Shown here one piece after another: positions 1 through 64,000 of a DNA stretch of 64,000 bases. Each line of letters opens with the position of its first letter. Position 1 is the stretch's first letter. The notes under the pieces were generated by a model. The model was given only the letters and a program-made list of their open reading frames with translations. It was not told where the DNA came from and made no database searches. This stretch comes from Kondoa subrosea (Eukaryota), in NCBI GenBank assembly GCA_039545335.1, contig BCIN01000005.1, positions 186,001 through 250,000 of the forward strand. Direction: 5' to 3'. The translations under genes were made by a program, and so were the position numbers.

Positions 1-169
1 GCATTACATTTTGACAATGATGGTTCCAGGATGCTGGCAGAACAGGCAACGAAACGTCTTGTCTAGACCAATGCATGAGCGATCAGCTAGGATGTCTCGA
101 CAGGAGCTGACCTAGCGGTGCTGGGCCTTTCTTGCTTTCCACTTTCTTTGCTGATTTGCGTTTGCCCAT
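1..169 (-). CDS. ELF1: Transcription elongation factor Elf1 (5' part; gene runs off the window start)
   Basis: Minus strand ATG at 169 gives MGKRKSAKKVESKKGPAPL; after an intron comes DKTFRCLFCQHPGTIIVKM, the typical Elf1 N-terminus with the first CxxC of the zinc ribbon. Not in the ORF track. Confidence 0.88.
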
Positions 170-1731
170 GATGACGCTATTCAAGCTGCTTAGGCTTGAG
201 AGCTTCTCAATGAATAGATAGGGCTAGTCGAGGGAGGAGGAGAACGTATTATCGCACGCGAGTCACGGTTCGAAGCAAGCGAAATCAGCACATCACAGGC
301 TAAGCGAGAGCATGAAGGCACGAAGCCAATCTCCAAGTTTGGCATTAAGGCTGAAGAATATACAAATCAGCGCTACTGTGCTCTACTTTGTCCTTCCTAA
401 GCCTGCAGCACATCACATCGACTAGTCTCAAGCGAAAGATTGAGACAAGATGTGCGCCCAGAAGGGATGATCTGTTCAACAGCATGGCGTAAGAGGTGGC
501 CCCAAGACAGGCCAGTCAGATGTACGTACTGGTTGCAAGCGACCCCGAATTCTGCTCCATCTTGCAAGCACTTGGTAAAAGTGCGATCTGTTTAAAACGT
601 CTTGCGGAAGCTTAGCGGCCATCATATGCTGTGCGATCACTAAATCATCATCAGATGGATAAATACGACATGTTTAACTTTGCAAACCGCATTCTTCCGC
701 ATAACCAGCGGGCTAGATAGCATTAGATAAGGTCGTTATTGTGAGGCCGCAAACCTCACCGTACTACCGAAGAGAACCAACTGCCCATTTTCTTGAATAT
801 GATCGAACAAACGGGAAGTCAGATCAAGGAAAAAAGTTCCCACTGCTAGAAACTTTGGCTGCATTCGGGGGTCGTTTAGGGCAATAAGATGTTCCAAGAT
901 CAAAGAAAGACCATGCAGCAAATGAAGCTGACTCTTATGCTTCGTCAAGTCAGTATAAATTGCAAGCAGAAGATTTGGGCCATACCAGAGCTAAAAATCC
1001 ACCATTCTGCTCGACCTTGGATTCAACGGTACAAACCCGAGCGCTTAGCCCGGCTGCGACCTAATGATCAGACTCAGAGGTGTTTCTTTCAAGAAGTTCC
1101 GCTATTGTACTCACCGAGAGAAGGTCTACGTGTATGTCAGGTTGGCGACGAGCAAGTATTTCGATAGCCGAGGCAATCTGGACATATTCGGTATCTAGTA
1201 TAGGTCTGCTGTCGTAGTGTAGCTGAAGACCGAGAGGAGCTAGAATAGAGACGCCAATTCGGCCAAGTTATGTCCGGTCCCCTGAAAAAGCCTACCCATG
1301 GAATAATGAATCGCTGTTGTAGGAAATGAGCTTCTTCTCGTCTTGTAGCGGAAAGATAGATAATTTCTTTTACGTGGATATGGTGGATGAGAGCGAAGAT
1401 TAAGCTAGCGAAATGGCAAACAACGCCAGCGAGATGAAAGGGAGATGGAGTATGTCCGAGACAGAATTAAAAGCAGAGAGATGGAGCTGGGAATAACACC
1501 AAAAGAGCATGCCAAAGAGCTGCGAATCAGCCATGCCAGATGTAAAGCTGAGTGGTGGAAGTCAGTTGCCCAGTCATACCGTAAGAGCATATGCACGAAG
1601 GGACAGAAGCATTGGAATACAAGTGATGTACATTGCAGCATTTCGCGCAGGCGAGCGAAGAGATTCCCGAAGCCAATGGACTCAATCTGACTCATTGCGA
1701 GTTCAGGTCGACACGAAACAGTTATTTCGCG

Positions 1732-4700
1732 ATGGATGGACGACTAGAGAGATGGAAGACAAGGCTGGATTCACTCCCAGCGTTGGCACTTCCCACAGAT
1801 TACAGCAGATCAGTCCCAGAGAAGACAGTTGATGGAAGAGTCAACAAAAATTTGGATGAGCGGGTTGCAAGGGCTCTGCTGCGATTGTCGCTGGTGGAAG
1901 AGGAGGGAGAAGATCAGGCAGAGGCTGCACCTAGACCTTCACCATTTCAGCTGCTCTTGTCTGCCTTTGTCGTGCTGCTGCATAGGTATACTTCCGATCA
2001 AGATATAGTTCTAGCAACCTCGAGCCCTACGTCCACTGATCCGCTGTTGTTACGTGTAAAACTGGAACCGCAAGACTCTTTCTGGTCTTTGGTGCGGAAG
2101 ATTCAATTCCTGGAGAAAGAAGCAGAGTCAGATGTCGTTCCCTTCGACGCTCTAAACAGCGCATTGGGAAGAGAAGAAGGTACTGGACCTCTGTTCCGGA
2201 CTCGTTTCTTCGACGAAACAGACAAAACTCATTCTCGCTTCCTCGAGTCAACATCATTATCGACTGACTGGACTGTCTTCGTTTCGCTCGCCGACCCAAT
2301 GGATGCCAATATCTCATCCTCTCACAGCTCTATCTTACCGAAATACAACATTCGTCTGCATTACAATTCCCTTCTCTTCACCCAAGCAAGGATAGAACAA
2401 GTTATCGATCAGCTGAGTCAAGTCATTTCTTTTGCTTCTACGCATCCTTTGCATCCAATAGGCAACATTTCTCTCGTCACTCCAGAACAAAAGAAGGTTT
2501 TGCCTGATCCTCAAGCTGATCTGGAATTCAATGGCTTCCGAGGTGCCATTACCGAGATCTTTTCCAGAAACGCTGCTGCACATCCAGATCGGATATGTAT
2601 CGTCGAATCACTCACTCCTGAACACAATGGTGCTCCAATCACAAATGGAGAAGTTGTACCAAACAGAAAACGCAATTTTACCTACAAGCAGATTGATGAA
2701 GCTTCAAATCTTTTGGCTCACTATCTGGTCAAGTCTGGTGTAGAAAGAGAAGATGTGGTTACTGTCTATAGTACCAGAAACGTTGATCTGGTCGTCACCG
2801 TTATGGGTGTTCTCAAGGCTGGCGCAACCTTCTCCGTTATAGGTAAGTCTACTAATCTTCGGTCTGACGATTACTTACATCAGTATCAGATCCTGCATAT
2901 CCTCCTGCTCGTCAAACAATCTACTTACAGGTCGCTCAGCCTCGTGCGCTGGTTGTTCTAGCAAGAGCAGGCAAACTTTTACCTACCGTCCGACAATATG
3001 TTACCGAACAACTTCAGATCAAAGTTGAGATCCCAGCTCTAGCCATGTCCGATGAAGGTAGTCTATCAAGCGGCGACGCTCAAGATGCTTTTGCACCTCT
3101 CGCTGATCTCGCTTCACAACCAACTGGAATTCCTCTTGGGCCTGATTCCGTTGGCACTTTATCTTTCACTTCTGGTAGTACTGGAATACCGAAAGGTGTT
3201 AGAGGAAGACATTTCAGCTTAACCCACTTCTTCCCTTGGATGAGTCAACGATACGGCATGTCAGAGAAGGAGAAGTTTACCATGTTGAGCGGTATTGCTC
3301 ATGATCCAATCCAGCGTGATAGTAAGGCTGACTTTTGCTGATTAACAATGTATTGATTCGGCAATAGTCTTTACTCCTCTGTTCCTTGGTGCTCAATTAC
3401 ACATTCCTACAGCTGAAGATATTGGTACTCCAGGCAGATTAGCCGAATGGATGGCCGATAGTGAAATCACTGTCACTCACTTGACACCAGCTATGGGCCA
3501 ATTACTTTCCGCTCAAGCAACTCGTCAAATTCCTACTCTTCGCAACGCTTTCTTTGTCGGCGATATCTTAACCAAAAGAGATTGCAATCGTCTGCAACAG
3601 TTAGCTGACAATTGCTGCATCATCAATATGTTTGGTACGACAGAAACTCAACGAGCCGTTTCCTACTTTGCTATTCCTAGTCGTTCTTCCGATCCTGCTT
3701 TCTTGTCCAGTCGTAAAGATATCATGCCAGCTGGTTCAGGAATGATCAATGTTCAACTACTGGTTGTCAATCGCAATGACCCAAATTCAATCTGTGGTGT
3801 TGGCGAGATTGGGGAAATCTATGTCCGATCGGGTGGATTGGCGGAAGGATATTTGCAATTACCTGATGCAACTAAAGAGAAATTTGTCCCCAATTGGTTT
3901 ACTTCATCAGTAAAGTGGGAAGACACGATCAGTACTTCTGGTCAACCTTGGTCAAAGTATTGGCATGGTGTGCGAGACAGGTTGTATCGCACAGGAGATC
4001 TCGGACGTTATGGACCCGACGGAAATGTAGAATGCACTGGACGAGCCGATGACCAGATCAAGATCCGTGGTTTCCGTATTGAATTGGGTGAAATCGATAC
4101 TCATCTTTCAAGACATCCTTTAGTACGAGAGAACGTTACTCTGGTCAGAAGAGATAAAGATGAAGAGAAAGTCTTGGTCAGCTATTTTGTGCCGTTGCAA
4201 GGCAAAGAAGCGAACGAATTGATCAGCGCGGAAGAAAGCGATTCGGTAGAAGAACCGATTTTGAAAGGCGTTCGCAAACATCAACGCCTGATCAAAGTAC
4301 TAAGAGACTACCTGCGCACTAAGCTACCTAGCTATAGTGTTCCGACATGTGAGTCTGATCTTTGCAATCCCTCCCTTGACTAATTTGGATTGGTAGTGTT
4401 TGTACCGCTGGCCCGAATGCCACTCAACCCTAATGGCAAGGTTGATAAACCAGCTCTGCCTTTCCCAGATACCGCTACGGCTCCCACAGCTGCCAAACCT
4501 AAAACTCTCAGTCATCTGACACCAACAGAACGCAAGCTACATGACATTTGGTCTCGACTACTTCCAGCTGCGCCTTCAGAAATTCCTCTGGACCAAAGCT
4601 TCTTTGATCTTGGTGGACATTCTATTCTTGCAACTCGCCTGATTTTCGAAATCAGGAATGGTTTAGGCATACCTGCTCCTCTGGGTGCCGTCTTCGACTT

Positions 4701-6171
4701 TCCTACTCTGAGACAGCTTTCTGCAGAATTAGCTCGAATCAACAGCGATGACTTCGGCCTTGTCAACTCAGCTTCAACATCCGCTAATACTGCTGAATTG
4801 CCAAAGACCGGTCGGGCCAAATCCATTTATGCTGACGATCTGGAGCAGCTGAAACTGAAGCTGCCGAAAACCTATGCGCCTGTAGCGTATACAGAACAAA
4901 GCAAAACCGTTTTCCTCACTGGCGCAACTGGTTTCTTAGGCGCTTTCATACTTCGAGATTTGTTGCAGCGAACCTCTTCCGTGGCTAAAGTCATTTGTCT
5001 AGTCCGCGCTAAGTCAGACGAGGAAGCGCTGGCGCGCTTGGAAGATGCATCTTCTGGTCGCGGAGCATGGGACAAGAACTGGTCAAGCGAAGGCAGGCTA
5101 CAAGTTCTGGCTGGAGACTTAGATACCGAACACTTTGGGCTCAATGATCAGCAATGGTCAAATCTGTGTGATGAAGTCGACATGGTAGTTCATAACGGTG
5201 CTCTAGTAAGTTATCTTACAAATAATCGGAATGGAATTGACATAAGTTGATAGGTACACTGGGTCTATCCTTACTCCAAATTACGACCGGCCAATGTGGT
5301 CGGGACTATGACTGCTCTCGACATGGTTGCTCAAGGTCGACCTAAAACATTCACCTTCGTTTCATCAACTGCTGTATTCGAAGCACCTGCACATTACGTC
5401 ACTCTGTCCGATACCCTCGTCTCACAAGGAGGAAGGGGCATACTGGAAACGGACGACCTTGAAGGGTCACGCTTCCATCTTTCAAGCGGTTATGCTCAAA
5501 CAAAATGGGTCTGCGAGAAGCTACTGTTCGAAGCTGGGAAACGAGGCTTACGAGGTGGTATCATTCGACCTTCATACGTTGTTGGAGACACGCAATCAGC
5601 TGTCACTAATACTGATGACTTCCTATGGCGTCTCGTCAAGGGTTGCATTCAGCTGGGCCATTGTCCAGATATCTATAACAAATTCAACATGGTTCCCGTC
5701 GACCATATCGCGACTATCATCAAATTGGCAACGACTAATTCACCAAGCGATTCTCTACCTGTTTACAATGTAACAGCTCGACCCACAATTCGCTTCAACG
5801 ACTTCCTTGCAGCTTTACCCAAATATGGATATCCTGTAGAAAAGATCGAGTACCTCGTCTGGCGCCGGAAGCTCGAACAGCATGTTCTAAAAAGTCAAGA
5901 CAATGCTCTGTTCCCTCTTCTGCATTATGTGCTTGAAGATTTGCCAACAAGTACCAAAGGTCCTGAATTGGACGACACAAATACTGCGGCTCTTCTTCGA
6001 GCAGGACAGCAGTCGGATGCAACGACTGTCGATTCGCAACTTCTAGGTCGATATCTAGCTTGGCTTGTCGCGACTGGATTTTTGGACGCTCCGCCTCAAA
6101 CAGAAGGAGCAGAAGCTCTACCTAGCATAGACTTGTCAGGGACGAGGCATATAGGTCGAAGCGGAAGATGA
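1732..6171 (+). CDS. LYS2: L-2-aminoadipate reductase (A-T-R NRPS-like enzyme of fungal lysine biosynthesis)
   Basis: Spliced ORFs 1633-2961, 3045-3341, 3451-4383, 4390-5250 and 5296-6171. Adenylation motifs [20 protein letters not shown] and [20 protein letters not shown]; phosphopantetheine site FFDLGGHS; reductase motifs TGATGFLG and GYAQTKW. Confidence 0.97.
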
Positions 6172-7909
6172 GTTCTAAATGTGAACGTAATAATTCCAAA
6201 TGTACAATAGATCAACGGCTTAATAGAACTTCAAAGCATCAGAATTGTAGACCATCCCGTGAATCACCGATTTTCGTGGACAAACACAGGTCCTCGAAGT
6301 AACCATACTACCGCAGAAGCATTCACAGACCAATAGCATGTACACCCAGCAATATCCTTCGTTCCGCTACATCCCACAGCAAGTCAACATCCCTCTCTAA
6401 GCTGCAACAGGTCACCGAAGTGAAAGTGCGCTCAGCAGAAGACAGTCCTCGATCCCAGAACCGCAAAGTAAGCAAGTTCTTTCCCTCATCTCGTTTTCAG
6501 CTTCCTTGACTCTTTGAAGACAATGAAATGAATTTTTATTCGACATCTCTCAGGCCCTTCAAGTACCCAGATCAAACAACTCATCGGATTTCAAACTCGT
6601 GTCACATAGGGCAACAATGAAGTAAGGATATAATGTAGCGCTTAATCGAAGAACGAGTACGTAACTCTATGCAAACGGGCGAACAGAACAGGGGACCAAC
6701 TCCTTGAATTTACTACTCCAGTAAGGAAGCAGTAAACTAAGAGCTGGTTTCCTGTTCTATTAGGCCAAACTTCCCTGAGGCAGTGCATGCTTCTTTCAGA
6801 CGCAGAATCCTTTTTTCAGTCTCGAGAAAGATTTCGAATCTTGAGTGTTACGAGACCGACTTGGGGAAAGATGAAGAACAACTTTTTCGCAATCAATCAT
6901 TGGGGTCTTAGAGAAAGCTTTCGATTTCGACAAAGAAGACCAGACAGCTTGTATGGAAACGGTTTGGGAGATAACAGTAGAGTTCTCAACTCTGACTGCC
7001 TTCGAGAGATAAGAGACGAGTTGTGTGAGATGATGCTTGCGAAAGAAGGATTGCCTTGCTGACTGTCCAAGTATGATAGTGATGAATTCTGAGTATGGTG
7101 TGTTTGCTCGAGAAATAAACCGGGTTTTGAGGGAATTCAAGTCATTCGTCATGCGCTTCGAAAGAAGAGAAAGACTTGATAGGAAGACCGTGACGCGTCC
7201 GATGTTGTGGCTCCTCAGCGGTATCCTGTATGTGGATCCGACTCCAAGCAGAGTGACTTTGGGCTTCTCAGCTTAAAGAAGAAAGTGACTGCAAAGTCTT
7301 AGTTGAGAAAACCCGCTTTTACTTGCCATCATCAATCAAGAGAGGCTTCTGCTGTGCGTGTGAACGACAAAGCAACGACTAGAATAGCAAGCCTAAAAGA
7401 GCCGGGCATCACTGTTTCCATCTTTGTATCATCCGAGATTGAGCTTTGACAACTCTGTGTGGCAGGGATGAACAGAGAGTAGTCCAGCGAATGTATGGGG
7501 GACTCTTGGGATGAATTGGCTTTCGCAACGGGGCAAGAGCACCAAGAGTCCAGGAAGAGTAAAGACGGCTAACCAAGTCTCGATAACGCGTCCGAGCTGA
7601 ATCAAAGAACAGATCCGACAGAGACGCGGAAGAGACATAAGCAATCCGCTCCAAACATTACTCTTCCTCTTGTTGATCATGAAGAGTTAGCGAGAGTTAT
7701 GACACGCCTTGTGCGAACACAAAGCGTAACACCGCCTAAGACTTTGTGAGAAGCAGTCTGTCTGTAACGCAATCTCTGCTTCACGAGCGCAGACGAAAGG
7801 AGACGGAACCGAAGGAGCACAAACAGCAGACGGTGGCCGAAGGGCGAGCGAGATGAATATTCATGAGGTTGGTTTTGACAACGATCTCATATATCTTGGC
7901 TTCTTTGCG

Positions 7910-10838
7910 ATGGCTGCCATACAGGCAGATGTGCGCATCTCTGCTGATGGCACCAAGTCAGGAGATTTGGGCGACGACATGGAAATCATGATGTTGGGAG
8001 CAGGTGTAAATTTCATTCTTCCTTGCTGCTCGTAGGCCAGACTAGCTGATACTGCTTTGTTTCAGCAAGAGGTAGGCCGCTCATGTTGCGTCATCAAATA
8101 CAAAGGAGCAACAGTGGTTTGCGATGCTGGCACGCATCCTGCTTTTCAAGGGCTGCCTGCTTTACCGTGCGTGATCTAAAAGGTAGTAAGAGCGCTTTGT
8201 ATTCAGTCTTTCTTGTGTTTGCAATGTCAGATATGTCGACGAGCTGGACTGGTCCACTGTTGATGCAATTCTCGTTACTCAGTCCGTCTTTACCCTGTCA
8301 GCGCAAAGCGACTCTTGTTCATTCTTTCTGTCTGCTTCTTTTTATCCTTAGCTTTCACGTGGATCATGCGGCTTCTCTGCCGTACATCATGGAGAAGGTA
8401 AGTGAGAAATTAGCAAACTGGGTATTGGCTTAGGATTGAAAACAGACCAATTTTCGAGACGGAGGTGGATATGTATACATGACTCAGCCGACGAAGGACG
8501 TGTACTCTTTCCTAATAAGAGTGAGGCCTACCTCTTATGCTTTAGATCGATCTAATCCTCGTGTATAGGATTTTGTCCGCATCAGGTTTATCTCTTCCAG
8601 GCAGAGACTTTGACTATAGCTGATGCGGCTCGCTACAGTATTACTTCCTCTACTGCACCTTCGACGACCAAACTTTACGATGAAGCAGATCTAGACGAAT
8701 CTTTCAAATCAATACGAGGTGTTTCTTTCTACGAAGAAGTACTTATTCCACCTCGTTCCACACCTCTCGATACTACAATCGCTTCAACTTCCTCTCCTAT
8801 CAAATTCACTTCCTATCCAGCTGGACACGTTTTAGGCGCAGCCATGTTCTTGATCGAAATCGCTGGCGCCCGAATCCTTTATACTGGTGATTACTCAACA
8901 GAAGAAGATCGACATCTGATTCCAGCTTCAGTACCAAATTGGGGTCAAGCTCCAGATGTTATGATTTGTGAAAGTACTTTTGGTGTACAAACTTTAGAAC
9001 CTCGACCAGATAAAGAAGCTCGTTTCACTACTTTAGTCCGAAATATATTGAAAAGAGGAGGGAAAGTTTTGATGCCTGTTTTTGCATTAGGAAGAGCGCA
9101 AGAATTACTTTTGATCCTGGATGAGTTTTGGGATGAGAATCCTGATTTACATCAATTTCCGATTTACTACGTTTCTGCTATGGCTGCCAAATGCATGAAG
9201 GTCTACAAAACTCATACTTCTTCACTCAATGCAAACATTCAACAACAAGCTGCTAATGGGGATCATCCTTTTGATTTTGGTCGAGGAAGGCATGTAAGGG
9301 AATTGAAGGATGTTGGGAAAAGATTCGATGATTCAAAACCTTGCGTCGTTTTGGCTGTTCCTGGGATGCTGCAAAACGGTGTGAGTAGGCAGTTGCTAGA
9401 AAGATGGGCACCGGATTCGAGAAATGGATTAGTCTTGTGCGGTTATTCCGTCGAAGGTACTATGGCTAGAGTGAGTTAAAAACTATCCTTTGGCTCATTG
9501 CATGCTTAAAGCGAGACTTAGATCATGCAACAACAAGAACCGGAAGAATTCCAAAGTATGGAAGGCAAAAAGATCCATCGACGAATGAGTGTAGACTACA
9601 TTTCTTTCGCTGCACATGTGGATTATACGCAAAATTCTCGCTTCATCAATGAAGTCAATCCTCAACATCTTATACTGTGCCATGGCGAATACAATAATGT
9701 TGCCAGACTGAAAGCGGCACTGAAGAAATCTTACGCTGATCGAAAACAAGATGTTCAGATCTATTCACCTGCGAATACTGAAAATGTTAAGATCAAGTTG
9801 GCAAGAATACGAATAGCACGAGTGAGGACTCTCCCCTCTGTTTGAAGATCGTTACTGAGTACAAATTACCAGGCCGTTGGCAAATTAGCTACAGCAGATC
9901 TTTCAGAAGGCGCTCCATTATCTGGTCTGCTAGTAGCGAAAGACGCAAACTATACTCTTTTGGCCGCATCCGATCTTGAAGAATACACTGGTCTCTCTAC
10001 AAGTTTCATTCGACAGACCCAAAGAATGCGAGTCAATGTCGGCTGGGACGTGATCAAGTGGCACCTGGAGTCAATGTATGGCAAGCTGCGATCAGGGAAA
10101 GATGATCAAGGGACTTCTACATTGCGAATAATGAATGCTGTGGATGTCAAACAACCGGAACAACGATTGATCGTTCTGGAATGGATTGGAGGATCGACGA
10201 GCGATATGATAGCTGATTCCGTATTGGCTTTGATCTTGGGTATTGATCGAAGTCCAGCAACAGTCAAATGTAAGTTTCCCCTTCTCTTTACTGCAAGGCC
10301 AGCAAGATGACTTTTTGACCACAGTGACTGCCAAGCCTCATTCGCATTCTCATTCACATACAGTAGACGACAAGAAGAATTCAGCAATTACCAAACTCGA
10401 GACGGAGCATTTAGCAGAAACTTCCATCGAGCGATTGGATCTACTCATCGCTTTCCTACATCAATACTTTGGCAATGTTGAATTGCTCTCAGCCGACGAA
10501 ATGACACTCATCAAAGCGAAAGAAGAGCCACCTGAGATGGAAGATGGAGAAGCAAAGCCTGATGTAGCAGAAAAACCAGAACAAGGAGTAGCTAGTATCA
10601 GAGTTCTGATGGATGACAAAGTGGCTTACGTCCCTCTCGATACTATGGTAAGTCGCTTTAGCTTTGTCGAGACAGTTGGATGCTCACGCAGTGGGTTTAG
10701 ATCGTTTCCTGTACCAACGAGGGTTTCAGACAACGGTTGGAAAGCATTGTTTCTCAAGCTGTGGAAGCAGCGACACCTTTGTACGCTTTAGCTCCGGAAG
10801 TCGTGGCAGACGAGTACAAGAAGGAAGCCAATCTGTAA
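7910..10838 (+). CDS. YSH1: Cleavage and polyadenylation endonuclease CPSF73/Ysh1 (metallo-beta-lactamase/beta-CASP)
   Basis: Spliced LGAG|QEVGRSC, THFHVDH, AGHVLGAAMF, YTGDYS, PVFALGRAQELLLILDEFW and SFAAHVDY, plus a CPSF73 C-terminal domain. The last exon ends KEANL-stop at 10838. Confidence 0.96.
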
Positions 10839-11080
10839 ATGTAATGCAGGCCTGTTCATAGCTCGACTAAATGTACCGCTTCCTTGAGTGTGCAATGTGA
10901 TTGACGTGAAATCTCGTATTCATACTTAAGGTTTCGCTATGAATGATATCACATTAATGTAGGTATCGATGCCACACGTCACTTTGAAATTGTCAGGGAA
11001 CCAGTGCAATCATTCTCCGGTGCTCGTTCCCAAAGGTTGGGACACCTTTTTGCCTGACTACGCCTCACTACAAGCTTGCT

Positions 11081-11997
11081 TTAGTAATACTGATGATCAG
11101 ACAGAATAGGTACGTACATCCAAAGCCTTATCACAAATACAACGCTACCTTGGATTCTGAGCCTTTCCGGACCCTGGATTCGCTCAATATTAGTGCCAAC
11201 AGCAATGCGGACCGAATGACAACCTACCAGGCGATCTTTGGTAGCAGCAGAGATCGGATATACTCTTGTCGACATCTTAACCTTCGAGGCCGGACAAGGT
11301 AGATTTGACGTGATAGACATCGCCAGAGACATTGCCAAAGTTGCGTCGTGTGAGTCAATGACAAGACGTATCCGTGAACTACGGGAGAGAGTTCATTGTT
11401 TTCTGACCTGGAGAAAGAGATGACATGCCATACCCAAGTTTTGTGAGCTTGGTCAAGCAGAAATCAAAGGCATCCGGCATGGAAACCTGTTGCGTTACAA
11501 GCACTGGGACGTCTTCTCTGCCTTTGACGGGTCCGGCTGCCTGCTGCTTGATAGGCGGAGGATCCTTTCTGACACGCTTACTCTTCTGTTCAGGTTCTTT
11601 GCGGCTGTCGATTAGATCATACAGCCGATTAATTTTGGCGGCGGCGATGATGCTTTTAGGCCCGTCTCGCTCTGTTGCACAAACAATGCATAATATGAGC
11701 AAAGCTGACTAATTAGAAATCTTTTGGATGAGCCGATGACCTACCCTTGAAGAGTGAGTCCCTTTCTTTCCTAAGCTTCGTACCACTGAGAGTGCTCCAG
11801 TCTGGATGCGCTTTCTCCCAGTCCGCCAATGCAGCTTTATCGACATCACTCAGCTCGGCAAGGCTCTTTTCCACGATCCATTTCGCTCGGCTGACTCCTG
11901 GTGGCTTTGCTGATTCATTATGCTGCGTCGCGTTCTGAATCTCTGACTGCCCCTCCGATGCTATTTCGCTGTGCTTCCGCTTTTTGCTTTTGGACAT
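11081..11997 (-). CDS. Hypothetical protein (basic NLS-like N-terminus); 3' exons uncertain
   Basis: ORF 11713-11997 (MSKSKKRKHSE...) is probably spliced to 11379-11702 and 11081-11338. No recognisable domain. Confidence 0.35.
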
Positions 11998-12411
11998 GCT
12001 TGTTTGCGAAAAGCATTGTCTCTATTTGCTGGGCTTGCTTTCAAGGCCTCTTTCGCCTGCGTTAGACTGATCTTTGCCCACCATCTGCAACCCGCTGCAA
12101 TTTGAGTGGGACTTGAAGCGACTCATATCCAGATTTCCAGCGTTAGCTGGCGAGTAGGTCGACGACCATTATTCATTGGCTCACATGGCCATCTGCATCT
12201 GGGGTAAAGTGTGATACACTTACAGACGAGTCATTCCAACCACCTGTCTTTTCTTGCGTCCGGAGTCGATGTGTCCTTCTCAACTTACTGTAACATCTTC
12301 TAATCTTTTGCGCTATCCTGGACGGTGTTTGGACTCCGTATTTACTTTCTTTTCGCTTTGAGATAACTTGCCTGTCCATATTCTGCTCTGCTGTTCTGCC
12401 AAATTAACAAC

Positions 12412-13047
12412 ATGAAGGCATTTGCGATTTTTCTGCTCTGTGCACTTTACATTACGTCTACCTTCGCAGCAGTCAAGATTTGGTCGTGGGACAATACGGA
12501 CTGTAGTGGTACTGACTATTTCTATTGGGCAGATCTGAGGGAGTGCGTGTCTTCCCAAGAAAGACATTTGCGAAATTGATGTCGTATGAATATTAGTGAT
12601 GTTGCTGGTCAAGAGGGGATGTATACACCTGAGAAGAAGGCTGGCTGCTATAAGATTACGATGGACCAGAGTAAGTGTTCTTTTTCTCTTTACTCTGACC
12701 TGAATGTTGCTCTCTTTCACGTCTGTCCGGCTAAACTTGCTGACTCTCAATGTGTGAACAGAAGAAGGACTACCAGGAGGTTGGACATATCCCACAGACA
12801 CCTCTGCTTCGTGCGATGGCAAATTACTCAAGATAGGGCAACCAATCCCAGCAGATGGGTTGGTTGTGTATAGCAAAGGAATCGATGGTTTTGAAGGGTA
12901 AGTGATCATTTCTTAGATAGATATCGGACTCAATGAGATGGTATTAGGTCATGTGGATTTGAGTTCATCTCTATTATGGCCGAAATGAAACTTCGAGCTG
13001 AGCACTATCATTGGCCAAAATGTGAGAGAAGGGGCTTTGATAAGTAA
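12412..13047 (+). CDS. Small secreted cysteine-containing protein (~146 aa, 4 exons)
   Basis: Manual splice with three GT-AG introns gives an open frame: MKAFAIFLLCALYITSTFA (signal-peptide-like) then AVKIWSWDNTDCSG...GCYK...SCDG...SCGF...KCERRGFDK-stop. Confidence 0.75.
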
Positions 13048-13141
13048 TCAGGATATGTCTCTGTATATTACGCAACAGATGCAATTTTGAATAATACATT
13101 GGGAATATACGACAATGACAACTCCTGCTGGCGGTTCTCAT

Positions 13142-14209
13142 TCAGTTGAACCTATTCATTTGATCAGCTGTTGTCCAACCGAATAAAATTTTGAGCGCTA
13201 CATACCCATACTTCGCGCCACCAGCTTTCTTATTAGCTTTGGCCATAGCAATTCTTTCCTCCAATTCCTCTCTTCTTTCCATCGCATCCGACAAAAGACT
13301 AGTCAATTGATTCTTTCCTCTAGCTCTACCAGCCATCTGTTTGAACTGCGCTCTCTTCCTCTGCATCTCTTCATTCGTTTCTTCAGGAACATAAGCCATC
13401 TTTTTAGGGATTTTCGGTCCATCTTTATCCGTATTCATTCCAGAGGCAGTAGCAATATTAGCCATATCATATTCCCCAAACCCTTTTGGTGCTTCTTCTT
13501 CCTGCTCTTGATTTTCAACAGCAGCAGGCGCATACCCGTTCTCTTCTGCCCATATTACCCAATCTTCTGGATTATTAGGTGCCCAAGTCCCATTCGGTAA
13601 ACAATGGAAACCAGGGTAAGGATCATTAGGTGTTGCTTGTGGTAAAGTAGCGTAGTAGTTGACTTTGGGGGCTTCTTTAACTGAAGGGGCGGATTGGAAA
13701 GAAGTTGATGCGGATGTTGATGCTTTGGAAGAAGTAGATGGTGCTGATGATAGAGAAGAGAGACCAAAGAGATCTAGAGCGTCTTCTTGCTGCTGAGCGG
13801 GTGCGGATTGCTTGGCTGTTTGAGCTGCTCGTCTTTGTACAGTAGGTGGTAAGAGTAGATCAGAAGAAGAAGAAGAAACAGCAGCAGCAGTAGGTACAGA
13901 TGCAGTCGACGTGGATGCAGAAGGTGCAGGAAGAGCAGAGTTACCCGAGGATTTCTTAGGCGGAGGCAGAAGACTAGCCAAGCCGCTTTTCCCCTTGAGC
14001 ATATCAAACTTTGGTCTCTTCTTGACAGGCTCCTCTGCTTCCAAGGCAGCTCCAGCGCTGCTCACTGAAGGCAAGTCCAGAACCAATTTGACAGGACCTC
14101 GCTCTTTCCTCTTCGACGATTTTGTTACAGCTGGCGCTTTTACTGGAGTTTGCTGTACTGCTGCTGGCTGCTCCTCATCCGAATCAGATCCATAAGCCAA
14201 GTTCAGCAT
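13142..14209 (-). CDS. PRCC-family proline-rich protein (mitotic checkpoint/MAD2B-interacting domain)
   Basis: Starts MLNLAYGSDSDEE; Pro/Ser-rich middle; C-terminal KNQLTSLLSDAMERREELEERIAMAKANKKAGGAKYG|FN matches the PRCC C-terminal pattern. Confidence 0.8.
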   Translation of the reverse strand: MLNLAYGSDSDEEQPAAVQQTPVKAPAVTKSSKRKERGPVKLVLDLPSVSSAGAALEAEEPVKKRPKFDMLKGKSGLASLLPPPKKSSGNSALPAPSASTSTASVPTAAAVSSSSSDLLLPPTVQRRAAQTAKQSAPAQQQEDALDLFGLSSLSSAPSTSSKASTSASTSFQSAPSVKEAPKVNYYATLPQATPNDPYPGFHCLPNGTWAPNNPEDWVIWAEENGYAPAAVENQEQEEEAPKGFGEYDMANIATASGMNTDKDGPKIPKKMAYVPEETNEEMQRKRAQFKQMAGRARGKNQLTSLLSDAMERREELEERIAMAKANKKAGGAKYGYVALKILFGWTTADQMNRFN

Positions 14210-14249
14210 CTTAGTCCTGTCGTGGTTGCTTGTCGAGCGAATCTGTGGA

Positions 14250-14855
14250 ATGGAAATGCACGCCCTTGTCACAGTCGGCTCAACTGAATTCAGTGCTCTC
14301 GCCCAAGCTGCTCTGTCTCCTGTTGTTCTGTCTTGTCTCGTTGAACAGGGTTATACTTCTTTGACCTTGCAAGTTGGCACTTCCACTTTACCTTCTTCTA
14401 TACCTTCCCTGCCTGGATTGGACATTGAAGTAGTCAAGTATATGAATGATATCGATACGGTTATAGCACAAGCGGATCTGATCATTTCTCATGCTGGTTC
14501 GTCAAGTTTGATCTTCTGTACACCTGACATTACTGAAACGAGGAGAACAGGAGCTGGATCAATCTTATCTGTATTAAAAGGTCCTGCTATACCTTCTTCT
14601 ACTCCATTGAACGAGAAGAGGAAATTGATCATCGTACCAAACAACTCTTTGATGGATGATCATCAATCTCAATTGGCTATTGTTCTGGCTCAGCAAGGAG
14701 CAGCGACTGTTTGCAAACCTGAAGGGGAAGATCTGGTTCGAGCTATTAGGGAAGCGAAGCCTGTTGGATTAATGTCGAAGAGAAGGGAAGGCGACTCTGG
14801 GGAGCTCTTGAATGGGATCATGGGCTTCGAAAGCAAGTCAGCAAGCGTCAGATAG
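14250..14855 (+). CDS. ALG13: UDP-N-acetylglucosamine transferase catalytic subunit (GT28 C-terminal domain)
   Basis: VTVGSTEF, ADLIISHAG|AGSIL (in-frame intron removed) and LIIVPNNSLMDDHQSQLA are diagnostic Alg13 motifs. Start is 14250 or 14256. Confidence 0.92.
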   Translation: MEMHALVTVGSTEFSALAQAALSPVVLSCLVEQGYTSLTLQVGTSTLPSSIPSLPGLDIEVVKYMNDIDTVIAQADLIISHAGSSSLIFCTPDITETRRTGAGSILSVLKGPAIPSSTPLNEKRKLIIVPNNSLMDDHQSQLAIVLAQQGAATVCKPEGEDLVRAIREAKPVGLMSKRREGDSGELLNGIMGFESKSASVR

Positions 14856-15010
14856 AGAAACAAGGTTCTGATCACCGCTCAAGCCAGAATTACAACTTTC
14901 GATATGGCAGTGCGAAGCTGTATCAACTGAAACATCTATTTCTTTCGCAAGCCTTTGGGCCTCTTCTTCCTACACTACTACCTCTCTTATTTGTTTTACC
15001 GAAAGCGAAC

Positions 15011-15490
15011 ATGTCAAGCCCTTCTGCAACTTCTCGCGTTCTTAAATCAAGTCTGCGATCATTTGGCGTCGCAACCAACTCAAAGAAAGTTACGATCGAG
15101 CCTCGTCCAGCGCTTCAACATCCTGAAGCTGCAAAATCACCAGGCTGGAGTAGGTTTGGCAGCGATGAGAATCGAAAATGTCCGCACTGCAAACAAGATG
15201 GTCACTCAAAGGATTTTTCGAGAAACGTCCATTTCGAGGCAGATTACAAGGCTTCCGATCATGATTTAGAGGTCGTGGAGCAAGAAGTCGCTATCGATCT
15301 GAAAAAAGCGCAATGGAAAGCTTCCGAAGCATCTCAAAAGTTGATTACTGCTCAGCAGCAGGCTCTGACGTTTCGGTATCTCCACGCTGCTGGGAATTGC
15401 TTCATCAAATCTTGCAAAAGAGATGGCTCCCGAACCTTTCAAACTTCTTTTCATCAATTGGTACAAAGTCCGGGACGGGAAACAACTTAG
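15011..15490 (+). CDS. Hypothetical protein with a degenerate zinc-knuckle-like motif
   Basis: 159-aa ATG ORF containing CPHCKQDGHSKDFS (CX2CX4H, last Cys absent) followed by a helical segment. The 3' end may be spliced further. Confidence 0.35.
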   Translation: MSSPSATSRVLKSSLRSFGVATNSKKVTIEPRPALQHPEAAKSPGWSRFGSDENRKCPHCKQDGHSKDFSRNVHFEADYKASDHDLEVVEQEVAIDLKKAQWKASEASQKLITAQQQALTFRYLHAAGNCFIKSCKRDGSRTFQTSFHQLVQSPGRETT

Positions 15491-15944
15491 GCGATGAAGC
15501 AAGCTTTGCCAGCTATCTTAGAATCTTCCTCCTCTTACGGATCATTGAAAGAAGTTGTCCCAAGTTGATGGAGAATTGGCAATCGACTGAAAGTGCTCAG
15601 ACTGGACGACTGAATAGCACGGATTCGTATTTGATCCTGCGAGAAATGTGAATGCAGAAGAGATCTAATCAGGAAAAGCTATGTTGGTGAATCAGTATCG
15701 TAATGCGGTCAAGGAGATAGTTGCTACCGAACTTCTTGCGAAAGATTCATGAAGCAGTGGAAAACCTCAATTGCTACAGCTTCTATCAACAAACAGTACG
15801 ATTTGATGCACATTATACATACTGCTGGTCTATGAGGTTATGAAGATCGTGGATGAAATACATTCGACACCACACCACGACAATCTATACGAGAACATAT
15901 GTTGGCAGCTCAAACTTGTGATATTACATGAAAGTACAGGTAGC

Positions 15945-16710
15945 TCATGGTCGGTAGGCAGGTGGCTCTTCTTGGCGGGGTCCGTAAAAGATGTAATGCT
16001 GCCGCACTTTCAGAGTTGGTGGTTGAAATCGCTTCAAACGAACCGGCTTACCTTTAGATCACCAAGACACAGGTAATACCATTCGTTGGAAGCTAGATAG
16101 CGCTCGAGGATACGGCGTTGTCGGTCATCCTTCTCTGGCAAACGGATGGCTGAGTTGATCAGAGCAATCCAATTGGGGCATAGTTGACCGTTGGCATCGA
16201 GAATAACTATGGGCATGTCTGAGCCTCTTTTGCATTGATTTCCCTGTCAATCAGAACCAGTTTCAGAGATCTTTGCATCCGTGTGACGAATTGTATCTCA
16301 CCATAGGAGTAAATCTCATCACACTCGACCTGAGTGCCCACACCCTGTCCAGCCAGTCTCTATATTCAACCCACTGTAGGTAGAGACATCAGTGTTTGTT
16401 GTACACGCGGGCGCGGAGAGCTAGGGCGCGGAGAGCTATCACCTACCGCCCGAAATCGTAATTCTTCGTGCATGACTGAGTCCTGCCTTGTCGCGAGTTT
16501 CTGCACCTGGTCATTTGCCTCGTGAAGCAACACTTCTATTTCCTTGCTGTGTATTGACCGTGCGATCTTTGCAATTGAAAAGGTTTGTTTTGCTGCGTCA
16601 AACAATGTAATGCTGGGTAGTAGGGAGCAAGCAAACTTGTTTAAATCGATCATACCGTAAGATATCGCCCGCAAGATAAGAGAGAGTTCTGAGATGTGCG
16701 TTTGCAACAA
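15945..16710 (-). CDS. Hypothetical protein, multi-exon; 5' end uncertain
   Basis: Exons can be joined via GT-AG introns: ...RFTPM|GNQCKRGSDMPIVILDANG...LGDLK|HYIFYGPRQEEPPAYRP-stop. No known domain recognised. Confidence 0.3.
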
Positions 16711-16932
16711 AGAACAACACGCATGTCAAAACATTCCTGTTACCGTAAATCAGGCCAGTCAGGTTAATAACCTTGCTCAGGGCTTATAAGAGCATGAGAA
16801 GATATATCGTATGTGCAGCTGGATTGTGTTTAGCGATCTCTAGAAGCCCACCGTTACGTTTCTGATGGCCGACTCTGAGACCCTTGTTGAGTTTTTGCAT
16901 GCTTGACCATCAACCACACTATACCTTGAAAT

Positions 16933-17860
16933 ATGTCAGCAGAAGAGTGCGCAGTCAGATCTTTCAAGCTGTATCACTAGCTTAGCGATCACACTGAACA
17001 CAGCGATCAATTCTACGTACGATATTATGTTGGACATTCAGGCCGAGTTTGTTCTCTCAGTTGCATGCCAATGTTGGGTGTAGCACTGATGACCGCAAAC
17101 AGCACGGTCACGAGTTCTTGGAATTCGAATTCTCAAATGGGAGACTGCGTTATGCCAACAACTCAAAGTGCGTCCATCCTCGCTTTCTTTGCAATTTATC
17201 CTGCTTAGGCTGAAAGATACGCACAGCTATCGTAATGATTCCCTTATTCGAAAAGAACGCAAGTTGTCTCCACTCCTACAGTCAGCTTGAAAGCTGATCA
17301 ATGAGTTTGGTAAACTTGCAGTTTGGTTATCCCCTTTAGCTGTCTCTGAACTGAAGCGCATCATTTCAGAATCAGAAATCACAAAGTGCGTGAGCTGAGA
17401 GCTGTTATTAGCTTCAGCCTGATTCGCGTCTCGCCTCAATGCACAGGGAAGACGATTCAACTTGGCCGAAAAAGAATGTAGTGGGAAAACAAGAGCTGGA
17501 AGTAAGGATTGGCAATACACACATCTCATTCGAGGTCGGTGACGAGAAGGATGCTTCAGTTTTGTGCTGATTTTTCCGTTGTTGACATCGACAGACCGCA
17601 AAGATTGGTTCTCTTGTGGATGTACAGTCTTCAGAAGACCCAGAAGGTCTACGAGTCTTCTACTACCTCATACAAGATCTCAGGGTTCGTTGTGACTATG
17701 CTTTGCCTTGTCTCAAGGCTAACACATGTCCACAATTGAACAGATTTTCGTCTTCTCTTTGATTGCTCTGCATTTCAAGATCAAGCCTGTACGTTTATAT
17801 GCTCTGCATATCACAGATGTGTCTCATTGGGCCGCTCAAAATCGTTCATAGACGCATTGA
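16933..17860 (+). CDS. MAGO: Mago nashi (exon junction complex core subunit)
   Basis: Manual splice of ~9 short exons: [147 protein letters not shown]. The last exon and stop are uncertain. Confidence 0.95.
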
Positions 17861-18180
17861 TTTCGATACAAAAGCTGAATTGCTAACAAGCAAAAATCCA
17901 AAGACAGCGAAGAATTCAAGAGATGCTTTCACTGACATGGCAGTATAAAACATAGAGGTCAATCCGAAAAAGGGTCGAGCTGTAGTTGACAACAGCAATG
18001 AAATCTAATGTACTTTATTTCCATCGACAACTCGTAGATGTTCCTCTGTTCTTTGAGACAGCTGCTATACATATGGCTTTACAAGCAGTTGATGCAACAC
18101 TCTATATATACCCTTGGGTAGTCCAATTAAACTGCCTCCCAATAACCAATACCAAAGCAGCAAGGAGTATACATATCGAT

Positions 18181-21100
18181 TTAGAACAGAGATCGACCTG
18201 AAGTACAGAATCAGACAGTTCACAACACAAGAGAAGCTTGTGAACGTACATAGAGGACAAGCAGATCCATGACTCGTATTGAACCATTTGAAGAGACAAC
18301 TAATATTACATTCAGTAAAGCTGATAACAAATGCTGATCAGTGCTGACCTCGCATGGAACGCATTCTTGCACGTTCTGCACTTTTTGGTAGGTAATCTCC
18401 GGTCACCGAGCGAAATGACGCTGTAGCAAATCGCGCAGGCTTCGACGCCTTCGAAGTGCAGTGTTACGTTTCGCTTGAATAGCTGCAAAGCGCTCGCGAT
18501 GTGACCGCCCTGTCAAAGAGACTGTCAGGAACCGGTCAATTAGTAATAGAAGATATACTTACACCGAGAATGGTCTGCTGAATGGCCAAAATCCAAGCTC
18601 GCCAAGTAGCATCTGATACCCCAACTTTCTTCAAATCCTTGATTTCCACTTGTTGCAAAGGGTATTCAGGCGGTATCCGAACAGTCAACTCCATAGGTTG
18701 TTCATCTACTACATAAACCGCTTTCACTTCGCTAACCGTGTTGGAGATTTTGATCGTCATGTTTTCATCTGCTAGAGGTTCGTTCTTGGTCAAGCATGCA
18801 GCTTTAACATGCGAGAGTTCTTCATCGATCAGGAGCGAAGAGAAGTGTTTGGATGTAAAGGAGGATACAGACATGGAGAGCTGCCGATTCTTGGTTTCTT
18901 CCCACCAAGAACGGATGAGAGAGGGTACAGCTTGAAGCGCTCGATAGTAGATATGAGATGCCAGAAGTGCTGCATCTTGCGAAGACGAGTTGGATAGTAC
19001 TGCAGCAGAGATCAGCACAAGCAAAAGGTAGAGATGGAAACGAACAAGAGAGATCTGGATCTTCGATCGACCAGACAGAGAGGTCGAAGGTACGGGCTCT
19101 GTCTAATATGCCGAGAAGGGAGAAAAGAGAAGGTAGGAGAGAAGCGCCAATGAGGTTTTCCGATCGCAGGTGATCTGTATAACCCGTTCGACCGAGATTG
19201 GACTATCAGGCAACATTGAGCAATTATACTTTGACAGTTCAGCGTACTTACCGATTTTGACAGGAAATGGAATGTCAACAGCCAGAAGAGAAGGTAAGAT
19301 TCAATATCATCTGTTGATGTACTTTCGGAGGGTGTATCCTGTAGGCGAGAAACCAGCTCGGCGGGCAGCTTTACGTCAAAATCGCGCTCCGCATCGAGTT
19401 CCATCTCCATCGAAAGATCTTCTACGTGACGAGTGACAACGTCTTGAGCAAGTTGGAAAGCTAGTGCTCGGGCCTTAGGTAGCTTGTGTTGGAAATTACG
19501 CAATAGCTGAGAAGTTCTCATCAGCCTCTCGAAAGGGACACACAAGCAAATTAGACACACCGGTACAAGAACCTCACTGAGACCGATAGATGGGAACTTG
19601 CTTTGACCCAGAATGATGACGAGCTCATCAAAGACTAATTGATCCGGTACAGACGAGGATGTACCTGCGGATAATAGTAAGAAAGTAGCACCTGAAGAAT
19701 GTAACGAGACTTACCTGGGTTGTCGGAGAACACTTTGAGAAGCGTGGTTGGCAATTTGTCAAGTCGAGATCTGCAGGCTTGCTTCAAGCTTGAGTTTGCA
19801 GAACATAGGTCCTCAACAACAGAGATGAAACGACAGGCACGCCATAGACCTGGCAACGAAGAGGCATCTCTCCAATCCGTTTCCTAGGTTGAATTATGAG
19901 CATGCTCCGCCTTTTAATCAAGGTGAAGTGTACCTCAATAATGTTCTCGACAACATCGAACGTGAAGTTCCAGTGAGAACCGGTCAAATTCTGCAGAACC
20001 GGAGCTAGACTGCTCATCAAATTTGCAATGTTCGCCAATGTTCGCGAATCTGGTTCGGAGATGTCATCATCTTCAGAGCTAAACCATCGCTGTAGTGCTT
20101 GCAAGAAGAAAATAGCTCTTTGCTGAGGGATGAATTCGTGCGAGGAATCGGATGGCGGAGCTATCAGAGCAAGTTGCTGCAAAGCGGAAACGCCTTTGAG
20201 CTGCATGTCTGCTGGCTGTAGACCGGATAGAGTGCTAGCAAGCTCGTTCTGGTATCGATGCATTCTTGGCGAATCCATAAGCGAGTCTCGAATCGCGCAA
20301 AGTACTGCTGCTGCTTTCAGAGGCTCTATAACTGTGTTCAGTGTTACTCATACATCCATAGAACACTACGCACCTTTGTTGTAAATCGTCTGAGCATATC
20401 CTAGCCATTGTTCTAGCCCGTTTGCCTGAACATCTGTATACCTAATAGTCGCTGCAAAGACCTTGGTGAATATTCTTGCATATGCAACATTATTGTTGCT
20501 GCGTTGCAGGCAGGAATACAGCAAAGCGAGAAGAACGTTAGATGGATCGGAGCTAGAAGGACTTCGGACTCGTTTCATAAGTTCGGCTTGCCAGTTGTCT
20601 TCTAGACCACGAGCCAGAGTTGAGACGAGATAAGTACTGATTTTATCGCACAAATTACCCAAAGACTGAAGATCTTCGCTCGCTTGACCAGTGCCGAGGA
20701 TTGGTGAGGGAAGAGAAGGTACTGTTAGTGCGTCTTTGGTGGCTAAGTCTAGGAGAAGGATATGCTCGAGCAGCCAAGAATTGTCGCGGAATCGCTTCAG
20801 ATCATCGCCAAGTATACATAAAGCAGTAGTGATCATTCGCGCGAAAGGAGAAGGTGAAGATGTAGCGCCGTTTGAGCTGGAAGAAGGCGTCGCGATTGCT
20901 ATTAGAGGATCTAGAATGGCCATAGCTTCGGAGCATGAATAATTTCGGAAAGCATCTTCTTGCGCTTGTGCTATTGCTTGTCGATCGGCTAGAAGCAGTG
21001 ACATGACAGATCTGCTGTCCCCATTCAAGGTGGATAACGCTCGAGCACCACTTGTCAACTCGGCAGGACTGTACTTCTATAAGTACATAAGGTAGTGAAT

Positions 21101-24014
21101 TTTTAGTGCATACCTTAGACTTGACTGTGAATCCGTAAGCGAGGTTTGCAGCAAGTGTTCTAATTCCGCGCGCAACGCCGCTCGCGCCGGTAATTTTGAC
21201 GCTTTTGTAGCTTCCCATATTGTCCTACATAATTGCTGAGAAGTGTGATCCACACTGGGCGCCATATGTAGTAACCGGAAGACAGATATGAGTGCAGGCC
21301 GGAGATTTGGGGAGGACAAGATCTTCTGGCTTAAGGCAGGATCTTCCATAGCAAGAGCCAGCAGGTTCAACGGATTGTGCAGTGACATCTTGAACGGATA
21401 CGGAGTGAAAGCTTGATCAGCGGCAGATTCGAGATGTGTTGTAAGAAGGATCAGAAGTTCATCTGGCATAGAGGGATCGACCAGAGGTTCAGGGTGCTGT
21501 AAAAGCTTGGCGAAGAGCTCAATTTCCTTAAGAGACTCTGTCGATGCGGAAGAATCGCTAAGGAAGCGTTGGGAGAACCGATTCATAAGGATATCATCCA
21601 TATGCGCTGATGGAAGGTCCGATGGAAGATGCTGCTGCTTTTCAATGACTGACGAAACGACTGAAGTGATCGCTTGCGAATCAGCTCCAGGTAGAACGGC
21701 AAAGACCGATTGCCATGCAGAGGTCTGTAGATCCCGATCCGTCCGTTTTTGAAGATAGACCAGTAGCAAAGAGACACTCGGAGCTAGCTGAGATGGAGGT
21801 CCGTCTACCAGTATACCAGGCAAAGTAGAGTTGACAAAACCGTCTAATGCTTGAAGTGCTTCGGGATTTAGGTAACTAGAAGAAGATGTCCAGAGCTCGT
21901 TGATGAGAGAAAGTTTGGATGTATCGATGGCTGCATCAGGAGTAGCGAGATTTGTAGTGCTTTTGACAATATCTGAAATGAGGTCTTGTAATTGACTTTG
22001 AAGGATTTTCTCATGGTCTGCTGAAATCAGATTTGGCAAGACAGTTGCAATACGAGCATGTCTTTCCGCGTTATCGTCCTTGCTCACTTCAGCCATAGTG
22101 CTATCTCTCACGACCTCCCAAGTAGCAGTAAGTAGACCTAGACTCGTCCGTCAGCCGTTTGCTTTCATTCTGAAACAACTCGTACGTACTCTGATCGTCA
22201 TTAGATCCCAGTCTCTTGAACAAAGTAACGAAGAAGCCCAAATCCGCTACATTTTTTTCTTCAATTAAAGCTGACCAAATCTTGCTCACTTGCATTGAAG
22301 CCAAAGTAGCCTTATCTTCTTGACTTTCCAGGCGTTTGTAGACGAAAGCGAAAGCTTCAGAAGCACTATGCAGCAAAGGAGTACAGACGGGCGCTTGCCA
22401 GATTGCGTCGAACAATAAAACAGCTTGTTCTAACTCTGCGAAACTGGCTACTTCTTTCGGGATCGTGGATAAGAGGACCAAGATAGCTGGGTAGTTTCTG
22501 GTAGAATTGATAGGACATCCAGTGGACAAGAAAGAGAGGAAGGACGATAACAAGGGAGTGAGGTCTGTTTCGCCTGTAGATTCGACGGTGGATGTTTCGC
22601 TCTCCACATCAGAATCGTCACCATCTTCCTCTTCCTCATTAGTTGACTTAGATGACGCCAGAAGCCAAGGTGAAGGTTTTGCTATATCTTTTGCATCAGC
22701 TGATTGCTAATACTTCGAAAGTCAATCCGCTAGACTTACTGTTGAGCAAAGCCAGCAGACCATCCCACATCTGTCCTTGTACTCTATAATCTCTTTCGGC
22801 AAACGCAGCGAACATTGCATGCCGGCTGACAACTCCCAAATGTGATTCCAGGGGATTCAATTTCATTGCCAGTAATTCCGCTAATAAAGTCCAGCAAGCT
22901 CTTCTAGCTACTGGTAATGCTTCTTTGATATCTATAAGAGAGGGTAATAAGACTGTCCAGAGAGACGACGAGGAAAGAAGCGAGTCAAGGGCTTCTTTAT
23001 CTTCGATTGTCACTCGCTCTGAGACAGTTTTCAACCACATACTAGACCGAGAAGTGAACGACATACTTAAAAGCCATATTAGAGCTTCTGAAGCACTCGC
23101 AAAGAGTCTAGATGATCTGGACTGCGAATCTTCACTATCGTCCGATCGAGGTGAAGAAGCAGCACTAGTCCCATTTTCCGATTGCAATCGCATCTGAGGT
23201 GTATTAGGCGTACTACTAGCTTTCAATTTCATAGGCGTAAAAGTGGGAGGTGTTTCAGTTCCTTCATTTGCTGCTTCTTGTTCAGCGAAAAGCAGGTATT
23301 CTCTCAAATAACCCAATAAATCTGAAGAATAAAGGGAAAGATCCATCTCTGGTGAAGTGAGAGCTGATTCCCATGATCTTTTAGCTAACATTGACACCGA
23401 ACGATCGACATCGAAAGTCGATGCCAGCCAACTTCCAAGCAGATCAGCATTGCTCAAATTTGCTGGTGACAGTAGAGCAGATCGCAGCTCTTCATCTACT
23501 TGAAGAAGAGTGGCTTGGAAAGTAGCTGTAGCTGTTCGAATGGATCTTGAAGCATGTCGAGAGAGATTGGGAAAATGATAGATCTGCGTATTACTTAGCT
23601 AAATTCGGCTGCCCAGAGCAATAAACATACCCAGACAGGTAAAGCAGCAAAGACTTGATTGATATCACCATTCTCAGATGACTTGATGCCATCAATCCAG
23701 GATTGCAACTCTTCCAGTGCTCGAGCTATAGTCTTCTCGTCCTTCTTCGCCAGCTTCCTCAGGCTAACCACAACATCCGCATCGACTGCTGAATCCCCAG
23801 CTACACCTAGCCCATACAGATCAACCGGGTCGATGACAGCTCGAGCAGGTTTGACAGGCGGAATATACTGCTTCTTCTTCGGTTCGCCTTTCTTTCCCTT
23901 CTTATCCTTTTTCTGACCTCGTTGAACTGGCATAGGCTTATCATCGCCTTGCTGTTTGGCTAACTTCTTTTTCTCATTCTTCTTGCGAGTACCTTTGCTA
24001 GCTGACGAGGGCAT
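18181..24014 (-). CDS. LTN1: Listerin E3 ubiquitin ligase (ribosome quality control)
   Basis: N-terminal SLRKLAKKDEKTIARALEEL, long HEAT-like body, RWD-like VVDEQPMELTVRIPPEYPL, and spliced C-terminal RING FEGVEACAICYS...CRTCKNAFHA|SCLFKWFNTSHGSACPL|CRSLF-stop. Confidence 0.95.
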
Positions 24015-25886
24015 CTTACAGATCAATCTATGGATATCTCAACCCGTGCTAGGTCTCGTGGTATCGCTGTCCAAGGTATCGGTTCGAATGCAAGCCGCAA
24101 CTTTTCGAAAATCCATGACGATGTCTCTTGATTTTGCTCAACGATGTCACTCGTGCTTCATCGAATCCATGGCTCTCAATGCGTGTATGTTAAGCGCAGG
24201 CTCGGGCATCAGCGTTGCGCGAGCGATGCCATCGAAACCAGTACTGGTCAACACAACTATTTGGGATTCTTCGATTTCTGTTTCGATCCGCGTGCCTTTC
24301 CATTGCAGCATGTTCTGCTTCGTGTCTCGTAATCTCTGCCTTGTCATTTCTCAATCATTCTGGCTTTCATCATCTTTCATATAGTAGTACCTTCAACATC
24401 GGTACCCGCTCTGCTCAGACTCAATGCTATCAGTCCTTGAGCCAAAGAATATCAGGCTACGACCTCATGTACATACGTTAACAAGAATGTCAATTCCTTC
24501 TCGCTATCAAACTCCGCTCTTACGTGATTAATGAGGTTGAAGGCAATCGCGACCGAAATTACAGTGTTTCCATATATTACTACGAACCTGCTTAGTCTAG
24601 CAAATTCGCTCTTACGTCTCGAGATGATTAAAACTCGGATTTTTTCTGCTCTCCCTGTCTTCCTCGAACTCTCTGGTCGCCTGTGGTAGTCAAGTGGGTG
24701 CTGCCTTAACTTGTCCGCTTCAGACTGGTTTATTGCTTGACCCTACAGCATATCATTATTACGAGGAGGGAGTCAGCTTCAAAGTATGATCACATCAACA
24801 TGCCAGACTTTTCTCATTGTTCTACGCTTCCGTTATAGCTCGAATGTGCGCAAGATGCCGTTTTAAGCCAGGAGAAGGTATAGGTAGGAGCGATGAGTAC
24901 TTTTGCCATGGGCAGTGCGCACTGCTCCTCCCGTATCCTTCTGACATGATTCGGGTGTTGCTGTTTGGAGTTATGGCGCGTTCACATGTATAGAATGCAG
25001 CCAAGAGGCCTCTCGTGATGATTAGCTTGCATTTTGCCTGACGAGGCATACTTGTAACGCATGTATCTGATCTCTATCTTTTGTAGAATGAATTCAAATA
25101 TGTTGCTGCTCCCTTGTCCTCTCGGTGCTCCTGCCGCTTGCTTTCTGAGCTCGCCTTCCGTCGACCTGCCTAGCCTTACTTGAAAGTGACGTTTTGCTCT
25201 GGACCCACCACTTTCTGTGTGATGTCCAACAAAATGAGAGCACCAACAGCAGCAATCAAAATGCCCAAGCCTATGGGGAGCTTGATCAACTGTACAATTT
25301 TCCAATCTTCAATCTGGCTCGAAAGTCATGAAATCTCCTTTGCCAAATCCATGATGCTACGATTGCTCTTGTTACGGTCAGATGCGGCGCTATTCAAGAC
25401 TAGCGATCCTTCATACTCCTGCTTCGTATGCTCCTATGCTATTCCTAGCCTTCGTTTCTGTCTCTTTGCATTATCAAATGATCGATAGCGCGGCAAGTAT
25501 GCTACGACTATATGGCCTTCCTTGACATCGTTGTAACAGGTCAAGCTTGTCATATTGCGACTCATCACCATCGGAATGTTGCTTCTAGATCTCTGCCGAA
25601 AAGTCGAAATTAAGACAGCGTACAAAGTAGCAGGATGATAGCCTATCTCTCTTGCAGCTGTTAGGCCCAAGTATAACTAAGTATATCTGCTTTGATTGCG
25701 ATTATCTTGGCCCTCGGCAATCGGTATGCAGAGCTAGACAGAAGGCGTTACTCAAAAGGCAGTGTCAATTTGGACAAAACGGCGAGGTTTCTCCCTCTCT
25801 TTCTGATAACCATATCTTCTCAACCTCTTCCTCAACCTCTTCAGCTACTTTTACCAACCCTTCATAACTATCTTACCTGTTCAGAC

Positions 25887-26369
25887 ATGGTACCTCCAAG
25901 TACCTCAATGGCCCATACTCCTCGTTCTGCACATGAATACCATGTTCCCTTATCACGAGCTGTGATAACACGCGTCAATTATCTATCTCAAAGACTAGAA
26001 GTCGTGACTTCGAACGCGAACCAAGAGGGCATACCAATTCCGATCAACGCCGCAGAATGGAACAAGTTGCATCGCCCCGACGCAACAACATATGGCATCG
26101 GCATTGGACTCACTCAGCTCTTACAGGAGCGATATGATGGAGGTGCTGTAATTGAGCATTATCGAATCGATTGCTCGGTTTCTTATCGTACACTGTCGAC
26201 CCTTGAATGGACTCATTTGCATCCTTGGTCTGACAAAGGTGCATGGTATGATCCTACTCCGTCTACTATCGCAAGCCCTTTCCCAGCTTTCTTAAACATG
26301 GATACCTCAGAAAGTGGTCCAATTCTACAACAGAGTATGCTACGCTGCGTTCCTATGGGCCATACATGA
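25887..26369 (+). CDS. Hypothetical protein (~160 aa)
   Basis: First ATG within the 225-codon open frame 25692-26369. Globular-looking composition, no recognisable domain. Confidence 0.4.
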   Translation: MVPPSTSMAHTPRSAHEYHVPLSRAVITRVNYLSQRLEVVTSNANQEGIPIPINAAEWNKLHRPDATTYGIGIGLTQLLQERYDGGAVIEHYRIDCSVSYRTLSTLEWTHLHPWSDKGAWYDPTPSTIASPFPAFLNMDTSESGPILQQSMLRCVPMGHT

Positions 26370-26806
26370 CTGACCTATCATGTAGTCCAGTCTCATCTTG
26401 GTCAGGTGGGCTATAGCGTGAAACTTGATATCAAAGTACGCCAGTTGCTTACTTGGCGGTCGGGAGCTGGTCACGACATGAAAGAGATTACTAGTTCCAG
26501 ACAAGTTGCCCAGCATCAAATGCAACTCATCCGTGCGTTCTTTTGCTTCAGCTGCGAGTCTAGCTGATTTCAGTTTCCAGGCGTGATTGGTTAACCTTTT
26601 CTAGTTTCATCATTAAGTTATGCTTGTATATTATCTTCTATATCATGTATTCGCATACTTTCCTTCTACGGGAGTCCTTTCTCGAGCCTGACTTTCGCCT
26701 CTGCCTTGCACATCCGTTCATTAATTTTCGACGACCGTCATCGATAGTTTCGTTTCGTCTTCGACAACGGCTTTCCTTCAACAAATATCTGTATAGCAAG
26801 GCCCTA

Positions 26807-27235
26807 ATGGCAGCAATCTGGTCACGAATGCATATGAGAGCTCGATCAGCAGCCAACCCAAACCTGGAAGTCGCCAAATTCGGTCTCTACGTTACATTTC
26901 CTCTAATGTTCATGGCTTACTTTGGCGATCCATCGTGGTATGAGAAATACGTGTCGCCTTTCAGAGACTCGTTTGCTCATCCGGAGCTGCAAAAGAATGT
27001 GAGCGAGGCACTTCGAATGCATGACTTGTGATAGTCTGATCGATCTTCCGTGACACAGAAACCTCCTAGAACTCAAGCTGAGTTGCAAGAGAAGCTATCA
27101 GAGTATAGAGGGATCAGGCAGTCGAAGAGAGGAGGAGATCGAGGGATGGTCGAAATACCGAATATCGCTCAAGATCCACCTGTTACTTCGATACAATCGG
27201 TAGCAAAGGAAGAGCCGCTACAGAAGCTGGTATAG
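26807..27235 (+). CDS. PET100: Cytochrome c oxidase assembly factor Pet100
   Basis: NLEVAKFGLYVTFPLMFMAYFGDPSWYEKYV followed, after one intron, by KPPRTQAELQEKL: the Pet100 family pattern. Confidence 0.88.
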
Positions 27236-27734
27236 CTGTATTTGAGGATTTTAAGCTGCTTTGAGCGGATTGATTGAGCATCAGGACTGTAAAGAGGAGC
27301 TTCGCTTCGAGAGATGAAGGTACGTTCAAGCGCACTCGCTGCGCTATCAAACTCAGGCGATACGATAGCACATATATCAGCATTGTTATACCAATCTCCA
27401 TGCATTGTACAATTTCTCAACACTTCTACTCATTAATTAGCAAATTATCGCAACAGTGCCGTATTTCTCAAGCTTGATCGTCAACTCTACTCTGCTAAGA
27501 ACGCACCTCTTTCCCTCAGCTTACCTCTACCATCCTTTGATCCGCTTGAACTTCGGCGTTTAGGCTTAATTGCACCCCACAAAATTTGACTCGAGTCGGC
27601 TAACGTAAAAGCTCTTTCCTCTTGCTTTTGGACGGTCAGCTTCTCCACAATCATCAAGAAATCAGCAGCCGCGCATAAAACGCCAGATCAGGAGGGATCA
27701 AAACAAAAAAAGCTGTAATTAATCCTCTTGGCAG

Positions 27735-30168
27735 ATGGTCTATACTTCCGAGAAAGCGCCAGCACATCCAGATGCGCATGTCCATGGTACTCAAGCAGTT
27801 CATAACGTAACAGAGAAAGCGCATGAGGATGTGTATAGCCATGATCTGGATATGAGTGATGCGGAAATGAAGAAGATTCGAAGGCGGATAGATCTGAGAA
27901 TCGTTCCATGTACGTCTCAAACTCTTTGTATTCAGTACTTGTGTTCATGTGTGTTTGCGAAACAGATTTCTCGCTACTCTACCTGCTTTCAGCGCGTTTC
28001 CATCTTCACGTAACCCGAAGACTCTTGCTTATTAATACTGTAGTTTTTGGATCGAGTCAATATTGGACAAGCTAGAACAGCGGGCTTAGAAAAAGATCTA
28101 GGGTTGACTTCGTTCCAGTATCAGATCTGTCTGACAGTTTTGTAAGTTGTGTTCACCTCCGGTTCTGACGTTTGGCTAAGCTTCTTGTCAGCTTCGTATC
28201 CTATGTTGCAGTCGAAGTACCGAGTAATATTTTGCTAGGCTATCTTAAGCCGCATCGTTGGATCTGGCTCATCGCTGTATCTTGGTCAATCGGTTTGTTC
28301 TACTCTTGATTACGTATAATGTACGCTTATTAGAACTCAGTGGCTACTCTGATGGGTGTTGTCGAGAATTATGGCGGTCTGGTAGTAACTAGATTCATGC
28401 TCGGTCTGATCGAAGGAGGTCTTTTTCCTGGCTTGAACTTCTTGCTTTCTACTTGGTACTCCAGAGGAGATTTGGGAATTAGAGTCGGTATCTTCTTTGC
28501 TGGTGCGACATTGAGTGGAGCGTTCGGGTCAGTCACCAAGAGAACTTCTATAATTTACGCTGAGACAGTGAGTAGGGGTATTCTGGCATTCGGAATTCGA
28601 CATATGGACGGAATAGGCGGCAGAGGAGGTGAGCTTTCCGCACTTGTGGGAACCCTCCCTTGCTAAGATAGATGAAGGTTGGGCTTGGATCTTCATCCTC
28701 GAAGGTGGGCTCAGCCGGCCCGTAATGATCGCCACGAATTGACTCCCTAATTTATCATCGAAGGGCTCATCACTCTCATTTGCGCTTTACCTGCATGGTG
28801 GATTGGTATGTCAGATTTAGTCTTCAAGTGTTCTTTGTTCTTCGCTGATGTATCTTAACAGTGCCGGATTTCCCTACTGATGAACGATCAAAGAAGATGT
28901 TCAAGCGTCCAGAAGATATGTCAAAGTGGCTACATCGCCTTAATCTCTCGCAAGGAATGACTAGCGCCAACGTAGCCTTCAGTTGGGACCAGATTTGGAA
29001 AGCTGTCCTGGATTGGAAAGTGAGTCTCGCTAACTAATGTGCTTTACAGAGAACAGAAGCTGAACTTTACAGGTTTATGTCTATGCTACACTATACATCT
29101 CTACTGCTGTGCCTTTCTACTCGCTCGCGCTCTTCACACCTTCCATTATAACTGGTCTTGGTTACACAAATGCTGTAGGTCGCATGCTATATTTTCTGGC
29201 TATGCTGAATAAACGTCCTCCAGAACGCTAATCTACTCTCTATCCCGCCCTACGTTTTGGGCTTCATTACAACGATCTTGAGCACTTTGATTTCTGATAA
29301 GATGCACTTACGAGGACCTTTCAGTAAGTCGGCTGAATAAGTCGTAACATCTTAGCTGAACTTCAAGTCCAGTCATCTTCTGGATGATCATTGTCATTGT
29401 TGGATGTAAGACAACAACTTCTATAGCGCTGATACATACCTAAGAAAGATTATTTTCAGATTCTATTCTGATATCCGATGTTGCTATTGGCGTCAAATAC
29501 TTCGCTGTACATCTGACGGTGGGCGCAATCTCGCCATGTATTGCCCTAGGTGAGAAATCTTCCGCATACTTTGTTGTCGAAGCTGATCGTTTTGGGTTTA
29601 CCATTCAGATATCACTTGGGTCTCAATGCAGTTTGGTCCTGTTTACACTAGAGCAACAGCAATGGGAATATTCTTCTCAGCAGGCAATTCAGCGTAAGTC
29701 TCGTTAAAGTTTGTAGTTTCCGTTTTGAAGTGCTAATCTTTTGCTTACTTTCCTGATACAGCGGTATCATCAGTTCTTGGATCTATCCCAAAGCACAAGG
29801 ACCACGATATATTCAAGGCCACGCCATCTCGCTAGCGTTCGCAGGCTTGGCTATCGTTTGCTCTTGCGTTCTTATGCTTACACATCATTTGGAGAACAAG
29901 AAGAAAGATAGACTAGTAGGAAAAGTATGTTGTGCACGGCACAGCTCTAGCGTTGTCTTGATCGATAGTTCAGGTTGGGCGAGATGCTGTCAACCCCATA
30001 AAAGCTGGAGAACCTGAAGAAAAGCAACGCTGGGGATTGCAAGATATGGCAACAGAAGATATCCTCAAGCTAGGAGGAGAGCATGTACGTCGAATACTTC
30101 CGCTGACGCATGAAGCTGACCGATCACTTTCGCTCACACTGCAGCCGGGTTTCAGGCGTATGCTGTAA
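27735..30168 (+). CDS. MFS transporter, anion:cation symporter (Dal5/Tna1-like) family
   Basis: Highly fragmented gene: RRIDLRIVP|YFSLLYLLS|FLDRVNIGQA, EVPSN, RFMLGLIEGGLFPG, WYSRGDLGIR, GRGG|WAWIFILEG, PDFP, WIYPKAQGPRYIQGH, ending HPGFRRML-stop. Confidence 0.92.
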
Positions 30169-30444
30169 TTCATTGCTGTCCGATGTATATAGAACAGGGT
30201 TTCTGCAGATCGTTATGCTTACAGTCCTACTGCTCGCTTGCGCCATATCAGTCAGATCTGATGCTACCCGGACTGCCGCTTTGTCAATAAATACCTTCCA
30301 TCTTCTCCTTGCTCCCAACCACCTGAAATCAGGCGCATAATCACGCAGGAGCATATCTCAAGATCCGTACTACTGGCCACCGTCAAGCTAGCTGATAGAG
30401 CCTAGCTATTTCGCTCTGTTCCACAATTTCAATCATCGCGCGAA

Positions 30445-32279
30445 ATGTCACAATCCAATGGTCATTCACCTGTGACGAATGGGACGAATGGGAAGCACGA
30501 CGAGCCCTCTCAACAATATTTTGGAACGAAGCTCACTCATGCTGATCATCTCTCTTTCCTCGAATCTGCAAATGCAGTGATTCCAGCAATCAGTCTCTCG
30601 ACTACCTTTAGACAGCCTCAGTTCGTATGCATACTATTTTTAAGTGCTTCTCTGAGTCTTGCACTCCAGCGCAGGTGGAAACTCGGATGGCTTCGAGTAC
30701 AGTCGAGCTGGCAATCCCAATAGATTGGCTTTAGAGTCTCTACTTGCTTCTTTGGAACTACCTCCAGATGCTGCAGCAGAACTACAAGGTCCTTATAGTC
30801 CTACTCATTTACCTCCCGCTTTGGCGTTCAGTAGTGGTTCTGCTACGACTGCAACTGTCATACAAGCTCTAGTGGGTCAAGGAGGGCATCTAATAGCTGT
30901 TTCGGGTCAGTCAAAGCATTTGCGTATCATATTTTAGTACTGATATATACTACAGACGTCTATGGTGGAACGTAAGCTCTTGACATGACCCTGAAGATGG
31001 TTCAACTCACAAGACGGTGCAGATTCCGCTATCTAACCAAAGTCGGACCTGCCTTCGGTATCGAGACTTCATTCGTCGATTTGTCCAGCAACAATGCCGC
31101 AGAAGGGCAAGAGAAGACAGAGCAAAGGTTATCCGAAGCATTCAAAAGCCACACAAAAGTAGTATGGATAGAATCACCAACAAAGTAAGTGCTTCACATA
31201 TCGTATTCAATATGTGCTCATTCGTGCTCTCAGTCCAACATTAGAAGTAGTCGATATTGAGCTCATTGTGAAGATCGCTCATTCGAAGAACGCTTTGGTA
31301 GTAGTTGACAATACCTTTGCGAGTCCATACTTTCAACGTCCGTTGGCACTAGGAGCAGATGTAGTGGTGCATTCGACCACGAAAAGTATTAATGGACACA
31401 GTGACGTTGGTTAGTTCACTGCCTTTCTATTTTCTTCCGCGCGTTGTTTAAAGGTATGAGCAGTCGGAGGAGCTCTCATCACTCGTCTACCATCTCTACT
31501 GCCCAATTTAAGGTTTCATCAGAACGCTACGGGTTCCATACCTTCACCTTTCGATTGCTGGTTGACCATCAGAGGAGCAAGAACACTCGTCAGTCCAACA
31601 CGTCTCTTAGTGGATGATTTGTTGGGCTGATCATTGTCTCCCTATTAAACAGGAACTGAGATCTCAAAGAAGCGCAACGAACGCCTTGAAGATTGTTCAA
31701 TGGCTGCAATCAGATTCTTTACCTCGAGAATGTGTTGCGAAAGTTCTTTATGCTGGTCAATCGAATATAGCTTTCTCTCAAATGGCTCCTGAAGCGAAAG
31801 AATGGGTTATCAGTCAGGGCTATGGGAAAGAACTATTCCCTTATGTACGTCTCGATCAATTTTGTCCGACTTAGTACATGCTAAGCAATCGAAAAAAGAC
31901 TGGAATGGTCTCAATCAGATTGAAGGCTGTACCTGATCAGATCACGACAACGAACAAGTTCTTGTCTTCTTTGAAAGTTTTCACTCTCGCAGAAAGTCTA
32001 GGAGGATTTGAGGTCAGTTCAACTGATTCTGATCTATAGATATATGAGCTAACGTGATGAGAGTAGTCTTTGGCGAATCTTCCTTCCCTGATGACTCACG
32101 CTAGTCTTACACCTGAACATCGTGAAACTCTAGGAATAGATGATGCTTTAGGTAAGTCATCCTCTTGCAACACTAAGAAGAAGCTGAATGCGTTAATAGT
32201 ACGCTTATCGGTCGGAATTGAGGATTCGAGGGATCTCATCAAGGATTTGGAGCAAGCTTTAAAGGTCGCTTACGCGTGA
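30445..32279 (+). CDS. CYS3: Cystathionine gamma-lyase (Cys/Met metabolism PLP enzyme)
   Basis: [50 protein letters not shown]-Lys motif [25 protein letters not shown] and RLSVGIED. Confidence 0.9.
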
Positions 32280-32399
32280 GATATCCTTCGGTATGACTCG
32301 GAACTGTGTAGAGACGTGCATAGATGGACGCGAGCTGTAATCTCTGCATTTTACATAATCAAAGTCTCTCTTTCACAAACCAATCATCTTGACTTCAGC

Positions 32400-32922
32400 A
32401 TGAACGGCAAGCTCTCCCACGGCTGAATGTATGTTCATCTAATACTTTGATGCAGGTCCGCAACATCCTTCAGCTTCCCTGGTCGATGTTCCTCTAGTCA
32501 AAGGGCCTGCTCTTTGGCTGCCCGAACCTGTTGGTCTACCCAACGACATTCATCCTTTACCAGCCAATGTAACAGATTATGTATGTTCTACTATTCCCTG
32601 CCCTTCAATGCTTTGCTCGGGTCTTACTACGTAGTAATACCAGTTCGTCTATCCCTGGACATTAGAAACTCACGTTCAAAACCCAATAGCACCTATTGTA
32701 TCACATTCAACTCAAAGAGCCCAATTGCAACAAGAACAACAAGCTCATATGGATTTTCTGAAACAAAGGGAAGAAGAAAGATTAGCTAAAGAGAAAGAAA
32801 TGTTGAGGAAAGTAGCTCCTGGATTATCGAGCGGCGTGCTTCTACCTAGTCGACCGCCAGCTGCGAATACGTCTATACCTGGACCGACTGTTACTGGGAG
32901 TGATTTTGATGGGATGCAGTAG
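32400..32922 (+). CDS. Uncharacterised protein (3 exons, first intron GC-AG)
   Basis: ATG AAC G|gcaagc..gcag|GT CCG gives MNGPQHPS...LPNDIHPLPANVTDY|FVYPWTLETHV...LKQREEERLAKEKEMLRKVAPG in one continuous frame. Confidence 0.65.
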
Positions 32923-33693
32923 CTCGTTGCTGGATTGAGTCAAACGATGGTTACTAGTCGTATGCAGAGACTAGGTTGAAAATATTATCCCGATTGGAAA
33001 CGTTAGTGCATGTTCTATATACATTTGGACAAGCATAGCTGATGCCCAATGCAACAGATATCCGGCCTGTCATTCTGGATTGAAGCTCGATTGAGTGTAA
33101 CGCTACTTTCCCTTGCAAGCTTCGTTTGGTCACAAGCTATACGCTGTAATACACACAATCAAATGAAGGGCAGCTTTCTGGGCATATCGTCTACACGGTC
33201 TTCCACCTCGCTGTTCTTCCGAACCAGGATTACTAATCAACGGACTTTCATGGTCGAACCTTGCTCGGGCATAATTCGCACCTTGTATATAGATCTGACT
33301 ATCTCTTTGTACTCCACTTGTAGCTTGTCTTGAAATTAGCTTGGATCGACCGGATGATCTGACGAGCGGAAACGGCACGTTTGGAATGTCACGCTTTTCT
33401 TTACTCAACCGTGCCTCGTTTCTGAAAGAAAGAGATACCTGTATACCTCTATCACCTACTACATTATTGGCTCACTACATTCTGCCGTTTACCTTACAAT
33501 TGCAAATCCCCTTGACTGCGTTTTTCGATAATGAGATTCGCGAAATCTTTCAAAGAGCTGGGCCAGGCAAGTACTCTTTGGTCTATATAGCTGCGTTTGT
33601 AGCTTACTGGTCAATGTCTTTCTTGCAGCCCTCGTCGCAGTCCGTTTTTCTTATCTATTTAAAGGGTCCAATCGAACCTGATTCGTCAAAACG

Positions 33694-35075
33694 ATGATGA
33701 ACAGTAAACGGAAATCAGTCTATGATATTAAACAAACTATTGGTCAAGGAGAATTTGGGGAAGTGAAACTTGCTGTTAATACTGAAACTGGAGAACAAGT
33801 TGCTATCAAAGTCGTTAGCAAGGCTAATTACAAGAGTGCGTCTTCCTTTCCATAAGAAGGAAGGAGGGACTGACAAATGATGCGATGTGATAGATTTGGA
33901 AGCGCAGAAACATAGGCAAGTCGCTCACCTGTTGACCAGACTATTGAGCTTGAACTGAAAGAGTGTGGTTGCAGACTCGAGACGTATGGCAAGCTAGCGC
34001 ACCCGAATCTGATGCATCTTCAAGAGTACTTCGAGTCTCGTGAACGATACTATGTCAGTGCCCAACGCTTTTATGCTGTATGTCTAGCTTAAGAGCGTGT
34101 ACCCACTGGCAGTTCGTGCTGGATTATATGAGCGGCGGAGAATTATATGATTTAGTAGAGCAGCAAGGCAATCTATCAGAATCGGCAGCTAGAGATATCT
34201 CAATCCAACTTATCGTTCGTGCTATCTTTCTTTTCCTACCGCTCAAGGATCCCACTCAAACTTAACATTAGCGATCTATCGAATACCTTCATTCCCAGAA
34301 TATTGTGCACAGAGATATCAAGCTAGAAAACATTCTTACGTCAGAAGATCATTTGCATATAGTTATTGGAGATATGGGTTTATCAGCTCAATTACGATCA
34401 CCCGATTCTCTGCTATTCGCAGTATGTGGTTCTTTAGGATATCAAGCTCCAGAGTACGTTGTCCTTTAATGTATTGCTAGTCAGGAATTTTCTCGTGCTG
34501 ACGGAGATGATGTAGGATATACGATAGGAAAGGATATGGCAAACCAGCAGATTTGTGGTCTTTGGGAGTAGTCATCTTCCTCATGTTGGGAGGAAGATTT
34601 CCTTTCCTAGGAGCAGACGCACCGAGTGTAGCTCAAGAAGGAAGAGAAAGGAAAATTAGATTCACCAGGAAAGAACCTTGGACTAGCGTTAGCGATACAG
34701 GTGCGTCATCAGAACTTTTATTCAAGTGAATGGTCGCTTAAATGGGGTTTTGGTGACTGCACAGCGAAAGATCTTATACGGAAATTGTTGGAACCTGATG
34801 TGACAAGAAGATTGACTGCTACTGAAGCGTCACAACATGAGGTGCGTTTCGTCCTACCTCGTTCTATGATAAGCTGATAGATCGTCGAGCAGTGGTTCAA
34901 GATGGATTTAGCTGATTCTATCAAATCTCAACCGAGTACCGAAAGTCCAGATCATACTGAAGCGGAAGATGATGGAACAGGCGTATCTAAGCGATTGACT
35001 TCAGTCAGTGCGAAATTGACGCGGACAGTCACCAAGGAAGGACCGGATGAAGAGAGCTCAAGGTTGATTGTATAG
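33694..35075 (+). CDS. Ser/Thr protein kinase, CAMK group
   Basis: IGQGEFGEVKLA, VAIK, HPNL, DYMSGGEL, HRDIKLENIL, DMG, CGSLGYQAPE, GYGKPADLWSLGV and KRLTATEA across many short exons. Confidence 0.92.
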
Positions 35076-35213
35076 GATCTAGTCATTTCAGTAGTATTTG
35101 TGAAGATGTACGAAAGTTGACAAATGCATAGATTTACAAGGCATGAAAGACGAATTATAACTTATGTACATCTACTAGACCTGCTAGAGTCTCGTAAAAA
35201 GACGAGAATTTTT

Positions 35214-35930
35214 TTACTGAGTATACGCAATCTCGGCAGCACGCCCACTTGATGACCTCCAATCCCGAACTCGCAATGACCTTCGATATGTGTGCGGTGC
35301 CATCCTTTCTCCCAAACCGATACTGGAAGATGATGGAAAGAGATCCATTCGAGTGTAAGGAGGTAAGAGATTTTCTTCGCTACTGTATTCATCCAGGAAT
35401 GATGGTAGAATGAATGAAGAGATCGAAAGAGCTTCAGCGAGAGGAAAGAGCTGCTCATAAGAGGGAAGGCAATCGACATCGGGTGAATTGCCTGATACCG
35501 CTGGAATGTCTGGAAGTTGGATACTCGCTGGAATAGCGGAAACCTCTGACAGCTGTGGACATGTTTCAGGTAGTGAGACTTCTGCTGTTGAGCTCGAAGT
35601 GGCTGGCGAGATTGGTGTAGCTGTAAGACAGATGAGCGATAGATCTACTAGCAAAAGACTATGGCACTCACTTGCCGGTACCGGCCCACATCTCAGAGGC
35701 TCCCTCTTAGACATGAACATCACTGCGCGCCACAACCACTTGAATGGCATGATAACACAGCCCAGAATCCACATTACTACGCCCTCAAGAAGCTCTTCGA
35801 TTGTCTTAATTGTAGCCAATTCCGCAGCAGCATGCGCATCAGCTGCTCGAACATTACAGGACGTTATGATCAGCTCTGTCCGCTGTATGAACGCCAGATG
35901 CTCGTATTTCCTTTGTTGACGTTTCGTCAT
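35214..35930 (-). CDS. Hypothetical membrane-associated protein (238 aa)
   Basis: Uninterrupted ATG ORF with a hydrophobic segment (VVMWILGCVIMPFKWLW) and LPSY/LPPY motifs. No family recognised. Confidence 0.5.
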   Translation of the reverse strand: MTKRQQRKYEHLAFIQRTELIITSCNVRAADAHAAAELATIKTIEELLEGVVMWILGCVIMPFKWLWRAVMFMSKREPLRCGPVPASECHSLLLVDLSLICLTATPISPATSSSTAEVSLPETCPQLSEVSAIPASIQLPDIPAVSGNSPDVDCLPSYEQLFPLAEALSISSFILPSFLDEYSSEENLLPPYTRMDLFPSSSSIGLGERMAPHTYRRSLRVRDWRSSSGRAAEIAYTQ

Positions 35931-36520
35931 GCGGGTCAGAGCTAGAATATAAGAGTGAGAATCACGACACGGGAGGAGGAATAGAACGTACGATATGTAT
36001 CAGCAATGGCAGAGAGACGTGTAGAGTAAAGCGAAGCCGACATTTTGTAGTAGCGAGGTCTTGAAATGGATCGTGTAGTGAGAAATGGAGCGGAATGTGG
36101 TTGTGCAGGAAAACAAGACGAGTCGAGAGTGACCACGACAGGGGAAAGAAAGTAAACACGCTGTGCGACCAGTACAGGAATGAGAAATGTACCAGCAATT
36201 TGCAAATCAGCTGAGCACCTTCAAGCACGGAGTAGATCAGAGTCCAGACACAGCCACTCTGCCCAATGCTGAGATACTGGACTCACTTGCCGTCGTCACA
36301 AAGAGCGAGATATCACTCATAATCACTGATTATGCCGATTCTGATGCTTACTAAGCACGGAAATTTCGGCTGGAACCTCTGCAGTAGCCTGGAGCAGTAT
36401 ACAGATATGCAAAGCGGGGATGCAAAGTCGATTCACGGTGTAAGAAGCGGAAAATACAAAGATATAATTCATGAATTATTGTGGGTCGTCTACATAACTG
36501 AAATGAATATGATTCAAGCA

Positions 36521-38376
36521 CTACAACAGAGCCAAATGATATGATAAGACGAAACAGCAAGGTGTGAGGGTTGAAAGAAAGCCATAGAAGACAATCGAGC
36601 GGAAGTCATCTATGGGACCTATCTCTTAGCAAAGCGCAAAATTCTAGAAAAGATGCACATACGGTACGCTATGCCAAGGACAAGTTGGCTTTTATCGATC
36701 AGAGGTAGAGTCATTGTCGGTGCGGCCCTCAATCTGATGCTGTACAGCGACATTGACTTGAGTGAAGAACTTTGCGTAAAGAGCCACAATGAATAGCCAT
36801 GTCGAATAACCTGTCAAACAATCAGTCAGTGCATGTCTGGGGTCTTACACTTAGAATCAAGTACATAGCCTTGCTCCGAACACTGCTGCAGACGAGACTT
36901 TCCGAAATAAAAATGGTACCACAGCAACCAGAGCTTCTTCCAAAAGATGCCCGAGCCACTTGGTGAGCCGGGTGTACGAATGAAGAAGCCAAGTATAGAC
37001 GTTAATGACTAAGACCTTGTTTAGTTGCGTAGATATACGATCGGATGTAACGCTTACTATAAGGCAACGAAAGCAGAAGACCCAAAGCAGAAAGAAAGCA
37101 AATGACAAAGTGATTCGATTGTAATACCACAAATATGAAACAAATGCAGAGCATGGCGCCAAAGAGGATCGATCTGTTTCTGCTTTTCTCGCTTTGCCGC
37201 TTGCTGTCATTCTCTTTTGTTGCATGTTCAATGGCAATAGCAGCAAGCTCAGCACGAAATCGTTCCGTCTTCTCTACCAATCCATCTTGTTCTCTTTCCA
37301 AATAGCGCATTTCTTGCTGAAGAGATCTCTTCTCGGATTCCAGATCTCTGTTGTTCGCTTCCAATCTGAGAATCGCCGCATCTTTTACCAACAGAGCTCG
37401 TTCAAATTTGTCTGCTCTTCTCCCCTCTTCTCGAAATTTCGCGTAGATGTGCTGGATTTCGAAAGTCATATCAATCTTCTCCTGCAATTGATCTGAAGCT
37501 TCTTTGGCGCTAGGAAACTTGCTATGTGTAAATTTGAGCTCGAGTTCTGCATTTTCCAAATTTGCTGAAAGCAAACGACATTCTGTTTCTTTGTCCTTCA
37601 ACAAAGCTTGAGCCTCGTGCAGAGTCGCCTTGGTCTGTTGCAAATCGATTTTGAGAGAAGCCGATTCTTGCTCGGTCTTAGATAGGCTCTTTGCCTAGGC
37701 TTTTTGCCAAATCGGTGTTTTTTGAAGTGATAGCACGTGATCCAGCTTGCATGACCATTGCTTTGCGCATTACTGCATTGGATTCAGAGAGGATAGATTG
37801 TCTTTCGTTCTCCAGCTTCTCGATCCGATGTTCCATCGTGCTCTTCTCGCAAACTAGACTTGTCTTGTCTTGCTGTAGTGATGCAACATCAGTCTTGAGC
37901 TGCTTGATTTCTTGGTCCTTCTCTTGTAAGCATCGTCTAGCTTCAAGAATATCCGGTACCAGGTTCCGAATCTTGCTTGGAGACTCGATAATGGTCTGGC
38001 GGAGTTTGCGAGGGGAAGCAGCGAGGGTTTTCAGAATTGGCGTACTGCTTGAACTGGAGCGAGATCGACGAGGAGTGGAGAGCTGAGGTTTGAGTGAGTT
38101 TCGAGGAGGTTCAACATGGAGAGACGCGTCTAAATGTTGCCAGAAAGATTTGGCGTTTGATAAAGAGTCCATTTCAGGCAAAGGATTAGATGAGAACGAC
38201 CTTGCACGTCTTCTTGCAGATACCTCAGCGACAGGTAAAGTTACTTGAGGCAGAGATATGGATTTCGGAATAGAAAAGGGTCCAGATTTTGGCGAATCTA
38301 TATGAGCTCTTGAGTTGTTTGAAGCCTTGTCGTGCTGGGTCTGAGGACTAAATAGATCAAAGCTTTCAGAAGGCAT
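36521..38376 (-). CDS. Orphan coiled-coil protein with C-terminal TM segments (cassette gene A, left copy); frame break near 37690
   Basis: ORFs 37678-38376 and 37002-37643 are in different frames. Long heptad E/K/Q-rich region, then hydrophobic ILFGAMLCICFIFVVL... and further spliced hydrophobic exons; 3' end tentative. N-terminus aligns with the 61588-63522 protein. Confidence 0.6.
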
Positions 38377-38813
38377 GATCTGTAGCTATTTTAACGATTC
38401 GAGTATGTTTGAGTGAAAGTAAAGGGAAAAAATCGGGACAGCTGGCTAAGAAGCATCTTGAGATTTGGACCAATTCGATATTTTGAGTTATGACAACGAT
38501 CAAGATGAAGGTATCATGAGATAGGACATTCTATAGCAGCTAGAGAACGCGAGAGCAACGACAATATAACATTCCGTGTTGAAAGAGATCCAGCGCGAAA
38601 TGCGTGACCAAGCAAATTGTCGGCCTCGTATCGCAGGACATCATTCGAGAAGGGTATAAGAAGCTGTGCAGGGCATTTCTAGCAGGTAGCAAATTGAGCG
38701 ACATGGCTTGCGGTCAAGAGGCAGTCGAAAATTGTGCATGAGTGACTTGGAGCGGGACAGCGATCAAGCGATACCGGAGACCTCTATATCAATGTCAAGG
38801 ATACCCTAGATGC

Positions 38814-39037
38814 CTAACGTGTGCCTCCAAGTCTCTGAGTGCCATTGGCTACTGGTCCATCATCATCCATGTCGTCGAAACTTGTATTAAATGTGCTGGA
38901 CTCTGATTGCTCTGATGACCCTTGCATCTGTTGCACAATGCTTCTCTGTATTTGATTCCTGTATGCTGCGACCGGTAAATCGAAATCAAGCCCTTTGCCC
39001 GAGGACAAGCCTTGCGCCTTTCCTCAAGAAACCACAT
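38814..39037 (-). pseudogene. Short ORF inside the IR, frameshifted relative to the right-arm copy
   Basis: ggcttgatttc here vs ggcttagatttc in the right copy. The 1-nt loss splits MWFLEERRKACPRAKGL from DFDLPVAAYRNQIQRSIVQQMQG...DDMDDDGP. Confidence 0.35.
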
Positions 39038-39469
39038 CTAAGCTTTGTCGAGCTCAGCGCAACTTTATATGCGTTGGAACACAGTGGGCGCATCAATCTG
39101 AAGTTATGGTAATCTGGATATCAGCGCAAATGGGAGAAAATGTTGGCCAAAATGCTGAACCTGCATTCTTCAGCTTATCTGGATCACTCTGGGCGCTAAT
39201 GCTAGTCGAGAAGATGATGATCTCTCAATTTAATCATTTGTGACGATGACAAGAAGGGAAAGAGGCAGCTCAGCAAAAGCTCTTTGAATGACTAGCACTT
39301 GCTGCAATTATCCATTACTCTACTTCTGCTATCTACTAGGCACACGAACCGTTAAACTATAATCTACGAGGATGCAACACATATTTCAAAGCTACACAAA
39401 TTTGACCCAATCGCTTCATCTGTCAGCCCAAACGAAGTCGAATTCCAATGCTCATTCTTCTCGACCAAT

Positions 39470-40691
39470 CTAATACAGTCTTCGAGTAGCTCCATATGAG
39501 TCAGGGGTAGAAGGAGGTGTGCTGCATGGAGAACAGAGAGATTCGCTTTCCAAGGATTCGTCGGATTCTGCTATTGAGGCAAGAGAAGAGATGGACGATG
39601 AGCGAAATAGAATTGGACGAGTTGGAGTGTAGAGTGGACATTGATTACAGTTGGCTTGCTCATTGGGTAAAACGAGTCGATTTGATGCGGATGAGGGAAG
39701 AAGAGATTCGTTTCGATCTGGTGCAGCAGGAGTAGCAGAAGCAAGCGAAGCTGGCCAACGAAGGGATTTGACTGAGAGTAGATCATAAGTCAAGTGTAGA
39801 AATAATAGGAAAGAGCAGCTCACTAGCACAACAGCAAGCCATGATGAAAGACCAAATGCCAGCCAACAAGATCCTAAACCAATGCTCTTGTACAATTACT
39901 ACCGGTGCGTTCTTCTTTCTCTCAGCTACAAGCTCTTGCTGAAGTGCTCGCAATTCAACATAATACTTCTTTGCGTCCTGTTCTGACGATTTTGCTCGAT
40001 TCTTGTACTTGAGAAGTTCGGCTTGAGAACGTTTTAGTTGCTCTTCAAGTTGCACTGCTGGAAGATGTACGATTTCTAGTTGAAGTTCAAGTCGACGAAT
40101 TTCGACTTCGCGGTCGAGAATGATGGCTTCGAGCATTGCTTCCCTTGCGTCCCTTGCTTTCCTTTCGTTCTCGATCTCTTCACATTCTCGCTTCATCTTT
40201 GCCATATTCATATNCGCGATNTCNTNTGCTCGTTGAGCACTGATNACTCCCCTCTTGAAAGATGCCTTTTCAACTCTNTCCAGTTCCTTTAGCGTCTCCT
40301 TACGAGTTTCCTTCCTCCTCGCTTCTGCATTTCGAAGATCCTGCATGAGAAGCTTGTTGGTTCTCATACTTTGAGATAGCTCGTAAGTGTCCTTGGCGTG
40401 TTGCCTTTTCGATCTGTGAGAGGGATCCAAAGGCCATCCGAAACAGTCAGTCTTAGGCTTGTCTTCAAGAGGTTTTGACGTTTTGGGACGTTTAATGAAA
40501 GACTTGAGAGACGATTTCTTTTGGATTTCGATTTCGATTTCGCGCGAATCGGAAGTAGTTGTATCTGAAGAATCGGCGAACGAAGAAGAAGAAGAAGTCT
40601 CAGGCGACTCGACAGTCTCCTGAGGGATGTTGCTCGTTTGCGAAGCAACAACAATTGCTGCAGTGGTTGAAGTCGCGATAATGGAAGACAT
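39470..40691 (-). CDS. Orphan Ser-rich/coiled-coil/single-TM protein (cassette gene B, left copy)
   Basis: MSSIIATSTT...coiled coil...HWFRILLAGIWSFIMAC; a 52-nt GTGAGC..CAG intron (39772-39823) joins it in frame to the Ser-rich tail ending RRLY. Paralog of 59272-60498. Confidence 0.8.
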
Positions 40692-40969
40692 CTTAGAAAT
40701 GCACGTAGAGCAGACGATAGAGAAAGAAGAAGAAGAAGAGAAGCAAGAAGAGAAAATCAGAATTGCCTGCGTTGGAATATGAGCTAGTACCTGAAGCCAC
40801 GACGGATTAACAATGAACAACAATTTTTATCAAGGAATGTAATCTAAGCAAGGGAAGAATGACGCGCTTAGTGGGCATCTTCGGCCTATACTAATGACAT
40901 ACAGTAGTATTGTAGGCGTATATATGCAGGTTATACGCGTTCTTGGAATAATCGAATCCGTGACGGAAT

Positions 40970-41712
40970 CTACTTCTTGTATTTAGCCCTGCATAGCGCG
41001 ATTCAGATTCAGCAGTGGCCAGACGAGATGATTACACTTACATCTGGGCTCCCTTGTTCTCGTACCTACAGCTCGAATACCGACAGTGAGCAAAAGTTGG
41101 ATATCACGATGAAGTATGGCTCACCCGCACTTCTCGTAGAAACCTATACAGGTACATATCAGTACGCTGTCCTCTATGCTGTACAGAAGCCAGACTGACC
41201 AGTATTCTTGAGATCGCAATCCAGAATCGTCTTGTAGCAACCCAAACTTTCGCTCAATCCCGTCAAAACCGCAATGATCTTCTTGCCCAAACCGCTTCCT
41301 TGCAATGTCTTCGAGACGACTATATCCTCAATATGTCCACAGGTGCCCAGATTGCGCAGGAACTTTCGCTCCAAGATCAGGCTTCCATTGGCCAATAATA
41401 CGTCTGGCTTGTTTGCTGCGTGGATGACTAAGATGTAATAGGTATCTGGAGCTGATTGTAAGAGCTTGAAGCGTTCTTCGAAAGCTGAGGCTGATTGAGT
41501 AGGTGCTGAAGTCAAATCGCTCAATAGATCAAAGTAGCCTCGTTTGTGATCATCCAAAGCCAGAGGACGGATCTAGATGACATTCACGATGAGACAGTGA
41601 AGAGATGTCAGGGAGCAAGAGAGCTTGCAATGTAATCTGGGCCGAACATCGCGGTCAACTCGCTTGGGATCAGGGAGTCATCGAAGAGCAGTGTCAGATC
41701 GCTGGAAGACAT
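40970..41712 (-). CDS. GNA1: Glucosamine-6-phosphate N-acetyltransferase (left copy)
   Basis: MSSSDLTLLFD..DYI|IRPLALDDHKRGYFDLLSDLT, ERKFLRNLGTCGHIEDIVV, QGSGLGK, GCYKTILDC and |FYEKCG|..QMAKYKK. First intron is GC-AG. Confidence 0.95.
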
Positions 41713-42122
41713 GCTTAGGGTATCTTCACGCGGCTACTATGTACGGGCTGCTTCAGGCTTCGAGAAATGGTGGATGGATGGCAACATCAAGCCGAAGCGT
41801 CAGTAAATTTCAATGAAGCGAAGGTTTCGGACAGCAAGGGTAAATGGGCGAGCTAAGCCTATCGTTGAACAGCAGACTAAATACATAGCAGTAAAGATGA
41901 AAAGAGCGTTCCACCCTTCCAAAACAAATCGTCAAGGAGTCAACCTTGCAAATTGTGACTCGGTATTAGTCGATGGCATAAAATGGCAAACGCTACAAGA
42001 GCAAAAAGCAGTGATATATCAAGTCTAATAAAAGTCAGAATACTTCTAGAAACCCATTGACAAGAAATCTTCGCAGAGACATTTGCTGAGACCAGCTCGA
42101 AGCAACGAATGTCAAACCGCAA

Positions 42123-42990
42123 TCATAAGCCTTTGCACACGTTTATCATGTTGCCCGAGAAGTATGCAATCATGAGCCTGTGAAGTTGACCAAGTAAGCA
42201 AAGTGAGCTTTCCGAAAAACGCCGAAAAGCAACTCACTGGAGGAGGGCAGCGAAGAAGAGACTGAGGCCGAACAAGGATAAATAAGTAGAGAGATTCCAA
42301 CAAGAAGGATCGACTTGAATGACCGCTTGACTATTCTGATTGCAGGCGATAGACTGGCGAGCTTTCTCTTGTAGCCTGTCCAATTCCTTCCAGTCCGCTT
42401 GTGCAATTGCCAGCTCCTCTTCTCGCTCTTTCTCAACCAGATCCAACCATTTTTGACATTTCCAAGTTCAGCAATCACTTCCGGATTAACTTCATCCAAA
42501 TAGACATTGCGACCATTATCCTTGCGCAATCGTTCATTTTCCGCTTTCAGACTAGCATAAGCAGATTTGAGCTCCAACTTCTTCTTGCTCTTCTCGTACA
42601 GTTTCTTTGCAGCTTCTTCAATCACTTTCTCTTCCAAAACTTGCTTCTTAGCCAACTTCTTGTTTGCTGCTGATAACTTTGCTTCTAATTCCTTGACCTT
42701 CTTTCGTTCCTCTTTCAATTGATCCAAAGGCTGGCTGACCAAGATTTTCAGGTCAACTGGTTTAGGTTCTTTGGGCTTGAAAGCGACTTTAGAGAGGAAA
42801 GAGCGAGAAGAAGATGATTTGGCTGAATCAGGTGAACAAGGTGGGTTGACAGTGCCAGTGTCAGAAGAAGAAGAGCTACTCGAAGAGATGGAACCTGATC
42901 TTGCTTTTGAAGTTGAGAAAGCTATAGAAAAGGAATGAGCTATGGTCGTATGAGAATTGCGAGCAGAAACTTACGAGTAATATGAGTCAT
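42123..42990 (-). CDS. Orphan Ser-rich/coiled-coil/TM protein (cassette gene C, left copy), one apparent frameshift
   Basis: MTHITP|FSTSKARSGS...SFLSKVAFKPK, then a coiled coil. The frame shifts at an A5 run (42450-42454) into LDLVEKEREEELAIAQ...YLSLFGLSLFFAALL, followed by a GTGAGT..CAG intron. Confidence 0.6.
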
Positions 42991-43599
42991 GGCTGGTGCT
43001 ATAAGTGAAGAGAAATAGTAGAGAAGGTATATGAACAGGAAGAAGAGAGGTATGGGCTAAATTAAGTTTGAAGTGATTCCGAGCAAAATTGAGCCTGACC
43101 GTCAAACACGTAATTAGTCGCGACTACACTCGCGTAATGGACGAGCAACAAGAAATTAAAAGGATTGTCATCCTATGCAAGCAGGAGACTTCTTTGTAGG
43201 ATGGAAAGAGAGAGACATTCGAACAAACACAGACTGAACTTAGCGGAAAGGCAAAGAAGTCTTCTTATGGCTGATAGCGTCAACGAGGCGGCACAGTTGC
43301 GGGTACCAGAGCCTGACAGCTCTCGAAAGCCCAAATAGAGAACATCGCCGCGCGAAGGCAAAGCGAAAAATCCCAACTGCTGCAACTCAAGGTCGCTCCC
43401 AGACTGCCATGACCGATGCTGACAGGAGTCGTCTCGTCAAGACTGAATTCTCGCTATTGCAATGTCGTCACGGAACAAAAGCCACTGAACTTCTTCCGAA
43501 TGTGAATGGGTCCAAGCTCGCATGCTACCCTTCTGTTTTCTACTTTCCTTCTCTTCTCTATACCACTTTTCTTGCTATACCTTTTCATTCCTTACAAAC

Positions 43600-44490
43600 A
43601 TGCGCACGCAGGCCGTGCTAGCTGTTCTCACCCTTTCATTCATTCAAGCCGCAAAGATTCGCCCGAGCGCATGTGCTTTTCCTTCTGCTCTCTTTGACCG
43701 ATTGGCTGTAGAGACCCAATTCGATGTGCCAGAACAAGCTTTGGCTAGAACTCTAGCTATGGGTCTGGGGGATCAGATTTATCATTGTGAAGATGAGCGA
43801 TTTGTGTGAGAGCCTAATCAAAATCAGCTGTTTGTCAAGCTGAGTTGATTGCACAACACAGTCAATCCAGCTCGAACGCAGAACTCTTTGATCTATCCTG
43901 CTTGTCTCAAGGCAGACATAAGAGTCAGTGCTTTGCTTCCCACGATCACAATGCAGCTCTAACACAAGGGAACAGATCTAGATCGCTTGATGACCTCTTT
44001 TCGAGGATCTTTGCAATATCAAGATGTACTTGCAAAGCGCGGTCATTTCGCAACACCAGAAACTGCAGATCACGTACGTCTTATGCATTATGCACAGGTC
44101 CTGTTCATTCTCATGCTGACATACCGCATATAGATGTTCCGCCGTCTTACAAACGCTCAGCAAGCAAACAGATTAGGCACAGCTCATTTACCACCTGGCA
44201 ATTCAAACCATTCCATCTTCACTTTCACTTCTCCCGCTATTTCCCACGATCACACTTTCCTTGTCGCTGAAGAAGATTCAACTCTTCCATCACCACATGG
44301 AAGACATTTACCTTGGTCAGTGTTGAAAACCGATTGGACGGAATTTGGGCACAGCAGTGTGATTCGATGGCAAACTGCTGGCGGATTACCATTGGCTCGT
44401 AGATGTAGCGAAGGGGAAGTGACGAAAAGACCTTTTGCTGCGGTATATGCTTTCTTGGATATACCGTATCAGTATACCTTCTTAGATTGA
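43600..44490 (+). CDS. Secreted DUF3455-like protein
   Basis: Signal-peptide-like MRTQAVLAVLTLSFIQA; motifs AMGLGDQIYHC, AELFDLSCL, LPWSVLK, VIRWQTAGGLP...C and FAAVYAF resemble fungal DUF3455 proteins. Confidence 0.7.
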
Positions 44491-44643
44491 AAGGTCATGG
44501 ACAATTTGTGGATATTTGAAAAGAGGGGAAAATAATCGTTCTTTATTTATACATAGCATTGAAATATACCGTACATAGATCCCATTTACTTCCTTTGGCG
44601 ACTTGCTTGGTCAACATCTTTATCTCTGGGGCTCTGATCGCAT

Positions 44644-46016
44644 TCAGGCGGATTTTCTATAAGCTAGACCAGGACTAGCTTGGCTAGAGTAGTCATCAGC
44701 TCCTGTATGCCCGTCGATGTCAAGATCGGCTTACTTAACGGGCATAACCCAGCCTATTGATGAGTAATTAGCTTCAATCAATGCCGGCGAAGTTGATACG
44801 TACATTCTGCAATATTGACATGAGCAGGCCTTGAAGCGATCCATAATACTTCTTCGGCAATATCACTGTTCATCGATACGCATTGATACTCGACAAACGA
44901 GACCAAAGCTTTATCGACGCACTCTCCAGTCAATGGCTCTATCCCTGAACAATACAGTGAGCTTCCGTAAATCATATAGTCTGACGAGAAACTTACCTTC
45001 ATACACTTTTTTGGCTTTATCTTTATCGCCTCTCATGCGAATGATTGAAAACCTGGTAAAACTCGCTGTCAATCTTGCTTCAATATGATTGAACAGGGAC
45101 ATACTCGGTCTCTACCATTCCAGGCTGCACTTCTGAAACTCGGATTTGAGTATCATACAACTCTTTCATAAGGGAATTGGTGAAAGCTCGAACAGCCGCT
45201 TTGGCTGCGCAATAGATTGATCCACCGGGGTAGGATTCTCGACCTGCTATTGAACCGATATTGATAATGTGACCTGAGTTCTTCTTTTGCATGATGGGTA
45301 GAACTAGTTGTCTGTGCACAAAAGATTGAATGGATAGGGCTGTGATGAGCAGGGAAACACGAACGTCATTTGCATTAGCGATTTGACGTTTAAGTCGAGC
45401 ATAGCTGTATGGAGAGAGATGAGCTAGAAAGAAGCTGTAGTGTAAGATGACTGACTGTCAATGTCTCCCATATCAATCGTCCCAACTTTTTCTGTGCCAG
45501 TCGCGCCTCCAGCATTGTTGACCAGACAATCGACTACGGAAAGTGTCAGTATATCAAAACAAGCAAAGGGGAAATAAGCTTACTATCTCTGAGCTCTTCT
45601 GGGATCTTGTCCATAAGTGAAGCGACGGATTGGCGATCCAGGACATCCATTACTACGCTAGCGTACTTTCCATTTGGATTAGCAGCTTTGCATTGCTCCA
45701 GAACTTCTTTCAGTCTGTCTTCACGACGAGCGAGAAGGATGACATTGGCTTGTGACTATCATAGCACAACACATAAACGCGGATAACAGTTGAGAGAAGA
45801 AGAGCGTTACTTTGGCGAAGAGTATAGCAGTAGCAGCGCCGATGCCTTTGGAGAGGTAATGAGAACGAAGTATGGCACACGACATGAAGAAGACAAGAAA
45901 CCTGAAGAGGCTCCGGTCACGAGCGCTGTTTTGCCTTGCAGACGAGGAAAAGAGATAGAACTGGAAGACATGCTGCGTAAAGTGTTAGTAGAAGCTCGAA
46001 GTGGCAGTCGAAGCAT
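44644..46016 (-). CDS. Short-chain dehydrogenase/reductase, YMR226C/YdfG-like 3-hydroxy acid dehydrogenase
   Basis: [43 protein letters not shown] (YxxxK), [29 protein letters not shown] and [13 protein letters not shown]. Confidence 0.9.
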
Positions 46017-46142
46017 AAGCTGGGAAGTCCAAATATGGCTTGATCCAACTCAACGAGGCTCGATACTCCTCAAGGAGCTGGAATATACACAGCAGCAGCG
46101 TCTCAGTTGCCTTATACCTCGTATTCAATCAGTGAAGCATCA

Positions 46143-47861
46143 ATGTCGCTGACTGAAGCGCAAATCAACATACATCTGTTATTGGACAGACTCTCGAATG
46201 CCCTGCCTGCTCGGACTATACACTTTAAAGATGTAGCATGGCGTTATTTCAAGGTCAGTAGCCTTCAAACCGCTGCTCTCCGCGACTCACCGGCCGCATG
46301 AAGGCTTCGCATCAAAACGATCCTATTCGAACAATTCTGGAACTTCTGCTTCTTTTCTTCGTCTTACGTACTTGGACTCAATCTCGAACTCGTTCAGAAG
46401 CATCAGGTCGAAATTTCGTCAAGTTATCAGAGAAAGAAATCGATGAGCTAGTCAATGAATGGCAGCCTGAAGCTCTAGCACCCTCTCTTACACCGCAAGA
46501 AGCCAGACATAACCCTCCTGTTCTAGTCGGTACCCCTTCCTTACACTCAAAAGTCCTTTTACCCGGAAAAGATAACACCGAAATAGAGAAATCAGTCATC
46601 AACCTCGCGAGCACCAATTTTTCCGGTTTAGCGGGCAATGAGCGTATCAAGGAGAAAGCAATAGAGTGTGTGAAAGGTTACGGTGTAGGATCATGCGGTC
46701 CACCTGGGTTTTACGGAACAATGGACGTACATCTCACTTTGGAAAGATCTCTGGCCGAATTTTTAGGAACCGAAGCTGCGATCCTTTACGCTCAAGCTTT
46801 TTCAACTGTGTCAAGTGTTATACCTGCTTTTGCTAAACGAGGCGATATCATCGTTGCGGATCGAGGTGTCAATTTCGCTATCCAGAAAGGAATTCAAATC
46901 AGTCGATGTGATGTGAGATGGTATGCTCACAACGATATGGATGATCTGGAAAGAGTGTTGAAACAAGTGGACGATGAATATCGAAAGAAGAGAAAACCCT
47001 TAACTAGAAGATTCATTGTTGCAGAAGGGTTGTATGAATTGGATGGACAAGTTGTTGATTTGCCTGCAGTCATTGAACTCAAACACAAGTACAAGTTCAG
47101 ACTCATCTTGGACGAAACTTGGTCTTTCGGTGTGCTAGGTCCAAGCGGGAGAGGCATTACCGAGCTGTTTGATATTCCTGTAAGTGCCCCACTCGATGAA
47201 ACAGACTTTTCTAAAGCGCAACATAGGGTCATGAAATTGATGCAATCATTGGCTCCATGGCTATTGGCTTGTGCTCATCAGGCGGCTTTTGTGCAGGCTC
47301 GATAGAGATAGTACACCATCAGGTAGGTGATGGATGCGACGCGGTCAGTTTCGCTCTGATATCTTAGTCGTTTTTTGCCCACAGCGCATCAATTCACCTG
47401 CCTATGTCTTCTCTGCGTCACTTCCTCCTCTCCTAGCAGTCTCAGCAACAGAGGCCCTATACTACCTTGCTTGTCCGACCGAGTCAGGATCTGTTTTACC
47501 TCTTCAAGCTTTAGCAGACAACGTCATGACAGTGCGAACAGTTCTGGATAAGATTGCCTCCATCGAAATACCTTCCGACCCGCTATCTCCCTTGGTTCAC
47601 ATTCTTATAGCTCCGTCTTCTTCTTCTGGTCTGGCACTAGCAAGAGAAGAGCAAGAGAAACTCTTACAAGACGTAGTCGATGAAGCTTTGCAGAACGGAG
47701 TGCTAGTCACCAGAGTTGCAAGAGTTTGGGAGCAAGAAATGATTGAAGCGAGACCGAGTATAAGATTATGCCTGAGTGCTGGCTTGACTAAGAAGGAATG
47801 CGAAAAGGCGGCTAGTACCTTGAAGAACGCGTTGATCAAGGTATTAGGCAAGAAGAGGTGA
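46143..47861 (+). CDS. LCB1: Serine palmitoyltransferase subunit 1
   Basis: SHQNDPIRTILE, EIDELVNEWQPE, YGVGSCGPPGFYGTMDVH, AFAKRGD, and GSMAIGLCSSGGFCAGS lacking the PLP lysine, as expected for Lcb1. Confidence 0.95.
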
Positions 47862-48206
47862 AATATTAGGATCTTCTTGCAATATCTTTGGTACTAATTC
47901 TTGCTAGATTGTAATGTGTAATACTAGATGCTTAAGCTATACACAATACCTAGATTGCTATCACCCGATAGTTGCTTCCCACCGGTGGCATGCCCCAGTT
48001 TCTGCGGTCGCGGGCTAACTTAGATTGTCAGCTGAACAGCAATTCGCTAGAAATAGCTGCTACGTGCAGTGCGTGGTGCTTCGGCTTGCTTATCAGGTTT
48101 CTCGCTTTCTTCTCCTGCTTCTCTACCATACTGCTTTCAAGCTTCTTCCCCGAACGTTAACTGGGTTGAATTCGTCAAGTGTCTACTGTTTCTTCTTGCC
48201 TGAGCT

Positions 48207-50494
48207 ATGGCGGACTTCGACATCAAGCTTCTCGCTGTAGTTCTAGCAATATCTACATTCGTTTTACTCAAGTTGCTCAAGCCAGACAACCGTTATAATG
48301 CTCTACCGCCAGGCCCAAAGGTGTGGCTCAATTAGCTGTATCGTTATTGAGACCTCAATTGGCATCAATGCAGCCGCATTGGTTGACTGGAAATCACGTA
48401 CCGCGGCCGTATAGCTGGCAGACTTTCGAGCAGTGGACTCAGTACGTTGTCTTCTTTTCTGGCTTTCCGCTGCCTCAATGCTGTGCTTCAGGCAATATGG
48501 CGATGTCTGTACGTTTTGGCAAGGCCGCAAGCCAATAGGTGTGTCTATTTTGGTGGCGCTTGTCTGTCTGTTCACATTATACAGTGTTGGTTGGGACTTA
48601 TCGTGCTGCCAACGATATTCTGGAAAAGATGTCTGGTATTACTTCAGATAGACCGCGTAGCGTTGTCGCTGGCGAGACCATTTCTGGTATGTCCTATCGT
48701 ATCTTTCGCGCGTCCATCTTTACAGTACTCAGGTGGAATGCGCACTCTTCTCATTGGCTACAACGATCGCTGGAGGAAGATCAGAAAGTCTGTTTCATAC
48801 TTATGTCTGCACTCCTTTGTTAACATCATGATAGAGTGCTACATACTGCCTTGCAACCGAAAGCGTCCGAATCGTATCAGCCCATACAAGGACGTGCAAC
48901 CAATACTTTATTGCTTGATTTGCTCGAAGATCCGGCTAATCATTGTCAGCATACTAGAACGTGAGTATTACCTGTCTAATTTTTGCGGTGTTCTCATGCG
49001 AAACACAATCGCAGGTATGCTGGTAAGTCCCTTGCTTTCGCTGTCAAGCCTTTGCTGATCACCAACCCCAAATGTAGCCGGCGTAATCATGACTATTACC
49101 TGTAAAAGTCTTCCCACAAGCCGTACTTCAAGCTCATCAATTTCTAGATGGCAAAACGACACCGACTCGCTACCATGATCCAGATGTACAATTGGTCAAC
49201 AAGTAAGCTGTCCACCACAGTCAAGCATTATCGTTCTCATGCTCCCCATCAGATATGCAGAGGTTCTGGGTCGTTGGGCTGCGCAAACCTCACATCCAGC
49301 AAATTCCTGGCCTTTCATTCGCTATATTCCAGGGGTCATGAACAAATTCAAGCGGATGCACGCCAATGAGCTGCATCTATTTGAATCTCAGATGCAGAAA
49401 GTTCGGGATAAGGTCAAGGTTTGTTCCGCGCTGTGCAAAATGTCAACTATATAACCTCAAGCGCCAGAATCAAGAACCGATTGAACCTTGTTTCGGCACT
49501 TTCTTGACTGAGCATCAGAAGGGTAAGCGCAATTACATCCGCTAAGCTCAAACTCATGTTTCGCTACAGAATACGGACTTTCGAACCCTGAAGCGGCTTA
49601 TATAGGCGGTTCTATGTATGGAGCCGGAAGCGAGACTTCAGCTTCCGCCATTTCTATTGGTATGATGGCAGCGGCAGTCTTTCCTGAAGTACAATGCAAA
49701 GCGCAAGCAGAGCTAGAAAGAGTCGTTGGCCGTGGTCGACAACCAAGTTGGGATGACCTGCAAGATCTGCCTTACTTGCAAGCTTACGTGAAAGAGGTCT
49801 TTCGTTGGCATCCGGTCAGCACAGGAGGATTCGCACATGCTTGCACGGAAGATTTCCAATATGTATTTGCTTTTGCAATCGCTCCAGGCAGGCAGCTGAT
49901 GACGCTGCCGCCAGAATGGATACCTGATACCTAAGGGAGTTACTCTTATCGGGAACCATTGGTAGGTGCATGACCATCGGGAAACAGGATCTTCTCTGAA
50001 TCCGCGACTAGGTCTATCCACCGAGATCCAGCTGTGTTCCCAGAACCAGACGAATTCCGACCAGAGCGGTGGCTCAAGAGTAATGATGATGGTGCATATG
50101 AACTCAAATCAGACAAAGAGCTCAGGCATTTTACATACGGTTCGTGAACGCTCCTGATGCTCCTCTCTTTGCTCATGTCATGCAATCGACAGGCTTCGGT
50201 AGAAGAGCTTGTCCAGGTAGCTATATACCATCTGACATGTCAACGCCTCTCGCTGACGATGTATCAGGGCAACATATTGCCTCCAATTCACTGCGTATTA
50301 CTTTGGCCAACATACTTTGGGCTTTCGACCTTAGCGAGAAGCTCGATGCATCTGGCAAACCAATGAAGATCGATACGCACCGCTTCACTGATACTGCAAA
50401 TTCTTTCCCTCTGCCCTTTGACCTAGATATCAAACCTAGGTTTGCCGGGGTTGAGCAGATCATTAGGCAGATACAAAGTAAAGAGGTAATCTGA
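48207..50494 (+). CDS. Cytochrome P450 monooxygenase (microsomal)
   Basis: N-terminal TM and LPPGPK, I-helix AGSETS, EVFR (ExxR), FRPERW, and heme motif FTYG|FGRRACPG|QH across many small exons. Confidence 0.93.
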
Positions 50495-51495
50495 TATGTA
50501 CTACTATTGCAATGTCTCCTGCTACTAATGTTATACATGCTCTACACCAATGGAACCAAACATTGCTGAACTCGCGGCACTATCCATTGAGAAGGCAGTG
50601 CAGCATAAACTGTTTAGGAGCATGAGCTTCGTTCTCATACAGGAGATGCGAAACGCTTACTCAGGAAGAGGCACATCAAGCGAGACCAACGTCCCCCTTC
50701 TTGCACCTTTCATGCCCGATAAAACTCAATTTAGGCTCCCCTTTGCTCTTTATCTATCCTGCATTGCTCTTTCTGCATTTCCTTTTGTTCGTTCTGAGCT
50801 TTCTTCTGTGCCTCTTGGGTTTCCTTCATGCACTTTCTGATATGGTTGATCAACTTCCTTTCTGATCGACGATGTTGAATAGCTTGGATGAAGCCCACAG
50901 GCCGCTCTATGAGTTTATGATTAGCTATTGTCGATATTGACAGACGTTAAGGCATGCTCTCACGAGAATCTTTGGTATATTCATGGTGCGAAAGAATGAT
51001 ACCAGGCATACATTGCGCGCTTCGATTTGACGGAAAAGATGCAGGATGAGGAAGAGAACGAGAGGGAATGGCTTGAGTCAAGAGGTTTGCTGAATTTGCT
51101 CAAAGGAGAATGCCCATTCGGGCAATGCAATTCAGACTAGTAGCAGATGCGAAGAGCTAGACGCGCATGTGCACGACCGAGACAGAGAGAGTACGGAAGA
51201 GTTCTGCTGTGCAGAAGCACAGGCAACAGGCGAGTAGATTCGCGTATGAATAGACAAGGTGAGATGCTGATGCAGACGAGAATATATATAAGACGCCTGC
51301 CGAATGTCACAAAAAGGTTTTGTAGCTATCCACGGATGCATGAAGGAGTAATCAAGAGCCTTGTTGCTTGTTGGCCGACTCCGGTCAAGCAAGTCGTTTT
51401 TTGACATTTTATGTTTCTGCACTTAGCGGCCAACTCGCTAGATATCTGTGCTTCTTTGATACCTGGGCCTGCTCTATTACCCTCTCTCTTGCTAA

Positions 51496-52815
51496 ATGGA
51501 CATAGATGAGAAGCCTGATATTGCTGATCCTTCGACTTCCAAGCCTGATGCTGAAGTGCCGAAACCGAGTGGATCCAGGCTATTCAACCCTCCAGACGAT
51601 GATGATGATGAGATTATGAGCACTGCTGCTAGTTCTACAGCAAAAGAGAAAGCAAAGGAAATCGAGGAACCGGAGCCTTACAATGAAGAGGATGATTGGA
51701 CAGACAGCGACTGTGACCCTGATCCAGTCATAGCCGTACGCTGAACTCTCTTATGTCCTCCTAATCGGGCTCAAATATATATTGTGTAGAGGTTTCCTGT
51801 TCACTACTCTACAAATCTAGGCGACTCGTTGATTCTATTACAATACCCTCATCGAAAACCAATGCGAGGCGAGAAACATCCTTTACATATGCCTTCTCAA
51901 CGACCACCACACGAAGGGCTGCAACCCGATATCCCAATCCTGGCACGAACGAAACCTACAGTCAATCGCTTGCAATTGTCTATTCCGCTAGAAACGGAAC
52001 AAGGGAGACAACATCAAGGCCGATTTGATCAATTGTTAGCTGAGAGGTTCAGAAAGGGTGTGCAAGCTGGTGATCTAGGTAGCGAGAAAGAAGATAAGTC
52101 TGGTGGGAAGGCGAAAAAGAACATGGATTGGGAAGATGAAGATGGGGAACCTCATAAACCTTTGAGTAGGATAACGTTGAAAGGAGATGTGGTGCCCGAT
52201 CAGACGAATTACTGCGTGGGGTATTTCAAAGATGGTTCGTCCTACTTTCAGCGATGTCAATGTGACATGTGTTGAAGGGTGGTATGAACAGGTCATTTGC
52301 ATCTTGCACCTCTTTCGACTGTCATCCAAATGCGACCTGATCTTACTTATCTTGATCGAATTTCAGCAATGGAAAGAAGGGACAATGCAGCTCGCAAGAA
52401 CGGAACCGCGGGTGGTAACGATGAAGAGGAAGAAGAAGAAGAGGAAGAGATGGACGAAGAGAAGAAGAGGAAAGCAGAAGTTGCTAAATCGAAAGCCAAA
52501 GCAAGCGAAGCTAGAACGCTAAACGTTACTTACAAGAACACGGAAGAGAAATTTGGCTCGCTCAAAGGGGCTGCTACTGGTAGACAAGACGGTTCGCTCT
52601 TTGCACCATGGCGAGCTGAAGAAGCAGAGCCGTGGCTGCCGTTGAAGCACTTTGCACCGAACGTGAGCGGATTTTGATGTCCGTCAAAATCATCAGACTC
52701 ATGTCTCTTTCATTTGTAGACTCAAGAATCTATGCATCTTCGCAATCTACTCATTGGTAGCGAAAACGATCTGTCCTTCGATATGCGACCAGCAGATCAT
52801 CTAGGATCACTATGA
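51496..52815 (+). CDS. RPC37: RNA polymerase III subunit Rpc37/RPC5 (Sin-like domain)
   Basis: DPDPVIA|RFPVHYS..LILLQYP, ARTKP..LQLSIPL, TNYCVGYFKDG|HLHLAPLSTVIQMRPDLTYLD and EEAEPWLPL. Confidence 0.88.
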
Positions 52816-53309
52816 AAGCCTAGCAACTGAAGCAAACACTACTTATCATATCAACTCATATATCTCTTCTCATCCGATTCACTACACATATACCAGACCA
52901 TGGGCCTCCTTTCCGCAAATCAATAGCTACTTTGGCCTACGCTTGCGGTGAGCGCGTCGAGTCTCGGGATCAACAAGACAAGGGCTCAAAGGGACTTGTA
53001 TTGCAGACTTCAGATACGCTTTGTAGACGCGGCTGTTCGGACATATTTAGCAACCAAATTGATCGGAGAAAAAAAAGTCAACAAGCTTTTGACGAAAGGC
53101 CGCCCTGTGTTTTTTTCTTGCCTTATCCAGCCAAACACCAAGCTCCCTTACACAAGAAACTAGTCACTTGCATCAGCCAAAGACTCTAAGATCCTTCTCA
53201 TTGATCTTCGCGCAAGCACCTTCATTAGAAGATTCCAAAATACAACACAAGAAATACCTTGTTATGCCTTTTCGCTGTTGACCGTTGGATTACACTGGCT
53301 AGGTGAAGG

Positions 53310-54951
53310 ATGGCTGCCTGCGAAACGCTTTTCGGAACCAGCTTGGTGGAACAAACTTCGACAAATGTGATGACAGAAGTCAACACTGTCTGTTCATCTC
53401 GCGCTTGGACGCTATTTATGCAGAGCTGATTGGCTTGGATAGGTCACGGCTGATGACAGTACAAGTATTGGAAGTGTTCCTGCTGGTTTGGTTACACTTT
53501 GTCCTGCTGCAAGCGATGGAGGGGACTGCTCGACTTCGACCAACTATGATATAACAACTCAAATTATACCTGTACGCTCGCTGTGTACTCAATCTGACTG
53601 TGCTAAGATTGGTCATTAGGGAGCTGCATCAGAAGTAACGAATGTTCGAACAGAATTGGTTACAGCTACTTCATCATCGGTATTCCCTACAGCTACCAAT
53701 TGTCAGCCTGGATCTTCAGTCACAGCCCCTGTTCAGCCTGTGAGCAGCACTACAAGACAATCAATACCTTCACCTTCTTCCCGTACTCAAGCTGAAACTT
53801 CTTTCATGACAACAATCCGGACTACTTCAACATGGCAACCTACTCCTACAGAAGACCCCTCTGCAAACAAGGACGAATCTGGTCGACCTACTTCTGTATC
53901 CTATGTCACTTCCATTGTTGTCGTTACAGCAAACGATGGCTCTCAATTAACCTCTTCAATGGTAGTCGCTGCTCCTAACGGTCAACAGCTCAACGCATCT
54001 GGAGGTCGCAGTCATACTGGCGCAGCCGCAGGAGGAGCAATAGGAGGACTTTTGGGTCTACTCTTACTAGTATTGCTACTGCTTGGATGTAAAGGAAAAG
54101 GACCCTTGAAATCCTGTCGACCGAAAGATCAAGGGATAGCAGAAGAAGATTGGGTAGCTGCTGCGCATGGGACTCGAGAGAAACCAGATGAAGATGATGA
54201 AGATGAAAATGGAGGAGATCATGCTGTTGCACCTGTTCACTTTGATGGAAGAAGACAGTCTGCTGTTGCTCCTACAAGAAGTATGTCGCAAATGAGCCAC
54301 GCTACCTCTGCTCGACCTCTCTCTGCTGCGTACTCGGAAGAAGGTGGTCCTGCTTGGCATGGTCTAGCGATGAATCAATCTGTACATCCTCAAAATGGAC
54401 TTCCTTCCCAAGGTGGACCGTTGAACCGGAGAAGTATGCCTGTGATGAATGATGGACCATTATTACAGCATCGAATGTCTTTACCTTTAGGTTACCACTC
54501 CCTACCTTCCTCAAGAAGCCATCAATCCGTGCAACCTCTAGATCGAAGATTATCAGCTCCACTTTCTTTACCTACCCGATCTCTGTCTCACTCTTCTTCC
54601 GCCCCTCGAGTGAGCAGACCTGCAATGAAACTCAATACTTCTTCACATGGAACAACAGAATCCATTTCTACTGAATCTTCTTTATCTTCCGCCATGCCAG
54701 TCACACCACCTTCAGCCAGTATAGAGAACAGGAACAAATATGATCTACATATAGTTGGAGAAGAAGATGATTTACCTTATTTAATGAGACGGGATTCAAG
54801 TTTGGGAACGCCTACCAAGGAACTGCAAGGTTTCAAATTACATCTCGTCACTGAATTGGATGCGGATGTGAGAGAGGAACAGATGAGAGAAGCAAAAGAA
54901 GAAAGAAGAGGGGAAGCTGGACTCCTTCAACCTAGTTTGATCTGTGCATAA
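53310..54951 (+). CDS. Single-pass membrane protein with Ser/Thr-rich ectodomain (Mid2/Wsc-like architecture)
   Basis: Spliced MAACETLFG...|VTADDS...|GAASEV..., then an S/T-rich stalk, TM AAAGGAIGGLLGLLLLVLLLLGC and a disordered cytoplasmic tail. Start tentative. Confidence 0.75.
53692..54006 (+). repeat. Donor copy of a ~320-bp direct repeat (partner 62803-63129)
   Basis: tgtcagcctggatcttcagtcacagc...gcaaacgatggctctcaa...ctcaacgcatctgga vs tgccagcctggatcttcagtctcagc...gcaaatgatggttctcaa...ctcaacgaatcagga. Confidence 0.92.
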
Positions 54952-55170
54952 TTTATTCTGTCGATTAAAGGGGGTATAATTTCGGTATCTGTTCTCAGTG
55001 TTCAATAGATGTTTTGGTCTGTAAAACGTTGCGAGTGCCAGTCTTGAAGCAGTTAACATTGCAAAGCACGGGAATTTGCGAATGCTCCAGCAGTAAGAAG
55101 CTCGACTTTTGCTGTCACCCTAAATGATCTCAATCCCGCATTACAACGCTTGCCAATACTTGAACAGAGA

Positions 55171-55622
55171 TTACCGCTGGTAGGTCCAGACGTTCTTGAG
55201 AACTGTCAGTCAAAAACTCCTCATTAGCTGCTATCCAGCTACACGACACCAAGCTGCATTAACTGACGACCGTCTCTTGTCATGAGCCTGTTCAATGAAT
55301 CATCCCCTTCGGCATTGCCTCTCAAGAAACCGCAAAGAGGGTAGGTAACATTTTGGCCAGGGATCATTTTGCCAGATTCGTCGACTTCAGCAATGTTGAT
55401 TTGTACTGAAGCGTGGTCTTTGGCAGTGATAAGGCGGTTGGTGGCGGCACACTTTCGTGGCACGTAGACTGTAGCCCACAGTAATCAGGCTGTGTGGACT
55501 TGCATTTATCGAATGTGCCAAAAACTCACGATCAACGACTGTGAGAAAGGAAGCGATGATTAGACCTTGTTCTAGGCCCTAAAGCTTAAGTAAGGCATAC
55601 CTTGTCCTGCATCGTTTTCCAT
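55171..55622 (-). CDS. RPS21: 40S ribosomal protein S21
   Basis: [40 protein letters not shown]...[14 protein letters not shown] segment...|[14 protein letters not shown]. Includes a 9-nt microexon at 55530-55538. Confidence 0.97.
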
Positions 55623-56237
55623 GTTGGGCTAGGATTTGAGTGATGGTACAGGAGAAGTCGAAAAGTTTGCGATTTTTCGTTTTTGGTCAAGGCCGACGAC
55701 TTGACTGTATCTTCAGCTGATGTGGCTCTGTGCTGACTGGGAATATGGATGAGCTGCCAGACCCTCGATGATACCGAAATGTCGAAAAGCTATGACTGGA
55801 TCTTGCTCGCTCCTTTGCCTTTCTTTCGTTTCCGAGGAACTCAATTTTTCTGCTCTGCTTTCTATGCTGCTGTTATCTTTCACTCTTCCCTTGTCTCGTC
55901 TAGGTGTCCCGACCTGAGTTGGCGAGCTACAGTCAGAATCAGGATCGAAGCTAGACTTCTGCTGCTAGACATGGCGTTCGCTCAAATGCTATGTATCGCG
56001 TCTCTTGCTGTGTCAATACGTATCTACGCTTCTGTTCTACCTAAGGGAACTCACTTGCCAAACGTATCGCGTCCCGTCATCAAGCATTTCGCGAAATCAA
56101 GTTTCAAGCTGCAGTCAGGAGCAAACTCTTGCTCTGAATCATGCAGCATTTTCGGGCTGTAAAAAGCTCTTTTCCGGTTCTTCTTCTTCTTCTTCTTCTT
56201 GAACCACTTTCTTCTTTCCTATCAATTTCACTTCATC

Positions 56238-57935
56238 ATGGGCAAACATCGCGTTTCAACCTTCTGTCTGAAAGCTGCCGCCCGCCTCGCTCTGACTGGC
56301 CTTAAGACTTACGAGTATATTACATCCGAGCCAAAGCAAACGCCTGTCTACATTCCTGACCCCTTATTGGATGTTGGACGTGAGCTTTTACAATGTTCCA
56401 GCTATCTGCTTGTACTGATAACACTACTCCAGCTCCAGCTTTACCGCCTCGACGTGCAGCCTCAATTGCTACTTCTCAAGCTGATGCTCCTTCAAGTCAG
56501 TCGCTCATGCTGTCTTAAGCATTCCATCCTAATGTATTTGTGCTTAGCTTGCCAACTGGAACCATCTCTACTTCCTGAAACCTTAGAAGGCACTACTTTG
56601 GGCACTCAAGCTCCATACTGCTCTCGTGAGGTATCTGGCACATTTGTGTCTATGCTCTAGCTGACCTGTTCACCTTTGGCTCCTTCTACTCCCAGCTTAT
56701 CTCGGTCCTCTTCTACTTCCACTGGGTTCTCTACCTCTTCTACTTCACCTGCATCCACTTCTCGTTCTTCTATTTTCTCAAGCTTGCTCCGCAAATCAGA
56801 CCCATCTCAAAGTACAAGCTGCTCATGAAAAGGAACTTGCTCGTCAACAATCAGTACACGAAAAAGAAGTTGCTCGTCTTCAAGCATCTCATGAAATAGT
56901 CCTCAAGACGATGCAAAGAAAACAGCATCATCTTTTCACTCAATATTGCCAACAAATCGAAAACTGCAAGCAGAATGATATTGTGCTGCTCAAAAGAACT
57001 TTAGCTGAACAATCTGAGACGATCAAAGAGTTGGAAAACGAAGTTGATCAAGAAAGAGAAGCTAGATGAAGAAGATAAGAACAGTTTAGCTCGAAAGTAT
57101 TTGAGGGAGAACAAATGGATTGAAAAGAATGAATTGGCTGCTTTGTTGAGAGAAAATGAGGAGTTGAAAAGGGATGCAGCGGATCAAAAGCAGAAAGGTC
57201 AAGAAGAGGAACAAGCGAAATCTCTTGTCACTCAAGGGAAGTTGTTGTTAATGCTCAAGAAGTCGGATCGTCTCGAGTCAAAGCAATCAGCTCAATTGGC
57301 ATTTATGGCACAGCAACTTCGTATCTTGGAGGATCAAATCCAGGTCATTTCCAGCTGCTGAGGCAATGCGAGCTAATCTCATCTTAATCTTCTGCCCGAT
57401 GATATTCGTCGCGTTCTTTGTCTCTCTCCTCTTGGCTGGCGATGACCTCGCAGCGATACGCAGGGCCTATCTTTGGCTTGTCATTAACACTGTTACGACT
57501 TTCTTCTTCAAAATTCAAATGGCATCATGGATTTGTAGAAGATACACCTCTTCGCAACGTGAGTTGCTTCCTGCAATACTTTCTTAATCGCAAAGCTGAT
57601 CTTCTTGCTACATAGTTCCTCTTGAGCAAGGACTTTGTGAACCCAAAGTCAGGTCTGCGCAGATCAGACCTGCTAGCAAGAAACCGAAATCTGCTAGCAG
57701 GGAAGCTGAAGCTCATCCTCAAGGCAAGAGACCTTCATCAGCTGCTTTCGTTCACTCTTTCGCTGAACCGATCAAACCGGAAACTCAAAGCAAATCTGAA
57801 TTACCTGAAGCTACTACAAAAGAAGAGTCACCCTCAACACTTCTTCAGCTCGCGGCCTTGAGTGAATGTACGCCTGCTGGTGGTACTATTCGGAAGGCTC
57901 ATCGCTTCAGAAGTTTGTTCAGCAAAAGCGGCTGA
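56238..57935 (+). pseudogene. Disabled Ser-rich/coiled-coil/TM gene (cassette gene C, right copy)
   Basis: Ser-rich, coiled-coil and TM blocks lie in different frames (breaks near 56810, 57040-57070 and 57350). KKEKLDEEDKNSLARKYL...AALLRENEELKRD resembles KKQVLEEKVIEEAAKKLY...ASLKAENERLRKD of 42123-42990. Confidence 0.55.
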
Positions 57936-58254
57936 AGAGATTCTTGGATGTCGTAAAGCGCAAGTAACAGTGTTAGATAAGATGGGAGTGCTGAGAAGTA
58001 TTGGTGAGCAGTGAGCACTTTATGGGTGTATCTTTGTGTTGCGTGCTGGACATGCTTGAAATGCTATGGTCGAGTTTCGACGAGAGCTGTGGTCTCCTTC
58101 GCTTCCTCTCGAAAGGTCTGGGCATGAAGCAACAGAAGCTCTGCTTAATGGTAAACAAGCTTGTTTCGCGTCAGAATGAGCTCCTGAATGTTGTTTCCAA
58201 ACCATCATATTGCTAGACAGAGCAACATTCTGGGCGCAGACAGATACCCTAAGC

Positions 58255-58995
58255 ATGTCATCCAGCGACCTGACTCTGCTTTTCGATGGCTCTCTGATTC
58301 CAAGCGAGTTGTCCGCGATGTTCGGACCAGAATACATTGCAAGCTCTCTTGCGGCTGATGCTTTCTTCTCTGTCTTATTTTCTATACTGCCTAGATCCGT
58401 CCTCTGGCTCTTGATGATCACAAACGAGGCTACTTTGATCTCCTGAGCGATCTGACTTCCGCACCTCCTCAATCAGCCTCAGCTTTCGAAGAACGCTTCA
58501 AGCTCTTACAATCAGCTCCAGATACCTATTACATCTTAGTGATCTATGCAGCAAACAAGCCAGACGTGTTACTGGGCAATGGAAGCCTGATCTTGGAGCG
58601 AAAGTTCTTGCGCAATTTGGGCACCTGTGGACATATCGAGGATATAGTAGTCTCGAAAACATTGCAAGGAAGCGGTTTGGGCAAGAAGATCATTGCGGTT
58701 TTGACGGGATTGAGCGAAAGTTTGGGTTGCTACAAGACGATTCTGGATTGCGATCTCAAGAATACTGGTCAGCAGCAGTATTCTCTGTTATAAACTTATA
58801 CATTGATACTATGATCCGTCTAGGCTTCTACGAGAAGTGCGGGTGAGCCATACTTCATCGTGATATTCAACTTTTGCTCACTATCGATTCTGGCCTGGAG
58901 ATACGAGAATAAGGGTGCACAGATGTGAGTGTGATCATCTCGTCTGGCCACTGCTCAATCTGAATCGCGCTGGCAGGGCGAAATACAAGAAGTAG
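58255..58995 (+). CDS. GNA1: Glucosamine-6-phosphate N-acetyltransferase (right copy)
   Basis: Same exon structure as 40970-41712, including the GC-AG intron 58339-58394. Intact frame ending AKYKK-stop. Confidence 0.95.
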
Positions 58996-59271
58996 ATTCC
59001 GTCACGGATTCGATTATTCCAACAACGCGTATAACCTGCATATATACGCCTACAATACTACTGGATATCATCGTATCCGCCGAAGATGTCCACTAAACGC
59101 GTCATTTCTTCCCTTGCTTAGATTACATTCCTTGATAAAATTTGTTGTTCATTAGAAATACGTCGTGGCTTCAGGCACTAGCTGATTCTCGAACGCAAGT
59201 TCTTCTGATTTTCTCTTCTTGCTCCTCCTCTTCTTCCTTCTCTATCTTTTGCTTTACTTTCCGCTTCTAAG

Positions 59272-60498
59272 ATGTCTTCCGTTATCGCGACTTCAACCAC
59301 TTCAGCAATTATTGTTGCTTCGCAAACGAGCGACATTCCTCAGGAGACTGTCGAGTCGCCTGAGACTTCTTCTTCTTCTTCTTCGTTCGCGGATTCTTCA
59401 GAACCAACTCCTTCCAATTTGAGCAAAATCGAAAATCAGAAGAAATCGCCTTTCAAGTCTTTCATTACACGTCTCAAATCATCAAAGCCTCTTGAAGACA
59501 AGCCTACAACCGACTGTTTCGGATGGCCTTTAGATCCCTCTCACAGATCGAAAAGGCAACACGCCAAGGACACTTACGAGCTAGCTCAAAGTATGAGAAC
59601 CAACAAGCTTCTCATGCAGGATCTTCGAAATGCAGAAGCGAGGAGGAAGGAAACTCGTAAGGAGACGCTAAAGGAACTGGANAGAGTTGAAAAGGCATCT
59701 TTCAAGAGGGGAGTNATCAGTGCTCAACGAGCANANGANATCGCGNATATGAATATGGCAAAGATGAAGCGAGAATGTGAAGAGATCGAGAACGAAAGGA
59801 AAGCAAGGGACGCAAGGGAAGCAATGCTCGAAGCCATCATTCTCGACCGCGAAGTCGAAATTCGTCGACTTGAACTTCAACTAGAAATTGTACATCTTCC
59901 AGCAGTGCAACTTGAAGAGCAAGTAAAACATTCTCAAGCCGAACTTCTCAAGTACAAGAATCGAGCACAAGCATCAGAACAGGACGCAAAAAAGTATCAT
60001 GTCCAAATGCGAGCACTTCAACAAGAACTTGCACTTGAAAAAGAGAAGAAGGCACCGTTAGTAATTATGCAAGAGCATTGGCTTAGGATCTTGTTGACTG
60101 GCATTTGGTCTTTGATCATTGCTTGCGGTTCGGCTGGTAAGCTGCTTTCTCCTGATATTCCTGCACTTGAACTTATTTTCTACTCAGTTGCGTCCCTTCG
60201 TTGGCCAGCTGCGCTTGCTTCCGCTTCTGCTGCTGTACCAAATACAATCGAAGCTCTTCTGCCTTCATCCACATCACATCATTCCGCTTCACCCAATGAG
60301 CAAGCCAGATTTTGCGATCAATGGCGACTTTACACCCCAATTCGTCCAATTGTAATTCGCTCATCTTCCATCTCTTCTCTGGCCTCAATAGCAGAGTCGG
60401 ACGAATCCTTGGAAAGCGAATCGACCTCTCTGTATTCTCCATGCAGCACACCTCCTTCTTCCCCTGACTCAACTAAAACTTCTCGAAGACTGCATTAG
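59272..60498 (+). CDS. Orphan Ser-rich/coiled-coil/single-TM protein (cassette gene B, right copy)
   Basis: 408-codon ORF containing an in-frame 51-nt GTAAGC..CAG intron (60137-60187). Close paralog of 39470-40691. Confidence 0.8.
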   Translation: MSSVIATSTTSAIIVASQTSDIPQETVESPETSSSSSSFADSSEPTPSNLSKIENQKKSPFKSFITRLKSSKPLEDKPTTDCFGWPLDPSHRSKRQHAKDTYELAQSMRTNKLLMQDLRNAEARRKETRKETLKELXRVEKASFKRGXISAQRAXXIAXMNMAKMKRECEEIENERKARDAREAMLEAIILDREVEIRRLELQLEIVHLPAVQLEEQVKHSQAELLKYKNRAQASEQDAKKYHVQMRALQQELALEKEKKAPLVIMQEHWLRILLTGIWSLIIACGSAGKLLSPDIPALELIFYSVASLRWPAALASASAAVPNTIEALLPSSTSHHSASPNEQARFCDQWRLYTPIRPIVIRSSSISSLASIAESDESLESESTSLYSPCSTPPSSPDSTKTSRRLH

Positions 60499-60929
60499 AT
60501 TGGTCGAGAAGAAGGAGCATTGAGATTCGAGTTCGTTTGAGTTGACGGATGAAGCGATTGGGTCAGATTTAGACAGCTTTAAAAGATGTTTTACATCCTC
60601 GTAGATTATAGTTAATGGTTCGTGTGCCCAGTAGATAGCAGAAGTAGAGTAATGGAGAATTGCAGCAGGTGCTAGTCATTCAAAGAGCTTTTGCTGGGCT
60701 GCTTCTTCCCCTTTTTGTCATCGTCGCAAATGATTGGATTGAGAGATCATCATCTTCTCGACTAGCATTAGTGTACAGAGTGAGCCAGATAAGCTGACGA
60801 ATGCAGGTTCAGCATTTTGGCCAACGTTTTCTCCCATTTGCGCTGTTATCCAGATTACCATAACTTCAGATTGATGCGTCCAGTGTATTCCAATGCATGT
60901 AAAGTTGCGCTGAGCTCGACAAAGCCTAG

Positions 60930-61154
60930 ATGCGGTTTCTTGAGGAGGGGCGCAAGGCTTGTCCTTGGGCAAAGGGCTTAGATTTCGATGCGCCGGCCAA
61001 TGTATACACGAATAGGACACAGAGAACCATTGTGCAACAGATGCAAGGGTTATCACAGCAATCAGAGTCCAGTACATTTGATACAAGTTTCGACGACATG
61101 GATGATGATGGACCAGCAGCCAATGGCAATCAGAGACTTGGAGGCACACATTAG
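60930..61154 (+). CDS. Short hypothetical ORF or terminal exon inside the IR
   Basis: 74-aa open frame MRFLEEGRKACPWAKGLDFD...DDMDDDGP; the mirrored copy is frameshifted. Confidence 0.3.
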   Translation: MRFLEEGRKACPWAKGLDFDAPANVYTNRTQRTIVQQMQGLSQQSESSTFDTSFDDMDDDGPAANGNQRLGGTH

Positions 61155-61587
61155 GCCTGTAGGGTATCATAGAAACAGGATATAGAGCTCCCTGGTATCG
61201 CTTGATCGCTGTCCCGCTCCAAGTCACTCATGCACAATTTTCGACTGCCTCTTGACCGCAATCGATGTGCCTCAATATGATACCTGCTGGAATTGCCCTG
61301 CACAGCTTCTTATACCCTCCTCGAACAACGTCCTGCGATACGAGGCCAACAATTTGCTTGCTCACGCATTTCGCGCTGGATCTCTTTCAACACGGAATGT
61401 TCATATTGTCATTGCTCTCGCGTGCTGTGGCTGCTATAGAATGTCTCATCTCGCGATACCTTCACTTTACTCGTCGTTCCCATTCAAAACACAGACTTAG
61501 TCGAAATTGGAAGATACTGACCGAGATCGCTCGAGAGTCTCAGTCGCTCACTTCACCCAAACCACTTCACATCACGAACTCGCAAAG

Positions 61588-63522
61588 ATGATGTTTGACC
61601 TCTGTGATGCGCTCAACACTCAAGTTCTTGGCTATCCTCGTAGCGCACCTGCAGGAGGAACACCAGTGAAAGAACTTCGACGACCTGTCGATAAGCTGCC
61701 CAAATCCAACTCAACTCCTCAAGTAGCCACAACTACGCGTCGAATTACCATCGAACGACGCACCAAATCTCTCATTCTGGGCGATTTACCTACTCAAGTT
61801 GATTGTTTGGCGAACTCGCAACTCTTTCTACAAGAATTGAACGCGACATTCAACACTAGACCTGCTATATCTATACCTGTCGATATAATCAGACCTTCCA
61901 CACCGCCTCCTGCGCCTTTGGCTAGATCTTCAGCCTCAATCAGTCTAATTGGTCGAACTCTTGCTAATTCACCTAGCAAGCTTGGTAAGAAGATCCTGAA
62001 GTCGACTAGCAAGATCAAAGCTTTGAGAACAGATGTTTTCGACGCCAACAATGGTTCTGGCGAGATGAGTGAGAAAAATGAGCGAATTCGAGAAATGGAT
62101 GCTACTTTACAACAAAATACAATGAACGCTCAATATGCTTCAAATAGCGCTGCACATCAAATCAAGACGCTTATAAAACGGTGTGAATCCCTTAGCAGAG
62201 AAAAGCAGAGAGTGCAAGATGATAAAACAGAACTTGGATACAAGCTGTATGATGCCCAGCAAACTGGTGACTTTATGCGTGGCATTGGATTTATCAACCA
62301 AATTGGTGACCAGCAGGAAGAGCTCAAATCTATCAACAAGTCTCTGGACAAGGCAGAAACAAAGGTCAAGCATCAAGAAGCTCAGATTGGGAATTTACAA
62401 GAAGATGTTTTCCAATTGCTTAAGGTCATACAAGAGAAAGATCGACAGCTTGAAGACTTTACAGCTCAAATGGCACAGCAATCCACAAAGTTTGACGAGC
62501 TACAATTGGTTCTTGAAGCAGATCTGCAGACAGCTCGATCCAACCGGGAACAGGCTTGTACTGCTATCATTAGTTTGAAAGAAGCAAAGGAACAACAAAG
62601 GGAGCTTATTCAACAACAAGCAGAGGGTATAGAGAATCTCAAGCTCGAATGTCTCGGATTACACATGGAGAATGATCAACTGCAATACGTTGTCGCTCTT
62701 CAGCACCGTAGTTTTGTTGCAAACGAAGAACGGATTTTGTCTTGCGAAAGCAAGATGGTCTCTTTGGTCAGCAAAGTCGAAGTCCTCAAGCAAAAGTTCA
62801 ATACTACAACTTGCCAGCCTGGATCTTCAGTCTCAGCGTCAGTTCAGACTGTGAGCAACAGTACAAGACAAGCAATCTCTTCAGCCTCTTCTCGCACTCA
62901 AGTTGAAGCCTCTGCCATGACAACCATTCGAAACACTTCGGCTAGACAAGCGACACCTACAAAAGACGCGTCTCCAAACGATGATGAGTCTGGTCGTCCT
63001 ATTTCTGCATCCCATGTTACTTCCGAGGTCGTCGTTACTGCAAATGATGGTTCTCAATCAATCTCTTCACTGGTCTCTTCACTGGTAATTGCTGCTGATA
63101 ATGGTCCGCATCTCAACGAATCAGGAAGTAGCAGCTTTGTCATCAATTCAAGCAATGACGAAGCATCGTTGCACAACTGCAATCCTGCTGATGTTGATAC
63201 CACTCTAGCCTTCATGGCAATCTTCTTTGCTGGCGCTTTCACCAGTGCTTTCTCTTATTGGATACCTGAAGCGGCTAGATTTGAAAATACTCAATATACC
63301 GACAGTCTTCATGTCGTTACTGGTCTTTTGTTCTCTCTGGTGCCTTTAAGCTTCGTACTGGCTGAATGTAAGCGATCGGCTCTGTTGATTTCGACGATCG
63401 TTGATCAAAATAACACAGCTTTATCTTGTCCAGCTTCATCTATCGGCGAGGTCCTCTTGTATATTTTGGAGGTTCTCTTTAGCGTTGTCTCACATGGTGG
63501 TTCGTCACAGTTCTTGCGCTGA
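61588..63522 (+). CDS. Orphan coiled-coil protein with captured S/T-rich segment and C-terminal TM segments (cassette gene A, right copy)
   Basis: Within a 671-codon open frame. N-terminus is similar to the 38376 gene (PKSNSTPQV/PKSISLPQV; DCLANSQLFLQELNA/DSLSNAKSFWQHLDA; RTLANSPSKLGKKILKSTSKIKAL/KTLAASPRKLRQTIIESPSKIRNL). May splice to 63603-63893. Confidence 0.75.
   Translation: MMFDLCDALNTQVLGYPRSAPAGGTPVKELRRPVDKLPKSNSTPQVATTTRRITIERRTKSLILGDLPTQVDCLANSQLFLQELNATFNTRPAISIPVDIIRPSTPPPAPLARSSASISLIGRTLANSPSKLGKKILKSTSKIKALRTDVFDANNGSGEMSEKNERIREMDATLQQNTMNAQYASNSAAHQIKTLIKRCESLSREKQRVQDDKTELGYKLYDAQQTGDFMRGIGFINQIGDQQEELKSINKSLDKAETKVKHQEAQIGNLQEDVFQLLKVIQEKDRQLEDFTAQMAQQSTKFDELQLVLEADLQTARSNREQACTAIISLKEAKEQQRELIQQQAEGIENLKLECLGLHMENDQLQYVVALQHRSFVANEERILSCESKMVSLVSKVEVLKQKFNTTTCQPGSSVSASVQTVSNSTRQAISSASSRTQVEASAMTTIRNTSARQATPTKDASPNDDESGRPISASHVTSEVVVTANDGSQSISSLVSSLVIAADNGPHLNESGSSSFVINSSNDEASLHNCNPADVDTTLAFMAIFFAGAFTSAFSYWIPEAARFENTQYTDSLHVVTGLLFSLVPLSFVLAECKRSALLISTIVDQNNTALSCPASSIGEVLLYILEVLFSVVSHGGSSQFLR
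62803..63129 (+). repeat. Recipient copy of the ~320-bp direct repeat, in frame inside the coiled-coil gene
   Basis: CQPGSSVSASVQTVSNSTRQAISSASSRTQ...DESGRPIS...VVVTANDGSQ matches the 53692-54006 translation. Confidence 0.92.
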
Positions 63523-64000
63523 GCCAATGATTTACTGATTGCTTGCTCCATGAACAGTTCGTGAATCATGGCGGACGATACTAGCGGTAGCGATCAAAGT
63601 CTATGCCATCCTTCGAAGAGAAGCAGATCAACTGGCATAGCAGATTTCAGCTTGGAACGGACAACGTATCCTTAGCATTCAGTGAGCTTCTCAACATGCT
63701 GGACTGGACATTCACTGATGGCCAGGGTAGCTTTCCTTCTTTTGTTACTCGTCGTTTGGCGGCTATGCAGCAGTTCAGCAGAGCGGTCTCATTGCTGTCC
63801 TTTGGCTCTTTATTAGTTCATTCTCAAGTCACTATCATAGGTTTCTTATATAGACATATATATTTCGTTCAGCCTTTGCAATACATTGCATAGAATAATT
63901 CCACACATACAAGAACGAATTCTGGCATTCGCTAACTTCGTTCCGCCTACACTCTTTCGCGCGAGAGCCTTTCTTACCCTCAATCCATTATAAGCCATTG

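Follow-up and report, generated by a model that had tools for sequence, protein, structure and literature searches.

Two mirror-image copies of a ~3.3-kb segment, each holding a gene for glucosamine 6-phosphate N-acetyltransferase (GNA1) and an orphan gene, B, lie 16.5 kb apart in the 64,000-nucleotide stretch of a Kondoa subrosea contig that we analyzed (the window). This arrangement is likely to have arisen by inverted segmental duplication long ago, followed by sporadic interlocus gene conversion. The surrounding chromosome is basidiomycete-like, and the region is gene-dense and otherwise ordinary. GC content is even across the window (44-48%), repeat arrays are absent from it, and gene density is high to the left and right of the locus, up to the window end at 64000.

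Extent and copy number of the inverted repeat

The two arms align by blastn from 38452-41725 to 61518-58242 with 88.3% identity over 3300 aligned columns, and a repeat search recovers them as 16 collinear pieces, each 76-96% identical. The ~3.2-kb inverted repeat with GNA1 and B that a preliminary description of this DNA had placed at 38506-41725 and 58242-61464 is therefore present, its outer end being off by about 54 nt.

38452..41725, no strand: left arm of the inverted repeat (blastn and 16 collinear inverted pieces)
58242..61518, no strand: right arm of the inverted repeat (blastn, repeat pieces and arm-specific contigs)
41726..58241, no strand: single-copy 16.5-kb spacer (Pfam; one 17,028-nt contig)

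Identity drops to about 40-50% no more than 100 nt past each arm end, and the four arm flanks all differ from one another. The arm's 88% nucleotide identity stops at its outer edge; farther out blastn finds no match, the adjoining genes (A and A', described below) are 34% identical as proteins, and a weak nucleotide signal persists (z 5.6). At the inner edge, homology ends 13-30 nt upstream of both GNA1 start codons.

Read data containing the locus come from two short-read runs of one sample in one study. Among the Logan contigs built from the raw reads of run X1, those specific to the left arm have depths of 157.3, 148.3 and 145.9, and those specific to the right arm 136.9, 163.6, 149.1 and 145.9. 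A single contig of 17,028 nt from the same run, corresponding to 41470-58497 with no differences and a depth of 140.6, joins the interiors of both arms via the spacer. All 19 read-derived contigs matched to the locus are at least 99% alike to it, and the short-read contigs all terminate at identical runs within the arms. Loose contig ends bear Nextera adapter remnants, and the published assembly appears to be short-read-derived.

This apparent short-read origin, together with ambiguous bases mirrored between the arms (see below), is compatible with an assembly artefact in which a mis-join turned two alleles or haplotypes of a single locus into an apparent inverted duplication, the alternative that the preliminary description had itself raised. 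Mis-joined alleles predict half the spacer depth for copy-specific arm contigs, whereas both arms are found at spacer depth, that is, at single-copy depth in an independent read-based assembly. The 17-kb contig running from left arm interior through spacer to right arm interior, the differing flanks on all four arm sides and the intact state of both gene pairs, with their signature of selection, also argue against an artefact. We regard it as extremely improbable, and the depths indicate two real copies.

Gene pairs within and beside the arms

All left gene copies are on the minus strand and all right copies on the plus strand, and the gene models agree with the earlier reading in this respect. 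The two pairs within the arms are as follows.

41712-41629, 41572-41200, 41143-41125, 41065-41042, 40988-40970 (span 40970..41712), minus strand: GNA1 left, five exons, 172 aa (Pfam, exon model)
58255-58338, 58395-58767, 58824-58842, 58901-58924, 58977-58995 (span 58255..58995), plus strand: GNA1 right, five exons, 172 aa (Pfam, PDB matches)
40691-39824, 39771-39470 (span 39470..40691), minus strand: B left, two exons, 52-nt intron (gene model)
59272-60136, 60188-60498 (span 59272..60498), plus strand: B right, two exons, 51-nt intron (gene model)

Both GNA1 proteins match the Pfam family Acetyltransf_1 (PF00583), the left with 31.2 bits and the right with 34.4 bits (cut-off 20.7), and GNA1 aligns full-length to its solved relatives from the GNAT fold family. 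The best solved relatives of the right copy are the GNA1 enzymes of A. fumigatus (E 5.5e-29, the match spanning residues 50-172 of its chain), Arabidopsis, C. elegans, human and yeast; GNA1 enzymes make up the top eight of nine PDB matches (solved structures 2vez, 3t90, 4ag7, 2huz and 1i12). Named database relatives are glucosamine 6-phosphate N-acetyltransferases, the best of them from basidiomycetes, and no relative in the searched collections is above 51-53% identity.

The two GNA1 copies differ at 6 of 172 residues (dN 0.018, dS 0.278, dN/dS 0.064) and preserve the same exon-intron layout, including a GC donor at intron 1. Judged from these sequences, both appear to be functional enzymes under strong purifying selection. 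GNA1 is a single-copy, essential gene in model fungi, whereas this locus has two inverted copies whose upstream regions are unrelated, since homology stops just before the ATG. The two copies have therefore probably been retained as differently regulated isogenes, as the unrelated upstream DNA suggests. A literature search on GNA1 paralogues in basidiomycetes gave nothing specific, and among 80 loci examined none had a homologue of A, B or C or a second GNA1.

Gene B encodes, in order, a Ser-rich N-terminus, a charged coiled-coil-like region, a hydrophobic segment and a Ser-rich tail. Neither a word-index search nor a full HMMER search of 1.84 billion representatives gave a homologue at E<=0.001. 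Between the two copies dN is 0.093 and dS 0.125 (dN/dS 0.74); neither copy contains a stop codon, all four coding indels are multiples of three, and the sole 1-nt indel sits in the predicted intron. The reading frame is kept in both copies, and the protein evolves almost neutrally fast.

The preliminary description had extended the mirror symmetry to four genes and 27 kb by adding an outer pair (A and A') and an inner pair (C and C') of paralogues. The features relevant to this claim are listed below.

36857..38376, minus strand: A (outer left), ORF 38376-37681, frame break, ORF 37694-37005 (with a coiled coil and hydrophobic segments); a short last exon is probable
61588..63522, plus strand: A' (outer right), unbroken 644-aa ORF, residues 37-195 homologous to A
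53620..54951, plus strand: spacer gene 'A2', with a Ser/Thr-rich region, a single strong hydrophobic segment and a long tail
41940..42990, minus strand: C (inner left), approximate model whose main ORF is 42173-42970
56630..57584, plus strand: C' (inner right), approximate model with ORF pieces in three frames (56665-57066, 57005-57358, 57252-57584)

A and A' are mirrored, with start codons 76 and 70 nt past the arm ends, and they are paralogous over their N-terminal ~160 residues, where 55 of 164 positions are identical (34%; BLASTP E 1e-18; Smith-Waterman z 24.5 against 100 shuffles). Their C-terminal coiled-coil halves are weakly alike (z 5.3), and the outer pair thus holds up in its N-terminal part. 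The frame break in A falls near 37680-37700. A word-index search with A' gave no homologue at E<=0.001. Residues 407-518 of A' duplicate a portion of spacer gene 'A2', seen as a direct repeat that is 75% identical between 53693-54011 ('A2') and 62804-63134 (inside A').

For C and C' we found no significant similarity: tblastn of all ORFs of at least 30 aa in 41750-46000 against the DNA of 46000-58240 gave short chance matches with a best E of 0.003, and the shuffle test z <=2.0. In BLASTP, a coiled-coil stretch of 47 residues reached E 0.012, and the remaining piece E 64. The two are alike in architecture only, having a Ser-rich N-terminus, a charged coil and a C-terminal hydrophobic segment, and A, A' and B have the same. 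Because C and C' are dissimilar, and A and A' distant and partial in their homology, the locus is a mirrored block of two to three genes and not a four-gene duplication of 27 kb.

The spacer carries ordinary genes, namely C, a short-chain dehydrogenase, an aminotransferase, a cytochrome P450, RNA polymerase III subunit RPC5, a Ser/Thr-rich membrane protein, ribosomal protein S21e and C'. No Pfam match to MAT-type, homeodomain, HMG, pheromone-receptor, recombinase or transposase families was obtained among 276 ORFs of the window (82 + 89 + 105), a scan that small intron-split exons could escape; this agrees with the preliminary description, which recognised no MAT gene or recombinase in the window. 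The window also gave no tRNA or Rfam match and no repeat element.

Divergence along the arms and probable gene conversion

Divergence between the arms is uneven. Introns differ at 66 of 222 sites in GNA1 and 15 of 51 in B, or ~30%, whereas intergenic DNA within the arms is 10-13% diverged; promoter constraint or younger conversion would each fit this lower value. At the other extreme is a tract within the B coding sequence that is identical between the arms.

40072..40375, no strand: identical tract, left copy, within B coding sequence; 6 Ns at 40214, 40221, 40224, 40226, 40245 and 40278
59585..59888, no strand: identical tract, right copy; 6 Ns at 59682, 59715, 59734, 59736, 59739 and 59746

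Its 304 identical columns contrast with 13.5% difference elsewhere in the arms, and none of 2000 column shuffles matched this length (maximum 96). The six Ns are at exactly mirrored sites in both arms, four of them at third codon positions. With the Ns scored as differences, the longest identical run is 142 (shuffle maximum 93), and the binomial probability of six or fewer differences in 304 is 1e-12. The tract is best read as one recent gene conversion event, and as a sequence exchange between the arms it therefore points to non-allelic recombination at the locus. The mirrored Ns suggest that the original assembler or polisher handled the tract as a single sequence, and so part of its identity could be a consensus artefact. 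Arm identity without the tract is 86.5%, and to speak of homogenised arms, as had been done, was an overstatement.

We infer that the duplicated unit would have comprised at minimum the 5' part of A, B and GNA1. Its 3.3-kb core, consisting of the A promoter region, B and GNA1, would then have been kept similar, or made similar again, by interlocus gene conversion with sharp edges, while the flanks diverged much further, to the 34% protein identity of A and A'. The latest conversion event would have left the 304-bp tract in B.

A simpler history would be a recent 3.3-kb inverted duplication of B and GNA1 alone, which landed by chance beside an existing A-family member with no larger, older duplication and no homogenisation. 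The sharp edges are compatible with a simple breakpoint, and A-like sequence is mobile here, given the 331-nt piece that spacer gene 'A2' (53.6 kb) has in common with A'. However, the mirrored positions of A and A' right at both outer edges (76 and 70 nt) would be an unlikely coincidence, and a single event followed by clock-like decay fits poorly because divergence along the arms ranges from 0 to ~30%. We consider this history very unlikely.

The arms of sex-chromosome palindromes and similar structures are maintained by arm-to-arm gene conversion and are typically >99% identical. The Kondoa locus resembles these in its sharp arm boundaries, unique spacer, conversion tracts and paired genes; its arms are largely decayed in comparison, suggesting a late stage of this kind of structure.

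Potential for inversion and comparison with flip/flop systems

The preliminary description had proposed a candidate invertible or variation-generating locus, in which recombination within the arms would re-link genes and upstream regions. The geometry does permit inversion, and the tract is indicative of arm exchange. Frequent flipping with homogenisation is unsupported because the arms, unlike the Ogataea and Saccharomyces repeats, are diverged (12-13% overall, ~30% in introns, GNA1 dS 0.28). Since arm homology ends shortly before the GNA1 ATG, a crossover anywhere in the arms would separate neither GNA1 from the upstream region and C gene that it has now, and would re-partner only the outer part: A with its promoter, together with some or all of B. 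With the GNA1 upstream regions unchanged, expression is not predicted to change. A divergence of 2% is reported to cut ectopic repair about 5-fold in S. cerevisiae (PMC6511840); by extrapolation, the 12% divergence of the arms would suppress recombination. Inversion of the spacer by arm crossover is mechanically possible and would be rare.

Mating types are switched by flip/flop in Ogataea polymorpha and other methylotrophic yeasts. In O. polymorpha, an inverted repeat pair likewise surrounds a region of similar size (19 kb versus 16.5 kb here) (PMC5720833). The Ogataea repeats, as described there, are identical, 2 kb long and located beside MATa and MATalpha, with one side centromerically silenced and inversion induced by starvation (PMC5720833); the Kondoa repeats are 12% diverged, no MAT genes were found, and no position effect is evident within the window. 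Ogataea also belongs to another fungal phylum than the host of this locus, whose GNA1 has its best relatives among basidiomycetes. A regulated or frequent switch of this type, as had been proposed, would be consistent with the geometry and with the mirrored ambiguous bases, which could reflect a mixed population. The window gave no MAT or recombinase match in the Pfam scan and shows no centromere or telomere sign or repeat arrays, its GC is even, the spacer holds housekeeping genes such as RPS21 and RPC5, and arm crossover would leave both GNA1 genes by their own upstream regions, all of which makes such a switch highly improbable.

The closest analogue is the flip/flop region of Saccharomyces chromosome XIV, which lies between two inverted repeats, YNL018C/YNL019C and YNL033W/YNL034W (Salzberg et al. 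2022, PMC9731477). According to that account, its inverted repeats are 3-4 kb long with two protein genes each, one fast-evolving and lineage-restricted and the other encoding a membrane-associated or conserved protein; they enclose 16-24 kb of ordinary genes, and the arms interact by gene conversion with no recombinase involved (PMC9731477). An evolutionary flip/flop region of this kind would occur in both orientations among strains, through conversions occasionally resolved as crossovers, the inversion itself being functionless. The layout of the Kondoa locus agrees with that of the Saccharomyces region, at least one conversion tract is present, and ~4% of conversions are reported to end as crossovers in Saccharomyces (PMC9731477). 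The Saccharomyces repeats are, however, 97.6% identical and continually homogenised, whereas the Kondoa arms are 88% identical with a single recent 304-bp tract, and the intron divergence near 30% indicates that homogenisation has long been rare. Furthermore, both orientations are documented in Saccharomyces and its repeats carry a tRNA gene and lie near the centromere (PMC9731477), whereas the Kondoa locus is known from one sample, its window has no tRNA or centromere sign, and its repeat includes a housekeeping enzyme gene, GNA1. We therefore hold this reading to be rather unlikely.

An extended form of it is a basidiomycete counterpart of the Saccharomyces region with both spacer orientations present, either across strains or within a single strain. 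The six mirrored Ns would then mark ongoing arm exchange in the sequenced culture. A, B and C would be fast-diversifying members of one family confined to this lineage, encoding tail-anchored membrane proteins with Ser-rich and coiled-coil regions, and the turnover of this family would drive the structure. GNA1 would have been a passenger, retained as a second isogene under different regulation. This scenario is speculative and we think it unlikely.

Under the favored history of old duplication with sporadic conversion, the 16.5-kb spacer would invert seldom and as a side effect of conversion. Such inversions would amount to neither a regulated nor a frequent switch, and would bring no new promoter to GNA1. 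What is indicated at this locus is not a working genetic switch, but two diverged mirror-image copies that would still occasionally copy sequence from each other.

The inverted repeat and its copy number

A blastn self-comparison recovered a single long inverted repeat in the window, in which positions 38452-41725 align with 61518-58242 at 88.3% identity over 3300 aligned columns; the repeat coordinates proposed in the preliminary description were right within ~54 nt. In the repeat search of the window the two arms resolve into 16 inverted pieces that are collinear and 76-96% identical, and in the global alignment identity drops from 86-90% to chance level within ~100 nt at all four arm edges. 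The sole other repeat of the window is a direct one (53693-54011 / 62804-63134; 331 columns, 75% nucleotide identity), and nothing relevant was found among tandem repeats in the window.

Features of the locus and its surroundings
1627-6168, plus strand: large intron-split gene at the window's left end for an NRPS-like C-A-T-R enzyme; its domains are condensation, AMP-binding, phosphopantetheine-binding and NAD_binding_4 (reductase)
Left flank: genes described as housekeeping (NRPS-like reductase, CPSF73, PRCC, Alg13-like, listerin, Pet100)
36857-38376, minus strand: A, left outer gene, orphan
38452-41725: left arm, with one copy each of B and of the glucosamine-6-phosphate N-acetyltransferase gene GNA1
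39470-40691, minus strand: B, orphan gene (left copy)
41726-58241: 16.5-kb spacer with ordinary genes (short-chain dehydrogenase, aminotransferase, P450, RPC5, ribosomal protein S21e, Ser/Thr-rich membrane protein)
41940-42990, minus strand: C, left inner gene, orphan
56630-57584, plus strand: C', right inner gene, orphan
58242-61518: right arm, with the second copies of GNA1 and B
61588-63522, plus strand: A', right outer gene, orphan

Contigs derived from the reads of two short-read runs of one sample, built independently of the submitted assembly, were compared with it over 40279-59681. In run X1, a 17,028-nt contig corresponds to 41470-58497 with zero differences and covers the entire spacer and ~250 nt of each arm. 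Copy-specific contigs of the same run have depths of 157.3, 148.3 and 145.9 in the left arm and of 136.9, 163.6, 149.1 and 145.9 in the right arm, against 140.6 in the spacer. Since mis-joined alleles would be expected at half and a collapsed repeat at double the spacer depth, both arms are genuine single-copy sequence, and it is very improbable that the duplication was created by the assembly. The inverted repeat with its paired B-GNA1 genes is thus real, as judged from both blastn and arm-specific read depth. Every contig stops at runs that are identical between the arms, so that the contigs are uninformative on the orientation of the spacer. One contig joined 44924 to 59222 through 21 letters on the shorter side (<31) and had 255-nt loose ends; we took it for a contig from elsewhere carrying a common short word and not for a rearrangement.

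Divergence between the arms and gene conversion

The divergence between the arms is uneven along their length.

Differences between the two arms by sequence class
GNA1 introns: 66/222 sites differ (30%)
B intron: 15/51 sites differ
GNA1 synonymous sites: dS 0.28
Arm intergenic DNA: 10-13% differences
B exons: 9-16% differences

It is apparent that the intergenic DNA of the arms (38452-39469, 40692-40969) has diverged far less than the introns within these arms. This contrast reflects either strong constraint on the promoters and UTRs of both copies or a younger conversion of those segments.

Within B, a tract of 304 bp is identical between the arms (40072-40375 / 59585-59888); when the alignment columns were shuffled 2000 times, no identical run was longer than 96. 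The only 12 Ns of the window sit in this tract, six per arm and exactly mirrored, with four of the six at third codon positions. The simplest reading is that they are real variable sites whose copy of origin the assembler or polisher failed to establish, in which case the tract is at least 98% identical and not 100%; at the background rate, the chance of six or fewer differences in 304 sites is about 1e-12. The mean of the first depth bin (171 vs 140) is, by a rough back-calculation, compatible with a double-depth contig over 40279-40397. From this we conclude that the arms have recently undergone gene conversion with each other at least once.

At the outer edge of the repeat, similarity steps from 88% at the nucleotide level to 34% at the protein level, which suggests that the original duplication predates the present similarity of the core. 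The core would then have been homogenised at some time, its later decay amounting to some 0.3 substitutions per neutral site.

Genes of the mirrored unit

Each arm encodes a GNAT-family protein (Pfam PF00583; 31.2 and 34.4 bits, cut-off 20.7), for which the closest solved structures are glucosamine-6-phosphate N-acetyltransferases (that of A. fumigatus with E 5.5e-29). The two GNA1 copies have an identical five-exon layout and 172 residues each, six of which differ. Because both are intact and their dN/dS ratio is 0.064 (dN 0.018, dS 0.278), the sequences indicate that both are functional genes under strong constraint. Intron 1, as predicted from alignment to solved GNA1 proteins, has a GC donor (GCAAGC) instead of GT in both arms (41573-41628, 58339-58394). 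Upstream of each GNA1 ATG, homology between the arms consists of 13 identical nt and then fades by ~30 nt; it ends just before the ATG, and the upstream regions of the two genes are therefore unrelated and located in the spacer.

The best GNA1 relative anywhere is 53% identical, and the named relatives are from basidiomycetes. This indicates that the lineage is poorly sampled, so that orphan status of a fast-evolving gene is unremarkable. A metagenome scan with GNA1 exon 2, in which 80 loci of 467 relatives were kept (best 51% identity), found neither a homologue of A, B or C nor a second GNA1 copy in the 80.

Gene B, which adjoins GNA1, has two exons separated by an intron of 52 nt in the left and 51 nt in the right arm, and encodes a protein that is Ser-rich at both its N-terminus and its tail, with a Glu/Lys/Arg/Gln-rich region and one hydrophobic segment between them. 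Its copies differ with a dN of 0.093 and a dS of 0.125 (ratio 0.74). There is no stop codon in either copy; the four indels in coding sequence all have lengths divisible by three, and the sole 1-nt indel is intronic. A word-index search (candidate lengths 224-714 aa only) and a full HMMER search against 1.84 billion representatives both failed to return a homologue of B at E<=0.001. An ORF of 150 codons in the A'-B intergenic DNA of the right arm (60718-61170, minus strand) is probably no gene: its left-arm counterpart (38742-39240, plus strand) is split over three frames, and ~83% protein versus ~91% nucleotide identity looks neutral.

The start codons of A and A' lie 76 and 70 nt outside the outer arm ends, which places the promoters of both genes within the arms. 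The N-terminal ~160 residues of the two proteins are homologous (BLASTP E 1e-18, 55/164 identical; shuffle z 24.5), and their C-terminal coiled-coil parts are weakly similar (z 5.3). A' is an open frame of 644 aa, for which the word-index search (candidate lengths 354-1127 aa only) returned no homologue at E<=0.001. Over its residues 407-518 it matches part of the Ser/Thr-rich single-pass membrane-protein gene of the spacer at 65% identity (E 5e-33), a match that corresponds to the direct repeat. Because the spacer gene has this repeat in common with the central part of A', the latter appears to be chimeric, with a Ser/Thr-rich domain from elsewhere added to an A-type N-terminus and coiled coil. 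On the minus strand, the reading frame of A changes near 37680-37700, adjacent to a near-duplicate of 13 nt with 2 mismatches, and both frames are open for ~230 codons. The introns able to mend the break are atypical candidates only (79-97 nt; GTAATG or GTCATG ... AAG); the alternatives are a recent frameshift, such an atypical intron or an error in the sequence.

The preliminary description had envisaged a mirrored cassette of four genes over ~27 kb. The GNA1 and B pairs are real and A and A' are related through their N-terminal parts, but C and C' have no significant similarity. A tblastn comparison of all ORFs of at least 30 aa from 41750-46000 with 46000-58240 gave chance-level matches alone (best E 0.003), shuffling gave z <=2.0 for C/C', and BLASTP returned E 0.012 over 47 residues of coiled coil and E 64 for the other piece; for the inner flanks compared as nucleotides, z was 3.5. 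The mirrored unit thus covers ~3.9 kb with A(5' part)-B-GNA1, and it is no four-gene duplication of 27 kb. Among the five neighbouring orphans, pairwise similarity is significant for A/A' and B/B' only. The proteins of all five have the same general architecture, beginning Ser-rich, continuing with a charged coiled-coil-like middle and carrying a C-terminal hydrophobic segment, and C and C' have nothing beyond this in common with A, A' and B. The five may form a very fast-evolving local family. An N-terminal motif common to B, C and C' (S-F-I/L-S/T-K/R...), spotted by eye, is not significant (pairwise z 0.8-3.7).

Possible inversion and comparison with known systems

Wherever in the arms a crossover occurred, the upstream region and the C gene of each GNA1 would remain linked to it. 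GNA1/C would be re-partnered with the other A gene only, and chimeric B genes would arise depending on the crossover point. Of the re-linking by inversion proposed previously, the exchange of the A side is therefore retained, but the GNA1 upstream regions and C genes would stay put, as homology ends near the ATG. From this arrangement, no change of expression is predicted to follow inversion.

Neither a MAT-type gene nor a recombinase emerged from window-wide domain scans, in line with the preliminary description, and searches for transposases, tRNAs and Rfam families were likewise negative. In Ogataea polymorpha, mating-type switching inverts 19 kb between two identical 2-kb repeats by MATa and MATalpha, next to a centromere (PMC5720833). 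The present arms differ from that system in not being identical and in that no MAT genes were found with them; as regards a position effect, the window shows an even GC content of 44-48%. Nothing points to a regulated switch at this locus, and we regard one as highly unlikely.

The closest analogue is a region of Saccharomyces chromosome XIV, where 4.2-kb repeats lie 24 kb apart and contain two genes each, including one that belongs to a fast-evolving, lineage-restricted family; gene conversion homogenises these repeats, inversion is an occasional by-product, and orientation was stable across about 53,800 mitoses and 950 meioses (PMC9731477). The repeats are 97.6% identical there, as compared with 88% here. 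In yeast, a divergence of as little as 2% cut ectopic repair about 5-fold (PMC6511840), and 12% divergence would presumably suppress it far more. A flip/flop polymorphism on an evolutionary time scale, as in this analogue, is conceivable here but rather unlikely.

The explanation best supported, and in our judgement probably the correct one, is an inverted segmental duplication of old date that has kept both GNA1 genes as isogenes and between whose arms interlocus gene conversion has occurred sporadically. The locus opens no new kind of mechanism. If this explanation is true, the locus would be a tidy case of a decaying inverted segmental duplication with sharp conversion boundaries and one fresh tract, in which a housekeeping enzyme is kept twice with unrelated promoters while orphan genes evolve near-neutrally and yet stay open. 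It would also provide a second, phylogenetically distant test of inversion polymorphisms as by-products of repeat homogenisation, and would be useful for understanding how the essential single-copy GNA1 of the UDP-GlcNAc/chitin pathway turns into an isogene pair.
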